Part shown: positions 1 to 64,000 of the stretch, piece after piece
Layout: each line of letters opens with the position of its first letter
Numbering within the stretch: the first letter of the stretch is position 1
NCBI GenBank assembly: GCA_963786955.1
Contig: CAWBAT010000006.1
Location: 832,001 to 896,000, forward strand
DNA from: an uncultured Acidimicrobiia bacterium
Lineage (GTDB): Bacteria; Acidobacteriota; Terriglobia; Versatilivoradales; Versatilivoraceae
Direction of reading: 5' to 3'
Length of the DNA: 64,000 nt
The notes under the pieces: model-generated
The model's input: the letters and a program-made list of their open reading frames with translations, nothing else
Database searches by the model: none
What the model was told of the DNA's origin: nothing
Program-made: the position numbers and the translations under genes

Positions 1-10
1 TTCCCATCCA

Positions 11-727
11 TCACGACATCGAAGCCAGGATTGGTTTCAAAACCTTCCAGACATTCTCTGCCACGATCTGATGACCCTCGGCTGTGGGATGAATCCCATC
101 CGGGAAATTGAGTTGGGGCTTCCCGCCAACCCCTTCCAGCAGAAATGGAATCAATTGGGCCTTATGCTTTTTGGTGAGTTCCGGGAAGATCGCTTGAAAT
201 TTGTTGGGGTAGTCCGTCCCCCAGTTTGGCGGGATAAGCATTCCAGATAAAACAATCTTGACCCCAGGATATCGCGTCTGGGCTCGGGTCATGATTTCAT
301 CGAGGTTTTTCTCGGTGGAATCCAACGCAATCCCTCGGAGTGCATCATTCCCTCCGAGCGCAAGAATCAGGACATCGATCTTGCGCTTCAGAAACCAATC
401 CAAGCGACGCAAACCACCGGCGGTCGTCTCTCCGCTCAAGCCAGCATTAATCACTTGAAATTTCCATCCGAGGTGATCAATTTTCTCTTGGAGTAAAGCC
501 GGGTAGGCTTGAGACTTATCCAGTCCGTATCCTGCCGTCAAGCTGTCCCCCAGGCAAAGGATCACCTTAGTTTCTCCTCGAATTGGTTTAGAGGGAGCGC
601 TTCGCTCAAGCCCTAGCGAATGATCAGCCCTCGGGCTCATGAAAGCGTTATTCGGGGAAACGGCCATGGTGTAAAGAACTGCGGCGAGGAGTGCGAAGCG
701 TTGGGTGCTTTTCAATTTTTTGTTCAT
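11..727 (-). CDS. tesA: Arylesterase / acyl-CoA thioesterase I (SGNH/GDSL hydrolase, TesA-like), exported
   Basis: GDSLTAGYG, NAGLSGETT, GGND and DGIHP SGNH blocks; hydrophobic N-terminus. Divergent from ybbA/ybbP-like genes as in E. coli. ATG at 727 preferred over TTG at 751. Confidence 0.88.
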   Translation of the reverse strand: MNKKLKSTQRFALLAAVLYTMAVSPNNAFMSPRADHSLGLERSAPSKPIRGETKVILCLGDSLTAGYGLDKSQAYPALLQEKIDHLGWKFQVINAGLSGETTAGGLRRLDWFLKRKIDVLILALGGNDALRGIALDSTEKNLDEIMTRAQTRYPGVKIVLSGMLIPPNWGTDYPNKFQAIFPELTKKHKAQLIPFLLEGVGGKPQLNFPDGIHPTAEGHQIVAENVWKVLKPILASMS

Positions 728-834
728 AGGAAAGATTTTATTTGAAATCAAGATCTATGCCACAATGTCGATGCTCTCGATAATAGCGTCACGGCGCATC
801 AACCCCAATCTCTGGTTAACGGGAACATCATAGC

Positions 835-1545
835 ATGGGCCAATCGAACCTCCTCAGCGTGCAAAATCTGACCAAGACATACCCGAGCGGCGAACGCACG
901 CTCACAGTTCTTAAAGACATCTCTTTCCATATCCCGAGTGGCTCAACCTGTGCCGTTGTCGGCCCTTCGGGGAGCGGGAAAACGACACTCTTAGGTCTGT
1001 GCGCCGGCCTGGATCGGCCAACCGCCGGATCTATTTTTCTCAACAGTATTGAACTCAATCCCTTAAGTGAAGATCGGTTGGCAGATGTTCGCAATCAATT
1101 TGTGGGTTTTGTCTTTCAAACGTTTCAGCTTATCCCAACCTTGACCGCTTTAGAGAATGTGATGGTTCCGGTGGAACTGCGAGGGGAGAATAAAGTCCGA
1201 CCTTTGGCGGTTGAGCTGTTGGATCAAGTCGGACTGGCAGACCGTCTCCACCACTACCCAACCCAGCTATCGGGAGGAGAACAACAGCGGGTCGCCCTCG
1301 CAAGGGCTTTTATCAACAAACCCAGGATACTCTTCGCCGATGAACCGACCGGGAATCTCGATGGTGAAACAAGTGAAAAAATTGTTCACCTGCTATTTGA
1401 GCTGAACCACGCCTTTGGTACGACCTTGATCGTGGTGACACACGATATTGAACTGGCTCAACGGACGGAACGAATCCTCCGCTTGAAGGGAGGCATGCTC
1501 GTCTCAGACGAGAGAAAGCAGACGGCAGAAGACAGTAAGCAGTAG
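835..1545 (+). CDS. ybbA: ABC transporter ATP-binding protein (YbbA/LolD-like)
   Basis: GPSGSGKT Walker [10 protein letters not shown] signature, [12 protein letters not shown] Walker B; context with tesA and ybbP. Confidence 0.88.
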
Positions 1546-1678
1546 GCAGAAGGTAGATTGCAGGTTGCAGGAAGGGGGAGATAGTAAGCAAAAGAGACAA
1601 AGGGTTGTACCGGAATGCTGCAGCCTGCGAACTGCTTATTGCTTTCAGCTTGCTGCCTTCTGCCTCCTGCTTTCTGTC
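1516..1678. repeat. Inverted arrays of short GCAG(A/T)AG-like repeats forming a long imperfect hairpin
   Basis: AAGCAGACGGCAGAAGACAGTAAGCAGTAGGCAGAAGG is mirrored by CTGCTTATTGCTTTCAGCTTGCTGCCTTCTGCCTCCTGCTTTCTG. Confidence 0.6.
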
Positions 1679-1700
1679 ATATTAAAGAAGAGGGTAATTC

Positions 1701-4238
1701 ATGAAATTTCTGATCGAGCCCTGGCTCTGGAAGATGGCCTGGCGAGATAGCCGTTCGAGTCGCAAGCGTTTACTGATCTTCATGTCTTCAATCATTATGG
1801 GAATTGCGGCCCTGATGGCGATCAGCTCCTTTGGCGTCAATTTGCAGCTAGGGCTGGAGCGTCAAGCCAAAACCTTGCTTGGAGCCGATCTGGTCCTTCG
1901 TTCACGGCAGCCCTTATCGGACGAAGCGGAAAAGCTCATTCATACCATCGGGGGCGAGACTTCTCGGGAGATCAGTTTTTCTTCAATGGTGTTTTTCCCT
2001 AAGAATGATTCTACCCGTCTTGCTCAAATTCGCGCGACCGACGGGAAATTCCCATTCTATGGAGAACTCGAAACGTCACCCCGGCTAGCAGCCACTGGAT
2101 TCATGGACGAACCGGTAGCCCTGGTCGAAGATGGTCTTATGTTGCAGTACGATGTCCAGAACGGGGATACCATTAAAATTGGCGCTTTCGAATACAAAAT
2201 CGGAGGACGGCTTAAGAAAGTACCTGGTGAGACTGCAGCTGCTGGGCTGATCGGAGCCCGAGTGTATATCCCCATCGCGTACCTGAGCCAAACAAGGTTG
2301 TTTCAAAGGGGCAGCTCGGCTACCTACAAAGTCTATTTCAAGCTTCCGCCGCAGATCAGTGCTGAACAGATCGTCAAAAAATATGATTCGGAATTTCTCA
2401 AACTGCGCTTGGATCCCGAGACCGTTGAGGAACGAAAAGCCAATTTAGGCCGGTCACTAGAGAATTCCTATGACTTTCTGAACCTGGTCGGATTCATTTC
2501 CTTGCTGCTGGGAAGCATAGGAGTGGCGAGCGCCATTCATGTATACGTCAAACAAAAAATCGCTACGATTGCAGTAATGCGGTGTCTGGGAGCACGGGAG
2601 AGGCAAACTTTTGCCATCTACCTGATTCAAACCTTTTCCCTTGGACTGGTCGGCGCTTTTTGGGGAATCCTCCTCGGACTTGGCATCCAATATTTACTTC
2701 CCCACGTCCTGGGAGATTTTCTTCCCTTGAGCGTTCCTTTCCTCATCTCCTGGAAATCTCTGACCAAAGCAGTGGGAGTGGGACTGGGAGTTTCGATCCT
2801 CTTTTCCCTCCTTCCACTTCTGGCCATCCGAAAAGTGTCTCCTCTCCTCGCCATACGCGCCTCTTACGAGATTCAGCAGACTTTGAGAGATCCTTTCCGT
2901 TGGCTTCTCTATGGCTTGATCCTGGCCGGCATCGGAACATTCGCCGTAACACACACCCGCCGCTGGTTCCATGGGATCTGGTTCACCGTAGGCCTTTTGA
3001 TCGCACTGGGATTGCTTGCCGGTGTGGCGCGCTTGTTGATGTGGCTGACCAAACGATTCTTGCGAGGATCATTTCCCTATGTCTGGAGGCAAGGGCTCGC
3101 CAATCTCTATCGCCCGAATAACCAGACCTTAGTGCTCATGCTTTCACTGGGGCTCGGAACCTTCTTGATGTCTACCCTCTATTTGGTTCATTCCGTCCTG
3201 ATCCACCAAGCTGTCCTCATGGGGAGAGGTCATCAACCAAACTTAGTTCTGTTTGATATTCAACCGGACCAGAAAGAGTCCGTCGGCGACCTGGTTCGAT
3301 CGAACCAGCTGCCCATTCTCCAAGAAATGCCGGTTGTGACCATGCGACTGGCCTCGATTCGGGGAAGAGCAGTCTCGGAGATCTTAAAAGATCCCAAGAA
3401 TTCCATTCAAGAAACCTGGTTACAGCGCGAATACCGTTCCACTTATCGTGAGGGTCTCATGGAGACGGAGAAACTCGTGCTCGGGAAGTGGCAAGGACGC
3501 GTGAGTGCAGATACCGAACCGATTGTTGTCTCTTTGGAAGAAGGAATCGCTAAGCGATTAAAAGTGGGTATTGGGGATCAGTTGATATTTGATGTTCAGG
3601 GACTTCCATTGACAACCACTGTGGGAAGCCTGAGAAAAGTGGAATGGGAGAGGGTACAACCCAATTTCTTTGTTGTTTTCCCGGCCGGCGTTCTGGAAAG
3701 TGCTCCACAGTTCTTCGTTATGGTTCTGCGAGTGAATGACAATGCGGAATCGGCCCGCCTGCAACGAGCCGTAGTCCAGCAGTTTCCAAATGTCTCCGCG
3801 ATTGATCTCTCTTTGATCGTCACGATGATTGATGGTATTTTGAACAGAGTTTCATTTGTGATCCGCTTTATGGCACTCTTTAGCACTTTTACGGGTCTGC
3901 TGGTTTTAGCCGGAGCGGTGATTGCCGGGAAGTACCAGCGCATGAAGGAGAGCGTGTTGCTCCGAACGCTCGGTGCCAGCCGGGGTCAGATTCGGGATAT
4001 CCTCATGATTGAATACCTCTTTCTTGGAGGGTTCGCGGCTTTGACCGGAATGTTGCTGTCCTTGGTGGCCAGTTGGGCACTGGCTCATTTTGTCTTTGAA
4101 ACGGGATTTGCTCCGTCCTGGACTTTTGTCCTTGCGGGCCTACTGGTCGTGCCGTTGCTGGCCATTGGGATCGGAATGCTGAATAGTCGTGGGATAACGA
4201 ATCGTCCCCCCTTGGAGGTCCTGCGGGCTGAAGTATAG
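1701..4238 (+). CDS. ybbP: ABC transporter permease, FtsX/MacB-like duplicated architecture (YbbP-like)
   Basis: MAWRDSR N-terminus, two FtsX-like TM modules (IAVMRCLGA, LLRTLGAS), C-terminal PPLEVLRAE. Confidence 0.88.
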   Translation: MKFLIEPWLWKMAWRDSRSSRKRLLIFMSSIIMGIAALMAISSFGVNLQLGLERQAKTLLGADLVLRSRQPLSDEAEKLIHTIGGETSREISFSSMVFFPKNDSTRLAQIRATDGKFPFYGELETSPRLAATGFMDEPVALVEDGLMLQYDVQNGDTIKIGAFEYKIGGRLKKVPGETAAAGLIGARVYIPIAYLSQTRLFQRGSSATYKVYFKLPPQISAEQIVKKYDSEFLKLRLDPETVEERKANLGRSLENSYDFLNLVGFISLLLGSIGVASAIHVYVKQKIATIAVMRCLGARERQTFAIYLIQTFSLGLVGAFWGILLGLGIQYLLPHVLGDFLPLSVPFLISWKSLTKAVGVGLGVSILFSLLPLLAIRKVSPLLAIRASYEIQQTLRDPFRWLLYGLILAGIGTFAVTHTRRWFHGIWFTVGLLIALGLLAGVARLLMWLTKRFLRGSFPYVWRQGLANLYRPNNQTLVLMLSLGLGTFLMSTLYLVHSVLIHQAVLMGRGHQPNLVLFDIQPDQKESVGDLVRSNQLPILQEMPVVTMRLASIRGRAVSEILKDPKNSIQETWLQREYRSTYREGLMETEKLVLGKWQGRVSADTEPIVVSLEEGIAKRLKVGIGDQLIFDVQGLPLTTTVGSLRKVEWERVQPNFFVVFPAGVLESAPQFFVMVLRVNDNAESARLQRAVVQQFPNVSAIDLSLIVTMIDGILNRVSFVIRFMALFSTFTGLLVLAGAVIAGKYQRMKESVLLRTLGASRGQIRDILMIEYLFLGGFAALTGMLLSLVASWALAHFVFETGFAPSWTFVLAGLLVVPLLAIGIGMLNSRGITNRPPLEVLRAEV

Positions 4239-4308
4239 CAATCGTCGCGGCGCTTGGCCCGGAGACAGAACTTGGAGTGAATCTAGAGTGATCCATTTGA
4301 GGGGCTCT

Positions 4309-5094
4309 ATGAAAATTCCCATCTACCAAATCGATGCATTCACAAGCACAGTATTCAAAGGCAATCCTGCGGCAGTTTGTCCCCTGGCAAGCTGGTTGGA
4401 AGATCGAGTACTGCAGGCTATCGCTTTGGAGAACAATCTTTCTGAGACCGCATTCCTCGTGGACCAAGGCGACCACTATCAGATCCGCTGGTTTACACCA
4501 GAAGTGGAAGTCGACCTCTGCGGCCATGCGACGCTGGCCGCAGCCTATGTCGTTTTCCACTTCATCAAACCGGAAACCACTTCGGTGCGATTTTTGTCGA
4601 AAAGTGGCCCCTTGAATGTCACCGAACGGGAACAACTGGTCTGCCTGGATTTTCCAGTCATGGAAGCCTCTCCCTGCCCTCCCTCGGATACATTGTTACG
4701 AGCCCTAGGAAAGAATCCACAAGAAGTCCTGGCCGCTCGCGATTACCTTGTTGTCTATGAAAATGAGGGCGCCATCCGAAATATTCAACCCGACTTTGCT
4801 CTGCTCAAACAACTCGACCGTATGGGTGTGATTATCACTTCGCCGGGAGTGACGGCTGACTTCGTTTCGCGCTTCTTTGCTCCGAAGGCCGGAATCCCTG
4901 AAGACCCTGTTACCGGTTCAGCCCATTGCACGCTGACTCCTTATTGGGCAAAGCGGCTCCACAAAAACTCTCTTGTGGCTCGCCAGGTCTCGGCTCGAGG
5001 AGGGGAACTCTTCTGTGAGTACCTGGGTCAAAGAGTGATCATCGCAGGACAGGCTGTTTGCTATCTGGAAGGCTGTATTCACATCGAGCATTAG
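4309..5094 (+). CDS. PhzF family epimerase/isomerase
   Basis: QIDAFT...GNPAAV, NLSETAF, EVDLCGHATLA, EDPVTGSAH motifs. Confidence 0.92.
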   Translation: MKIPIYQIDAFTSTVFKGNPAAVCPLASWLEDRVLQAIALENNLSETAFLVDQGDHYQIRWFTPEVEVDLCGHATLAAAYVVFHFIKPETTSVRFLSKSGPLNVTEREQLVCLDFPVMEASPCPPSDTLLRALGKNPQEVLAARDYLVVYENEGAIRNIQPDFALLKQLDRMGVIITSPGVTADFVSRFFAPKAGIPEDPVTGSAHCTLTPYWAKRLHKNSLVARQVSARGGELFCEYLGQRVIIAGQAVCYLEGCIHIEH

Positions 5095-5148
5095 TACTGC
5101 TTTTCATCGATATCGTGACGTTGACGCCGGGTCGGGGACCCGGTCTAG
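5095..5148. mobile_element. Truncated end of the TACTGC-terminated MITE-like element
   Basis: Closely matches the reverse complement of the right end of 37597-37721; starts directly after the PhzF TAG stop. Confidence 0.6.
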
Positions 5149-5473
5149 AGATTGGATATTTCTCCTGCCCTGAAAGGGCAAGATAAAATAGCCCAGGCAG
5201 AGTGGAGGGCGCAGCCCGGAGCGGCACCCTGGGTGACGGGCCACCCACGAAAGGGCACCCTGAAGAGGTGCAACAAACCTCTCGTCCGGATTGTCGCATC
5301 GTTTCAAGGCGCCAATGATTCATTGGGATCGCAACCCAGGGCGGCGCTGCGGGGCCTTGCCCCTGCGCTCTGCCCTGGGCTAGATTATGTCGGCCCTTCA
5401 GGCCGCTGGATGTTTGAAGGACTGCGGATGGACCGATTCATTGACCTATTTTCAAATGACGAAACGAAACGAT
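5148..5473. repeat. Dispersed ~325-bp palindromic repeat (CCCTGAAAGGG/AGCCCAGG-type REP-like units), copy 1, right end missing
   Basis: Co-linear near-identity with about 59050-59370; begins GAGATTGGATATT. Confidence 0.85.
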
Positions 5474-5650
5474 AGTGCCGCTTGGCATCAGCATTCCTAC
5501 GCAACAGGCTCGCTGGGCCAGGTTTTTTCAGGAAAGCTCTGCCAACAATGGGAGAGGCGCTCCAACTCCATGCAGGGGTAAGAATGGCGATATGCCGGAA
5601 GAACCCATAGGGGAGAAAGACCGGGCGGGATCAAGGGGAAAGAAACGGAC

Positions 5651-5821
5651 CTACTCTTCAATCTTTGCCTCATCCACCAACATGACCGGGATATCGTCTT
5701 TGATGGGGTAGACACGCTTGCACTTAACACACTTGAGCCCCAGTTGACCTGGAGTCAACTCGAGGGTCTCCTTGCACAGAGGGCAAACTAAAATTTCCAA
5801 CAAATCTTGACTGATCGGCAT
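5651..5821 (-). CDS. Trm112/YcaR family protein (56 aa; not in the ORF track)
   Basis: Manual translation MPISQDLLEILVCPLCKETLELTPGQLGLKCVKCKRVYPIKDDIPVMLVDEAKIEE; GGAGGTG RBS upstream. Confidence 0.92.
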   Translation of the reverse strand: MPISQDLLEILVCPLCKETLELTPGQLGLKCVKCKRVYPIKDDIPVMLVDEAKIEE

Positions 5822-5917
5822 TTTTCACCTCCAAGAAATTGGTTCTATGAGGGCTTCAGACAAACCGTTGAGATTCAATTCCCGAGAATCTTACTCAAGA
5901 CCATTGATTGGTCATCG

Positions 5918-5961
5918 GTAGGGGCGAAGCATCCGTCAGTTGACGGATGCTTCGCCCCTAC
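5918..5961. repeat. GTAG-type REP palindrome GTAGGGGCGAAGCAT...ATGCTTCGCCCCTAC
   Basis: Perfect inverted repeat; same arms at 28191-28260 and 33693-33762. Confidence 0.85.
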
Positions 5962-6058
5962 GCCATCGCAAGGGTGACACGAAGCCTGGAGGGGAAAGAC
6001 TTGAGAACCCGATGGCAGGTTGACACGAGACACAACCTATCTTAAAAAACGGATCATT

Positions 6059-7411
6059 TCATTTATTTTCCTGTTTCTCAATAATCTCATCGACCTTAAA
6101 GTTCAGACCTTCAAGAATTTTTTTCTCAATCTTATAAACGGTAGTCCCTCCCTTGACCATCCCATAGACGCGGTCATTGTCAATTTTCCCCAGGAGTACT
6201 TCGATGGATTTATTATTCTTATCGGTAATGATGATTTGCGCAGAGGGAGAATCAAAGCCATATTGGGCGTCTTTGAGATTAACGTTGTCGATGAGTTCCT
6301 TGCCTTCCAGGTCCTCAATCGGCCAGAAGATTTTAAAGTCCTGCAAATTCTTCTGCTGATTTCCTTCAGGTTTGATCAACCTCCACTTGTCATCGCTACC
6401 GCGAGCAAAGGAAAAGAACTTATCCCCGATTTTGATATCGATTTGATTGAGATTTGAACGATCGATTCGAACTAGTTTCTTATCTCTGACTTTCTGGGGG
6501 TCAACATCTAGCTTCTTAATGAGATCTTCCTTGAGCTTGAACACGACATCTCTGGAATCATCTTTGGCATAATAGCTGTTGTCGATTTTATCGCCAATGA
6601 GAAGGGTCTTTCGGGTTTTATTGTCTCCCAGAAAAAGATCGACTCGCGCTTGAGGTTTATCCAGCCCGTACTTTTTGAGTGCATCCAGTGGAGGATTGAC
6701 GAAATCTTCAACTTTGGCAAATTCGAGGTCGCTGACAATCGAATTGATCTCGCTGTTATCGCCTCGTCCCTCGAACGGCTTCTTAATAAGCCAGTCATCG
6801 CCGTTCTTTTCAAAATCAAATACTTTATCTTTGTTCGCAATGTTCAGCGTTTTCAGCTGATCTCTCTGGAACTCCAAGACGCTCTTGTCCCTGAACTCAA
6901 GCGTTTTCTTGGTCGCGTCTGCTTGCAGCGATGTCGAGGAAAGTACCAGAACTTTGTTCTGCCCGGGGACTCTGGCAAAAACCAAACTGGAACTGAAGTC
7001 TTTTTCACCCAGTTCGAGTTCGTGCGTTTTCCCGCCGTTCAACTTCACCGTTAACTGGATCGCCGCCGGTTCCAGCCCGAAGTTTTTCCAATTAGTATTC
7101 GGGTCTTCAATCGTTCGGTCGACTTTCACATTGACAATATCCCCGGCAAGACTGTCACAAGTGGATTTGTCCGCCTTGGCCTCCACCGGTTTCAGCATTT
7201 TCCAGCCGTCCTTGTCTTTCTGCAAACTCAACACACCTTCTGGATTCTTCAAGTCGATTTGAGCAATGTCCTTTTCTTCAAACTGGAAAAGCTTTTTGGC
7301 CTTCTCTTCGGCCTCCTCTCGTTTCTTTTCCCCTTTGATCTCGTAAAAATAGACGTAAGCCGCCAATAAAGCGAAGACAACAGCGAGGACACCTAGATTT
7401 TTCCACTTCAT
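6059..7411 (-). CDS. DUF4340 domain protein, N-terminal membrane anchor and three internal repeats
   Basis: Three repeats with W.m.kP and (F/Y)GL..P motifs (FGLEPA, YGLDKP, YGFDSP); follows the GldG-like gene. Confidence 0.8.
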   Translation of the reverse strand: MKWKNLGVLAVVFALLAAYVYFYEIKGEKKREEAEEKAKKLFQFEEKDIAQIDLKNPEGVLSLQKDKDGWKMLKPVEAKADKSTCDSLAGDIVNVKVDRTIEDPNTNWKNFGLEPAAIQLTVKLNGGKTHELELGEKDFSSSLVFARVPGQNKVLVLSSTSLQADATKKTLEFRDKSVLEFQRDQLKTLNIANKDKVFDFEKNGDDWLIKKPFEGRGDNSEINSIVSDLEFAKVEDFVNPPLDALKKYGLDKPQARVDLFLGDNKTRKTLLIGDKIDNSYYAKDDSRDVVFKLKEDLIKKLDVDPQKVRDKKLVRIDRSNLNQIDIKIGDKFFSFARGSDDKWRLIKPEGNQQKNLQDFKIFWPIEDLEGKELIDNVNLKDAQYGFDSPSAQIIITDKNNKSIEVLLGKIDNDRVYGMVKGGTTVYKIEKKILEGLNFKVDEIIEKQENK

Positions 7412-7414
7412 CGC

Positions 7415-8947
7415 CTATCTTCTCCTTCTCCAGACCCAAATTCCGCTAAACAAGGCGCTTGCTGGAAGGAGAACAACGGCCAACCAGAAAAGGATCGTGC
7501 CACCCGCGCGGGTCAACACAATGGCACGATTTTCCTGGTTTTTCGGACGAATCGAAATTAGATCTTCGTCTTCAGCTAACCAGCTAATGGTATTTAAGAA
7601 GAGATCCCCATTCCGCTGGTGATTGAAATACTGGTTGCTGGCGAAATCAGAATCGCCGATGACCACCGTGCGTGCTTCTTTGCCGTACTTCTTGGTCTTC
7701 TCGTCTCCGCTGATCGTTTCGGTACTCACTGCCGCGAGCGCCACAGGGCCTTTAATGTCTTTCCCTTCGTTGAATTCAGCCGAGCCATTCTTCAGATTGG
7801 TTTCGCCCCAGCTACTCTCAGAGGTTTTCAGGAGAATGCTCGACTTAAATTGAGAGTTGGGATTATCGACAAGCCTGACCGAGCGCGCCAGTGGGAAGAA
7901 CGTCATGGAGCGGGAGAGGTCTTTGGTGATGGGATGGGTTTCATATTTCGTGACCAGCGGAGCTGCGGGACCCATCCCGAAAAGTTGCCCGAGCCCGCTT
8001 GCGTCTACAACAATGTCATCCTCTAACCCGATTTTCCACTTCTTGAGCTCATCACCCATCCCCGGGTTGACATCAGGATCGACCATCAAGAGAATTTTGC
8101 CTCCAGCATCGACATATTGAGCAATGACCGCAGTCTCCGTGGGCAATAGCCCAACCTTAGGCCCGGCAATGATTAGAACCGAGCAATCATCAGGCAAGCT
8201 GGGTTTTTCTGCCAGATTCAAGGTCTTCACCTCGTAATTCTGAGCCTCGATGGCCTTCTTGGCTACGGCAAATCCCTTCGCATCCTGGCTGTCGTTGATG
8301 TCTCCTTCATTATGTCCGCTCAAAAAGTAGACGACTTTATTTTTCTCTCGCGTCACTTTCAAAATGGCATTGGTAATGGCCTCTTCCTGGATGTTCTCCA
8401 CTTTTTCATTCTTCTGCCCGTACACCACGATCGTCTCTTTCGGTCGGCTGACGCCGTATTGCTTGGCTTGGCCAGGCTCTTTCCAAGGATCGATGGTCCT
8501 AAATTCGATTTTGCTGGGATCCGCACTTTTGTACTCTGCCATCAGATCATTCAGCTGTCCGTTAGGCTCTTTGTCAAAGTACAGGATCTTGACTTCCCCT
8601 TTAAGGCCTTTCACGACCTTGTTCGACTGATCCGAGAGGCTTAAGACCTGACCCGTGGTGAGGTCAAACCGCTTATGATGCTTCTTCCCCAGGTAATTCA
8701 CGATTCCAAGGATGCCCAGCACCAGAAGAAGCACTACCACCGTATTGGATCCAAACTGAGTAGAACGCAGCTTGAAAGACTCCAGGATCCGATGAATGTT
8801 AAAAAATACCATGAGCAAGGTCAGGGCAAGGCCCGTATAGAAAATGATCTGAACCGGCAGATTCCAGATATTCTGGACAGAATAATAGAGATATCCACCA
8901 ATGATGAGAGCCGGTCCGAATGAAGCGATGTTCTTAAGAAATTTCAT
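7415..8947 (-). CDS. GldG-like ABC transporter auxiliary component (IFT52-like periplasmic domain)
   Basis: RFDLT...SLSDQS, YFLSGHNE, LIIAGP, VIGDSDF, NGDLFLNTISWL, C-terminal TM ending WRRRR. Confidence 0.85.
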   Translation of the reverse strand: MKFLKNIASFGPALIIGGYLYYSVQNIWNLPVQIIFYTGLALTLLMVFFNIHRILESFKLRSTQFGSNTVVVLLLVLGILGIVNYLGKKHHKRFDLTTGQVLSLSDQSNKVVKGLKGEVKILYFDKEPNGQLNDLMAEYKSADPSKIEFRTIDPWKEPGQAKQYGVSRPKETIVVYGQKNEKVENIQEEAITNAILKVTREKNKVVYFLSGHNEGDINDSQDAKGFAVAKKAIEAQNYEVKTLNLAEKPSLPDDCSVLIIAGPKVGLLPTETAVIAQYVDAGGKILLMVDPDVNPGMGDELKKWKIGLEDDIVVDASGLGQLFGMGPAAPLVTKYETHPITKDLSRSMTFFPLARSVRLVDNPNSQFKSSILLKTSESSWGETNLKNGSAEFNEGKDIKGPVALAAVSTETISGDEKTKKYGKEARTVVIGDSDFASNQYFNHQRNGDLFLNTISWLAEDEDLISIRPKNQENRAIVLTRAGGTILFWLAVVLLPASALFSGIWVWRRRR

Positions 8948-8951
8948 GGAA

Positions 8952-9740
8952 CTACTGCCTCCATCTCAGCGATTCGATTGAGCGGTGAGTCAGAAAAAGC
9001 CCTAGGAAAATAAAACTGCCATAAACAATCACACTGGAGGAATCAATGACCCCTTTGGAGAAGTCTTCGAAGTGGTTGAGTATCGAAAGATAGCTGATCA
9101 CTTCCTGCAGGACAGGTCCACCCGATCGACTGACCAATTCAATAACCCAAAGCAGCAAGAATGTACCGAAGGTGATACTCGCTGCCACAATCTGATTTTC
9201 TGTCAGCGTGGAAATAAAAATGCCGAGCGAGATCAGAGCCCCCCCCAATAATAGAAGGCCCAAATAGCCTGAAAACATCGGTCCAAGGCTCATCCTCGGA
9301 GATGTATAGAAATAGACGAAGGCGTGGTACAAAAGAGTCGGGAGTAACATGACAATAAAGAAGGAGAGCGCGGCGAGAAATTTCCCGAGAACCACCTGCA
9401 GATTGGTTATGGGTGAAGTCAACAAGAGTTCGATCGTGCCGCGACGTTTCTCCTCGGCGAAGGTGGCCATGGTGATCATCGGAAGCATAAACAGGATCAC
9501 GGTACTGAGAATTCCAAAGAAATGACGATCCACCATGGCGGGGACATCCATGGGGGGTGGAGGGGCGCCGAATTGCTGGGATTGCATCATCATCATCATG
9601 GATCGTTCAATTGAAAAGCTGACAATCCGTTCAAAGAAGAAACCCGAGATGATTAAGAACACCGTCAAGACGACATAGGCAACCGGAGAAACAAAATAAG
9701 TTCGCAATTCCTTTTGCATGATGGCCAGGATGTTTGTCAT
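8952..9740 (-). CDS. ABC-2 permease, GldF-like
   Basis: KELRTYFVSPVAYVV, EEKRRGTIELLLTSP, VLGKFLA, STLTENQIVA. Confidence 0.88.
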   Translation of the reverse strand: MTNILAIMQKELRTYFVSPVAYVVLTVFLIISGFFFERIVSFSIERSMMMMMQSQQFGAPPPPMDVPAMVDRHFFGILSTVILFMLPMITMATFAEEKRRGTIELLLTSPITNLQVVLGKFLAALSFFIVMLLPTLLYHAFVYFYTSPRMSLGPMFSGYLGLLLLGGALISLGIFISTLTENQIVAASITFGTFLLLWVIELVSRSGGPVLQEVISYLSILNHFEDFSKGVIDSSSVIVYGSFIFLGLFLTHRSIESLRWRQ

Positions 9741-10690
9741 TTGCTGCGCACCCCCTCTTCGTTGGTCGTCAATTGGAGAAATACCTCTTCGAGACTCATG
9801 CTCGAAGTCTTCAATTCCAGCAAGTCGTAACCACTCTCTACGATCTTCCTGGCTATTTGACTGCGCAAGTCTCGTTTGAGTTCCGTATCAATCGAAAACT
9901 CACAATGCCCGTCCCCATCCTGCTTGACGGATTCGATTCGCAAGACTCCTTGGATTTCCTGAATCTTTCCCTTGATGGCAGCTTCCGGTCCTCTCGCGAT
10001 CAGCAGAATGCGATCCGATCCTTGTAGCTGTCGGGTTAGGTTCTCCGGCGTATCCACGGCAGCAATCCGGCCCTTATTGATGATGACGACGCGCTGACAG
10101 GTGATTCCCACCTCCGGAAGGATATGCGTGGAGAGGATCACGGTATGGTTTCCAGCCAGGCTCTTGATCAGGTTGCGCACATCGGTAATTTGATTAGGAT
10201 CCAAACCGACCGTGGGTTCGTCAAGGATGAGTACTTCCGGATCATGTACCAGCGCTTGGGCTAAACCGACGCGCTGCCGGTATCCCTTGGAGAGGTGTTT
10301 GATGACCGTTCCACTGTACTCCTGAATGCTGACACGATCTTTGACTTCTGCAATCCGTTTGCTTCGGATCGTCGAATCGACTCCCTTGATTTTGGCAACA
10401 AATTCCAAATAGGAGTCCACTGTCAATTCATCGTAAAGGGGAGGATTCTCGGGGAGGTAACCAATGCGTCGCTTCACTTCCATGGGTTGGGTGAAGACAT
10501 CAAATCCGCCAACCCGGGCGGTCCCTTCAGTAGCCGGGAGAAAACAGGTCAGAATCCGCATGGTCGTGGTTTTCCCCGCCCCATTAGGGCCAAGGAAACC
10601 CAGGATCTCCCCCTTCTCCACCCGAAAAGATACATTATCAATTGCCTTGACACTTCCGTATCTCTTGGTTAACTGATCAACTTCTATCAC
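9737..10690 (-). CDS. ABC transporter ATP-binding protein, GldA-like
   Basis: GPNGAGKTT, LSKGYRQRVG, LILDEPTVGLDP. Confidence 0.9.
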   Translation of the reverse strand: MIEVDQLTKRYGSVKAIDNVSFRVEKGEILGFLGPNGAGKTTTMRILTCFLPATEGTARVGGFDVFTQPMEVKRRIGYLPENPPLYDELTVDSYLEFVAKIKGVDSTIRSKRIAEVKDRVSIQEYSGTVIKHLSKGYRQRVGLAQALVHDPEVLILDEPTVGLDPNQITDVRNLIKSLAGNHTVILSTHILPEVGITCQRVVIINKGRIAAVDTPENLTRQLQGSDRILLIARGPEAAIKGKIQEIQGVLRIESVKQDGDGHCEFSIDTELKRDLRSQIARKIVESGYDLLELKTSSMSLEEVFLQLTTNEEGVRSK

Positions 10691-10810
10691 ACAACCTCCT
10701 TGTCTCCCGCGGAGAGTGATGCTGGGTTCGGTCCCAGATCACTTTGAATTTCTAATTAAATGTGAAGATCGGGAAAGACTAGATTCCCGAGGCATAATGA
10801 CAAATTTGTT

Positions 10811-10838
10811 ATTATACTCAGAATCATTAGCTTGTAAA
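10811..10838 (-). promoter_or_regulatory. Putative sigma-70 promoter of the Gld-like ABC operon
   Basis: Minus strand TTTACA-N16-TATAAT, about 120 bp upstream of the start. Confidence 0.5.
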
Positions 10839-11100
10839 GGTTTAGCGGACTTCTGGGGATAGACAAACTAGCGAGCTTTGGCTACAAGCAGGGGATGAAA
10901 GTCAATGGAGGGAAACAGAAAGCGGCCAATGACGGGAAGGGGAATTCCCACAGTCGATTCTTGATCCGTGATTTTGAAATGAATGAGAGGAAAGCCGACG
11001 CAGGCGATTACGCCGACATCAGGATTGATTTGCTGCTTTGAAAAAGGAGATCCTGCAATTTAGGTGTCAGGATCCTTTTCCTCCTGACTCGATCTCCCAA

Positions 11101-11796
11101 TCAACCCTTAACGTCGATTGTTTCGTTGGCCGTGGGGAAGAAACTGAGCGAGAAAATGAGCTTACCGCTCGTTGGACGCCCGAATGAGGTGGCCGGGTCA
11201 ACCCTCGCCTCAAAGAAAAGAAACTGATCCAGACTCCTCCTTGTCTCCGGATCTTTTGGGCCTTTAAGGATCCGGTAATCCAGCACTCGCCCTTCATTAC
11301 TGATTCTGCTTTCGATAATGATCGGTTCCACCAACGACTGAAAATTTTCCAATTGGACAAACTGTGACATGTAAACCAGTCGAGGGCGCGGATCCGTCAT
11401 GATTCCTAGAGGGACATCCTTGATACTGGCATCCAAATTGACTCCTGTAAAAAAGATGCTGAGGAGAAGAACGAAAGAAAAGACCGTCAATACAACTCCG
11501 CTGAGCGCGGGTATCGCAATGGGATAAAGAACGTCCCGAAGCCTTTGCATTGCCTTTTCCCAGCGCAATTCATGCCCTTGTTTGGAAGCGAGAATCTTAA
11601 GGCGCAACTCGAAATCCCTGGGGGGCCTTGACGGCTTGAGCGTGCGCAACAGGTTTCTGAGCGCTCTTAATTCCTGCATCTGACGGGAGCAGGCCTGACA
11701 CGCTTGCAAATGTTCTTCAACGGCTTGCTCCTCCTTCCAGGCGAGGGAACCATCCATCCAATCATCAAACTGATGAATCACTTTCTTACACTGCAT
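11101..11796 (-). CDS. Anti-sigma factor: zf-HC2 (ZAS) domain, TM helix, TonB C-terminal-like periplasmic domain
   Basis: EHLQACQAC (HxxxCxxC), one TM helix, C-terminal GRVLDYRILKG...PATSFGRP; GGGAGGA RBS before ATG 11796. Confidence 0.82.
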   Translation of the reverse strand: MQCKKVIHQFDDWMDGSLAWKEEQAVEEHLQACQACSRQMQELRALRNLLRTLKPSRPPRDFELRLKILASKQGHELRWEKAMQRLRDVLYPIAIPALSGVVLTVFSFVLLLSIFFTGVNLDASIKDVPLGIMTDPRPRLVYMSQFVQLENFQSLVEPIIIESRISNEGRVLDYRILKGPKDPETRRSLDQFLFFEARVDPATSFGRPTSGKLIFSLSFFPTANETIDVKG

Positions 11797-11830
11797 GAGG
11801 TCCTCCCATCCATGGCTGCCGAGTGCAGGT

Positions 11831-12472
11831 TCAAAGAACCTCTTTGTATCCAAACGATCTCTCTAAATCATGTTGAAAGGTTTTCTTGAGTTCCAATCGG
11901 CCTCGCCACAGCCTGGATTTCACCGTCCCAAGAGAAATTCTCAATGTCTCCGCAATCTCGTCATAAGAAAACCCCTCGATGTCCCGCAAGATCACGACAA
12001 GCCTATATTCCATCGGAATCCCCTTGAGGGCAAGCTGGACCGCGTTTTCGATTTCCTTTCGATGGAGAGCCAGTTCGGGCGACTGTGTCAAATCCTCTAC
12101 CTCTCGGGGTCGATACGATTCATATTTTTCACCTTCCAACGGCTCGTCTAAAGAAACCGGCACCTGCCTCTTCCACCGTTTCCACCATCGGAGTCGATTC
12201 AGACTCTCCGAAATAGTGATCTTATAAACCCAGGTCTTCAGCCCGCATTCTCCTCGAAAGCTTCCGATCCCTTTGAATATTTTCAGGAAGGTCTCTTGGG
12301 CCGCATCGGCGGCTTCGGCGTGGTTACCCAAAATTCGATACGCAAGCCCATAGACCGGCTCCTGATAGAGGCTGATCAAGACTTCATAAGCCTCTTCAGA
12401 ACCCACCTGTAACTGGCCTACGAGGGCCAGTTCGTTGTTCACGCATTCAAGCCCCAGCTCGAAGTTGCTCAA
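11831..12472 (-). CDS. ECF-family RNA polymerase sigma factor (RpoE/SigW-like)
   Basis: AADAAQETFLK, TWVYKI, LRDIEGFSYDEIAETLRISLGTVKSRLWRGR. Confidence 0.92.
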   Translation of the reverse strand: MSNFELGLECVNNELALVGQLQVGSEEAYEVLISLYQEPVYGLAYRILGNHAEAADAAQETFLKIFKGIGSFRGECGLKTWVYKITISESLNRLRWWKRWKRQVPVSLDEPLEGEKYESYRPREVEDLTQSPELALHRKEIENAVQLALKGIPMEYRLVVILRDIEGFSYDEIAETLRISLGTVKSRLWRGRLELKKTFQHDLERSFGYKEVL

Positions 12473-12545
12473 GGCAATGATCCTTCTGATTCAGAACTTA
12501 GTCTTATTCTACCTCATTTTCTTCAAGCCTAGGAACCCTAACTCA

Positions 12546-12574
12546 TTGGACACTACTTTTTGTCAAAAAGTTCC
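12546..12574 (-). promoter_or_regulatory. Putative autoregulatory ECF promoter with an overlapping palindrome
   Basis: Minus strand GGAACTT-N16-GTCCAA (sigmaE-type); ACTTTTTG-T-CAAAAAGT palindrome at 12555-12571. Confidence 0.6.
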
Positions 12575-12634
12575 CAAAGGCAAATCAAACACTCAAAAAA
12601 AGGAGTTTGAGTTAGAATCCTCTGAAGATCTCCT

Positions 12635-13366
12635 ATGAATAAGACGACCTCTTTTGTCATTTTTGCAAAAACGCCAAACCTGGGAGCTGTAAAAACCAGG
12701 ATGCAACCCCGGCTGACGAAAACCGAGTGCCTGCAACTTCACGTTTCCCTCCTTAGGCACACGATCTCCCAGTTAAAAACCTTCCGGTACCCTTTTTTGG
12801 AGAGAGCCGTTTTCCTTACATCGCCCAAGAAAAGTTTCATTGAAGAAGTGACAAAATGGGCTGGGGGAGCCCGCTTTTCGATCCATTGTCAGAATGGTCA
12901 TGATTTAGGGGAAAGGCTTGCTGATGCCGTCGAACTGAAGTTCAGGCAAGGCTTCCGCAAGGTTATGATTATCGGGACTGACTCCCCTCTGATTGGCCCA
13001 AGAGAGTTTCATTTGGCACTCGAGGCCTTAGACAACCATGAAGTCGTTCTCGGGCCTGCTGAAGATGGAGGATACTACCTCATCGGGTTTTCGGTCCCTA
13101 AGACGTTCCTTTTCCGCGGGATCCAATGGGGAACCGTGAAAGTGTTTCAAGAAACCATTGCGCTCTTGAAAGCACATTGTGTTTCGTGGTGGGAATTACC
13201 CGCGAGCCTCGATCTAGACACATTTCAGGACTTAAGGAATTTCCATGCGCGAGTTGACAGCGATCAGGCAAAAAGAAGGGGCAGGAGCTTTCGGGAGTTG
13301 CATCACCTGATCGGGCAGTTGATCGGAAAATCAATAGATCCAGCCAGAGCGGATTTAGATCTCTAA
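12635..13366 (+). CDS. DUF2064/TIGR04282 family glycosyltransferase-like protein
   Basis: FAKTP..GAVKTR, Q.G.DLGERL, IIGTDSP, VLGPAEDGGYYLIG, DLDT. Confidence 0.88.
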   Translation: MNKTTSFVIFAKTPNLGAVKTRMQPRLTKTECLQLHVSLLRHTISQLKTFRYPFLERAVFLTSPKKSFIEEVTKWAGGARFSIHCQNGHDLGERLADAVELKFRQGFRKVMIIGTDSPLIGPREFHLALEALDNHEVVLGPAEDGGYYLIGFSVPKTFLFRGIQWGTVKVFQETIALLKAHCVSWWELPASLDLDTFQDLRNFHARVDSDQAKRRGRSFRELHHLIGQLIGKSIDPARADLDL

Positions 13367-13442
13367 AGTGCGAACCCGGTGAGGCATGGTATACTAAGTT
13401 GTAGAGCATAACCGCATTCCGCAGCCAGGGAGTCAAGGCTTT

Positions 13443-15413
13443 ATGGCATTCGGAAAAAGAGGCTTCATCTTCCTCCTCTTTGTTGGAGGAGCGATCCCTG
13501 TTCAGCTTCGTGGTGCCGAGTTGGTGGGATCTGTAAGGGAAGCAGATACGGGCGAAACGGTCGTTGGCGCCAGCGTCCGTGCCATCCCTGTTTCCAAGAA
13601 TGTTCCCGAAGTTCTCAGCAGAACAAATAGTAATGGACGATACCACTTGGAACTCCTCAAAGGGAAGTATCGTCTGTTTCTGAGTTTTCCGGGTTCCGAC
13701 TACCTCCCCCAGTTTTATTCCACCCATGATCAGCCGCAGGGAGAAACAATCGATGTTCCAACTTTTGATTCCTTCCAGATCATTAACCTAACACTGAATT
13801 CTGGCGGCTCCATCGCGGGCAAAGTGGTCCGTTTCAGTGATAATACGGCGCTTCCCAACATTCGTATCACGGCCTCTTCTCAAGAGTTCCGGACCTCGGT
13901 CACCACTCGGAGTGATGGGTCTTATTTATTTAGAGCTTTACCTCCGGGAAACTACCGCGTCCAGGCATTGCCACTGAACGAGAATTTCATCCCCATCTAT
14001 TATGGAGACGTTCGAGACGTCGAGAAATCCGCGATTGTGCCATTAGGGCGAAAACAGGCCCAGCTCCATATTGATTTCCGTCTGCGCAATGGTGGAATGG
14101 TTAGTGGAAGAGTCTATGCGAATAAGAATCACGAGCCAGTCGCAGGGGTCAAAGTCATCGCCGAGAATTTGTCGGTCGAAGAACGGCCTCCCTTTGCGGT
14201 CACTGATTCACAAGGGTTTTACAGCCTCCGCGGGCTATCTCCGGGGGAATATATCCTGGAGACGCAGGCTCCGAGTGAAACGGGGGATTCGGTAAAGCCA
14301 ACCCGATCGTACTTAATGCAATACCATTCGGGTCATTATTATCGTGAGCTGGCAGACAAGTTAGAAATTGTGCCTGGCAGTGTTTTAACAGGGGTTAGTT
14401 TCGCACTTGTGGAAGGGGGAAGCTTCACCGGTAAAGTCCGTTCTCGCTATCACAATTCGCCCTTGGGTGGTGTGTCAGTCATCCCCCAGGAGATCTCCAA
14501 GGAACCCCAGCTCGCACCGACGACCAAAACCAATTCATCAGGTGAGTACAAGGTAGCTGACCTGCCCCCAGGACATTATGTGGTCGGTCTATCCCTGCCA
14601 ATGTCGGCCCGACGACTAGTAAATCATTACTTCAAAGACAAGTTGAGCGTGCAAGTTGCCGACGAAGTTTCGCTTGAAGAGGGTGCCAATGTTCAACGGA
14701 TTGATTTCAATCTTCCTCTTGGTGCCACCTTGCAAGGAAAGATGACGATCGCGGGGAATGATTACCCGATCAAGTCTGTCAATAAGGCACTCCGCTTTGA
14801 CAGAACCAGTGCGGATTTAGAAGGATTCGGACGAAGGGAGTTTAAACTCGAACCGGACGGGAAATTCGTCATCGAAGGAGCGCCAGTCGGCCGTTACGCC
14901 GTTAGGCCTCTTACCGATGACCCGAACATTGTCCCTCAGCCCGATAGCGTTGAGAAAACTCTGGATGTCGCAGAGGGCGATCTCTTAGAGAACCTGGAAT
15001 TCAATATGAAGATCGCCGGCTCAATCGGCGGTTCCATCACATTCGAAGGCAAAATGCCTGAGTTTGAAAAGTACGAGTTACTGGTCGTCAATATAAAAGA
15101 TAATTCACGTAAGTACTTTGAACTCAGTTCTCAACAATTCCTTCTGACTGGATTGGATCAAGGGGCATACCTTTTGCTCCTTCTTTCCAAGTCCGAAAAG
15201 ATGTCTTCCTCAGAGGAGCTCTCCATGCCGGTTTTATATGACACCCATCTAGTTGAAGTCCAGCGCGGCAAAACGAGTCCCCAATGTCAGTCTTCATCTC
15301 TACCAAGAGATGTCCCTGCCCACGAAAATGTATCAATAGGACCAACAGAATCATCCAATTCAGTCATGGACTGTCTGAATCGACCCTTTTTCTCAAAAAG
15401 AATATCGGTTTGA
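13443..15413 (+). CDS. Secreted protein of tandem carboxypeptidase-regulatory-like (prealbumin-fold) domains; C-terminus probably frameshifted, true end about 15339
   Basis: Signal peptide; repeated G.i.G.V...T...G.Y....L.PG.Y units. Removing one A from the run at 15270-15273 gives KRVPNVSLHL..., which fits the repeat-end pattern. Confidence 0.78.
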   Translation: MAFGKRGFIFLLFVGGAIPVQLRGAELVGSVREADTGETVVGASVRAIPVSKNVPEVLSRTNSNGRYHLELLKGKYRLFLSFPGSDYLPQFYSTHDQPQGETIDVPTFDSFQIINLTLNSGGSIAGKVVRFSDNTALPNIRITASSQEFRTSVTTRSDGSYLFRALPPGNYRVQALPLNENFIPIYYGDVRDVEKSAIVPLGRKQAQLHIDFRLRNGGMVSGRVYANKNHEPVAGVKVIAENLSVEERPPFAVTDSQGFYSLRGLSPGEYILETQAPSETGDSVKPTRSYLMQYHSGHYYRELADKLEIVPGSVLTGVSFALVEGGSFTGKVRSRYHNSPLGGVSVIPQEISKEPQLAPTTKTNSSGEYKVADLPPGHYVVGLSLPMSARRLVNHYFKDKLSVQVADEVSLEEGANVQRIDFNLPLGATLQGKMTIAGNDYPIKSVNKALRFDRTSADLEGFGRREFKLEPDGKFVIEGAPVGRYAVRPLTDDPNIVPQPDSVEKTLDVAEGDLLENLEFNMKIAGSIGGSITFEGKMPEFEKYELLVVNIKDNSRKYFELSSQQFLLTGLDQGAYLLLLLSKSEKMSSSEELSMPVLYDTHLVEVQRGKTSPQCQSSSLPRDVPAHENVSIGPTESSNSVMDCLNRPFFSKRISV

Positions 15414-15590
15414 TTTCGCCGCAAGAACTTTTTGTTTTTCTGGACTTATCGGACCGATCTTTTCGACGACCTGGGCATTCTTGATTTGACAGAGCTTGCA
15501 AACTTCATAGTCAGAGAAGCCCCAAGCGTCGCTTGGGCACCAGCAAAACCCTTTGCCCTTGAGATAAATCACGCATTTTTCGTCAATCAC
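15393..15590 (-). CDS. Small Cys-rich hypothetical protein (65 aa)
   Basis: GTG start with AAGGGA upstream; Cys pattern C-x9-CWC-x12-CKLC; fits without overlap if the convergent gene ends at 15339. Confidence 0.5.
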   Translation of the reverse strand: MIDEKCVIYLKGKGFCWCPSDAWGFSDYEVCKLCQIKNAQVVEKIGPISPEKQKVLAAKSNRYSF

Positions 15591-15901
15591 TGAAGAATTG
15601 TCCCTTATTATTATTCCTGAGTAGCGGGGAGGTTAAGGAGATGAAGCTCCAATCTATGTAGAAACATGGTTATGCAATTGGGTGACCTAACGTGAAAAAC
15701 ATTTTCCGCTTGCCTGTAATCCCCCACCCCATGCGGTTGGCAGGATTCCAAAGAGTGCACGAGACCGATGGACACCAAGGGGACAGCAAGTAATTTTTTC
15801 CCCTTCGACCTGGTAGCAATGTAAAAGTTTTACGCCGCCGAAAGGGCATTCTCGGAACGTGAATTCAAGGAAAATTGAAAGCAGGAGAAAATTTGGGAGG
15901 G

Positions 15902-16552
15902 CTAGTGCGAGTTGTAAATCTCCAGTACTTTAGAAACGTACTGGGAAGTGGTTGGATCTTCGGCACCAACGTAGGCAAAGAGAGCTGATTCCAAATCTTT
16001 GGAATGCCCGATGTAGTTTGCGAGAATAGTCGTTCCAATATCAATATTCACTTCCGGATCAAATGGGTTCTTTTCAGTAAAGTCTATTCGCGAAGACCAT
16101 GTAGGCACATGAATCTGCATGAGTCCCACCGATTTAGAAGCAGAAATTGCGGTCGGATTACAACGAGATTCCACGACCATTACCGCGGCCACTAATCGCG
16201 GATCGAGTTTTTTACTCATCGCGTTTCTTACGATGCAGGTGGTCAGTTTGGGGAGTTCTTCGTCAGGGACATCGGCATGACGTTTCAGTAGGTTCTTGAC
16301 CTTTCTCTCCTGCTGATACTGCTCTTCACTAATGTAATCCGCCAGGCCCACCTTCCGCGCAGACATGATGGAAATGGTAGAGGGATATATCGAGATCAAT
16401 GCAAGTACAGCCAACAAGATGAGAAACTTGTTTACCGCGGTATGCCGGATTAAATGAAAGAGGAAAGAACTGTTTAATCCCACGAACATGCTGCGGTGGC
16501 ATTTTCCGCAAAACACGATTCGGCGATAGATCAAATTATGCAGAGCACTCAT
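15902..16552 (-). CDS. Lytic transglycosylase (SLT domain), membrane-anchored; start uncertain
   Basis: LVAAVMVVES (catalytic Glu), GLMQI, FDPEVNIDIGT, ALFAY, YVSKVL. Confidence 0.88.
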   Translation of the reverse strand: MSALHNLIYRRIVFCGKCHRSMFVGLNSSFLFHLIRHTAVNKFLILLAVLALISIYPSTISIMSARKVGLADYISEEQYQQERKVKNLLKRHADVPDEELPKLTTCIVRNAMSKKLDPRLVAAVMVVESRCNPTAISASKSVGLMQIHVPTWSSRIDFTEKNPFDPEVNIDIGTTILANYIGHSKDLESALFAYVGAEDPTTSQYVSKVLEIYNSH

Positions 16553-16573
16553 GTGGAGCGAAGCCCCTCAATA

Positions 16574-16704
16574 GCTGCCATTTCTAGGATTCGGCGCAAC
16601 CCGCTAAATACTTTAAAGAGTTAGCCTGACGGCTATGGAACCTAACATCAGGATGCAGGAACTACCTAAAGAACAACCCATACCCACGAAGAATGTGTGG
16701 CAGC
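16574..16704 (-). ncRNA. Candidate structured leader RNA upstream of the SLT gene
   Basis: Closing helix GCTGCCA/TGGCAGC, internal hairpin TAGCC-GTCA-GGCTA, TATGGG/TTCCATA pairing; partial resemblance to c-di-AMP riboswitch motifs. Confidence 0.35.
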
Positions 16705-17071
16705 GAAAGTGAACAAGGCATAGGATGCTTTGATTAACACCATTAAATCTATATTCATTTTTGCGAGAAATCAAGCGTAGAAATCATGAGCCGCAGGAAT
16801 AAAATCTTCTTGGTCCCCGATTTCAGACTGGGCAGAAAAGTGCAGCCTGCCAGGACCACCTTCCCCTTTGTTTAGGTTAACCGCATTATAAATCAATCAG
16901 TTAGAATTAGTTGCCCTCACTCGGGACGTTTCTTGCGGCTCAACTTCAGGCAAATTGAATCAACAGATTCTCAAAGAGTTAGAAGTTAAAAACCCATTTG
17001 AGGGTGTCCTGGTAAATGATCCCTCGAGCCTGCATCCCCCATGAAACTCTAGATCCGTTGAGCTAGAAGAA

Positions 17072-18304
17072 TCAGTCCTCCTGCGGAGACTGATTCTGCA
17101 CGACGACGACAACTCCATTCGGAGTAACGACATAGCGCTTCCGATCCTCTTCCATTTCAAAACCAATCATCGAGTTTTCGGGTAATACGACGCCGCGATC
17201 AATAATCGCATTGCGGATCCGTGAATAACGCCCGATGTTGACATGAGAAAGCAGAATACTGTGGTCGATTTCACAATAGCTGTTCACCCGCACGTCTGGC
17301 GAGAGGACTGAATTGACTACCCGTCCCCCGCTAATGATACAGCCGTTGGAAACAATAGAATCTACAGCAATCCCCATCCGCCGACCTTCTTGAGCAAAGA
17401 CGAATTTGGCAGGGGGATATTGACGCTGGTAGGTTCGGATGGGCCAATCCTTATCGTAAAGGTTGAACTGCGGGTCGATTGCAATTAAATCCATGTTTGC
17501 GTTGTAAAACGAGTCGATCGTGCCAACATCCATCCAATATTGGGACGCTTTCTTATTCTCATCAATGAAATGATACGCCATCACTTTGTACTCGCCAATC
17601 ATGCGAGGGAGAATATCTTTCCCGAAATCATGACTGGACAAGGGGTTCCGGGCGTCTTCCTCGAGGATGGCAGCCAGCAAGCTCTTGTTGAAAAGGTAGA
17701 TTCCCATCGAAACATTCACGAATTCAGAATTCTCTAGGCCGGGCTGCGGATGGGTTGGCTTCTCCTGGAAACCACAAATCCGCATGTTCTTGTCAATCTG
17801 CATGACCCCAAATCGATAGGCCTGATCGATCGGTATCTGGATCGTACTGACCGTTGCATCCGCCTTGGAGTCGATGTGGTGACGGAGCATTTTTGAATAG
17901 TTCATCTTGTAAATGTGATCTGCGGAGAGAATCAACGCATATTCGACTCCTGCGAGGGAATTGATTGAATATAAATTCTGTCTCACCGCATCCGCTGTCC
18001 CTAGATACCAGTCTTCTCCTACTCTTTTTTCCGGGGGGATAATTTCGATGAATTCGTCCAGTTCGTGGGCAAAGAAACTAAACCAGCCGTGACGAATGTG
18101 ATGGCTCAAGGAACGGGCTTTGTACTGGGTAAAAATAAAAATTTTACGCAAACCCGAGTTAATACAATTACTTAAAGTGACATCGATGATTCGATAAATG
18201 CCACCAAAAGGCACTGCAGGTTTGGCACGCTCCCGGGTTAGAGGGTAAAGACGCTCTCCCGCTCCACCAGCAAGAAGTATTCCGATTGTGTTTCGCATTT
18301 CCAT
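17072..18304 (-). CDS. glgC: Glucose-1-phosphate adenylyltransferase
   Basis: LLAGGAGERLYPLT.ERAKPAVPFGG.YRIID, WYLGTADAV, SHDFGKD, YWMDVGT, C-terminal beta-helix. Confidence 0.97.
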   Translation of the reverse strand: MEMRNTIGILLAGGAGERLYPLTRERAKPAVPFGGIYRIIDVTLSNCINSGLRKIFIFTQYKARSLSHHIRHGWFSFFAHELDEFIEIIPPEKRVGEDWYLGTADAVRQNLYSINSLAGVEYALILSADHIYKMNYSKMLRHHIDSKADATVSTIQIPIDQAYRFGVMQIDKNMRICGFQEKPTHPQPGLENSEFVNVSMGIYLFNKSLLAAILEEDARNPLSSHDFGKDILPRMIGEYKVMAYHFIDENKKASQYWMDVGTIDSFYNANMDLIAIDPQFNLYDKDWPIRTYQRQYPPAKFVFAQEGRRMGIAVDSIVSNGCIISGGRVVNSVLSPDVRVNSYCEIDHSILLSHVNIGRYSRIRNAIIDRGVVLPENSMIGFEMEEDRKRYVVTPNGVVVVVQNQSPQED

Positions 18305-18438
18305 CTGGACCCACCCGCTGACATCTACTACTCACCAGCTCTTTGGTGATATTCTGTCAAAGTATTTCTTCCAGCTCAAGGTGGAAGAACCGACATTACC
18401 AGCTTAATCGGAAAGCGTTGAATTCGAGTCATTAACAC

Positions 18439-18467
18439 TTGACAACGCTCATGAAATCCACTAACTT
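18439..18467 (+). promoter_or_regulatory. Putative sigma-70 promoter for rpsU
   Basis: TTGACA-N17-TAACTT about 50 bp upstream of the GGAGG RBS/GTG. Confidence 0.45.
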
Positions 18468-18518
18468 TTGCAGAATGTAATCATATAATAGTTTAATTAT
18501 GGGGGAGGTGTAACTTGA

Positions 18519-18716
18519 GTGGCTGAAGTAAGACTTCAGGAGGGTGAAACCCTTGAGAACGCACTTCGTCGCTTTAAGAGGAAGGTTCAGACGGAAGACA
18601 TTATCAAGGAAGTGAAGAAGCACTCTTTTTATTTGAAACCGGGAGAAAAGAAGAGAGTCAAGCAGGCGCTAGCCCGAAAAAGAAGCCGGAAGAAGATCCG
18701 GAAAGATTACGATTAA
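18519..18716 (+). CDS. rpsU: 30S ribosomal protein bS21
   Basis: LENALRRFKRKV, FYLKPGEKKR. Confidence 0.97.
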   Translation: MAEVRLQEGETLENALRRFKRKVQTEDIIKEVKKHSFYLKPGEKKRVKQALARKRSRKKIRKDYD

Positions 18717-18814
18717 ATCAGGGAAGTTGTGAGCGTTTACCAAACGGCATTCTGGAAGGTATAATCTGGACAAACAGACTTTACGCGCTGTGGTTCTAGG
18801 GATGGGAGCACCGA

Positions 18815-19112
18815 ATGGAATATCAGGATAGAAATCTCGTTTGCGTCGATTGCGGGACAGGAGTTCGTCTTTTCGGCGGGGGAACAGCAGTTTTATGCAG
18901 TCAAGAATTTCAAGAACGAGCCGAAAAGATGCAAAGATTGCAAGTCAAAAAGAAACCTGGCTCTGAATTCTTCCAAATCGAAAATTGAAACAATCGCTGT
19001 GTGCGCAAGCTGTGGAAAGGAGACAACCGTCCCCTTCAAACCGACTCAAGGCCGGCCGGTTTATTGTCGGGAGTGTTTCCAGCAGCAACGCCAGATATCC
19101 GCTTCTGCCTAG
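18815..19112 (+). CDS. Zinc-ribbon plus CxxC-x17-CxxC domain protein (~98 aa) with an apparent +1 indel at about 18854-18857
   Basis: Repaired translation MEYQDRNLVCVDCGQEFVFSAGEQQFY...NEPKRCKDCK...VCASCGKETTVPFKPTQGRPVYCRECF; GGGAG RBS. Confidence 0.85.
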
Positions 19113-19136
19113 TCGTGAACTCAAGATTTTACATAG

Positions 19137-19168
19137 AAAAAAGCCTCGCCTCAGGCGGGGCTTTTTTC
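19137..19168. terminator. Bidirectional rho-independent terminator
   Basis: AAAAAAGCCTCGCC-TCA-GGCGGGGCTTTTTT between convergent genes. Confidence 0.85.
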
Positions 19169-19181
19169 TTTTCCGAAGGTT

Positions 19182-20180
19182 CTATCCCATTGTGGCCTGA
19201 ATGGCTGTTATCACCGCGGTATTGACGATATCGTCGGCCTTGCAGCCTCGTGACAAGTCATTTGCGGGCCTTCGCAATCCCTGCAAAATAGGTCCAATCG
19301 CCTCGGCACCGGAAAGTCTCTCAACCAGTTTGTAAGCGATATTTCCTGATTGCAAATCCGGGAAAATGAGAACATTGGCTCGCCCTGCTACGGGACTTCC
19401 TGGAGATTTCGATTGGCCCACAGACTCCACCAGTGCAGCGTCCGCTTGAAGCTCTCCATCAATCGAAAGTCCAGGTTTCCGCTCCCGAGCCGTTCTTACT
19501 GCTTCAACCACTTTTTCAACCAAAGGATGCTTTGCGCTGCCTTTGGATGAAAAAGAGAGCAACGCAACCCTCGGGACAAGCCCAACCAGAAGCTCCGCAT
19601 TCATCGCCGTTGAAATAGCGATATCGGCTAATTGTGAAGCATCCGGGTTCGGGACGACCGCGCAATCTGCGAAGAATAGGATGCCTTCATGTCCGTAGCG
19701 TGTGTCCTTTAGAACCATGACAAAAAAGCTTGAGACAATGGGGCAGTTTTCTCTCAAGCCAATGCAACGCAGGGCGGCACGGACTGTTTCGGCAGTCGTA
19801 TTCGTAGCCCCTGCCACCGAGCCATCGGCATCGCCCGTATTCACCATCATCGCCCCATAATAAAGCGGGCTCTTGAGCTGGCGGACCGCTTCATCTTTGG
19901 TGATCCCCTTGGACTTCATGCGCTCGTAGTAGAGATTGGCATATGGAGAGAGTTTTTCTGACTGTGAAGGATCGATAATCGTCAACTTGCCTAGGTTCAG
20001 GCTGAGTTCATCGGCTCTAAGGCGGATCGCCTCTGGGCTGCCTAACAAAATCACGGAGGCCAACTCTTCCCGGTTCAATCGATCGGCTGCAACCAGCGTC
20101 CGGTCGTCCATCCCTTCTGGCAGAACAATTCTTTGCTTTGCCTGTTTGGCTTTTTGCTTAAAGGTGTCGAGAATATTCAC
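19182..20180 (-). CDS. pta: Phosphate acetyltransferase
   Basis: [45 protein letters not shown]. Confidence 0.95.
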
Positions 20181-20195
20181 GGGGAATGATTGAAA

Positions 20196-21593
20196 CTAGC
20201 GGGATATCTTTCGCTTGATATCGACGCTAAGCCTTTTCACTTTTGAGTTTAAGGTGGAAAGAGGGACTCCAAACTTCTCGGCGGCTTCCGTCTGGCTCCA
20301 GTTCACGCTTTCTAGCATCTGGATGATCACCTTTCTTTCAAAGGTATCCACAATATCAAAAAGAGACTGTCCATTGTTGATCGGGATTTCGTCCATTTGC
20401 AAGCGCGAAACCGGAGCAATAATGTGACCCGGGACCATTTCAGGAATAATTTCACTGCCTGGCGCCAAAACGACGCCACGCTCAATAACATTCTCAAGCT
20501 CTCGAACGTTTCCGGGCCAATCATAGTCAATCAGAGCCTTGAGAACATACGGAAGCACGCGGCACGGGGGTCTGTCATTCTCTTCAGCGAATTTCTTAAT
20601 GAAATGATCAACCAATAAGGGAATATCTTCCCGTCGATCCCTGAGCGGAGGCAACTCCACGGAGATGACGTTCAAGCGGTAGTAGAGATCGTCTCTGAAC
20701 CTTCCTTGTTCCACGAGCTGCTTCAAGTCCACGTTGGTCGCGGCAATGATGCGGGCATCCACTTTGATCGTTTCGATTCCACCAAGACGCATGAATTCTT
20801 TTTCCTGCAACACCCGCAATAATTTGGCCTGCGTCTCCAGGCTGATGGTTCCGATCTCATCGAAGAAGATCGATCCTCGGTCCGCAACTTCAAACAAGCC
20901 TTTCTTTGAGGAAACCGCGCTGGTAAAAGCGCCACGAACATGTCCGAAAAGGGTACTCTCGAGAAGATCCGTCGGGAGGCTTCCACTGTTCACCGTAACG
21001 AAGGTATTTTCAGACCGAGGGCTATTGGTATGAATCGCCTTGGCGATCAATTCTTTGCCCGTTCCGCTTTCTCCCTGGATGAGCACAGTCGTCCGGCTTT
21101 GTGCGACATGAGAGACCAGGTCGAACACTTTGAGCATTTTCTCGCTCTTGCCGATGATATTCGAGAATCCATACCTCTGCTTCAGGGCCCTCTTGAGTTC
21201 ACGGTTTTCGACTTGGAGCCGGCGCTGCTGAATTCCATTCTTAATATCCAGTAGCAACTTCTCATTGTCCCAGGGCTTGGTGACATAATCTGACGCACCC
21301 GCCTTTATAGCGCTCACGGCGTTCTCAATAGTGCCGAAGGCGGTAATCATGATAATGGCCGTCTCCGGAGAAATCTGGTGGATCTCCTTAAGGACTTCCA
21401 ATCCATTTCTGTCTGGCATCATGACGTCGAGTAGAATCAAGTCAAAGAGTTCCGATTCCACCCGGCGGAGGCCTTCGGTGCCACTATCCGCCAGCGTCAC
21501 CCTGTAATTGGCATCCGACAGCAGCAGGTCCAGGTTTTCCCGGATGGCAACTTCATCGTCCACGACCAAAATAGATCCACCTTGATTAGACAT
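20196..21593 (-). CDS. Sigma-54-dependent response regulator (NtrC/AtoC family: receiver, AAA+, HTH)
   Basis: ILVVDDE, LLDVMMP, GESGTGKE, LFGHVRGAFTSA (GAFTGA variant), WPGNVRELEN, Fis-type HTH. Confidence 0.95.
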   Translation of the reverse strand: MSNQGGSILVVDDEVAIRENLDLLLSDANYRVTLADSGTEGLRRVESELFDLILLDVMMPDRNGLEVLKEIHQISPETAIIMITAFGTIENAVSAIKAGASDYVTKPWDNEKLLLDIKNGIQQRRLQVENRELKRALKQRYGFSNIIGKSEKMLKVFDLVSHVAQSRTTVLIQGESGTGKELIAKAIHTNSPRSENTFVTVNSGSLPTDLLESTLFGHVRGAFTSAVSSKKGLFEVADRGSIFFDEIGTISLETQAKLLRVLQEKEFMRLGGIETIKVDARIIAATNVDLKQLVEQGRFRDDLYYRLNVISVELPPLRDRREDIPLLVDHFIKKFAEENDRPPCRVLPYVLKALIDYDWPGNVRELENVIERGVVLAPGSEIIPEMVPGHIIAPVSRLQMDEIPINNGQSLFDIVDTFERKVIIQMLESVNWSQTEAAEKFGVPLSTLNSKVKRLSVDIKRKISR

Positions 21594-24429
21594 TGGCCAC
21601 TTTCCTCGGAGCCGGGAGTTCTAGGACGAAGCGAGTCCCTTTCCCAGGAGTCGAGTCCACAATGATTTTTCCTGAATGTTCCTGAATGATTCCATAACTC
21701 ACCGAGAGTCCAAGGCCGGTTCCCCGCCCCACTTCTTTCGTCGTATAAAACGGGTCGTATATTTTCTTCAGGTTCTCTTCGGAGATCCCCATGCCGGAGT
21801 CCATGATCTCAACTCGCAGCACAGAGTCAAAAAGAGATGTCTTTACCAAAAGCTCTCCTCCCTCAGGCATGGCGTCTTTAGCGTTAATAAACAAATTAAG
21901 GAAAACTTGTTGCAGCTTTCCGGCGTTACCAAACACCTGGAGAGTTGAACTCCCAAATTCTTTCTTAGCCTTCACCTTGGCCGTTTTGAACTGATGCTCA
22001 AGCAGAGAGAGGGTATCCGAAATCACCGCATTGAGCTCCACCATGCTGAAATCGCCCCCGCTGGTTCTCGAAAAATTGAGCAGACTATTCACGATCTCGG
22101 AAGCTCTGAAGGACTGTTTGACGATCTTGTCGAGGATCTTGGCTTTTGAGTCTTCGGGCTGATATTGCTTGTAAAGCATCTGGCTGTAGCTGGAGATGAC
22201 AGCCAATGGCGTGTTGACTTCGTGGGCCACGCCGGCCGCCAGCAGGCCGATGGAGGTTAATTTCTCCGTCTGCACGAGCTGGTCCTCAAGCTTGACTCTT
22301 TCGGTCTTGTCATCCAGGATAAGCATCTGGCCGGTAACGCAGCCGTCTTTACCGAGCAACGGGGTTACGGTAATGTCCGCAACCATCAGGTGCCCATTGA
22401 GCCTTAATGGGTACTTATACAGGTTGATCCCCTCCGACTGAGGCGCGCGGTTTTCCCTCATCCGGCCACGGATGAGCTCAACTAGGGATGGCGTAAAATG
22501 ATCGGTTAAGAGCGTGCCCAGAGCCTTGTGCCTCGGAAGATTAACCAACTGCCCCATTTTGGAATTCCAACTTTCGATCCGTTCGTCGAGGCCAAAGACC
22601 AGCACTCCAACGCTGATCGATTCGACAATGCTCTCACTGTAGTCCTTGAGCCTCTGCAACGCTTCAGCTTTTTCCCGGATGGATTCATAGAGTCGGCTAT
22701 TTTCAATGGCGATGGCAACGTAACCCGCAATCGTTTGCAGTAGCTCGACGTCTTCGCTGGTGAGCAGTTGTCCCGAAGTGGTTCGGCCCAACCCAATAAA
22801 TGCAATGGTATGTCCCTTGGTGACGCAAGGCAGATAGTAATTTAAATCCAAGTGGCGTAGAGTCTCGTGAAATTCGGAATTTTCAGATACAAGGTTTCGA
22901 AGATTCTCATAAAAGAGATATCCCTTCGCTAATGTGGGACGAGCAGGATCGAGGAATCCAAGATTCGCCAGGTCTGCACTCCGCAGGAACTGGCTCACTC
23001 CAAGGGACTTGACGAGTTGGAATTGTTCTGGGTCTGTTTCATTCGCCAGAAATATTCCGATTTTATCCACCGAAAGAGTCTGGCTGATTCTCTCGACGAC
23101 AAGATCCAGCAATTGCTTGAGATGGACTTCCGCACCTAAGGTTTTTCCAAATTCAATCAGCGTCTGGCGATAGTCATAGTGGTCCCGGTAAAAGTACTTG
23201 TCGACTCTCGTTTGGATCCAATTCCGCAGTGGTGAAAAAATAAAGGCCGCTACAACCAGCGAAATGATCACCCAGATCCGGTTTGCACCCGAGGCCCGAA
23301 AAACTTCACTCACCACACCAATCAATACAAAATAGAATCCAACAACAGTCAGCGAAGCAAGGGTGGCGGCGACACCGCGCTTAAAGATAATATCAACGTC
23401 CATCAAACGGTACTTGATGATAGCATATCCGAAAGTCAGCGGAATCAGGACGAGAGGGAATACCGAAAGCTCCATCCAGAAGGACGGAATCACCCCATTG
23501 AAGTAGGGAAGCGCGTAAAGAAAGAAAAAGGGGAAGGTCCCAAACGTCGTGCCGATCACAATCCACTTCATCTGCTGTCGCAGCGTTTGAATCTGACTCG
23601 TCCGATAGGTGTGGTACAAAGCAAAGACGCCCAAGACGAAAAAGAGCGCAAAGTGAAGGGTATGAATCTTGTCCAGGAGAATGCGGATCTTGAGCGGAGC
23701 CTGGAAGAAATTCAGCCCCCCCGAAATGAACAGAACATGCGTGACCAGCAGAATAATTGCAGGAACATAAAGCAGCAATAAGACCAATGGCAGTCGCTGA
23801 ATGCTTTTTTTTCGCTCCGGGAAGCTCAGGCAAAAATGCAAAAACAACGGGGGTAAAAGAAGTAGCGCTATCGCATCAAGCCAGTAAACCGTCCAATCAA
23901 ACTCGTTGAGTTTGTTCGTATAGGAATACGTACACATGACAAAAGACGCAATACAAATGGTGTAAAAATGGAATGCACCTTTCGCCTGCCAGCGACGCTG
24001 AAAGATAAATATTCCAATGAACAGATAGAGGAATCCAACCACCTCCAGAAATCTCTTGAAGCGAAGTTGATTGTCCTGCGGTGAGACGATTAGAGTTGTG
24101 CTGATTTGGGTGCCATTACGCGAGATGGAGTAGGTGGCTTTCGACCAGACACCCAGATCATAAAGGATCTTTGTCACATCGGTAGCTGATGCGGTTCTCC
24201 TGTTGTTTATAGACAGGAGCAGGTCTCCGCCATGAATGCCCGCCCGGTCTCCGGGACCACCTTCCTCGACAATGAGAGCTTTGAGACCTCGATTCGTAGC
24301 CACCCACCCGCACCCATCGTCGGGAGTGACATATTTGGCCTTCTGAAAACTGTTGATGAGACCTAACACGGTCAACACCGTCGTGATCAGAACGATCGAA
24401 CTCGTCTTGAAACTGAATCTAGTAAACAT
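21586..24429 (-). CDS. Membrane sensor histidine kinase: periplasmic PDZ, multi-TM, GAF, PAS, HisKA/HATPase
   Basis: GGPGDRAGIHGGDLLLSIN (PDZ), about 8-9 TM helices, GAF (AIAIENSRLY), AHEVNTPL H-box, N/G boxes; overlaps the regulator start. Confidence 0.92.
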   Translation of the reverse strand: MFTRFSFKTSSIVLITTVLTVLGLINSFQKAKYVTPDDGCGWVATNRGLKALIVEEGGPGDRAGIHGGDLLLSINNRRTASATDVTKILYDLGVWSKATYSISRNGTQISTTLIVSPQDNQLRFKRFLEVVGFLYLFIGIFIFQRRWQAKGAFHFYTICIASFVMCTYSYTNKLNEFDWTVYWLDAIALLLLPPLFLHFCLSFPERKKSIQRLPLVLLLLYVPAIILLVTHVLFISGGLNFFQAPLKIRILLDKIHTLHFALFFVLGVFALYHTYRTSQIQTLRQQMKWIVIGTTFGTFPFFFLYALPYFNGVIPSFWMELSVFPLVLIPLTFGYAIIKYRLMDVDIIFKRGVAATLASLTVVGFYFVLIGVVSEVFRASGANRIWVIISLVVAAFIFSPLRNWIQTRVDKYFYRDHYDYRQTLIEFGKTLGAEVHLKQLLDLVVERISQTLSVDKIGIFLANETDPEQFQLVKSLGVSQFLRSADLANLGFLDPARPTLAKGYLFYENLRNLVSENSEFHETLRHLDLNYYLPCVTKGHTIAFIGLGRTTSGQLLTSEDVELLQTIAGYVAIAIENSRLYESIREKAEALQRLKDYSESIVESISVGVLVFGLDERIESWNSKMGQLVNLPRHKALGTLLTDHFTPSLVELIRGRMRENRAPQSEGINLYKYPLRLNGHLMVADITVTPLLGKDGCVTGQMLILDDKTERVKLEDQLVQTEKLTSIGLLAAGVAHEVNTPLAVISSYSQMLYKQYQPEDSKAKILDKIVKQSFRASEIVNSLLNFSRTSGGDFSMVELNAVISDTLSLLEHQFKTAKVKAKKEFGSSTLQVFGNAGKLQQVFLNLFINAKDAMPEGGELLVKTSLFDSVLRVEIMDSGMGISEENLKKIYDPFYTTKEVGRGTGLGLSVSYGIIQEHSGKIIVDSTPGKGTRFVLELPAPRKVANV

Positions 24430-24473
24430 AGCTGCTTGCGCTCGGGCCAAACGAGGATTTCACGAATACCAAG

Positions 24474-24490
24474 TGCAGTTTTAATGCCAA
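24474..24490 (-). promoter_or_regulatory. Sigma-54 -24/-12 promoter of the kinase-regulator operon
   Basis: Minus strand TTGGCATTAAAACTGCA (GG-N10-GC); IHF-like TATTAACAATTTA at 24527-24539. Confidence 0.7.
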
Positions 24491-24580
24491 TACAACCATC
24501 GAGCGATATATAGTTAAGTTAAATATTATTAACAATTTAACAAGACTTCAAGAGATCATCTCAAAGCCAAATATTCTAGG

Positions 24581-24621
24581 TATACAAATTTTTGTATAAT
24601 ATTGATACGAAAAATTGTATC
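24581..24621. promoter_or_regulatory. Tandem palindromic enhancer (UAS) candidates
   Basis: ATACAAATTTTTGTAT (24582-24597) and ATACGAAAAATTGTAT (24605-24620), about 100-125 bp upstream of the -24 box. Confidence 0.7.
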
Positions 24622-24669
24622 AAAAAGATAATTAAAAACTTATTGAAATTTTCTGGGCTGAAGGGTCAT

Positions 24670-26406
24670 TTAGAACTTGAGCATTAAGCCGCCTCGAACC
24701 GAACGAGATGGCGAAATAAACTCAATTCGTCGGATGTAAGGAGAGTTGTAGACATCGAGGGAGTTCTTGGCGAGCAGGTTTCGCATCTCGAACTGAGCTT
24801 CGAGTTTTCCGGGAATAAATCTTCCCACGTAAGGAATCGCCTGGGCAATCGTGACACTGACACCTGGAGAGGCCGAATCAAAATTCTCCTGATAGGGGTC
24901 AATCAGAGTGATGGGGTCTCCGGAGATCCAACGATACATGGCGGAGAGGTACGTTCCTGTGCTCGGGATTTGGGACCGCAAGTTGGCAGTTAAAACGTGG
25001 AAGTTTTGACTGCTGGCGAAATCATTAACACCCGTGAGATTTACTCCACCCCCATAGGTATAGCCGAACAACCCTTCCAGTCGAGGGGAGAAGCGGCGCT
25101 GGTAGGCAACCCGAACCCCACGGCTCGTTGAATTGGGTTCAAAGGAAGAAGCAAAAAAAATACTTTGATTGTAGGGAGACAATCGATCGCTGTAGTATCC
25201 GGCCACCACCCGTGAGTGCGAGCTGAGTTCCTGTTCCGCACTGAACTCTGAATGAAGGATGCGGCTTGTCCCAAGACTCAAGGGATATCCATATTCATGC
25301 TGAAAGGGCATCGAGAGAGTGACCGTCTTCCCTTCCTCCACCTCAACCACCTTTTCCAGATGAGGCAAGGACGAAGTCCGGAGATAAGTGAAAGAAGTCT
25401 TGGACGTCGGTCTAAAATGAGCTCCCAGTTTCGGCCGGACTCGGGGAGAATTCGCAGCAGGATCCGACAATTGAATTTCAGTCCCGTAGAGTAGAGACAG
25501 GTGAAAAGGCAATCGAATCTCGTCCTGCAATTCCAAATTGTAGACACTCATCCGTCCCGCACTTCGGTTTACCACGGGGGTGTAGGTATCGGGCAAATAC
25601 GGCAGCATACCCATGCTGATCCGAACTGTCGAATTGTGAAATCCATTTGAATCCGTGAACCGGACCAGTGAATCGACTTCTGCATATCCAGAGCCGGAAA
25701 CAGCGCCTGCCAGCACAAGGCTGGTATTCGGGTTGAGTTGTTTGGCAATCGCAAACTCGGTGAAAGTGCCCCCCACACCAGCCAGATCAGGGTCTCCATC
25801 GTACGATGAAGCGTATACGCGGAAAGAGCCGCGAAATCCTTTTCCTGTGCGGGCCGGTTCATCCACACCGTCAGAAGTGGATTGACCCGTATCCTGCCTG
25901 GAGTCTGATTCAAATACGCGAAGAATGGGGCGTGTCGAAGAAGCCGCGCGAAGAACGGACTCGATATCTTCTGTTTCCGTCGCGGGCTGCGGCTCCCGAG
26001 AGACTCCAAGAATAGATTGAAGGTACAGACTTTCGAGAGTCAGGTTGAGGCTGGCGATCTTATCGGCCACCACCTTGATCCCGGAGCGGATCAAAGGAGG
26101 ATAATTGGCGGCGCTCACTTTGAGAGCGTAAAGCCCCGGAAGCAAACCTTTGATTTCAAATCTTCCGGTACTGTCGGTTATTGCGGTCTTAACCACCTTC
26201 GAACTGAATTGCCCCTCCAGTAGAATCACGGCGATCCCGTCCAGTGGTGTTCCGCGGGAATCTTGAATCGTTCCGGCTAGACCGCCCGCCAGCGAAGCCG
26301 CTCTCAATTGGCCGCAGACTATGACGAGCAGGAAGGGGATGACAGCAAAAGTTACTTTCGGAACTCGCATGAATCCTCGACTCAATAATAAGGTCCACAC
26401 CTTCAT
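24670..26406 (-). CDS. Outer-membrane beta-barrel protein with N-terminal carboxypeptidase-regulatory-like domain
   Basis: Signal peptide; G.I.DSRG.PL...TDSTGRF...LLPG.Y; amphipathic strands; C-terminal ...GGLMLKF. Confidence 0.75.
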   Translation of the reverse strand: MKVWTLLLSRGFMRVPKVTFAVIPFLLVIVCGQLRAASLAGGLAGTIQDSRGTPLDGIAVILLEGQFSSKVVKTAITDSTGRFEIKGLLPGLYALKVSAANYPPLIRSGIKVVADKIASLNLTLESLYLQSILGVSREPQPATETEDIESVLRAASSTRPILRVFESDSRQDTGQSTSDGVDEPARTGKGFRGSFRVYASSYDGDPDLAGVGGTFTEFAIAKQLNPNTSLVLAGAVSGSGYAEVDSLVRFTDSNGFHNSTVRISMGMLPYLPDTYTPVVNRSAGRMSVYNLELQDEIRLPFHLSLLYGTEIQLSDPAANSPRVRPKLGAHFRPTSKTSFTYLRTSSLPHLEKVVEVEEGKTVTLSMPFQHEYGYPLSLGTSRILHSEFSAEQELSSHSRVVAGYYSDRLSPYNQSIFFASSFEPNSTSRGVRVAYQRRFSPRLEGLFGYTYGGGVNLTGVNDFASSQNFHVLTANLRSQIPSTGTYLSAMYRWISGDPITLIDPYQENFDSASPGVSVTIAQAIPYVGRFIPGKLEAQFEMRNLLAKNSLDVYNSPYIRRIEFISPSRSVRGGLMLKF

Positions 26407-26414
26407 GAACGAAA

Positions 26415-28052
26415 CTATCGAACCTGAAACTTCGCAACTGGGGAAATCGTGTGCTTGCTTAAATTGTCAGTCACGTTCACCACAAGACTGTAAGCCCCTG
26501 GCGCAAGGTCTTTCAGCGGAACGAATTTCTCAAAAGTCATCTGCTGAGCCGCTCCCGCCAATTTGTCCTGATCTTCTGTAAATCGTGCAATTTCCTTGTC
26601 CCCCTGCTTCAGCGAATATTCTATCGTTGCCGAAGGCTTCTTGGTTTTTTCATCAATCCCGAGATTATAGACCTGGAAATAAATCCCCATCGTCTGACTG
26701 CGGTTAAAAACATCATTGACGTTCGGAAAAATTTTGGAGCTCCCGATAATAAACTGCCCGGCGGCAGCCTGCTTCATGGAGAGCTTCTCGATATTATCTG
26801 CCAAAATAATACTGCTGGTCGCCAATTTATCCTCTTCAAACTTGGGAACCGTCAACCCTTTGTAAACCGTACCCACGTTGCCACTGTTCAGATCCTTCAG
26901 CACGAGTTCCAGCTTGTAGAGCCCCGAGCGCAGAGGAATAGATTTTTGGTAGAGCGACCTTTTTTCCAGGGATTGTTTGAATAAAGAATCCGGAACATCC
27001 TGTGCCACGACGTCTTCAAAGACCTGGACCACGCGGCCCGTAATAGTCGAGAGCCGGCCAAAAATATTGACCTGGGCACGTTGCACGCCTTCCTTGTTTT
27101 GGAACGTCATGTCCTTGTTGTAAATCTGCACCGTAATGGGCGTCAAGACGGTATCATCCGTGATCTTGATAAAATCCGTCCGATATTCAAACGGCATCAA
27201 GTTATAGGACAGCTTCGTGTTGACCACGGTCTCCAGATCCTTGAACTTCACCTGGGGCGGTCTTTGGAGCGCAACGTACTGTTGGAGACGGGTAAACGGA
27301 TCATAGGCCTGCCCGGCAGACCCCGACATCGTCCTGCCGATAGTCATCCCATCACCTCGGGAAAACCGATCCCCTTTGCTTGCCATTCCCATCTGTTCCA
27401 ATTGAGTCAAGCCCGCGTTGGGGACATTCGTTAAGGCGTCTTTCTCTCCGGGATCCAAGGCAATACGGTACTCGCCGGTACTCGTCCGATCGACAAATTC
27501 AATCATGACCTCATTGCCCAGGTTCGGTCCTTCAAGATAGCGATAACGCCAAACCTCAAATGGGAAAGTCGTCGTCTCTCCTCCGCCCTCTTCATACGGG
27601 CGCATATAGGGCCCACCGGTCGGATGAGAATCGATTTCATCGGGCGGACCCCAAGTAATATAAATTCTGCCGCGATCGGTCTTCCAACCAGGCCACCCAG
27701 ACGGGAACCGTTCATTGGCATAAGCAATGCGGCGGTAGTGTTCGTCTCTGAATTCATTTTCCATCGTATCGGGCGACGGATCCCTTCGTAACCAGAACTG
27801 CTCAATAAATTGGTAACGCTCGTCATCGGTCGTTAACTTCTTGTAAGCGGACCGCTCTTCGGGGGTGATGATATAGGCCACATCTTCATTGAGCCACTTC
27901 TTGAGATATTGGTCGGAGGTTTCATTCCGAAGCGACTTTTCTTTATTCTTATCGCGCTTGTTATTGTCACCGGCGGGGACAGAAACAGTTAGGACAAACC
28001 CGATGAGAAAGCCGGAAATCACGAGTCGTCGGAAACTTGAATTCGTTTTCAT
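26415..28052 (-). CDS. GWxTD domain-containing protein
   Basis: WL.EDV.YIIT.EE, FW.RRDP, EHYRRIAYANE, GWKTDRGRIYI.WGPPD; signal peptide; Ig-like C-terminus. Confidence 0.92.
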   Translation of the reverse strand: MKTNSSFRRLVISGFLIGFVLTVSVPAGDNNKRDKNKEKSLRNETSDQYLKKWLNEDVAYIITPEERSAYKKLTTDDERYQFIEQFWLRRDPSPDTMENEFRDEHYRRIAYANERFPSGWPGWKTDRGRIYITWGPPDEIDSHPTGGPYMRPYEEGGGETTTFPFEVWRYRYLEGPNLGNEVMIEFVDRTSTGEYRIALDPGEKDALTNVPNAGLTQLEQMGMASKGDRFSRGDGMTIGRTMSGSAGQAYDPFTRLQQYVALQRPPQVKFKDLETVVNTKLSYNLMPFEYRTDFIKITDDTVLTPITVQIYNKDMTFQNKEGVQRAQVNIFGRLSTITGRVVQVFEDVVAQDVPDSLFKQSLEKRSLYQKSIPLRSGLYKLELVLKDLNSGNVGTVYKGLTVPKFEEDKLATSSIILADNIEKLSMKQAAAGQFIIGSSKIFPNVNDVFNRSQTMGIYFQVYNLGIDEKTKKPSATIEYSLKQGDKEIARFTEDQDKLAGAAQQMTFEKFVPLKDLAPGAYSLVVNVTDNLSKHTISPVAKFQVR

Positions 28053-28122
28053 ACCTTAACGTTCAGAGTCTGGGTAGTTTAGGAAAACCAGGAATGAAAA
28101 AACCTGTCTATATCACTGCAAT

Positions 28123-28150
28123 ATTATAGAACAGTAAACCTTGGAGTCAA
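28123..28150 (-). promoter_or_regulatory. Putative sigma-70 promoter for the GWxTD gene
   Basis: Minus strand TTGACT-N16-TATAAT. Confidence 0.55.
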
Positions 28151-28156
28151 TCGCAA

Positions 28157-28260
28157 AATTGGAGGGCGGAACTCCGTGATGCCGTCCAAAGTAGGGGCGA
28201 AGCATTCGAAGATAGAGGGTGAATCGGTTTATGCCTTGCGAGTGAATGCTTCGCCCCTAC
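28157..28260. repeat. REP-containing block duplicated at 33659-33762
   Basis: AATTGGAGGGCGGAACTC...GTAGGGGCGAAGCATTC...GAATGCTTCGCCCCTAC. Confidence 0.8.
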
Positions 28261-28264
28261 TTTC

Positions 28265-28295
28265 AAAAAAAAGGATGGACTCGTTGGCCCATCCT
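28265..28295 (-). terminator. Rho-independent terminator
   Basis: Minus strand AGGATGG...CCATCCT followed by a T-run; paralogous to 33834-33864. Confidence 0.65.
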
Positions 28296-28409
28296 TAAAA
28301 GATTTCGTTCAGTTAGCAAGAACCACGTCCATCACTGCAACACTCGGTACCAGCGGGTGGAACCAGGAACTTCGCGCTACTTCAGGAACCGAACAAGCAA
28401 GCCTCCCTT

Positions 28410-28557
28410 CTACTGCAGATCTTTCACAGTCTCATGTGCCTTTATTGACCCGACCAGCAGAAAACCAGCCTGATCGCAGAACCACAACTCGGAAAGGAAA
28501 CGACCATTGCCGACTTTATCGAACACGAGCCGGGATGGGGCGCTTGAGCTGTCGCAC
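28410..28557 (-). pseudogene. Start-less relic paralogous to the N-terminal domain of the neighbouring cytochrome c gene
   Basis: Translates DSSSAPSRLVFDKVGNGRFLSELWFCDQAGFLLVGSIKAHETVKDLQ*, versus DSSSTPSRVVFDKVANNRFLSEVWFRDQDGYLLVGS...HETV; in-frame stop just upstream. Confidence 0.75.
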
Positions 28558-28587
28558 TCGCGTGTCTACTTGGCGGGCGTTACGACC

Positions 28588-29304
28588 TTACTGCTGTTTG
28601 AAAGTGCGTATAAAACTGATTACGGCGTCCACTGATTCGGGTGGCAGAAGATGCTGCACGGTCGGCTGACCGATCCTCACAGGCGGCATGTTACGCTTGC
28701 CGTGCATGATAATGTCCTTTAACTCCTGGTCCGACTTTGCCTGCACGACTACCGAGTTCAGCTTCGGGATATCAGTCTCGTAGAATTTGTCGGCGGCTGG
28801 GTTGCCCTCGCCCTTGGGTCCGTGACACTTCTGGCAGGTTTGCTCATAGATCCGGTTGCCGGGTAGCTTTGTGGATGGACCGCTAACGGTAACTATCACC
28901 GTCTCGTGGGTGTGATCTTTCGAGGTGCTCCCGACCAGCAAATAACCATCCTGATCGCGGAACCACACCTCTGAAAGGAAACGATTATTGGCAACTTTGT
29001 CGAACACAACCCGGGATGGGGTGCTTGAGCTGTCGCGGGCGAGCACGGTTTGGATTTCCAATTGGGTAACCGCGCCGCTCTTGCCGGTGATGACAACCCA
29101 ATTTGATTTTTCCTCGTGAGTGACCGTGTATTGCCCTTTCGGGAAAGTCTTGCCCCCGGCGCTGAACTCGAACTCGGCATTTAAGACTAAAGGTTTGCTT
29201 TTCGACTCCCCAAACAGAGGCGTCACCACCAACATGGCAAAAACCATCATAGCTTTCAACGTTCTGGCTCTCCCTAAAGAGAACGAGTTCAGCAATATCT
29301 TCAT
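28588..29304 (-). CDS. Exported monoheme cytochrome c fused to an N-terminal beta-rich domain
   Basis: Signal peptide; FEFSAGGKTFPKGQY.V domain; CQKCH heme motif; distal Met in NMPP. Confidence 0.85.
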   Translation of the reverse strand: MKILLNSFSLGRARTLKAMMVFAMLVVTPLFGESKSKPLVLNAEFEFSAGGKTFPKGQYTVTHEEKSNWVVITGKSGAVTQLEIQTVLARDSSSTPSRVVFDKVANNRFLSEVWFRDQDGYLLVGSTSKDHTHETVIVTVSGPSTKLPGNRIYEQTCQKCHGPKGEGNPAADKFYETDIPKLNSVVVQAKSDQELKDIIMHGKRNMPPVRIGQPTVQHLLPPESVDAVISFIRTFKQQ

Positions 29305-29351
29305 GTGTATACTCCTCTCTATGATTTCAATTATTCTCTTTATCTGAGTTT

Positions 29352-32300
29352 TCAGAAGATGAACTTGACGCCAAACCGGGCCGAAAATCCAGGATTAAAT
29401 TGGTCATACTGCCCGTATGTTGGGTCGACCGCCCAGTTCTTGGTTGGGTCCAGTGAATTCGGATCTGAACTCAGTGACGGATCTTGTGCGTACTCCGTCT
29501 GAGAAAGCAAAGTACGCCAGTTGTAGCCGTTAAGGAGGTTGACAGGGGTCAAATCAATAGCCGAACTGGAATCACGATATCGGGTAATGATGTTCTGCTG
29601 ATAGCGCGCCGTCTTCTGGTTAAAAATGTTAATGATGTTCATTTCGAAATGCAGTCTCTTCGTTTCGCCCAGTTTGATATCCTGAGCGATTAACAGGTTC
29701 GTATAGTTCAGGAAAGGCGTCCGACCCGCATCGGCACGTCCGTTAACCATGATGGGAATTTGATTCAATTCCTCCACACGAGTCGTAATGGGAGTCCCGC
29801 TGCCTGCATAAAAGACAGGGCCAAGTTGCGTTCCCCACTTGAACTGATACGACCCGTACACTTTTAGAACATGGGGGCGGTCCGTTTCAAGAAGTCCGTA
29901 AAGGTACTGCCCATTGGAATCGAACATGATAAGGTCAGCATCATAATCCCGGTTGGCATTGCCGCCAGGACGAGCCACAAAAGAATAAGGAGTTTGAGAT
30001 GCCGTCCAGGTTATATTGGGGAGCCCTCCATTCACGACTTCATCCGTGCTGCTTAGACCAGCATAGTTCCCCCAAAGTCGGCTGTATGTATAGTTGGCTG
30101 ACAAGAACCAGTTGTTACTAAACCGGCGGGTGAGCGAGAGCTGCAATGCATCATACTCTCGTTTAGGTTGCGGCATGGGGAAATCCGGAGTGGCTCCATA
30201 ATGGTTATCTTCAATGGTAAAGCGGCCCTCGCCGGGATTACCCTCAGTATAGACTTCATTCCCATTAACCAGCCGCCCGATGTCTTCGATGGTCCGACCC
30301 AGTCGGCTGCGAACATAGGCGGCCGAGAACACCAACTGAGGCTTGACTTCCCAATCAAATCCAACCGACGCATTGTCCACATACATCGGCTTGATGCCAG
30401 GATCGAGGGAATCGGGACCAAACTGAGGGACCCGGTGATCCTGATAGGACCCTGGCGTAGATGACCATAAATTCCTCCCTTGCAAATTGTTTAGGCCAAG
30501 GGAAAAAATATCCAGGGTATCGAGGGAGTACCACCACTCCTTCCAGGTGTCTCCACCAAACGCCCCCCGCACTAGCTCATACTTGGTCCAGTCGTAGAAA
30601 CGTCCCCAACTGCCGTATAATTTCATTTTGCCGTTACCCAGCACATCCCAGCTCAGACCCAATCGGGGCGCGAGCTTGGCACCAAATCCAAACGAAAAGG
30701 CGTAATCCTTGACATCCCGATAGAAGGAAGGAACTTTCTCATTTTCCGTGCGCAGTCCCAGGCTCAAAGTCAATCGAGGACGAATCGTCCATTGGTCTTG
30801 AACGAAAAGGTTAAAAATGCCGCCGCCTGCGGAACCCGCTGTGCCGATTTGTCTGACGCGGTAGTATCCATAGGTCCCAGTGCCCGTTTCACCGGTGTAG
30901 GAACTCGTGTAGGAGCGATTCCAGTACATCGCCACGTTATAACCACCCTGATAATTAACATCCATCTTGTTGACTACTCGCTGGTATCCAAAGCCAGCTT
31001 TCAAGTTATGCACCCCACCCATATTGAACGTCTTGCTATAGTCAACTTGTCCGAAGGCGCGGCTTGTCGTGTCGTAGTTTGCCACCTCGGTCAGTGGTAC
31101 ATCGAAAGAGCCAGTGGGTTTTTGTAGTTCCACGGGAATCTCGAAAGGTAGTCCGATTGCCGAAATATTGTAACGGGTCTGGTGCTTGGAAGGGGCATTG
31201 AGGTCTTTGTAATTGTCCCAGAAATAGCCGCCTCGGAGGTTTAGCAAGCTGGTCGGAGATAAGGTGATATCCATTGTCCCCGTAAAATTGTTCTTGGGTA
31301 AAGACCAACCCTGTGCCCGATTAGACTCCAGGGCTGCTGCAGAGTTAACACTGCAATTGTCACAATAACCAGTGAAGGCAGGCAGCAATCCTGTTCTTTT
31401 CGTTGTGGTATAAAGCCAGGCGAAATTGGTAAGGATGCGGGGAGTGATGTTCCAGGAGAGTTTGTTGAAGAGGTTGTAATAATTTGTTTTACTGTAAAAT
31501 ATGCTTGGAGTCGCCCCACTATCAAGCAGAATATCTTGTGTCCGCCGGCCCCATTGGGGGCTAAAGCCAGTGTAAAAATAGAGTTTATTCTTGATGAGAT
31601 ACCCACCCAATTCCCCTCCAACTTCATTGAAGTGATCTTGGATCTTGTTATCTTGGAAGTATTTTGTTTCGAGTTCACCCGCAGGGTCGGTTAATATTCT
31701 AGGGGTTGGCAAGGCATTGAGTGGAGAACCGCTAAAGTACCAATACACATCCCCATGGAACGCATTGCCGCCTGACTTGGTGACTGCGCTGATCACTCCT
31801 CCCAAGGCGCCGCCATATTCGGCTTGTATCCCGGAAGTTTTCACCTGCACTTCCTGCAGAAACTCGTAGACCGCGTCTTGGCGAGAATCGCCATTAATAA
31901 GCCCAGTGGTGGAAATACCATCAATCGTGAAGTTGTTCTCCGCGGCACTGGCCCCATTAATCTGGATGCCGCCTTCAATGACCCCCGAATTGACACCGGG
32001 GGACAGCGAAGCCACATCTTGGAAGGAACGGCCTTTGGGCATGAGGCTGAATTCTTCGGAAGACACGTTGCTTCCCATAGCGATGCTCTGAGTGTCAATC
32101 ACTGGGGCACCTTCTGTAATCAGGACAGTCTGTTCCAGAGTTCCTACTTGAAGGGTAATGTCAATCTTCAAAACCTTGCCGAGGAGCATGATGACATCGG
32201 GAAGCTGATATTTCGAAAATCCTTTCAATTCCCCAGTCACCGTGTAGCGGCCCGGCTCCAGGCTGCGCAGCACATAAAGGCCTTCGCTTGTAGATTCAGT

Positions 32301-32528
32301 CGTCGTGATACGATTCGTAACTTGGTTGGTCGCCGTAATCGATGCTCTCGGCAAGACAGCGCCAGAACTGTCTTTCACAACTCCTTCGATAGTGCCAGTT
32401 TTCTCCTGTCCAAACAGGTTCTGACTTGAAAACAGGACAAAACTTATGATCAATAGAAATGCTAGCGTTAGAATTACAAAATCTTTCCGAATCAAGCACT
32501 CGTTTCTTGCGGAAGCATTGATTCTCAT
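29352..32528 (-). CDS. TonB-dependent receptor with carboxypeptidase-regulatory domain (Oar-like), copy 1
   Basis: G.I.GVVKDSSGAVLP, plug motifs (ENNFTIDG, AEYGGALGGVISAVTKSGGN.FHG), C-terminal RFGVKFIF; AAGGAG RBS favours ATG 32528. Confidence 0.93.
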   Translation of the reverse strand: MRINASARNECLIRKDFVILTLAFLLIISFVLFSSQNLFGQEKTGTIEGVVKDSSGAVLPRASITATNQVTNRITTTESTSEGLYVLRSLEPGRYTVTGELKGFSKYQLPDVIMLLGKVLKIDITLQVGTLEQTVLITEGAPVIDTQSIAMGSNVSSEEFSLMPKGRSFQDVASLSPGVNSGVIEGGIQINGASAAENNFTIDGISTTGLINGDSRQDAVYEFLQEVQVKTSGIQAEYGGALGGVISAVTKSGGNAFHGDVYWYFSGSPLNALPTPRILTDPAGELETKYFQDNKIQDHFNEVGGELGGYLIKNKLYFYTGFSPQWGRRTQDILLDSGATPSIFYSKTNYYNLFNKLSWNITPRILTNFAWLYTTTKRTGLLPAFTGYCDNCSVNSAAALESNRAQGWSLPKNNFTGTMDITLSPTSLLNLRGGYFWDNYKDLNAPSKHQTRYNISAIGLPFEIPVELQKPTGSFDVPLTEVANYDTTSRAFGQVDYSKTFNMGGVHNLKAGFGYQRVVNKMDVNYQGGYNVAMYWNRSYTSSYTGETGTGTYGYYRVRQIGTAGSAGGGIFNLFVQDQWTIRPRLTLSLGLRTENEKVPSFYRDVKDYAFSFGFGAKLAPRLGLSWDVLGNGKMKLYGSWGRFYDWTKYELVRGAFGGDTWKEWWYSLDTLDIFSLGLNNLQGRNLWSSTPGSYQDHRVPQFGPDSLDPGIKPMYVDNASVGFDWEVKPQLVFSAAYVRSRLGRTIEDIGRLVNGNEVYTEGNPGEGRFTIEDNHYGATPDFPMPQPKREYDALQLSLTRRFSNNWFLSANYTYSRLWGNYAGLSSTDEVVNGGLPNITWTASQTPYSFVARPGGNANRDYDADLIMFDSNGQYLYGLLETDRPHVLKVYGSYQFKWGTQLGPVFYAGSGTPITTRVEELNQIPIMVNGRADAGRTPFLNYTNLLIAQDIKLGETKRLHFEMNIINIFNQKTARYQQNIITRYRDSSSAIDLTPVNLLNGYNWRTLLSQTEYAQDPSLSSDPNSLDPTKNWAVDPTYGQYDQFNPGFSARFGVKFIF

Positions 32529-32871
32529 GATTTTCATTCTCCTTTTATCCAAGATAATCGGATTGGAAACATACTTTCAGTGATGGCTAAGATTCCGGAA
32601 AACGAGTTCCAAGAAACAACCATACGGCGTTATTAGAATGAATAAAGAGTTAGGGTCGAGATCTTTTAAGGATGCCCGGGAAATTTCTACTCTCATTAGA
32701 GAGACCCTAAGAATCCAACAATTTCAACAGGTAAGGGGTAATTGTGATCCCGTTTAATCGGGTATTTCTTGGTGTTTCTTATTTTTAAGGTACTTTGAAT
32801 TAGTATCCTGGAGAGATGAAGAAATCCGGGACTATGATGAACTATATAATTCCCAGCTTGTTATAAGACAG

Positions 32872-32888
32872 AGCAAAATATTCGCCAA
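32872..32888 (-). promoter_or_regulatory. Sigma-54 promoter of TBDR copy 1
   Basis: Minus strand TTGGCGAATATTTTGCT (GG-N10-GC); IHF-like TTTCAACTGGTTG at 32916-32928. Confidence 0.7.
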
Positions 32889-32995
32889 ACTAGGGTACTT
32901 TGTTAGGATTAAATGCAACCAGTTGAAAAGACTGATGAATTTCGCTACCTTCAAAACTTTGAGATTTTGTTATCTTGACTAGTTGACTCAATTTT

Positions 32996-33011
32996 ATACA
33001 ATTTTTCGTAT
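32996..33011. promoter_or_regulatory. Palindromic UAS candidate
   Basis: ATACAATTTTTCGTAT, the exact reverse complement of 24605-24620. Confidence 0.7.
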
Positions 33012-33158
33012 GCTTATGTATGAATATACGAGAAATAGGTTCTGTCAGGCATACACTTGGCGTTACTCGAATGAGGTCTGGATTCAGTAGCCTGGAAAGA
33101 TGAAGAGAGTTGGGACCTATGAGATGAGATACTCAAAACCCTAACCCATTGTTAACAC

Positions 33159-33216
33159 TGCAAAACATCTACCAAACTGGTGCTATTGTTTCGGAATTAA
33201 CTGCAACCAGTTGAAA
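33159..33216 (-). promoter_or_regulatory. Second, duplicated sigma-54 promoter/IHF module upstream of TBDR copy 1
   Basis: TTGGTAGATGTTTTGCA plus TTTCAACTGGTTG; about 33090-33390 is a degenerate copy of about 32805-33040. Confidence 0.55.
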
Positions 33217-33480
33217 AGACTGATGAATTTTGTTACGGTCTGGACTTCCTTCTTGGATCTATTTGATCTAATGGGGGAATTCCGCAAATGCCTGAAGGGT
33301 ATATGGCTCAAGGTGCGCCTTCTGGCCCACCGTTTGACTCAATTTTCTATCTTTCCTATGCTTCCGTTAGAATATACAAAAGAAATAGATTCCCGCATCT
33401 TCACTGATTTCATTTCTCTCTGTCCAAGTTTCTTAGATGAATTCGAGACCTTGTGTGCGTTGCGTTTTGACTGTCAATGT

Positions 33481-33552
33481 GGTGGAGCGGGCGCGTGGGA
33501 CCGCTGTCCCCCTGCGCACGCTCATTAACGCGCGACGGAGCCCTTGTTCCAC
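33481..33552. repeat. GGTGGAGCGGGCGC...GTTCCACC REP-like palindrome
   Basis: Same arms at 46519-46573. Confidence 0.65.
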
Positions 33553-33658
33553 CCTCCGTAACTAAGAAGGAGTGAAGACATTCTGATTCACGGTGAGACG
33601 CCGCCATTGTCACATTCCATATTCGGCCTCGTGAAACTCGGCCATCCCGAGATTTGCC

Positions 33659-33762
33659 AATTGGAGGGCGGAACTCTGCGATGCCGTCCAAAGTAGGGGC
33701 GAAGCATTCTGTGACAGGCGGTGAATCTATTTATACGTTGCGAGTGAATGCTTCGCCCCTAC
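33659..33762. repeat. REP-containing block, copy 2
   Basis: Near-identical to 28157-28260. Confidence 0.8.
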
Positions 33763-33833
33763 AAATTCGACGGTGTCAGGATATGATGTAATGCTCAATA
33801 TCTATCAAAAGCTTGGCGCCCAGGGCAACTTTC

Positions 33834-33864
33834 AAAAAAAAGGATGGGCCAGGCGGCCCATCCT
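33834..33864 (-). terminator. Rho-independent terminator of TBDR copy 2
   Basis: Minus strand AGGATGGGCC-GCCT-GGCCCATCCT followed by a T-run. Confidence 0.85.
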
Positions 33865-33894
33865 GTTGATTTCCTACATTGAGTTCCATCCCAG

Positions 33895-36800
33895 CTAGAA
33901 AGTGAACTTCACTCCGATTCGGCCTGTGAAGCCCGGGTTAAAGATCGCCGCCATCCCGTATCTTGGATCCAGCGCCCTTCCAGTTAACCCGTCAGTTGTC
34001 TTGGCAACCAAATCTTGGTAGTTGTAACCATTCGCCAAATTGGTGCTGTCCATGCTGGGCTGCGAAGATGCTCGATTTTGATAATTATAGTCCGGGAATG
34101 TGTATCGATTCGTTTTCTGGTTGAATACATTGATCGCATTGAATTCAAACCGCAGCGTTTTTTGTTCCCCTAACTTAAATTCCTGTGCGATCAGGAAATC
34201 TGTCTGGTTCAGGAAGGGAGTCCGTCCTAAGTCTCCCCGGCCATTCACAAAGAGTGGAATTGTGTTATTTTCCCACATATAGGTCGAAATGGGGGTACCA
34301 CTCCCCCCGTAATAGAAACCGCCAAATTGAAGTCCAAACTTAAATTGGTAAGACCCATAAAGCTTAAAAACGTGGGGACGGTCCGTGGCAAGGCGTCCCT
34401 TTACGTCAAGAGTGCCATGCGAATCCCAGAACAAGTCGTACAAGTCATAGGCCCGGTGATTATTGGCACCCTCACGTGAAACATCACCGCCGAGTTGCTG
34501 AGCGACTGGCGAAGAGAAGCCCAGCGTCGGTGGCCGGATTTCGTCAGAATTGGCCAATCCTGAATAGTTCCCGTAGAGCCTGCTATAGACATAACTGGCA
34601 CTGGCCAACCAGCCATTGCCGAAGCGTCTCGTCAGCGACAATTCCATCGCATCGTAAGTCCTTATGGGTAGTGGAGTCGGAAAAGGGGCGGTTGCGCTTC
34701 CGAAGGTTGGGGTAATAGCAGCTTGGCCTATTCCGGGATTCCCTTCGATATAAGTTTCATCGCCGTTCTTGATCGTCCCGATGTCCTCAATGGTCTGGTT
34801 GAGTTTACTGTGAATATAGTGGCCAGAGAAAACCAAGTTGGGTCTCAACTCCCACTCCAGCCCAGCATTAAACTGATCTTCACTCATGGGCTTGATGCCT
34901 GGGTCAACACCCTCGAAATCAATTACCCTGCGATCACGGTAAGAGCCGGGCACGGAATTCCAAAGGTTTCGACCAGGCAGATTGCCATTGCCCAGCGAGA
35001 AGACATCTGTCGTATCCAGCGAGCGATACTGTATGTGCCAGATGTCTCCACCATAACTAGCGCGGGCCAGTTGATACTTGGTCCAGTCGTAAAGGCGCCC
35101 CCAACTCCCAAAGACCTTCATTTTCCCGTTTCCGAACACATCGAAATTTATCCCGAGCCGCGGCGACATTTTGGAGCCGAAGCCAAATTTAAACGCATAT
35201 TCCTTAATAGCACGATTGAACGACGGCAGTCCTTCATTTTCCGTCCGAATGCCCAGGCTCAGAACGACTCGAGGAGAGACTCTCCACTGGTCCTGGACGT
35301 ACAGGCTGATGACACTGGCGCCGGTCGTGCCACGAGTCCCAAAATCGTCCGATTCGTAGTACCCGTATTTTCCTCGATCCGTGATCCCGGTGTTGCGGCT
35401 CGTGAAACTCCTATTCCAAAAAACATAAACGTAACCCCCACCGGGATAGGTCGTGTCCACATTGTTGACGGTCTTCTGATCACCGACTCCTGCTTTCAGA
35501 TTGTGCGATCCCCATCCGGTGAATGCTTTGCTGTAATCCAAATTGACGTAGGTGCGTGTAACCAGATCGTGGTCCGCTCCCTGAACCCGGGGGGTATTGG
35601 TGTAACCAATACCTCCAACCTGCCCCGGAGGGATTTCACTTTCAAAAGGCGTTCCGATGTTTGAGGTTTGGTACTCCACTGCGCTGATGTTAGGTATTCC
35701 GGTGGCATGGTAATCGTCCCAGAAATACCCACCCCTGATGCTGAGCAACGAGGTGGGGTCAAGAGTAAAATTGAGGTTCCCCGTATAACTCGACTGGGGC
35801 GAATAAAATCCCTGCACCTTATTGGGTGCAAGGGCCTTACTGGTGCTGGTGATCCCATTCCCATAAGATCCATTATTGGCAGGGAGCCTGCCAGTAGAGT
35901 AGATAGGCGTGTAAAGCCAGGCGAAATTGGTTGAGATCCGACTCGTGGGATCATATGAGATCTTGGCAAACGACTGCATGTAGAACTGGTCTTGACTGAA
36001 TGAGTCTGGAACAGTACCATTGCTGGTAAGATAGGGGATGGTTCGTCTTTGCCAACGAGGAGAGGACGCCAGGAAAAAGTACAACTTGTTTTTAATCAGG
36101 TAGCCACCCAGTGAACCGCCAACCTCGTAACCGTTATTATCGCCCTTGTTATCCTGGACATAGTATCCAGGGGGGGGGTTATTAGTATTAACCGGATCAA
36201 GAACCAGCCGGCTGACCGGTCCGGCACTGACTGGGGCCCCGCCGTAGTAAAAGTGCGCGTCCCCGTGAAACGCGTTGCCACCGGACTTAGTCACAGCGCT
36301 GATGACCCCTCCTAAGGCTCCTCCATATTCGGCCTCGATCCCGGCGGTTTTCACTTGGACTTCCTGCAAGATATCGAAAATCGCGTCCTGGCGAGATCTG
36401 CCATTGATACCGCTAGCCGTGGAAATCCCATCAATGGTGAAGCTGTTCTCCGCCCCGCTTGACCCGTTAACCTGGAATCCTCCCTCAATCTGTCCGGAAT
36501 TCACGGAAGGCGAGGTGAGCACCAGACCCTGGAAACTGCGGCCCTTCGGCAGTCGATCAAACTCTTCGGAAGAAACGTTGTGGGCAACTGTTGTGCTCTG
36601 TGTGTCAATCATTGGGGGGTTATCCGAAATCTGGACAGCCTGTTCTAGCGTTCCTACTTGAAGGTTCATGTCAATCTTCAAAGTCTTGCCGAGCAGCATG
36701 ATGACATCGGGGAGTTGATATTTCGAAAACCCTTTCAATTCACCAGCTACCGCGTAGCGGCCAGGCTCTAGGTTACGCAGTACGTAAAGGCCGCTGCCTG

Positions 36801-37038
36801 AGCTTTGAGTAGTGATAACGCGGTTCGTGGCTTTGTTGGTTGCCGTTATTGTAGCTCCCGGCAGGACAGCACCAGAACTATCTTTCACAATTCCTTCGAT
36901 ACTGCTGGTTTGCTCCTGTCCAAGCAGACCTTGACTTGAAAACAGGACAAGACACATGATCACTAGTAATGCCAGCGGCAGGATTCCAAAATCTTTCCGA
37001 ATCAAGCACTCGTTTCTTGCGGAAGCATTGATTCTCAT
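33895..37038 (-). CDS. TonB-dependent receptor with carboxypeptidase-regulatory domain (Oar-like), copy 2
   Basis: Same architecture as copy 1, near-identical N-terminus, C-terminal RIGVKFTF. Confidence 0.93.
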   Translation of the reverse strand: MRINASARNECLIRKDFGILPLALLVIMCLVLFSSQGLLGQEQTSSIEGIVKDSSGAVLPGATITATNKATNRVITTQSSGSGLYVLRNLEPGRYAVAGELKGFSKYQLPDVIMLLGKTLKIDMNLQVGTLEQAVQISDNPPMIDTQSTTVAHNVSSEEFDRLPKGRSFQGLVLTSPSVNSGQIEGGFQVNGSSGAENSFTIDGISTASGINGRSRQDAIFDILQEVQVKTAGIEAEYGGALGGVISAVTKSGGNAFHGDAHFYYGGAPVSAGPVSRLVLDPVNTNNPPPGYYVQDNKGDNNGYEVGGSLGGYLIKNKLYFFLASSPRWQRRTIPYLTSNGTVPDSFSQDQFYMQSFAKISYDPTSRISTNFAWLYTPIYSTGRLPANNGSYGNGITSTSKALAPNKVQGFYSPQSSYTGNLNFTLDPTSLLSIRGGYFWDDYHATGIPNISAVEYQTSNIGTPFESEIPPGQVGGIGYTNTPRVQGADHDLVTRTYVNLDYSKAFTGWGSHNLKAGVGDQKTVNNVDTTYPGGGYVYVFWNRSFTSRNTGITDRGKYGYYESDDFGTRGTTGASVISLYVQDQWRVSPRVVLSLGIRTENEGLPSFNRAIKEYAFKFGFGSKMSPRLGINFDVFGNGKMKVFGSWGRLYDWTKYQLARASYGGDIWHIQYRSLDTTDVFSLGNGNLPGRNLWNSVPGSYRDRRVIDFEGVDPGIKPMSEDQFNAGLEWELRPNLVFSGHYIHSKLNQTIEDIGTIKNGDETYIEGNPGIGQAAITPTFGSATAPFPTPLPIRTYDAMELSLTRRFGNGWLASASYVYSRLYGNYSGLANSDEIRPPTLGFSSPVAQQLGGDVSREGANNHRAYDLYDLFWDSHGTLDVKGRLATDRPHVFKLYGSYQFKFGLQFGGFYYGGSGTPISTYMWENNTIPLFVNGRGDLGRTPFLNQTDFLIAQEFKLGEQKTLRFEFNAINVFNQKTNRYTFPDYNYQNRASSQPSMDSTNLANGYNYQDLVAKTTDGLTGRALDPRYGMAAIFNPGFTGRIGVKFTF

Positions 37039-37379
37039 GATTTTCATTCTCCTTTTATCCAAATAAATGGATTGGAAACATACTTTCAGTAATGGCTAAG
37101 ATTCCGAAAAGCGAGTTCCAAAAAGCAACCATACGTGGCTATTAGAATGAATAAAGAGGTAGAGTCGAGATCTCTTGAGGATGCCCTGTAAATTCTTACT
37201 CTCATTAGAGAGAGCCTAAGAATCCAACAATTTCAACAGGTAAGGGTAATTGTGATCCCGTTTAATCGGGTATTTCTTGGTGTTTCTTATTTTTAAGGTA
37301 CTTAGAATTAGTATCCTGGGAAGATGATGAAATCCGGGACTAGAATGAACCATATAATTCCGGGATCGACATACGACGA

Positions 37380-37396
37380 TGCAAAATATCTACCAA
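37380..37396 (-). promoter_or_regulatory. Sigma-54 promoter of TBDR copy 2
   Basis: Minus strand TTGGTAGATATTTTGCA (GG-N10-GC); IHF-like site at 37424-37436. Confidence 0.7.
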
Positions 37397-37503
37397 ACTA
37401 GGGTACTTTGTTAGGATTAAATGCAACCAGTTGAAAAGACTGATGAATTTCGCTACGGTCAAAACTTTGAGACTTTGTTATCTTGACTAATTGACTCAAT
37501 TTC

Positions 37504-37549
37504 ATACAAATTTTCGTATGATTCGAATAAAAAATACGAAAAAAAATAT
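37504..37549. promoter_or_regulatory. Palindromic UAS candidate plus a weaker second site
   Basis: ATACAAATTTTCGTAT (37504-37519) and ATACGAAAAAAAATAT (37534-37549). Confidence 0.65.
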
Positions 37550-37596
37550 ATTTATTGGATTCTATCTTCTCTGAAAAATAAGGGTTCGTCGCTTAG

Positions 37597-37721
37597 TACT
37601 GCTATTCGGCGTAACGGTGACGTTTCTGAGGTTAGGCGCCGCGTGGGGTCACGCGGCCTACAAAGTTGTAGGCCGGGTCACCGACCCGGCGTTAACGTCA
37701 CCGTATTTATGAATTGCAGTA
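37597..37721. mobile_element. MITE-like element with TACTGC...GCAGTA ends, CTTAG direct repeats and an internal REP doublet
   Basis: CTTAG|TACTGC...TTATGAATTGCAGTA|CTTAG; a degenerate second unit follows at about 37730-37793. Confidence 0.65.
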
Positions 37722-37942
37722 CTTAGGGTTGCTGCGCTCTATAAATACCGTGACGCATCTTAGGATAATTCACCTCATTTATGAAACGCAGTACTTAACC
37801 CTCGACCAGCTTACTCATTCAAACTGTTCAAAAAAAGCGCGATTTTGTTCAGTGATGTTGCTATGATTAAAAATTGGGTGATTTAGAGCATTTTTTGCAG
37901 TGAGTGACTGACACTTAGCACTAACTTGCAGAAGTTCATTCT

Positions 37943-38040
37943 GTAGCAACAGGCCTCCAGGCCTGTTGTGCGGGGCCAGCAGCCTCGGCTACTACTGAGC
38001 CTTGCAACATCGCACGACAGGCGTGAACGCCTGTCGCTAC
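37943..38040. repeat. GTAG-type REP doublet
   Basis: GTAGCAACAGGCCTCCAGGCCTGT...ACAGGCGTGAACGCCTGTCGCTAC. Confidence 0.7.
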
Positions 38041-38058
38041 ATAAGAAAGTGGAATCAC

Positions 38059-39534
38059 ATGAGCAAAGGCAGAAAGATCATTCTGGGAGCGGTTGGAGTC
38101 ATCGTCGTTGCCACCGGAATCACCGTTGCCATACATTATCGGAACAAAGACGTTGTGACCGTTCAGACGGGCAAAGTAGTTCAAATGGACAACCTGGTTC
38201 AGACCGTTTCGGCCTCCGGTGAAATCAAGCCTCTGAAATACATCAACATCACAGCTAACTCGTTCGGCCGGATCGTGGAGATAGCCGTTAAAGAGGGAGA
38301 CCATGTCAAGCAGGGTGATCCGTTGTTGAAGCAGGAATCGGTTCAGTCTTCAGCCGATTTGAGAAGCGCAGAGGCTTTGCTGCAACAAGTTAAGGATGAC
38401 CAAGAAGGCTTGGAGGCGGCTTATCGCTCTTCTGAAGCGATATTGAGGACATCACAGGCTGAACTGGTTCGTACCCGGGCCGACTACGATAAGGCCAAGA
38501 TTGACTATGATCGCATGCAGAATCTTCTTAAGGAAGGCCTGATCTCAAAATCGCAATTCGACCAGGCTAATTCCGCGTTTGAGGTTGCCAGGGCCCAGGT
38601 CGATTCAGCCATCGCCAGAGTCCAGCAATCTGAGGCTCAGCTCAAACAGTCTGACAAGGCCCGAATCTCGGCAAGCAGCCGGATCGTGCAGCAAAAAGGG
38701 GCTATCGCGCGAATTACGGATCAGGTCAGCAAAACGGTCTACCTCGCTCCCCTCACCGGGGTGGTGACCAATCTTCCGGTGCACGTCGGCGAGTCTGCGG
38801 TCCCGGGAATTCAAAATGCCATTGGCAGCAATCTCATGACGCTCGCCGATCTCTCCGTCATTACTGCTGAAGTAAAAGTTGACGAAACCGACATCGTGAA
38901 TGTCCAACTGGGTCAGGAGGCGGAAGTCACGGTCGATGCCATTCCAAACAAGATTTTCAAAGGGAAAGTGACCGAAGTGGGGAGTAGCGCATTGACTCGA
39001 AGCGGACAGGCAGCCGGTTCCGGGATCACCTCTTCGACAAGCCAGGAGGCAAAGGATTTCAAAGTGGTCGTTACTTTGTTGAATCCCACCGAACAACTCA
39101 AACCAGGGCTATCGACTACTGCAAAAATCACTACGGCTGTTCGTAATAATGTGCTTACTATTCCAATTCAGGCCTTGACCATTCGTGAATTGGACAAAGA
39201 AGGGGAAGCAGGCAAAAGCTCCTTGGTGGACCCTGAGACGGCCAAAGCCGCAAACTCCACTGAGAACAATGGGAAGGAGTCCTCTCGTCCTCTGGCGGGG
39301 AAGAACCCCAAAAAGAAGGAACAACAAGGTGTCTTTGTGGTTAAAGAAGAAAAGGCCCTCTTCGTTCCGGTCACAACCGGGATTACCGGTCAAACTGAAA
39401 TCGAAGTCTTGAGTGGTCTCAAAGCGGGTGATGAAATTGTCACCGGCAGTTACAAGACGTTACGCACTTTAGAGGCTGGCACTCGAATTAAGATCGACAA
39501 CAAAACTGTAGTAAAAGGAGAGAAGAAGGAATAA
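38059..39534 (+). CDS. Efflux periplasmic adaptor subunit (MacA/HlyD-like)
   Basis: N-terminal TM, VSASGEIKP, lipoyl halves (VKEGDHVKQGD, APLTGVV), long coiled coil, VDETDI, GLKAGDEIVTG. Confidence 0.9.
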   Translation: MSKGRKIILGAVGVIVVATGITVAIHYRNKDVVTVQTGKVVQMDNLVQTVSASGEIKPLKYINITANSFGRIVEIAVKEGDHVKQGDPLLKQESVQSSADLRSAEALLQQVKDDQEGLEAAYRSSEAILRTSQAELVRTRADYDKAKIDYDRMQNLLKEGLISKSQFDQANSAFEVARAQVDSAIARVQQSEAQLKQSDKARISASSRIVQQKGAIARITDQVSKTVYLAPLTGVVTNLPVHVGESAVPGIQNAIGSNLMTLADLSVITAEVKVDETDIVNVQLGQEAEVTVDAIPNKIFKGKVTEVGSSALTRSGQAAGSGITSSTSQEAKDFKVVVTLLNPTEQLKPGLSTTAKITTAVRNNVLTIPIQALTIRELDKEGEAGKSSLVDPETAKAANSTENNGKESSRPLAGKNPKKKEQQGVFVVKEEKALFVPVTTGITGQTEIEVLSGLKAGDEIVTGSYKTLRTLEAGTRIKIDNKTVVKGEKKE

Positions 39535-39614
39535 AGGCTTGGACATGGGGTGGTTTTGAGTTGGAATTCCCCCTACCCGCAATCGATCTCAAAGCGGGAA
39601 TGAATCGATAGTTC

Positions 39615-39779
39615 GTAGGAAACCGACGCGGTTCCGTTCCTGGTGAGAAATGGGGACGCTGCGGCGAGCGTTCCCTACGGTGCTAAAAAGCACAGCCGCT
39701 GTATCATGCTACGATTGCGGGTAGGGCGGTTTCGCCGAAACCGCCGACTGACGGCGCGCTGCGGCGAGCGCGCCCTACC
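39615..39779. repeat. Two GTAG-type REP doublets
   Basis: GTAGGAAAC...GCGTTCCCTAC and GGTAGGGCGGTTTCGCCGAAACCGCC...GCGCGCCCTACC; the latter recurs at 51756-51814. Confidence 0.7.
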
Positions 39780-39860
39780 TTAAACCCCAATTTTGCACCA
39801 GAAACCAGCCAAGGGTGATATTTAGATGTTTGAAACTTCAAGGTAAATTTCGAGGACAAA

Positions 39861-40583
39861 ATGGCCATTCCCCAAGTATCGAATGAAGACGGTTCCAACG
39901 GCCACCTCATACGGACGAACAACCTCTGGAAGACGTATCAGATGGGGGCAGAAAAGATCCACGCCTTGGCGGGAGTTTCATTCGATGTTGGCAAGAACGA
40001 GTACTTGGCGATCATGGGCCCCTCAGGCTCGGGAAAGTCTACCCTGATGAATCTGATTGGCTGTCTGGACACGCCGACCGAAGGTGAGTATTACATCAAT
40101 GGCCGGTTGGTCAGCTCAATGAATGATGACGAGTTGGCTTATATTCGAAACAAGGAAATTGGTTTTGTTTTTCAGACTTTCAACCTCTTACCCAGGGCCT
40201 CCGCTCTGCACAACGTTGAGCTACCGCTCATTTATAACGGAACTCCATCCCAAGCAAGGATTGAACGAGCCAAAAAAGCCCTGCAAATGGTTGAACTCGA
40301 GAACCGCATGCTGCATAAGCCCAACGAATTATCCGGAGGACAGCGCCAACGCGTGGCGATTGCCCGGGCTTTGGTCAACAATCCTTCAATCCTGCTGGCA
40401 GACGAACCCACGGGGAATCTGGATTCCCAGACGGGAATTGAAATCATGAAACTTTTCGACAAACTTCACAGCCAGGGAAACACCATCATCGTGGTCACTC
40501 ACGAACATGATGTTGCTGAATGTGCCCACCGCGTCATCCATCTCCGGGACGGGAAAGTAGCATCTGACGAAAAGAGGCGTTAA
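39861..40583 (+). CDS. ABC transporter ATP-binding protein (MacB/LolD-type NBD)
   Basis: [33 protein letters not shown]. Confidence 0.92.
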
Positions 40584-40589
40584 GCATTC

Positions 40590-41228
40590 ATGCCAGCCGC
40601 TTGTCCATTATGCGAAGTGCGAAAAGCCAAGCGGTTTTGCCCCGCCAAGTCCACCCAGATTTGTTCTGTCTGTTGTGGTGAAAAACGTGAAAGAGAAATT
40701 TCTTGTCCTGCCGATTGTGTCTATCTGCAGTCCGGCCGGGAATACGAAACGGAGCGTTTAGCGAAACACTCCCCAACCCTGGCTAGGACTCCCAGACTCT
40801 GGGAACCTGCATTCCTCGAGCGGTATTACAGCATCACGATGGGGATCTGGTCCATCGTGTCAGAACAAAGAGAGCGACTCGTCGAGATCGTCGATCAAGA
40901 CGTAGGCGAAGCGCTGGAAGGCTTACTGAAGACTTACCGAACTCTCGAAAGCGGCATCTATTACGACCACGCACCCGCTTCTTATGGCGCGAAAAATATT
41001 TACGAGGCCGTCAAGGCGTACTTGGACAAAACCCATAATTCCATAGACGAGTCTGTCCCCCGGCTGAAGGTCAGTGAAATTCTGGATTGTTTGCAGTTCC
41101 AGAAGGAACTCTTCGAGGTTATTGCCCTGCCTCGCCCCAAGAGCCGAGCCTTTTTGGACCATATTCGGTCCAATGTCTCTCAAGCCCACCCTCCCCAAAG
41201 CCAGCAGTCCTCAATTATCATTCCTTAG
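40590..41228 (+). CDS. Hypothetical protein with Cys-rich zinc-finger-like N-terminus
   Basis: CPLC...RFCPA...ICSVCCG...CPADCVYL; ends SIIIP. Confidence 0.75.
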   Translation: MPAACPLCEVRKAKRFCPAKSTQICSVCCGEKREREISCPADCVYLQSGREYETERLAKHSPTLARTPRLWEPAFLERYYSITMGIWSIVSEQRERLVEIVDQDVGEALEGLLKTYRTLESGIYYDHAPASYGAKNIYEAVKAYLDKTHNSIDESVPRLKVSEILDCLQFQKELFEVIALPRPKSRAFLDHIRSNVSQAHPPQSQQSSIIIP

Positions 41229-41943
41229 GAGCTCGCGCGCTCTCGATCATTTCTATAATCTGCTGAACACTCCCTGAGGGGTCAGAACTGCCTGTAATCG
41301 GGCGGCCAATCACCAGGTAGTCGGCGCCCGCATGGACCGCCTCAGCCGGAGTAGCGATTCGTGTTTGATCATGAGAAGCGGATCCTGGTGGCCGGACCCC
41401 AGGGACAATGAGTTTCAAGGACTGGCCATACTGTTGGCGTAATCGCGGCAGTTCTTTGGGAGAGGCAACGACCCCATCTAATCCAGCCTTCAGCGCAAGA
41501 CCCGCAAGGAGGGCAACTTGTGTCTCCGCTTCGGCATGGACTCCAACCTCCTCTAAATCGGTGTCACTCATGCTCGTTAGCACGGTTACCCCTAGCAGCA
41601 AAGGCCTCCGAGAGCTCATCCGAGATTCTCGAACCTGTTGGGCTGCGGACTCTAACATCGACAATCCCCCCAGGGTATGAAGCGTCAGCATAGAGACGCC
41701 CATGCTAGCCGCCACCGAGACAGCCCTGGCAACCGTATTCGGGATGTCGTGAAACTTAAGGTCCAAAAAGACCTTTTCTCCCAGTTCGATAATCTCTCGA
41801 ACTATTGCCGGACCTTCGGCAGTAAAGAGCTGGCTCCCGATCTTAAATATGCCTACTTGAGCTCTGAGTTGACGCGCGAGGCTCAAAGCGATCGCCCGGC
41901 TGTCCGTATCTAGGGCAACAATGATCCGATCTTTCGTCGTCAT
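41218..41943 (-). CDS. pyrF: Orotidine-5'-phosphate decarboxylase
   Basis: IIVALD, FLDLKFHDIPNTV, VTVLTS, PGVR, DQ.R..TP, VIGRPI. Confidence 0.97.
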   Translation of the reverse strand: MTTKDRIIVALDTDSRAIALSLARQLRAQVGIFKIGSQLFTAEGPAIVREIIELGEKVFLDLKFHDIPNTVARAVSVAASMGVSMLTLHTLGGLSMLESAAQQVRESRMSSRRPLLLGVTVLTSMSDTDLEEVGVHAEAETQVALLAGLALKAGLDGVVASPKELPRLRQQYGQSLKLIVPGVRPPGSASHDQTRIATPAEAVHAGADYLVIGRPITGSSDPSGSVQQIIEMIESARAPKE

Positions 41944-41986
41944 GTTCCTTCACCCCTGCACCCAAAACGAGTGCACTTCTAATGCT

Positions 41987-42364
41987 GTAGCCGGCCTCGT
42001 TGAGGCCAGCCGGGTTCACCGACCCATGAGCGCTAACTTTATAAGGCTTTCCTCGCCTGCCGCCGGAATAACGAAACGCCAAGAGCGCCAAGAAAAGAGA
42101 ATATACTTCGGTCAACCGCCTGATCTTATCCTACCCGCAGTTCTTCAGGATGGTTTCTGGCTACCCGCTGGATGCCGTCGCGCAACAAAATCACGTTCCA
42201 AATCCTTAGCTACTTTGTCGGCGGAAATGAAGGCTCCTAGTCTTGGCGACCTTTGCGTTCTTGGCGTTTCCAAATTCCGGGCGTTATCTGCTCAACCGAG
42301 GATCCCGCAATGAACCGAAGATCCAAGCTTAAGTGAGCGCTCATGGGTCAGCGCCCCCGGTTAC
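41987..42364. repeat. Nested repeat: REP arms > 19-bp inverted repeats > CGCCAAGA-type inverted repeats
   Basis: GTAGCCGG...CCGGTTAC outside; GACCCATGAGCGCTAACTT (42021-42039) and AAGTGAGCGCTCATGGGTC (42331-42349); AAACGCCAAGAGCGCCAAGA and TCTTGGCGACC...TTCTTGGCGTTT inside. Confidence 0.65.
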
Positions 42365-42370
42365 AACGGG

Positions 42371-43285
42371 TTAGCTGAGTTTCAAACTGCCGATCAAAGT
42401 ACTCAGACGCTCAATCCCTTGTCGCTTACAGTATCGGTGCAGTCCCTCGATGATCTTGATCGGAGCTTGCGGATCCAGGAAGTTTGCCGTCCCCACTTCA
42501 ACGGCTTGCGCACCCGCCAAGAGGAACTCCAACGCGTCTTCCGCTGTAAAAATGCCTCCGATCCCGATCACGGGAATGCGGACCGCTCGAACAACCTGAA
42601 ATACCATGCGTAAGGCGACCGGTTTAATGGCTGGGCCAGAGAGGCCCCCTGTAAGATTCCCGAGGCGGGGTTCTCGAGACTCAACGTCCACAGACATCCC
42701 CAGCAACGTGTTGATCAAAGACAACGCATCGGCTCCCGCCTCTTCAGCGGCCCGAGCAATTACTGTAATATCGGTGACGTTGGGAGATAACTTGACGATC
42801 ACGGGCAACCGCGCAATTTGTTTAATTGCGCGAACCACTTCATGGGTCGCAATAGGATCCGTACCGTAGACGATCCCACCCTTTTTCACATTCGGGCAAG
42901 ATATATTGATCTCGTATCCAGAGAGTCCTTCCGAATCATTCAGCCCATGAACCACCTCAACATATTCTTCCGGGCTGCTCCCAAAGACATTCGCGAAGAT
43001 TCGCGTATTGTACTTTCGGAGTCGCGGCAGTTTCTCCGATACGAATCGTCGAACTCCAACGTTTTGCAGACCGATCGCATTCAACATGCCCGAGGCAGTC
43101 TCATGCAGTCGGGGCGGAGGAGCCCCCTTCATTGGCTGGGCCGAAAGGCCCTTCACGACAAATCCACCCAAGAGATCCAGGTTGATCAGTTCGCTGAACT
43201 CTTCCCCGTAGCCAAAAGTTCCGCTAGCGGTGATAACCGGGTTCTTAAGCTCAATTCCAGCTACTTTCGTCGAAAGGTCCACCAT
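42371..43285 (-). CDS. pyrD: Dihydroorotate dehydrogenase (family 1, catalytic subunit)
   Basis: [47 protein letters not shown]. Confidence 0.96.
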
Positions 43286-43381
43286 TGATTTCTGTCGGTC
43301 TTAACGTGGGACTTCCAAAATTCCAAGTGGGTATCTTATCAGACTGCCATTGTTGAACCTACTGATTGATCTTAGACCATT

Positions 43382-43737
43382 CTCTCGCCAAGACGCAAAG
43401 GACGCCAAGAATTAGATGGCATAGGAACCAGATTCATCGCATCACTCAGGATATTGCCCTCGCAACACATGGCCAGATTGGGCAATGTTTGCTGGAAACT
43501 TCATATTTTGAAAAACTTGCTCAAACATCCCATGGCATGGGTTGTGGACGGCCTCCCATGAATCTGTTGAGCCCTTAGAGACCTTTCCGCCCCACAATCC
43601 CTGGGACCCAACCGCATCTTAATTTAGCTTCCAACAACCCTGACGCAAGTTCATTAGGTGCTGAAAGGCTGTATTTAAAAAGATCCGACTTGAGAACGTC
43701 TCATCTATTCTCTGCGTCCTTTGCGCCTTGGCGAGAG
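43382..43737 (+). pseudogene. Decayed GxxExxY-family relic flanked by CGCCAAG/CGCAAAG inverted repeats
   Basis: HGQIGQCLLETSYFEKLA resembles H..LGPGLLESVYE..LA; GAERLYLKR at about 43657-43683; inverted repeats at 43382-43410 and 43709-43737. Confidence 0.55.
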
Positions 43738-43823
43738 GGCTTTCTTTTTCTCCTTAGAGTGCCCTCTCTAGAACAAACTAAAAATGATAATGGTATACTC
43801 ACGACCGTTGAGCGCACAACAAT

Positions 43824-46402
43824 ATGCCGAATATCGAATCCATCATTTCTCACCTTTGTCTTGAACTGCTGAGGGAAACAATCCTCGAAGCCGGCGGGAA
43901 TGAAGTCTTTTTCCTTGCCAAGCCTGATGCCGAACGTCAGATCGTTGAAATCACGCCCTTGGCCCGGGGAAATGACTCGGCAGTTCCGGCCCTGATGCAG
44001 GTAGCCACCCAGGGAGACGTGATCATTCATAATCATCCTTCCGGCCACTTAACGCCTTCCGCAGCGGATCTCTCCATCGCTTCAGAGTATGGAAACCAAG
44101 GGGTCGGGTTTTACATCGTGAACAACCCTGTTGACGAGGTTTATGTGGTTGTTGAGGCTTTCCAACGGCAAAAACTCCAGCAACTCCAATTGTCAGAAAT
44201 GGTCGAACTTGTTTCGGAGAAAGGAGCGGTCGCCCGCAAACTTAAGAATTTTGAATCCCGGCCCGAGCAACAACGGATGATTGAGGCAGTCGCTCATTCG
44301 TTCAATCATTCCAAGATTGCCTTGATCGAAGCAGGAACAGGTACCGGCAAGAGCCTCTCTTACTTGATTCCTTCGATATTTTGGGCCGTGCAGAATAAAC
44401 AGCGGGTTGTTGTTTCAACCAATACCATCAATCTTCAAGAACAGTTGATTAACAAAGACCTTCCTCTTCTTCGGGAGGCCTTAAAGCTCCCTTTCCGTTC
44501 AGAACTCGTGAAAGGACGCGGCAACTACGTCTGCTTGAGTAAAGTGGAAATGTTGGAGAAAGAAGGAGAACAGTTGATTGAGACTGAGGAACAAACGGAG
44601 CTGAAAGCAATCCTCAATTGGTCGCACAAGACAACCGACGGAAGTCGATCCGACTTAACCATCCTTCCCCGACCAGCCATTTGGGAAAAAGTGGCGTGCG
44701 AGAGCGACAATTGCGGACGAATCCGCTGTTCTCATTACAATCCCTGTTTCTTTTTTAACGCTCGACGCCAGGCGGCCTCGGCTGATTTACTGATCGTCAA
44801 CCACCACTTACTTTTCTCGGATCTAGCGATTCGTGGGGAAACGGGCCGGTACAACGATGCCGCCATCATGCCTGCCTATTCCCACATCATTCTCGATGAG
44901 GCGCATAATGTTGAGGAGGTCGCCACCGAATATTTTGGCACGCAGATATCCCGACTCGGATTCCTCCGGATCCTCGGTCGCTTTTACAGCCTCAAAGACC
45001 GGGAAAAGATCCGGGAAAGGGGGCTTCTGCCCTTTCTTCTGGCCAAACTGAAATCGGTGGAAAAGAAAATTCCCCTGAAGGATTACTTGCGTTGTGTTGA
45101 GCTGATTCAACAGCGGGTGATCCCTCAGCGCGATAACCTATCCTTCGCCGTAGAAAATTCTTTCAGTGAAATCGCCCGCTTTTTCCGAGACTCTACAGCA
45201 ATACCCTCACAGTCAAGAGCAGAAGCGAAAATACGGTTTACGGATGAACTCCGCAGACAGCCGCAGTGGCAGTCCTTAGTTCTCGTGACGGTCGCTCAAT
45301 GGATCGGGGAGATTCAGAATTTTCATCGACTGTTGCTGCATCTCGAAAAAGAGTTGCAGACCTTAGAGGAAGACGTGACCGGGCCTCTCTTCCCCCTGCT
45401 CGTGGAGCTAAAGGCCCTTACCGACCGGATCGAAACGTCTGCCTCAGTTTTGGGAGAGATCTTTGGTGAACCGGACGACAAGAAAGTCCGTTGGGTGGAA
45501 ATACGACCAGGCAAATCGGGTCCATTGATTACTTTGAAACAAGCCCCACTCAGTGTGGCTGGGCTCCTTCAAGAAAAGGTTTTTGACCGTTTTGCCACCA
45601 TTGTTATGTCGAGTGCCACTTTGACCACGAACCAACATTTTGAATACATTAAAAGCAGGCTCGGGCTTCAACGTCTTTCTCCGGAAAAACTAATCGAAGT
45701 CCTGCTTCCCTCCTCTTTCAACTATTCTGAGCAGGTCATCCTCGGAATCCCTAAGGATGTTCCCTCTCCGGATCATCCCGATTTTGCGAAGGAACTCGAG
45801 AGAACTGGTGAAGCGGTCGATCGAAATTTCTGAAGGCAGAGCGCTCGTCCTGTTCACTTCCTACTCCCTTCTACACCGCCTTTTCAAGGAATGCCAGGCT
45901 CCCCTGGAAGCGGGAGGCTTTCAAGCGCTGATGCAGGGTCAAGCGCCCCGCCATCGCTTGCTGGAAATCTTTCGAGGGATGCGACCAGTGTTCTGTTTGC
46001 GACCGACAGCTTTTGGGAGGGAGTCGATGTGGTCGGAGAGTCTCTGGAAAATGTCATCTTGACCAAGCTGCCTTTAGCGTGCCTAAGGAACCGGTCATTG
46101 AAGCCAGAGTGGAAGCTCTTGAGCGCGATGGTAAAAACTCATTTCTTGAATACAGTGTGCCCCAGGCCGTCATCAAATTCAAACAGGGCTTTGGGCGTTT
46201 GATCCGAAGTCGCGAGGATTTTGGTTCGATTATGATTTTTGACCGGCGAATTCTCGAGAAGTCTTACGGCAGGGTCTTTTTGGCGTCGCTCCCGGACTGC
46301 CAGCTTGTTTCGGGTGAAAAGGAAGTGGTGTTTGGGAAAGTGGGCGAGTTTTTCTCAATCGAAGGAAATCCCGGAAGGCCGCCACAAAAAAATGGTGAGT
46401 AA
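43824..46402 (+). CDS. DinG/YoaA-family helicase with N-terminal JAB/MPN domain; three apparent indels (about 45802, 45975, 46073)
   Basis: NEVFF...HNHPSG.L.PS..D JAB motif; EAGTGTGKS; Fe-S Cys cluster; LDEAH; later frames give LVLFTSY, SFWEGVDV.G, QGFGRLIR. Confidence 0.85.
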
Positions 46403-46468
46403 GCAGATTTACCAAATTCTCGCTTGCGGGACCTTCGCCGAAAACAGTTTAACCGGGAGAGTGGCGAG

Positions 46469-46609
46469 TACTGGGTTTCATAAAGACACTAGCGTATCTA
46501 CGTGCTGCCAGCAAACGGGGTGGAGCGGGCGCTCCGTCGCACGCTGAACGCGCGCGGGAGCGCGCGTTCCACCTTCAAGAATACGTGGCCATACTTATGA
46601 AACGCAGTA
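46469..46609. mobile_element. MITE-like element with TACTG(G/C)GTTTCATAA terminal repeats enclosing a GGTGGAGCG-type REP
   Basis: TACTGGGTTTCATAA...TTATGAAACGCAGTA. Confidence 0.65.
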
Positions 46610-46629
46610 CTAAAATGTGCTGCGGACGG

Positions 46630-49600
46630 TCAAGGCATTGAAATCCGGTGGATCATCACATTGGGTCGTGTTGCCAGGATGTCATTGACCACCTTTTGAA
46701 TTTCATTGATCTGGAAGGGCTTGCCCACTACAACGTCGACACCCTTCTGTTGTGCTTGTTCGTTGTCTATCGTAATCCCCCAACCTGTCATTAAGATCAC
46801 TTGGGTGGAAGAATTGATGGATTTTACGGTGGAAGCGACCTCCCAGCCACTGACTTCGGGCATCCCCAAATCGGTGATCACCAGGTCCGGCGCATAGTTG
46901 CGGCACATTTCGATGCCTTCTTTCCCACCGGAAGCCGTGAAGACTTCATGCCCTTGCTCCTGAAACAGCTCCGCCAGCAAATCTCGAATGGGATCCTCGT
47001 CATCAATAATGAGGAATCGAGCCCTCTTCTTTTGAGGGATGATTTTCTCTTCCACCAATGGGTGGACAGCTTGCTCATTGACAGGAAATAAATTACGAAC
47101 GGTCGTCCCTTTGCCCAATTCACTATTAATCTCAATCTCCCCTTTGTGCCGGTTGATGATCCCGTAGGCCACACTCATTCCGAGCCCATTTCCCTTGACC
47201 CCTTTCGTGGTAAAGAAGGGATCAAATACCCGCCGCCTGGTCTCTTCGTCCATGCCGCGACCCCAGTCCGTTAAAACACAAAAACCTTGTTCCCAGAGGT
47301 CCCGGCTTGGATATGAATTTTCCCTCCTCCTGGCATGGCGTCCAACGCATTGAAAATGATATTGGTGAAGACCTCAATGAGTTCTGAGCGCTCGCCTGCA
47401 ATGGGCCGGACCTGCTCGTATTGAATGGAGATGTCATACTGAACTCCATTGACATGGGCGGTGTCCTCCCACCGTGTCCGGGTCATTGAAAGGGTATCCT
47501 CGATGAATCTGGATGAGATCCACGTGTTTAAATGCCTGGTCCGACTGTTTGCGCGTAAATTCCTGCAACCTTTTTATGGTGAATGCTCCGTCGACAGCCG
47601 CCTTCTCGATGATGTCAAGACCTCTTAAAATGGTCAGGTCCTGAATCTGTCCTTTCATGAGCTGCGCCCTGCCAATGATGGCCCCCAGAATGTTGTTGAA
47701 ATCGTGGGCCACCCCGGCAGACATTTCCCCCAAAGCGCGCAGTTTCTCTGACTTAATCAGCTGATCTTGGGTTGCCTGAAGGTCGGAGTAGGATTGTTCT
47801 AATTCGGTATAAAGCCGAGCATTCTTCAAGAGCATTGCCGAGCCCGCCTGCTACAGTACTGAGCAAATCGATTTGGTCACTCGAGAATCCCTCTTCTTTC
47901 GCGCTCCCTAGGTTTAAAGTCCCTAGACAAAGATCCTCCGAGATGATTGGGATGGATACCGCAGAGTGAATCCCTTGAGTGGTGAGATAAGGGGAGGCAT
48001 GGGAAATGATATCATTCAAGTTCCTCGAATAGTAAGGTTTCTTCGTTTCTACCGCGGTCTTCATCACCGTTTCGGATCCGGGGATGAGCATCCCTTTACA
48101 AAAACCCGCCGTGATGTTTTCTCCATAGACATTGACCAACTCAAATGTATCGTTTTCTGCTTGAAAGATCGCGATGCTGCATTTTTCGAAGGAAACAACA
48201 CGATTTAATTGGGTGGTAATTTTCCGGAATAGCTTATCGATATCGAGATTCAGACTAGCTTCACGCGTAATCTCATTAACCACTGCCAATCGGGTTGCCC
48301 GCTCCTCGGCTTCCCGGTAAAGTCGTGCATTCGAGATCGCGACAGCAGCCTGGTCAGCTAGGGTCGAAAGCAAATTAAGGTCGTCCTCGTCATACGCTTT
48401 TCGTTCCTGGAAGTCCTGAAGCACGATCACGCCGATCGATTTTTCATCCGGACATTAACGGAACCCCAACCCAGGATTGCGGGATGGCAATCGGCCGCTT
48501 CCCTGTTACCTCCGTGAAGATCCCTTCGTAGTGATCCAAAATGAGAAATGGGGTATGGGATTGGAGAACATGGCCGATCAGGCTTTCCGGAGACAAGGTC
48601 CGCACCGTGGACCTTTTTCTTCCCCGTGACACCTCGAATTTCACTTCAATTCGGTTCTGATCTTCTTCTAATAGGGCAATCAGGAAGTCTTCGCTTGGCA
48701 ATACGCGCGTCACCTGTTGGTAGATGAGTTCGAACAAGACTGTTAATATGGAGTTCCGAGCTGATCGCTTTACCCACACTGTTCAGCGTTTGGAGTGCAC
48801 CAGCCTTTCGTTTGATTTCTGAGTAGAGATCGGCGTTATTGATCCAGGTCGCAAGATACTCACTCAAGGCTTCCAGGACTTTGATATCCTGATCATCAAA
48901 CGCCTGAAATTTTTCACTCTCTATGGTAATGACTCCAATCGGCCTGGAAGCAGACTGGAAGGGGATGCAGAGTTGGGATCGACTGCCTTCCAGCAGTGCT
49001 TTGTCGAGAAAGGCTTTCTCTTCGGATACCGTCCTGTAATAGAGTCTGTTTGCCTGTCATGGCGCGACCCAACAGACTGTTCTCAAGTTTGGCGCGTCTT
49101 CGGGAAGGTTATTCCCAACATGATTTCCCGCCTGAGCCCGAAGCCAAGGATGGCCGAAGTCGTCCAGTGTGAAAATACTGATGTGCCGGAATTGAAAATG
49201 GCGCTGCAAGAGCCTCGCATACTCTTGGAAAACACGGTTGATATCCAGGATGGACGAGAGAGACCGGCTAATTTCGTGGATGAGCAATAGCTGAAGAGTT
49301 CGTTTCCGTTCACTTTCGAAAACCCTGGCCTTCTCCAAAGCAGCGGAGATAGGCTGGGAGAGGCTGATCAGGAATGTAAAGCGTTCCTCGGACACTCCTT
49401 CCGTTTCGTTGCCATGACCGGCAAGAAGCACGAAGGCTGTCTTCCCGTTCTCACGCAATGGGATGAGGACAACAGTCGAGGACTGCAGATGGTTCAACAG
49501 AGACATTTCACCCAAGAGTTCGGAATGGGTTCTCTTCTTGAGCAAAACGGACTCCCCGTCATCGAGCATCCCCATGAATTGGGTCTCTCTAAGGTCAAGG

Positions 49601-50443
49601 GTTTCCAAGCACCTGCACCCTTGATTTGAAACCCTCGTCACCTTCGACGAGAATGGGCTTACCAAGCTGCTGCATTTCCGAATCGAATTTAAGACAAGCT
49701 ACATAATGGAAACCCAAATTTTCCTTGATCAACCTGATGAGCGAAATAAGAGTCTTGTGCCACTCCAATCCTGATTGGATCAAGTTGCCCAGGTTCAGAT
49801 ACAAGAGGCTTCGCTCATTGTCGAGTGCTTTCAATTTTTGGTTACTGAGAGAAAGCTGATAGCGAGAGCCGTATTCTCGAAAGCGCAGCCTTTGAGCGTA
49901 ATAGGAACCGGCCAGAGCGACCAGTAGAGTTCCAATCACCAGGAAATGGTTATCGATGAAGCCACTGAAAGAAGAGGCCCCATGTTGAAGCCACAAAGGG
50001 ACGATGTAGGCTCCATACACTAAACAGAGAGTCGACGCCGACTCCAGGAAAGTAAACGGGATGATGAGGGTGACCCCAAGAATCAAAAGATTCAGTCCAG
50101 CATAGTATGGGGTGGCGCTCTCTCCTAAAAGACTAAATGAGATTGATAGGCAGCAGGCGATCAGCAGCGCACCGACCATGCCCCATAGCCGAACAAACTT
50201 TTTTCCCAGCGCTGGATGGATAAAGAAGACCACGGCAACCAGGATCAATGCGGTCGCTAAACGGATCGATAGGTAGGCAGGCAAGAGTTCCCGACTCACC
50301 ACCCAAAGATCAAGAACCCCAACCAGCAGCAAGAGAGCCACTCCAAAGTAACAGAAGACGCGGAGCCGTTCTTCAAAAAGAACACGGGTGTGCTCTCGAA
50401 AGGATTGCTGGATCTTTTCTTTTGGAAATTCAGCCTCGTTCAT
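46630..50443 (-). CDS. Hybrid sensor histidine kinase (N-terminal TM domain, several GAF domains, HisKA/HATPase, receiver), split by about seven frameshifts
   Basis: Consecutive fragments: TM region, GAF repeats, AHDFNNILG H-box, NIIFNALDAM, FDPFFTTK..G.GLG, IIDDE/DLGMP receiver. Confidence 0.82.
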
Positions 50444-50857
50444 GAAGATCCTGATGTTGCGCGCAAGTTAGCACAATCGAGACCGTGAGACAAATAACGC
50501 TCCTGGTTCAGACACCCAATCGAAGGATACTGCTGACTTAAATTTAGAAAAGGAATGCACCCTTCATTCACGAAGGCTTTTGTTCTTCTCGCTGATTCTG
50601 CATGAATTATCGGCACTTTAGGAATATGAAATTAGAAACCTGCCTTCGTCAGGAAAGTCGACTGCCTAGGACACGGGAACACGGCCACCAACCATTGAAT
50701 GGTTTTCCTGGCAGCTGCTGCTTGATTTTCCTTCCACTCGAAGGAAGCGTGCTCCATCCCGGGTTGAAATGAAAGGGCTAAGAAATGGCACAGTGCCTGC
50801 ATAGATGATTCTGGAAATTGATTCCAAGCACTTAAAGGAATCGAAAGGAGCTCTTCC

Positions 50858-51592
50858 ATGATCTACGCATCGGTCGGAACTTTGAGGGGAATTGAGGAAG
50901 CAGAATCTTCTCCCCCACCTGCAAACAATTTTAACGAAGCCCCACGAGAACAAAATGGATTTTTGACCGCTCTCGAAAAGAAGACGTTACATTGGATGGT
51001 AGAGAGGATTCCGCCCTGGATCAACTCGGACCATCTAACGGCACTCAGCTTCCTGGCCATGATCTTTGCTGGGGTCAGTTATAGTCTTAGTGCAAGTCAC
51101 TCGAAATATCTCTATGCGGCAAGCGTTTGCATTATCGTGAACTGGTTTGGAGACAGTCTCGACGGCACTCTGGCCCGTTATCGGAACAAGCTGCGGCCGC
51201 GCTACGGGTTCTATGTAGACCATATCCTTGACACATTCAGCACTTTCTTTCTTCTCGGAGGGCTTGCCATTTCCGGGTATATGAGTCCCCAAGTAGCCGG
51301 CCTTCTCCTCATTGCTTACTTAATGCTATGTATTCAGGTCTACCTGGCCACTTATGCGATTGGGAAGTTCAAGATGTCCTTTGCCTGGTTCGGCCCGACG
51401 GAATTGAGATTGCTTTTGATCATTGGAAACTTCGCGCTCCTTTCCAATCCCCAAATCACAATCCTGGGGTATCCAGTCCTATTGTTTGATCTGGGAAGCG
51501 CGGCAGGGATTGTGATTATTACAGTGATCCTCGTCCTTTCTTCGGTGACAAACATCGCTTTTCTTTACAAAAAGGAGAAGATCGCAAATTAG
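50858..51592 (+). CDS. CDP-alcohol phosphatidyltransferase family protein
   Basis: DSLDGTLARYR....RYGFYVDHILD signature; GPTELR; multi-TM. Confidence 0.9.
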   Translation: MIYASVGTLRGIEEAESSPPPANNFNEAPREQNGFLTALEKKTLHWMVERIPPWINSDHLTALSFLAMIFAGVSYSLSASHSKYLYAASVCIIVNWFGDSLDGTLARYRNKLRPRYGFYVDHILDTFSTFFLLGGLAISGYMSPQVAGLLLIAYLMLCIQVYLATYAIGKFKMSFAWFGPTELRLLLIIGNFALLSNPQITILGYPVLLFDLGSAAGIVIITVILVLSSVTNIAFLYKKEKIAN

Positions 51593-51755
51593 AAAATGAG
51601 GAGAGCCGTTCTGGGGGGAGTTTTCGCCGAGACCGAAGGGCCTTCGACAAAATGTCCGATATCCAAGGAACGGGGCCTCTGGCTGCGGAAAGGTGTAGTC
51701 CTTTGGAGGCGTGTCCCCTCCGGTTTGTGGAGCAACTCGAGTGGCCACACGAACG

Positions 51756-51814
51756 GTAGGGCGGTCTCGCCGAGACCGCCGCACATTCGGCGCGCTAGGC
51801 AAGCGCGCCCTACC
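51756..51814. repeat. GTAG-type REP doublet
   Basis: GGTAGGGCGGTCTCGCCGAGACCGCC...GCGCGCCCTACC, same family as 39720-39779. Confidence 0.75.
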
Positions 51815-51904
51815 CTGCAGACAATTACTCAATCTAAAAACTAAAAGGCCGCACATTGTCAAAGGGGACTCGAAGAGTTCGCCGGGTTTGCTGCATGGTT
51901 TGGT

Positions 51905-52867
51905 TCAGCTCGCTTCCGCTTTCCATCCGTAAGTTTCGTAGCTCCAGCGAATCCGGTCTTCATCGATCGTATAAACCGCAAATCCTTCCGGATGACCCAT
52001 TCGCGGGCCTCTCCACCAGTTACCGCACACTGCGCCAGAGGTAATGATCTGCTCATTCTTGTAGCCATGCTCTTCGACAATATGAACATGCCCTTGCAAG
52101 ACCAGTCTGACATTAAATCCAGAGCAAAACTCCAGAATCTCCTTGGCGTTTCGAATGACAATGGAAGCAGGCACCGCTTCTGTTGATCCGGATTGAAGAG
52201 TGGGCAAGATAGAGAAAAAAGGGATATGACTGACTAAAATAACCGGGCGTTCCCTCCCTACCGAATTGAGGTCCTTTTTGAGCCAGTCGAATTGCGCGTC
52301 ATCAATCCCTCCTTCGTAACTCAAGGAGGCCGTGACTTGGATGGAGTCTAACAGCACAAAATGCCAATCCCGGAAGTCAAAAGACCGGTAGGTTTTCCCT
52401 CCCCCCAAACGGTTCGCGAACATTTTCTTTCCATATTCTGGGTGGGTGGGACTGACTGGAGGCTTGGAAGCCACTCCGAACAAGTCGTGATTCCCTAGAA
52501 CGGAATAGACTGGGAAGTTGATGTCCTTCACAATTCCGCGGTACAACTCGTAGAGCTGATCGGCTCGGGAATACTCTTGTTCGAAGGCATCCATCACTAA
52601 ATCCCCACCCGCAATAGCCAGCACCGGTTTAGGTTTCAGCCGGTTCATCGTGAGGACTGCTTGTCGGAAACCCTGGGCTGCCCTCAATTCCGGCTGAACG
52701 TGAATATCGGTGAAATGCACAAAACTCCAGCGATTCTTGTTTGCTGAAGATTCGGTCTCGGCCGGTTGGGGAATGAGGAGGTTTCCGAAATACGCGCCGG
52801 GAAGGATCAGGCTTTGCCGGAGGAAGTCTCGTCGTTGAATAGAGGGGTCCTTACGCTTCTGGTTCAT
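51905..52867 (-). CDS. Tat-exported calcineurin-like metallophosphoesterase
   Basis: QRRDFL twin-arginine motif; TDIH, GGDLV.D, GNHD, SHIP, GHVH. Confidence 0.9.
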   Translation of the reverse strand: MNQKRKDPSIQRRDFLRQSLILPGAYFGNLLIPQPAETESSANKNRWSFVHFTDIHVQPELRAAQGFRQAVLTMNRLKPKPVLAIAGGDLVMDAFEQEYSRADQLYELYRGIVKDINFPVYSVLGNHDLFGVASKPPVSPTHPEYGKKMFANRLGGGKTYRSFDFRDWHFVLLDSIQVTASLSYEGGIDDAQFDWLKKDLNSVGRERPVILVSHIPFFSILPTLQSGSTEAVPASIVIRNAKEILEFCSGFNVRLVLQGHVHIVEEHGYKNEQIITSGAVCGNWWRGPRMGHPEGFAVYTIDEDRIRWSYETYGWKAEAS

Positions 52868-54420
52868 TTCTTGCGGGGATTTTTTGCCCTCGTCGTTCTG
52901 ACCTTAAGGGATCTTAGCAATCCTGTCGTTTTGTCGGCAATATCCACTTCGACAATTCCCCGAGAATCACATCTGTAGATCTCCTCCACCCGATGGGAGG
53001 CTCCCTCGGCCCAACGGTGGACATCCTGCTCGGTAAGGCCGGTTTTCTCAGCAAGCCGGGGATCAAAAGGAAACAGCGTTTCATCCCAATAAATAACAGT
53101 CCCCATGGGTTGGCTGTGCTCACCGAGTTGACCACATTCAATAAATCGGAAATGCCCGATATTATGCACGGGATGATAGGCGCGTGTAACGGTAAGTGGC
53201 TTCTCTCCTGGCAGGGGGAGACGAGTTTCTTTGCTAAAGATGGGATCAAATACCATCTCTTTGCCAAAATTGTTTTCACGCCAAACGCCAAAATGCCGGC
53301 TGAAACGATCCTGCAATTTATAGCCGCTCTGCTGATCGGCAGTAATGGCTAGTCCAATTGCAGTGGCGGCGCTCGGATAGGGGGATCTTCGGACTCTCTT
53401 CCCGAATTTTTCTTTCAAAGAACGCGATAGGAGAGGGAGTTCGCAAGATCCTCCGACCAAATAGACACAGGCGAGGGATGGCATTCCCTCTTCTTCCGCC
53501 AGGCATGAACGCATCACCCTTTCCGCCGATTCAATTGTCTGTTGCACCAGTGGCAGACATTTTTCGTAAAAATTCTGGACTCCAATCATCAACGCACCGC
53601 CCACGACGCTGATCTGCCCAAGATCGATCGTGATCTTACGGGTGTTTGGATTGATGTTCTCTTTCGCTTCCCGACAGAGGTTCAGAAGGCGAGACCGAGA
53701 AATCCAATCCATTGCGGAACCTGCTAATTCCGGGTGAGCCTGAGCGAGCTCCAAAAGAACCTCGTCCAGGTCATCACCTCCGAGACGCGAGATTCCTTCG
53801 CTGGCGATCACTTCGTGGTCCTGCTGGGTCATATGAATCACAGACACATCAAAGGTGCCCCCGCCAAAATCATAGACCACCACGAATTCCCGGCGGCGGG
53901 TCAAATCCGATTGTCGAAACCGGTGGGCATATTCAATGCCTGCGGCGGAGGGTTCATTTTGCAGGCCGAGGACCTCAAAGCCTGCGGTTCGGAAGGCTTC
54001 CAGTGTGAGGAAACGCTGGTTGCTGTTGGCATTGGCCGGCACTCCCACCATGGCCTCGAGCTTCTCTTTGGGAGGAAGTTCAAGATTACTTCTCGTCAAG
54101 AGATCTTCTCGCAAAGCAACCAGAAACCGCTGTAACCACTCAATCAGAGGCAGTTGGGTCGAACCGATGGATACGATCGAATTCGGCTCTCTCTCTCCAA
54201 AAAGGCGCTTCAGCGAGTGGCAAATTTCCCATCTCGCATCGTACTGCACGTTCCAGGCATCCAGCCCAAAAAGGATCCGTCCCTTCTGAACAGCAATGAG
54301 AGAAGGGTACCAATCAAACACCTCCCCTTCCTCAGTATGAAAGCTGATAATCGGGTAATTCCCTTTTACCGCTGCCGCAATTCGAGTTCTCGTCGTGCCG
54401 AGGTCAATTCCTAATCTCAT
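52864..54420 (-). CDS. Atypical Hsp70-family protein (nucleotide-binding domain plus short divergent C-terminus)
   Basis: LGIDLGTT, VGVPA, NEPSAA, YDFGGGTFDVS, LGGDDLD, LVGGS; no canonical DnaK substrate-binding lid. Confidence 0.88.
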   Translation of the reverse strand: MRLGIDLGTTRTRIAAAVKGNYPIISFHTEEGEVFDWYPSLIAVQKGRILFGLDAWNVQYDARWEICHSLKRLFGEREPNSIVSIGSTQLPLIEWLQRFLVALREDLLTRSNLELPPKEKLEAMVGVPANANSNQRFLTLEAFRTAGFEVLGLQNEPSAAGIEYAHRFRQSDLTRRREFVVVYDFGGGTFDVSVIHMTQQDHEVIASEGISRLGGDDLDEVLLELAQAHPELAGSAMDWISRSRLLNLCREAKENINPNTRKITIDLGQISVVGGALMIGVQNFYEKCLPLVQQTIESAERVMRSCLAEEEGMPSLACVYLVGGSCELPLLSRSLKEKFGKRVRRSPYPSAATAIGLAITADQQSGYKLQDRFSRHFGVWRENNFGKEMVFDPIFSKETRLPLPGEKPLTVTRAYHPVHNIGHFRFIECGQLGEHSQPMGTVIYWDETLFPFDPRLAEKTGLTEQDVHRWAEGASHRVEEIYRCDSRGIVEVDIADKTTGLLRSLKVRTTRAKNPRKK

Positions 54421-54583
54421 AGCTCGAAATTAGAAGATCCGGACAGAAATTTCAAGTTCTTTCCCTAAGTGAAGCTTCATTAATTCCCAGTGAGGACTTC
54501 TGTAGGGGCTCCGCTATGCTAAGATGTCACTTTCGGGTTCAATCTACTATTCCTAATTTAGATTGAACGCAGGCCCAACACCT

Positions 54584-56363
54584 ATGATCTCCCTCTATCG
54601 GAATACTCTAACGCTGCTTTGTTCGCTTTGCTTGGGCGGCATTCTCTGGCTCCTGGCAGGAGTTTCCCCTCATGTCTCCGATGATTTTCGGGTGTGGGCA
54701 GAAGACCCGCTGGTCAAGATTCAGCCCGACACTCCTGTGAACTCCAAACACTCCATTGCCATTGCAGCTGCCAGGAATGAAACCGAGCCGTTCCAGATTA
54801 TCATTTCCTCCCCTCATCGGAAGCTGGAAGACGTTACGGTTTCGGTATCGGATTTGGAGAATGAGCCGAGGGAATAAGATCTCTTCTTCAAAGATCAAGC
54901 TTTATCGACAAGAGTATGTTTTTGTTAGAAATCCCAGCCCTTATTCTCCTTATCCTCCGGGCTGGTGGCCTGATGCCCTCGTTCCCTTCGTGAACCCTTA
55001 TGACGGGAAAACGGTTCCGACCATGCAGCTGGTTCGCGAGGGGAATGGCGAATCCAAGAAGTACCGCCTGTCTGGCGCGCGCTTTCCGGGAAGCCCGTTT
55101 GCTGTATGGCCTTCACGCAATCAACCCGTCTGGGGGGATATCCTCGTTCCGAAGGATGCTGTAGCCGGCAACTATTCAGGCAAGTTGACGGTTACATGCT
55201 GGGCCTGCACACCCCAAACCCTCCCGCTACAGTTGACCGTCTGGGACTTCGAGTTACCGGCGGGTCCGTCCCTGGCCACTAACTTTGGCTCCTTAGAAGC
55301 AGTTGCGGCCGCACACCACTCTGCTCAAGGAACTCAAGAAGCCCTGACCCTGCAAGACCGCTACGCAACGGCCATGGAAGAACATCGGCTAACGGCGCCA
55401 ATTCCTTCGGCGTATTTGCCCTCCGTCCGAACGGATGGAAGTATTGACTGGAAACAGACTCACTCGAATTTGAAACGATTCATGGACGCCCATATTACAG
55501 GGGCCTTTCATATTCCCAATTTCCCCGGCTCAATGTCTCAACCCAAATTCAAGAAACGGTTTTCACGCTACCTGCAAAGTTACTATGAGTACTTGAATGC
55601 TCAAGGTTGGAGCAAAGGGGCCTTTTACTACCCGGTGGACGAACCCAACACCCGAGAAGCCTATGAGCAAGTCAGGTTCTATGCCCAACTCATCCACGAA
55701 TCGGAGCCCCGCATCAAGTTGCTCTGCACTGAACAGACTTATCCCCAGGACAGCTCATGGGGAGAATTACAGGGGTCTGTCGATATCTGGTGTCCGCTTT
55801 TTGCATTTTATGACAAATCCAGTGCCACAAAAGTCTTGAAACAGGGGAACCAACTTTGGACCTACACCGCACTCTGCCAGAAAGCTCCCACCTACCATCC
55901 TGAATTTCAGAAGGTGGGCGGCTTATCGACCTTCTTCTGGCAAATCGATTTCCCTTCTCTCAATTTCCGGCTGCCTTTTTGGGTGATTTGGGAAGACCAG
56001 ATTCAGGGCATGCTCTATTGGTCTACGGTTCATTGGAGCGATCCAGTACGCGATGTATGGACAGATCCGGCGTTCCGAAATCGCTATAACGGCGAGGGAT
56101 ACTTCTTTTATCCGGGGACAGAAGCGGGAATCGCGGGCCCCGTTGCGTCCATCCGTCTGAAAGTGCTCCGGGAAGGTATGGAAGATTTGGCGTATTTAAA
56201 ACTCCTGGCCCAACTCGGCGAGCAAGAGTTCGTCACGACCCAAGCGGCAAAGATTGCGGGCTCCTGGTGGAAATGGAATGACGATCCACAGCAGGTCTAT
56301 CTAATCCGGGCAGCCCTGGCTCAGAAGATTATGGAAAAACAAGGCAAATCGAAAGCAAAGTGA
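54584..56363 (+). CDS. Exported DUF4091 / GH123-like glycoside hydrolase domain protein; indel at about 54868
   Basis: Signal peptide and AARNETEPFQ in one frame; WPDALVP, LTVWDF.LP, YPVDEP, NGEG...YPG, SIRLKVLREG.ED in the next. Confidence 0.78.
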
Positions 56364-56442
56364 CGGGAAAATGCTCCCAGCTGCGGGAGACCTGAAGGGT
56401 CCGTCTTTTAATTGGATGGGGGCGCAAGCTCTCCCAGAATTC

Positions 56443-57969
56443 TTATTTCTGAGGTTTGGGGTCGAGGTTTTGTTTGAGTTCATCGTCGCTAACTTTCGAA
56501 GACACCCCGTCGGCTGGCACTTCTTTTCTTGCGGTCCAGAATAAAGCGTTCAAAATAATTTTGCGGTAATTGTCGTTGCCCCAATTGGCATGCGCGTGGC
56601 CTCCCGTAAAACCGACACCACGTCCGCCATCGGCCCTTTCAGTAGCCCACATCACGATTTCGTCACGACCGTTGGCAGCCACAATGTGCGCATAAGGACC
56701 GCGAGGGGCTGCCGTTGCCCCTTGACGCGTTTCGTCAGAAGGCTTCGCCACGAGAATGGGGACCACCCCCTTCATCTCAGGACGGAATCGCATATTGAAA
56801 TACCATTCATCCTTAGCCTCAAATGGCTTGACGCCGCGAGTAATGGGATGAGTTGGAAGATTGGTAAAATTGGCTAGCCAATGAGGGTTCGTTGAAAACC
56901 CGTGCTCGTAGTATCCGCCGATCCAGTTGAGCAGTTCAGCGCCCGCCTTGTCCTTCGGGACTTCCACCGCATAATGAGCACAAATCAACCCCACTCCTTG
57001 CCGCATGAGATCGCCCATGACTCGGAGGTGGTCCTCTTTAAGTAACGGGTGATTGGCACCTCCATCCATATAGAGCATGATGCTGTCGGCTTCGTCAAAT
57101 GCAGTAGGATCCAGCGGCCAGCCGTTGAGATAGGCTCCGATCTGAATGCCTGGCAGAACTGCGAGACAGTTCTTCAGGATCAAAACTCCGGCATTAAATT
57201 CATGGTCGCCGGGAGCGTGACTCGGCGTCCCTGCCACCAACACAATTCTCTTCACACCTTCCGGCTTGATCCGTTTCATCTGAATATCCTTGAACTGAAC
57301 CAGCATCGGTGGCCCGGCATGTAATTGCAAAGCCAGAATTCCCGAAGCCACTCGTTTCTCCACCTGATCATCGGTCACATCTACTGTCACGTGGCCATTG
57401 ATCTTATGGATCAAGTGATTCCCGATCGCGATCACGACATAATCATTCCACCCTTCATTCTTGATGGCTGCCTGTAATTGGTCGGAATCACCGACTGAGC
57501 CTGTGACCTGAACTTTTCCAGAAGTATCCACGGTGGTTTTTTCGCCGCGTTTGGCTAGAATCCCTCTTCCCTTCTCATCATAGAGAATCCCGGAATAGAC
57601 TTTTCCCGCTTCAAAGTCCGCCTGATAGCCGCCGACGACCCAATTGCCCAGATCTCTACTTCGATACTGGATGCCCGAGTTTCCCCCTACGATCCGGTAA
57701 GACAGATGAAGTTCAAAATCTTCAACCGTGCCGAGCCGCCAGATTAAAAAAGTATTTCCTTGGGTTGGGTTTTCAGCGGTTGTCTGCCCGGCAATCGTTC
57801 CATCACGGACCGACCAGAACTTTGGATTCCCGTCCCAGCCTAAAAGATCTTTCCCGTTGAAAAGACTGCGGTAGCCTGCTCCATCGGAAGCGGCCCGCAA
57901 CCCGACTGGGGACATGAACAACACGCACAACAGGATAGCGATCATCTCTAATTGCATTTTGACCTTCAT
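56443..57969 (-). CDS. DUF1080 (3-keto-disaccharide hydrolase-like) plus ThuA-like domain protein, exported; start uncertain
   Basis: LFNGKDL.GW, NSGIQYR, GYQAD, WNDY, LALQLH, FKDI; then ThuA-like HPITRGV..F...DEWY, FTGGH. Confidence 0.85.
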   Translation of the reverse strand: MKVKMQLEMIAILLCVLFMSPVGLRAASDGAGYRSLFNGKDLLGWDGNPKFWSVRDGTIAGQTTAENPTQGNTFLIWRLGTVEDFELHLSYRIVGGNSGIQYRSRDLGNWVVGGYQADFEAGKVYSGILYDEKGRGILAKRGEKTTVDTSGKVQVTGSVGDSDQLQAAIKNEGWNDYVVIAIGNHLIHKINGHVTVDVTDDQVEKRVASGILALQLHAGPPMLVQFKDIQMKRIKPEGVKRIVLVAGTPSHAPGDHEFNAGVLILKNCLAVLPGIQIGAYLNGWPLDPTAFDEADSIMLYMDGGANHPLLKEDHLRVMGDLMRQGVGLICAHYAVEVPKDKAGAELLNWIGGYYEHGFSTNPHWLANFTNLPTHPITRGVKPFEAKDEWYFNMRFRPEMKGVVPILVAKPSDETRQGATAAPRGPYAHIVAANGRDEIVMWATERADGGRGVGFTGGHAHANWGNDNYRKIILNALFWTARKEVPADGVSSKVSDDELKQNLDPKPQK

Positions 57970-58013
57970 AATCTTTAGGATCCTCATGTCAATGGACTGA
58001 CAAAATTTTAAAA

Positions 58014-58862
58014 TCACGACGGCAAGGTTCTTCTCAAGAATTTAAGCCCTTGGATGGCAATGTCATTCTTATGGGGTTCCATTTCTCGCCAGATGGCTGC
58101 TGCCTTAGCGATCACGAGCACATCCGGCGTAAAGGATTCGATCGAGACATCCCGCTTGTATCCAATTCGTTTCAGGGCAGCGGCGATCCCCTTCCAATCA
58201 ATGTGGTCGCTCCCTGGAGTGCCTCGATCACTGCCACAAGCATGGAGATGTCCGAGCATTTTCCCGGCTCGACGAATGGCCGCAGCTTGGTTTTTTTCTT
58301 CGATGTTCATGTGGAACGTGTCCAAGTGAATCGTCAGCGCCGGACTTCCCACATCTTGAACCATTTGGATCGCCTGATCGCAGGTATTGATGAAGTCCGT
58401 TTCAAACCGGTTTAGAGGTTCGAGAGCGATGATCTTTTTTTTCTTTTCCGCGTACCGGCATAACGTCTTGAGATGTTTGACCACCTGTTTCCACTGGGCT
58501 TTTCTTTCCTTGTCGGGCACGTACTCGGCTCTGCCCACCGCTGAATAAATTGGCCCAACTAAAACAGAGGAGTCCAGCACGCTCATAATATCGATCAATT
58601 TGTGAACATAATCGAGACAAGCGCCCTGCTCCTCTTTAGTTCCGCGGAGGTCGCGGCCTGGTCCAAACGCCCCGCAAAGCGTGCTGCCGAGCAGCCCGTG
58701 ACGGTTCAACTCTGCCTTCACGTAGGCGGGGTCGATGTGGGACTCATGCTCCACAGCTATTTCTACCGAATCGAAACCCCACTTCTTAAAAGATTTAAAT
58801 AGATTGGTACTTTCGTTCGTGAACGGCGACGTAAATAAAAACGTGTTGATGCCAAATTTCAT
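58014..58862 (-). CDS. Sugar phosphate isomerase/epimerase (D-psicose/tagatose 3-epimerase family)
   Basis: LEPLNRFE, HLDTFHMNIEE, H.H.C..DRG.PG..HIDW, IESF. Confidence 0.9.
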   Translation of the reverse strand: MKFGINTFLFTSPFTNESTNLFKSFKKWGFDSVEIAVEHESHIDPAYVKAELNRHGLLGSTLCGAFGPGRDLRGTKEEQGACLDYVHKLIDIMSVLDSSVLVGPIYSAVGRAEYVPDKERKAQWKQVVKHLKTLCRYAEKKKKIIALEPLNRFETDFINTCDQAIQMVQDVGSPALTIHLDTFHMNIEEKNQAAAIRRAGKMLGHLHACGSDRGTPGSDHIDWKGIAAALKRIGYKRDVSIESFTPDVLVIAKAAAIWREMEPHKNDIAIQGLKFLRRTLPS

Positions 58863-59039
58863 GCCCTTCCCCCTCATTCAATGAAAACGGAGATTGAAAA
58901 ACGGTCCCTCAAACGGACACTCATTAAAACACCAAGCAAAATAGAGCGCAAAGATTTTTTTGAGACGGCAGCGCATCAGGTGAAACTATACTCAAGTCCA
59001 TTGGGTAGTAGACTCTGTATGTTGTCCCGGCTTCAGCCG

Positions 59040-59440
59040 GGGATTGGACATTGGACATTTCCGCTGCCCTGAAAGGGCAAGAGAAAATAGCCCAGGGCAG
59101 AGTGAAGGGCAAAGCCCGGAGCGGCGCACTGGGTCACGGGCCACCCACGAAAGGGCACCCTGAAGTGCAACACAACTCTCGTCCAGATTGTCGCGCCCCT
59201 TCAGGGCGCCGATGATTCATTGGGATCCTAACCCAGGGCGGCGCTGCGGGGCCTTGCCCCTGCGCTCTGCCCTGGGCTAGATTGTGGCGGCCCTTCAGGC
59301 CGCTGGATTTCTGAAGGACTGCGAATGGACCGCTTCATTGAACTATTTTCAAATGACGAAACGAGACGATCGTGTCACCCACATAAGCTTGGAAGCCTGT
59401 GCCGTTAATGAATCCGGGGTGCCAACTAATGTCCAATCTC
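59040..59440. mobile_element. ~400-bp MITE-like element containing the dispersed palindromic repeat (copy 2), inserted in a REP
   Basis: Ends GGGATTGGACATT and AATGTCCAATCTC; interior matches 5150-5473; GGCTTCAGCCGG on both flanks. Confidence 0.7.
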
Positions 59441-59442
59441 CA

Positions 59443-59507
59443 GGTCCTGGCTTCAGCCGGGTCATGTTCAGGGCTTTAAGAATAAAGCCGCCTGAAGGCG
59501 GTACTAC
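59443..59507. repeat. REP doublet GGCTTCAGCCGG...CCGCCTGAAGGCGGTACTAC
   Basis: Palindromic arms ending in CTAC. Confidence 0.65.
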
Positions 59508-59513
59508 GAGCCT

Positions 59514-60275
59514 CTAGTATTTCCTGAAAAAGTAGATGGTGAGAAGACTTCCAGTTAAGGTAACAAAGCGGCGCACCCAGATGGGATTGATCTTTTGCGC
59601 GTAATAAGCTCCCCCATATCCTCCCAAAATAGCGCCGCTGATCATGAATAAGGCTTTGGACCAGATCACGGCGCCAGCCGCTATAAAAACAATCACCGCC
59701 ATTCCATTAATGCAAGTTGCCAGCACGGTCTTCAGGGCGTTCATCGCATGGATGTTTTCCATGCCCATCATAGCGAGCAGAGCGAGCATCAAGATACCAA
59801 TCCCTCCCCCGAAGTACCCTCCATAAATGGCAATCAGCAGTTGCAGAAAAAGGATCCCGATCTTGGCTTGCGATGAAAGATTGTGGGTTATTTGAAATCG
59901 GGAAGTGATCCGGGCTGCGACCGTTCCCCCAAAGGTGAAGAGGAGAGTGGCTACGAGAAGAAGATAAGGAATCAACTTTTGAAAAGTAGATTGCTCCGTA
60001 CGCAAGAGTAGCATCGCACCCAAGACACCACCCAACAGGCTGACGCCGCCGTAAACGAGCAGGCGATGCTTCTCTGTGGCAAGTTCTTTCCGATAAGCCC
60101 CAACGCTGGCCAGAGAACCCGGCCATAACACGACGGTATTCGTTGCATTGGCATTGACCGGTGGCATTCCTATCAAAACCAGCGCAGGGAAGGTAAAGAA
60201 GCTGCCGCCGCCGGCAACAGAATTCAGCGCCCCAGCAAGTACGGCAGCCAGGAAAAGAAGGATGTTTTCTATCAT
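59514..60275 (-). CDS. Sulfite exporter TauE/SafE family membrane protein
   Basis: NSVAGGGS...FPAL, ANATN, YGGYFGGGIG, NALK. Confidence 0.9.
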   Translation of the reverse strand: MIENILLFLAAVLAGALNSVAGGGSFFTFPALVLIGMPPVNANATNTVVLWPGSLASVGAYRKELATEKHRLLVYGGVSLLGGVLGAMLLLRTEQSTFQKLIPYLLLVATLLFTFGGTVAARITSRFQITHNLSSQAKIGILFLQLLIAIYGGYFGGGIGILMLALLAMMGMENIHAMNALKTVLATCINGMAVIVFIAAGAVIWSKALFMISGAILGGYGGAYYAQKINPIWVRRFVTLTGSLLTIYFFRKY

Positions 60276-60294
60276 CTGTTGCCGATCGTCAATC

Positions 60295-62265
60295 CTATAG
60301 CCTTTTGAATGCCTTTAAGATCTCTTTCTTCTCATAACGCAAAATAATGGGGCGACCATGCGGGCAGCTCATTGGAATCTGAGTCTTTTGCAATTCCTCG
60401 ATCAACCAGACCATCTTAGTTTGATCAAGATGCATATTGATTTTTATGGCGGCGTGGCAAGCGATCGAAGCCGCAATTTTTTCTCGGAGTTGCTTCAGAC
60501 TGACGGACTGGGTTTCTTTCTCCAAGGATTCGAGTAGTTCCGCAAGCAGACGCTCCACATCACTGTGTTTTAGGTCCGCGGGAGCTGATTTGATGGCAAT
60601 GGTTTTCCGTCCAAAGGGTTCTACCTCAAATCCACAAGCTTCCAACTCCGGCGTGATATCTTCCAGAATAACTTGCTGGCGGGGTGACAATTCGACGATG
60701 ATCGGAAGTAAGAGACGCTGGCTGTCCACCTTGCCCTGGTTTCTCTGGCTCAGGACTTTTTCAAAAAGAATGCGTTCATGTGCGACATGCTGATCAATGA
60801 TTAAGAGCGCGCCTTGATCCGAGGCGATGATGAAACTATTGTCGATTTGCCCCAACGGGATAATCCCCGACATGGGCTGAGGCCCGATGCTTGCGGGCAT
60901 CTGAGAAGCTCGAATAGGCGACGCAACAGAACACCCCTCAAATGAAACAAAGTCCGACGAAGGTACCGGAATCTCACCGGCTGGTTTGAAAGGAAGAGGT
61001 GACGTTGTCGGCGTCGGCGACAAAGGCGTCAGCGCGAATGGCTCTCGTGTCATCACGGTCTGCGCGACACTCGCGGATTCACTAAAGGGAGGATGTGAAG
61101 AAGCCGGCCATTCATCGGCCTGCGTCGGGGAAAGCGGTAAAGCTTCAATAGGAGGCCCATCAAAAGGGTTGTCCATACTCGCTCGATCCACAAATTGCTT
61201 GGATGCCGGGAAAGTGGCCTGCGGGCGAGCTTCGACGAGTGCCTTCCGGACGGCATCTCTTAAGAAATCATGAACCAATGTCTGACGCCGAAACCGAACT
61301 TCAATTTTGGAGGGATGAACGTTGACATCCACCTCCCCATAAGGCATTTCGATGAAAAGAAGGACTACCGGATAAATGCCGGAAGGCAGGATATTGCGAT
61401 AGGCCTCTGCGATTGCGTGCAGGATGATACGGTCTCTGACCATCCGCCGATTGACAAAGAAGTAAAGTGAATTTCGGTTGAGTTTCTGAACTTCAGGTTT
61501 CGAGACAAACCCGTGGACGCGAATCCATTCTCTCCGCTCCCTGGGTTCCTCTGATCCCTCTTCCTCCTGGTAAAAAATCGGCAGCTCGGCACGGACTTCA
61601 ACCAGCTGATTTAACAAGTCTCCTCCGAAGACCTGGAAGACCCGTTCTCGGAATAGCCCTACCGGCTGTAAATTGAAGATCTCATGCTCCCCGCTTCGCA
61701 ACATGAAACGGCCTTCAGGATGAGCCAGGGCATATTGAGTGACGAAATTAACAATATGTCCCAGTTCGGTACTTTCGGACTTCAGGAATTTCTTGCGCGC
61801 TGGAATATTAAAGAATAAATCACGAATGGTAATGGTTGTCCCTCGCGTTCGGGCGATTTTCCTGACTGCCGAGAGTTTGGCGCCATTAATTTCAACCGTC
61901 GTCCCCGTCTCTTCGGTCTCATGGCGGGTCTCGAGCAGGAGGCGGGAAACGCTGGCGATACTGGGTAGGGCCTCGCCCCGAAATCCTAAAGTAGCAATTT
62001 CACTGAGGTCGTCGGCTCGCTGCAGTTTACTGGTGGCATGCCTTTCGAAGGCCAGGAGGGCATCATCAGCAGTCATTCCTTCGCCATCGTCCATCACTCG
62101 GATGAGGCGGCGCCCGCCAGATTCTATTTCAATTTCGAGGGTCGCGGCACCCGCGTCTAGAGAATTCTCCAATAACTCTTTGACAACGGAAGCGGGCCTC
62201 TCGACAACTTCTCCTGCCGCAATCTTGTTGGCCAGCGCCTCGGGAAGAACACGGATTTTAGACAT
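60295..62265 (-). CDS. mutL: DNA mismatch repair endonuclease MutL
   Basis: IAAGEVVERPASVVKEL.ENS.DAGA, GFRGEAL, DQHVAHERILFE, ACH, CPHGRP. Confidence 0.97.
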   Translation of the reverse strand: MSKIRVLPEALANKIAAGEVVERPASVVKELLENSLDAGAATLEIEIESGGRRLIRVMDDGEGMTADDALLAFERHATSKLQRADDLSEIATLGFRGEALPSIASVSRLLLETRHETEETGTTVEINGAKLSAVRKIARTRGTTITIRDLFFNIPARKKFLKSESTELGHIVNFVTQYALAHPEGRFMLRSGEHEIFNLQPVGLFRERVFQVFGGDLLNQLVEVRAELPIFYQEEEGSEEPRERREWIRVHGFVSKPEVQKLNRNSLYFFVNRRMVRDRIILHAIAEAYRNILPSGIYPVVLLFIEMPYGEVDVNVHPSKIEVRFRRQTLVHDFLRDAVRKALVEARPQATFPASKQFVDRASMDNPFDGPPIEALPLSPTQADEWPASSHPPFSESASVAQTVMTREPFALTPLSPTPTTSPLPFKPAGEIPVPSSDFVSFEGCSVASPIRASQMPASIGPQPMSGIIPLGQIDNSFIIASDQGALLIIDQHVAHERILFEKVLSQRNQGKVDSQRLLLPIIVELSPRQQVILEDITPELEACGFEVEPFGRKTIAIKSAPADLKHSDVERLLAELLESLEKETQSVSLKQLREKIAASIACHAAIKINMHLDQTKMVWLIEELQKTQIPMSCPHGRPIILRYEKKEILKAFKRL

Positions 62266-62409
62266 GGCTCCATAATGCGTCAAAACAAGACGCAATCTCT
62301 CAACCTAACCACCAATGTTTGCCGGCATGGCATAACTCACCGTCTTTTTGAGGCTCCTGATTTCTTTTGTTTTTCATCGCCGATGCCTGCGTTCCATAGA
62401 ACACCCCCG

Positions 62410-62677
62410 TAAACAGGTCGCTCCTGACGGAGCTGCAATTCTTGAGAACATTCAGTTCTAGAGACAGGTCGCCGCAACGCGGCTTTACCGGGTTGTCATG
62501 CGGACCAAACTTCCTGTCCGTGGCCTTTCTCCTCATCGGCTTCAAAAAGCCGAGGAGTCAAAAATCAACTTTGCGTTACCGTCTCCCACCTTGAAACTTC
62601 ACGTTGGCTCCGTCAGGAGCCTCCTGTTTGTAGTTTCCAGCCACAATCGAATCTCAAGCTCCAGAGGAGCGGCCTGT
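62410..62677. repeat. GCTCC(GTC/AG)AGGAGC-type REP-like palindromes in inverted arrangement
   Basis: AAACAGGTCGCTCCTGACGGAGC (62411-62433) versus GCTCCGTCAGGAGCCTCCTGTTT (62607-62629); third unit at 62658-62677. Confidence 0.6.
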
Positions 62678-62751
62678 CCACGTTGGTATGGCTCTTCGCG
62701 GGTTTCTTAGGGGAAAAAATTCGATGAAGAATGGCGAAATCCACTTTTCTA

Positions 62752-64000
<1,249 letters not shown>

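Follow-up and report, generated by a model that had tools for sequence, protein, structure and literature searches.

Organisation of the locus

Within the window, by which we mean the whole 64,000-nucleotide stretch that was analysed, genes for a sensor kinase, a sigma-54 activator and two TonB-dependent receptors lie on the minus strand together with several further genes and predicted control elements (Table 1). The activator is built of a receiver, an AAA+ domain and a Fis-type HTH, and carries the receiver Asp, the Walker motifs, HTH_8 and a sigma-54 contact loop that reads GAFTSA rather than the canonical GAFTGA, the same position being variable in the other activators of the genome. The kinase runs from a TM helix through a periplasmic PDZ domain, about 7-8 TM helices, GAF and PAS domains to HisKA and HATPase (structure model pLDDT 73.6). 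Its true start is likely the ATG at 24429, and in most tblastn comparisons with orthologues the alignment starts at residue 7-8. The pta gene lies 15 bp behind the activator gene and follows it in 25 of 80 related loci; no terminator-like site was found between the two genes, and pta is possibly co-transcribed with the activator gene. One rpoN and three HU/IHF-family genes are present in the genome.

On the other side of the kinase, an exported protein has a CarboxypepD_reg domain at its N terminus and ends in ...GGLMLKF; its homologues retain an RGG[IL]xLKF C-terminus. The model of this protein has about 20 long strands, and its only matches are outer-membrane barrels, at a low TM-score of about 0.3; the gene adjoins the kinase in at least 26 of 80 loci. 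The GWxTD gene is likewise a conserved neighbour of the kinase locus, and has its own putative sigma-70-like promoter at 28123-28150, a consensus match only (11 of 12 positions). Receptor 2 is a close paralogue of receptor 1 and its sister in the tree. The likely starts are the ATG at 32528 for receptor 1, where RBS and ATG can be read in the sequence, and the ATG at 37038 for receptor 2; the Plug domain of receptor 1 scores 20.9 bits, under the 23.9 cut-off. The cytochrome c gene, which the initial annotation had placed under the activator along with both receptors, lies 47 bp behind receptor 1, and the two are read as one predicted unit up to the terminator at 28271-28296.

Table 1. Features at the kinase/activator and receptor locus, with the evidence for each
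Feature	Position	Strand	Evidence or remark
Phosphate acetyltransferase (pta)	19182..20180	-	Pfam PTA_PTB 404 bits
NtrC-type sigma-54 activator	20196..21593	-	Pfam Response_reg 111.8, Sigma54_activat 227.6, HTH_8 32.7 bits
Sensor histidine kinase	21586..24450	-	Pfam
Kinase-operon sigma-54 box TGGCATTAAAACTGCA	24474..24489	-	Box kept there in 16/21 loci; 42/53 loci
Two perfect 16-bp dyads	24582..24620 (24582-24597 + 24605-24620)	.	Predicted activator binding sites
Exported CarboxypepD_reg protein with predicted plug-less outer-membrane beta-barrel	24670..26406	-	Pfam, model
GWxTD-domain protein	26415..28052	-	Pfam; NCBIfam TIGR04514 122.7 bits; synteny
Terminator-like hairpin + T-run	28271..28296	-	10 pairs, then TTTTTT
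Cytochrome c domain protein	28588..29304	-	Pfam Cytochrome_CBB3, Cytochrom_C
TonB-dependent receptor 1 (T1; CarboxypepD_reg, plug, barrel)	29352..32552	-	Pfam OMP_b-brl_4 128.5, CarboxypepD_reg 59.4 bits
Receptor 1 5' leader, ~330 nt	32529..32860	-	Alignment with receptor 2 and C9 receptor leaders
Receptor 1 sigma-54 box TGGCGAATATTTTGCT	32872..32887	-	Read in sequence
AT-rich conserved block, IHF-like core TTTCAACTGGTTG	32915..32943	-	41 bp upstream of receptor 1 box
Receptor 1 dyads: proximal perfect 32996-33011, distal partial 33026-33041	32996..33041	.	Both blocks kept in G001, G002 orthologues
Decayed duplicate of receptor promoter module (T1up)	33081..33350	-	Direct repeats D1-D3; sigma-54 box 33159-33174
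Terminator-like hairpin behind receptor 2	33841..33864	-	Hairpin
TonB-dependent receptor 2 (T2)	33895..37062	-	Pfam OMP_b-brl_4 101.6, CarboxypepD_reg 58.4, Plug 24.3 bits
Receptor 2 sigma-54 box TGGTAGATATTTTGCA	37380..37395	-	Read in sequence
Receptor 2 dyads: proximal 37504-37519, distal partial 37534-37549	37504..37549	.	Palindrome scans

A common palindrome upstream of sigma-54 boxes

The initial annotation had described GG-N10-GC boxes before the kinase and both receptor genes, each with a 16-bp palindrome upstream, and all three boxes and palindromes were located (Table 1). As it had also stated, the palindromes at 32996-33011 and 24605-24620 are exact reverse complements of each other, and outside this 16-mer, the only match (E 1.7e-5), no significant similarity links the kinase promoter to those of the receptors. 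The strict palindrome ATACRAWWWWTYGTAT has four exact matches in the 5.65 Mb genome, every one in this locus and each with a good GG-N10-GC box 92-115 bp downstream; with up to one mismatch, the window holds four against 0.02 expected (100 shuffles). Upstream of the kinase box, two dyads 23 bp apart lie at distances of 92 and 115 bp, and the proximal dyad of each local receptor lies 108 bp from its box. The second perfect palindrome at 24582-24597 had been overlooked previously, as had the weaker second sites at 33026-33041, which retains TCGTAT, and at 37534-37549. Spacing between dyads is not uniform, at 20, 23 or 30 bp and possibly 14 bp.

Association of dyad and promoter was scored as a sigma-54 box of at least 9 of 11 positions 80-140 bp away, with the reversed genome as control. 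Such an association was found for dyads with up to two mismatches (8 of 36 sites; control 0 of 14) and for those with up to three (18 of 369 against 0 of 203). By comparison, the dyad-plus-box layout is typical of sigma-54 enhancers.

The promoters of receptors 1 and 2 are 93% identical across 143 bp. The leader of receptor 1 is 89% identical to that of receptor 2 and 53% identical to that of the C9 receptor, despite just 29% identity to the C9 receptor protein; an Rfam search of this leader gave no match, and its covariation is weak. The decayed promoter copy T1up has no intact dyad left; the sigma-54 box inside it, the fourth at the locus, had gone unremarked. The IHF-like site of the initial annotation fared less well as a motif, WATCAANNNNTTR with up to one mismatch being no more frequent than chance (6 of 9 promoters against 25 of 58 random AT-rich 100-mers), while the enclosing 29-bp block is conserved in five related receptor promoters (5 of 6 aligned). 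The IHF element itself is weak.

Extent of the proposed regulon and conservation in relatives

The regulon had been described as self-contained. This did not hold, as at least four and probably six more receptor genes with the layout lie on contigs C3, C5, C7 and C9. Copies of the dyad-plus-box layout elsewhere in the genome had not been noticed before. Relaxed scans placed it before four further CarboxypepD_reg-type TonB receptors on other contigs, with two weaker cases, and eight strong sites resolve into seven promoters, those of the kinase operon and of receptors T1, T2, C9:194794, C5:481157, C5:530379 and C3:245952. All additional strong-site targets encode CarboxypepD_reg + OMP_b-brl_4 receptors. 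The weaker cases, C7:32338 (two 3-mismatch dyads, box 10/11) and C5:269857 (two dyads, 112 bp, box 7/11), are likely members judged by these elements; with both counted, the layout occurs at 8 of the approximately 18 CarboxypepD_reg-type TonB receptors in the genome. At receptor promoters, 103-112 bp separate the end of the proximal dyad from the box. Because several of these promoters are paralogous to each other, they are not independent. The regulon receptors C3:246126 and C7:32093 read as truncated frames.

The kinase/activator pair was present in 20 of 20 fetched relatives and is conserved throughout the class Terriglobia. Among the 53 orthologous loci that could be used, the kinase is preceded by a sigma-54 box in 42; the other 11, including a same-family subgroup, have none. 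Exact TAC-N8-GTA dyads occur in 16 of the 42 box-bearing loci against 16 of 840 shuffles, with distances that recur at 79-81, 92, 99-102 and 115 bp, and family-level orthologues have paired dyads at the same place before the kinase. Comparison lends support to the autoactivation that had been proposed, and to an operator held in common by the kinase/activator operon and both receptor genes; autoregulation of this operon is probably ancient. A pattern search of 41 genomes gave 20 matches against one in the control, 11 of the 20 before a receptor or kinase gene, and a second search gave 16 against none. The distant genome G037, which belongs to another family, has a box at 5 of the 10 receptor loci sampled, 4 of these with dyads 94-95 bp upstream and two also with a second at 114-115 bp. 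G003 has the layout at 0 of 10 sampled loci, and the pattern search gave two others in that genome. Sequence and comparison thus show the predicted promoters and dyads, the fixed spacing between them, the confinement of both to these genes and their conservation in relatives. The available RNA runs, whose contigs cover just a small part of the stretch, show no transcript ends.

Discussion

The kinase/activator operon and six to eight receptors share the same palindrome at a distance of about 110 bases before their sigma-54 promoters, and it is therefore likely that the activator controls both itself and the receptors. We consider it probable that the local activator binds the dyads and activates its own operon and the dispersed receptor set. 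That the binder is this protein, rather than any of the 21 further sigma-54 activators, we infer from adjacency, conservation and lineage-matched dyad flavours. It is improbable, and yet deserving of consideration, that the dyads are real enhancer sites bound by a different regulator, either another of the 21 or a global nutrient regulator, with the kinase operon as one more target. Consistent with this, the genome encodes 22 activators, and G030 and G034 possess the orthologous pair, yet their sampled receptor promoters are without the layout (box at 2 of 10 loci in G030, neither with a dyad, and at 0 of 10 in G034). Against it, the motif is found at no activator locus other than the kinase/activator operon, the dyads at the promoter of this pair are kept across families, and the HTH is nearly invariant within the orthologue group (SQTEAAE..PLSTLN[SQ]K[VI]KRL is retained in orthologues of 57-98% identity). 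In G037 the dyad flavour shifts jointly at receptor and kinase promoters to CTACC...GGTAG, and two recognition-helix residues of its HTH differ from those of G000.

We regard it as very unlikely that the palindromes are repressor operators on overlapping sigma-70-type promoters rather than sigma-54 enhancers. Sigma-70-like hexamers do overlap the dyads, for example, on the plus strand, TTGATA-16-TATTAT (24596-24623) and TTGACT-16-TACAAT (32975-33002), but the region has 20 hexamer matches where 19.7 are expected, the -35-like TTGATA is not retained outside the genus, and the conserved quantity is the distance from dyad to sigma-54 box. Least credible of all is that the shared motif is left over from the duplication of promoters between paralogous receptor genes and no longer has a function: promoters and leaders of T1, T2, T1up and C9 are homologous, but the non-homologous kinase promoter holds two perfect copies, T1up has lost precisely the dyad, the dyads are conserved islands within alignments, and the regulon receptors are not one clade (their tree needs five label changes, of which well-supported branches force at least three).

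In the mechanism that we propose, control by the local activator would begin with the membrane kinase, which would sense a periplasmic cue through its PDZ domain and may act jointly with the conserved neighbouring outer-membrane barrel. With an E value of 3e-5 and an rmsd of 1.4-2 Å over 84-93 columns, the periplasmic domain matches the PDZ domains of DegS/HtrA, and the signal is therefore probably a peptide C-terminus as judged from the model, exposed, for instance, on outer-membrane proteins or imported peptides. The kinase would phosphorylate Asp55 of the activator, which would bind paired ATACGAAA/TTTCGTAT dyads located some 90-130 bp before sigma-54 promoters. With a dimer on each of the two dyads, the activator would seed an AAA+ ring, which would loop the DNA to contact the sigma-54 polymerase and open the promoter, turning on the kinase/activator(-pta) operon and six to eight dispersed CarboxypepD_reg-type TonB receptor genes. 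An envelope character of the regulon is plausible from its PDZ sensor and its targets. A literature search found no paper on this kinase/activator-receptor system; a textbook mechanism would operate here in a widely conserved, unstudied system.

The glnAp2 enhancer of the NtrB/NtrC system in enteric bacteria has two dyads approximately 100-140 bp upstream of a GG-N10-GC promoter, and the regulator operon is autoregulated. The system described here resembles it in the domains of its activator, in paired dyads upstream of a GG-N10-GC promoter and in predicted autoregulation. In contrast, the activator scores 420 bits on TIGR01818, below the 558.6 cut-off, the operator sequence is different, the predicted targets are outer-membrane receptors rather than nitrogen assimilation genes, and, where NtrB is soluble and PII-controlled, the kinase here sits in the membrane and exposes a PDZ domain to the periplasm. 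The best-scoring named NCBIfam families are those of AtoS/AtoC, also a sigma-54 two-component pair, but AtoC at 467.9 bits and AtoS at 261 bits fall far short of their respective cut-offs (714 and 646), the match to AtoS is confined to the PAS and kinase core (residues 589-949), and no ato genes lie near the pair. By domain build, the regulon receptors are like Oar of Myxococcus xanthus, a TonB-dependent transporter that carries a carboxypeptidase regulatory-like domain at its N terminus and is reported to be required for secretion of the PopC protease (PMC6434023). Among the DegS, AlgW and HtrA proteins of sigma-E-type envelope stress pathways, the kinase PDZ domain superposes on the PDZ domains of DegS, its peptide-bound form among them, and of HtrA (E 3e-5 to 5e-4, rmsd 1.4-2 Å). 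It keeps a G-x-G-W loop at the carboxylate-binding place of PDZ domains, with D38, G39 and W42 invariant across 15 orthologues. Unlike these proteins, the kinase is without a protease domain, its predicted peptide-binding PDZ domain is joined to a histidine kinase via a multi-helix membrane domain, and the output is sigma-54, not sigma-E. The ZraS/ZraR, FecA-FecR-FecI and Bacteroides hybrid two-component/SusC circuits couple an envelope or periplasmic signal to the transcription of genes for the envelope or for outer-membrane uptake, and the circuit proposed here would be analogous. However, the activator scores 396 bits against the ZraR cut-off of 760, neither an ECF sigma factor nor an anti-sigma factor is present as in FecA-FecR-FecI, nor a hybrid kinase as in Bacteroides, and unlike in any of these systems the sensor is a PDZ domain.

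Results

The kinase/activator pair and the two paralogous TonB-dependent receptors of the window are preceded by sigma-54 promoters of one layout, a GG-N10-GC box with a 16-bp palindromic dyad upstream. Three such boxes and three palindromes lie where the initial annotation had placed them. As it had also stated, the dyads at 24605-24620 in the kinase promoter and 32996-33011 before receptor 1 are exact reverse complements, and the kinase promoter is otherwise not homologous to the receptor promoters, this 16-mer being the sole significant similarity. The promoters of receptors 1 and 2 are 93% identical over 143 bp. The boxes score 9/11 for a GG and a GC doublet spaced by 10 bp within TGGCAC-N5-TTGCW, and rpoN is present in one copy, so that they have the features of sigma-54 promoters, from which transcripts would be expected to start about 12 nt downstream of the GC. 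The strict dyad motif ATACRAWWWWTYGTAT occurs four times in the window against 0.02 expected, and all four matches in the whole genome (5.65 Mb, 9 contigs, 51% G+C) are at this locus. The fourth, at 24582-24597, gives the kinase promoter a second perfect dyad 23 bp away from the other; each receptor promoter has a weaker second site 30 bp upstream in which TCGTAT is kept. Dyads about 80-150 bp upstream of the boxes are thus more frequent than chance, which is the arrangement of a sigma-54 enhancer. A fourth sigma-54 box (33159-33174) belongs to a further copy of the receptor promoter, truncated and decayed, at 33081-33350 upstream of receptor 1. Besides the box this copy retains the IHF-like block and the beginning of the leader; its dyad is degenerate or lost, and about 65 bp have been inserted. 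It was probably left behind by the tandem duplication from which receptors 1 and 2 arose.

An IHF-like site had been proposed between dyad and box. It can be found with at most one mismatch in six of nine promoters, and in 25 of 58 AT-rich 100-mers taken at random, so that the motif by itself does not stand out from AT-rich background. Related receptor promoters nevertheless share a conserved 29-bp block that contains it, and HU/IHF genes are present in the genome.

Features of the locus, and promoters and receptors of the same layout elsewhere in the genome (window coordinates unless a contig, C, or outside locus, L, is named)
Feature	Position	Strand	Remark
TonB-dependent receptor 2	33895-37062	-	first in transcription order
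Terminator-like hairpin	33841-33864	-	3' of receptor 2
TonB-dependent receptor 1	29352-32552	-	cytochrome c gene next
Cytochrome c gene	28588-29304	-	after receptor 1
Terminator-like hairpin	28271-28296	-	3' of cytochrome c gene
GWxTD protein gene	26415-28052	-	after cytochrome c gene
CarboxypepD_reg protein, 578 residues	24670-26406	-	after GWxTD gene
PDZ histidine kinase, 954 residues	21586-24450	-	after 578-residue gene
NtrC-type activator	20196-21593	-	after kinase
pta (phosphate acetyltransferase)	19182-20180	-	last in order
Sigma-54 box	24474-24489		kinase promoter
Sigma-54 box	32872-32887		receptor 1 promoter
Sigma-54 box	37380-37395		receptor 2 promoter
5' leader	32529-32860		receptor 1
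5' leader	37039-37368		receptor 2
5' leader	L053:6785-7170		receptor locus outside the window
Promoter of the layout	C3:245660		before CarboxypepD_reg + OMP_b-brl_4 receptor
Promoter of the layout	C5:480865		before CarboxypepD_reg + OMP_b-brl_4 receptor
Promoter of the layout	C5:530845		before CarboxypepD_reg + OMP_b-brl_4 receptor
Promoter of the layout	C9:195262		before CarboxypepD_reg + OMP_b-brl_4 receptor
Additional receptor	C7:32338		two TTTCGTAT-type sites, 20 bp apart, usual distance from box
Additional receptor	C5:269857		two TTTCGTAT-type sites, 20 bp apart, usual distance, weak box

Sites were enumerated genome-wide with an IUPAC form of the dyad motif and a partner box scoring at least 9/11 at 80-140 bp, with the reversed genome as control. 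The proposed association of the palindrome with sigma-54 boxes was borne out: at up to two mismatches a box accompanied eight of 36 sites, against none of 14 in the control, and at up to three mismatches 18 of 369 dyad-like sites, against none of 203. The eight closer sites represent seven promoters: three in the window, before the kinase operon and before each of receptors 1 and 2, and four on contigs other than C6. Five three-mismatch dyads with boxes of at least 9 (C3:297120, C3:355465, C4:178673, C5:1186912 and C7:196046) lie in coding-like sequence with no suitable downstream gene and were dismissed as chance. The layout is common to eight of the approximately 18 large receptor frames of CarboxypepD_reg type in the genome, with 103-112 bp from the box to the end of the proximal dyad in the layout-bearing receptors. 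The regulon is therefore not self-contained, contrary to what had been claimed, because receptors on contigs C3, C5, C7 and C9 share the dyad-plus-box layout. The layout-bearing receptors do not form one clade: their tree needs five label changes, of which well-supported branches force at least three, and one layout-bearing receptor has a close paralogue without the layout. The window spans 832001-896000 of contig C6. Elsewhere on that contig (C6:1009983-1010203), a strong sigma-54 box, TGGCACTTTTTTTGCG, has a perfect-arm palindrome, ATAGGAAATTTCCTAT, 189 bp upstream. This palindrome was not counted as a regulon site, since both its sequence and its distance differ, and it may be the enhancer of another activator.

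Receptors 1 and 2 score 59.4 and 58.4 bits for CarboxypepD_reg, 20.9 (below the 23.9 cut-off) and 24.3 for the plug, and 128.5 and 101.6 for the barrel, and four further layout-bearing receptors score 152-819 bits for the barrel, so that the build is Oar-like, with an N-terminal CarboxypepD_reg domain, a plug and a large barrel. Receptor C-termini do not separate members of the regulon from non-members, nearly all being ..KFxF, and were rejected as a marker. Two layout-bearing receptors have truncated or split frames (C3:245952-249540, 478 aa plus fragments; C7:32093-32338, 456 aa), which may be pseudogenes or assembly frameshifts. The 5' leaders, of about 330 nt, contain islands that are conserved even where the proteins of two paralogues share only 29% identity and their leader DNA 53%; one island is a hairpin-like CCCGATTAAACGGG, and another is a stem directly before the ribosome-binding site. 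An Rfam scan of 20000-40000 gave no match at E up to 1, and an RNAalifold consensus of five leaders had a covariation term of +0.72 with scattered compensatory pairs only; with covariation this weak, we claim no conserved RNA structure.

All genes of the finding are on the minus strand. A sigma-70-like promoter before the GWxTD gene is predicted from a consensus match. Only 15 bp separate the activator gene from the start of pta, which follows the activator in 25 of 80 related loci; because response regulators can be phosphorylated by acetyl phosphate, a functional link between pta and the activator is conceivable. Contigs from four metatranscriptome runs cover the stretch patchily and show no transcript ends, with 5-6% of sampled words in two of the runs; the other two came from a sample with matching DNA. 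Two short G+C-rich stretches, 33481-33522 and 37637-37692, attract stacks of metatranscriptome contigs from other organisms, whose loose ends are numerous on either side; the depth is 51.6 in one bin. Each stretch is a short element, conserved or repeated. An inverted-repeat element with 17-nt arms about 36 nt apart follows both terminators (28160-28265 and 33655-33770). Its arms occur in 61 copies genome-wide (up to two mismatches) and the whole element has nine blastn matches. The element resembles a REP- or MITE-like repeat dispersed through intergenic regions.

Each of 40 relatives has one clear orthologue of the kinase/activator pair, at 58-98% identity against at most 51% for paralogues, and in all 20 loci fetched the kinase gene comes before that of the activator. 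Orthologues at 57-63% identity occur in genomes labelled Acidobacteriaceae, Bryobacteraceae and Solibacteraceae. Of 21 loci, 16 have a sigma-54 box immediately ahead of the kinase. A wider set gave 53 usable loci, of which 42 have such a box; 16 of these 42 carry an exact TAC-N8-GTA 70-165 bp upstream, against 16 of 840 shuffles, at recurrent distances and often in pairs about 21-23 bp apart. Such counts over orthologous loci overstate the support, since kin are not independent.

Receptor promoters in some relatives follow the same scheme. Across 41 genomes, a strict pattern of half dyad, gap and box gave 20 matches against one for the reversed pattern, and 11 of the 20 precede a receptor or kinase, in the source genome (G000) and in G001, G002, G003 and G017. 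A second pattern gave 16 matches and none in the control; one precedes a receptor in G037, a member of another family, and one, in G033, lies before a protein of 183 residues that belongs to no known family, together with an MFS transporter. Among sampled receptor loci, box and dyad were found at one locus each in G013 and G020, the box alone at two of ten in G030, and no box at any of ten in G034. In G037, five of ten sampled loci have the box, four of these with a dyad 94-95 bp upstream and two of the four with a second at 114-115 bp. The G037 dyads are of the form CTACC...GGTAG, which also occurs twice before its own kinase gene, and its activator differs from that of the source genome at two recognition-helix positions. 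This lineage-matched drift suggests that one protein reads both kinase and receptor sites, and is the best indirect evidence for it.

The activator has a receiver (Pfam Response_reg, 111.8 bits) with phospho-acceptor D55 in DLILLDVMMPD, an AAA+ domain (Sigma54_activat, 227.6 bits) and a C-terminal Fis-type HTH_8 (32.7 bits, cut-off 22), the domains of a bacterial enhancer-binding protein of the NtrC (response-regulator) class. Its sigma-54 contact loop (residues 219-224) reads GAFTSA, with Thr kept and Ser in fifth place. The variant is kept in most orthologues, and the fifth position, usually Gly, varies in five other activators of the genome (GAFTNA, GAFTDA twice, GSFTSA); no description of a GAFTSA loop was found in the literature searched. 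Within the orthologue group (at least 57% identity) the HTH is almost invariant, SQTEAAE..PLSTLN[SQ]K[VI]KRL, and the next group (at most 55%) has a different one. The genome encodes 22 sigma-54 activators and the dyad was found only at the operon of this one, from which we infer that the local activator binds the dyads.

The kinase consists of one N-terminal helix, a PDZ domain, about 7-8 membrane helices, GAF, PAS and the kinase core. Its PDZ domain (PDZ_6, 27.7 bits, cut-off 27) has a conserved DDGCGW with a G-x-G-W carboxylate-binding loop, and in fold and loop is of the HtrA/DegS type; its ligand would most likely be a peptide C-terminus. The multi-helix membrane domain matches no Pfam family at E up to 5, and an atlas lead to HisKA_7TM, present in only 12% of the members of one cluster, was rejected. 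The GWxTD gene and the gene of the 578-residue protein are conserved neighbours of the pair. The model of this protein shows a beta-sandwich and a barrel of about 20 strands that lacks a plug; its only matches, with low TM-scores, are outer-membrane barrels. The C-terminus of the protein, RGG[IL]xLKF, is conserved.

Discussion

Judged from the sequence and from comparison with relatives, both the operator and the sigma-54 promoters linked to it are genuine and have been conserved. Acidobacteriota are a dominant phylum of soil and sediment and have dozens of large TonB receptors to which no cargo has been assigned, and to our knowledge gene regulation in the phylum is almost unstudied. The analysis yields an operator of defined sequence, six to eight receptors as its predicted regulon, and a conserved sensor pair that probably regulates its own operon and has an unusual, predicted periplasmic PDZ input, and the control of TonB receptor supply in Acidobacteria becomes a directly testable question. 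A more far-reaching reading, which we regard as improbable, is that in the Terriglobia, and perhaps in most Acidobacteriota, these parts form a trans-envelope circuit, in which the barrel protein and the DegS-like PDZ kinase would read outer-membrane state or peptide flux and, by way of one sigma-54 activator and one operator, would set the supply of the whole family of Oar-type TonB transporters. If true, this would be a sigma-E-independent coupling of outer-membrane protein status to transporter expression.

No paper on this system, its operator or a PDZ-input sigma-54 kinase was found in the literature searched, and the terms Acidobacteri, TonB and PDZ have no matches in the text of PMC3162934. 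The mechanism, an NtrC-type activator acting from a UAS on sigma-54, is of a known, textbook kind, here with an undescribed input module and an undescribed set of targets. NCBIfam scores do not make the pair an equivalog of AtoSC, NtrBC or ZraSR, the activator scoring 467.9 bits for AtoC (cut-off 714), 420.1 for NtrC (558.6) and 396.2 for ZraR (760). The PDZ domain of the kinase superposes on those of DegS, HtrA, DegP and AlgW, and the receptors of the regulon have the same build as Oar of Myxococcus (PMC6434023).
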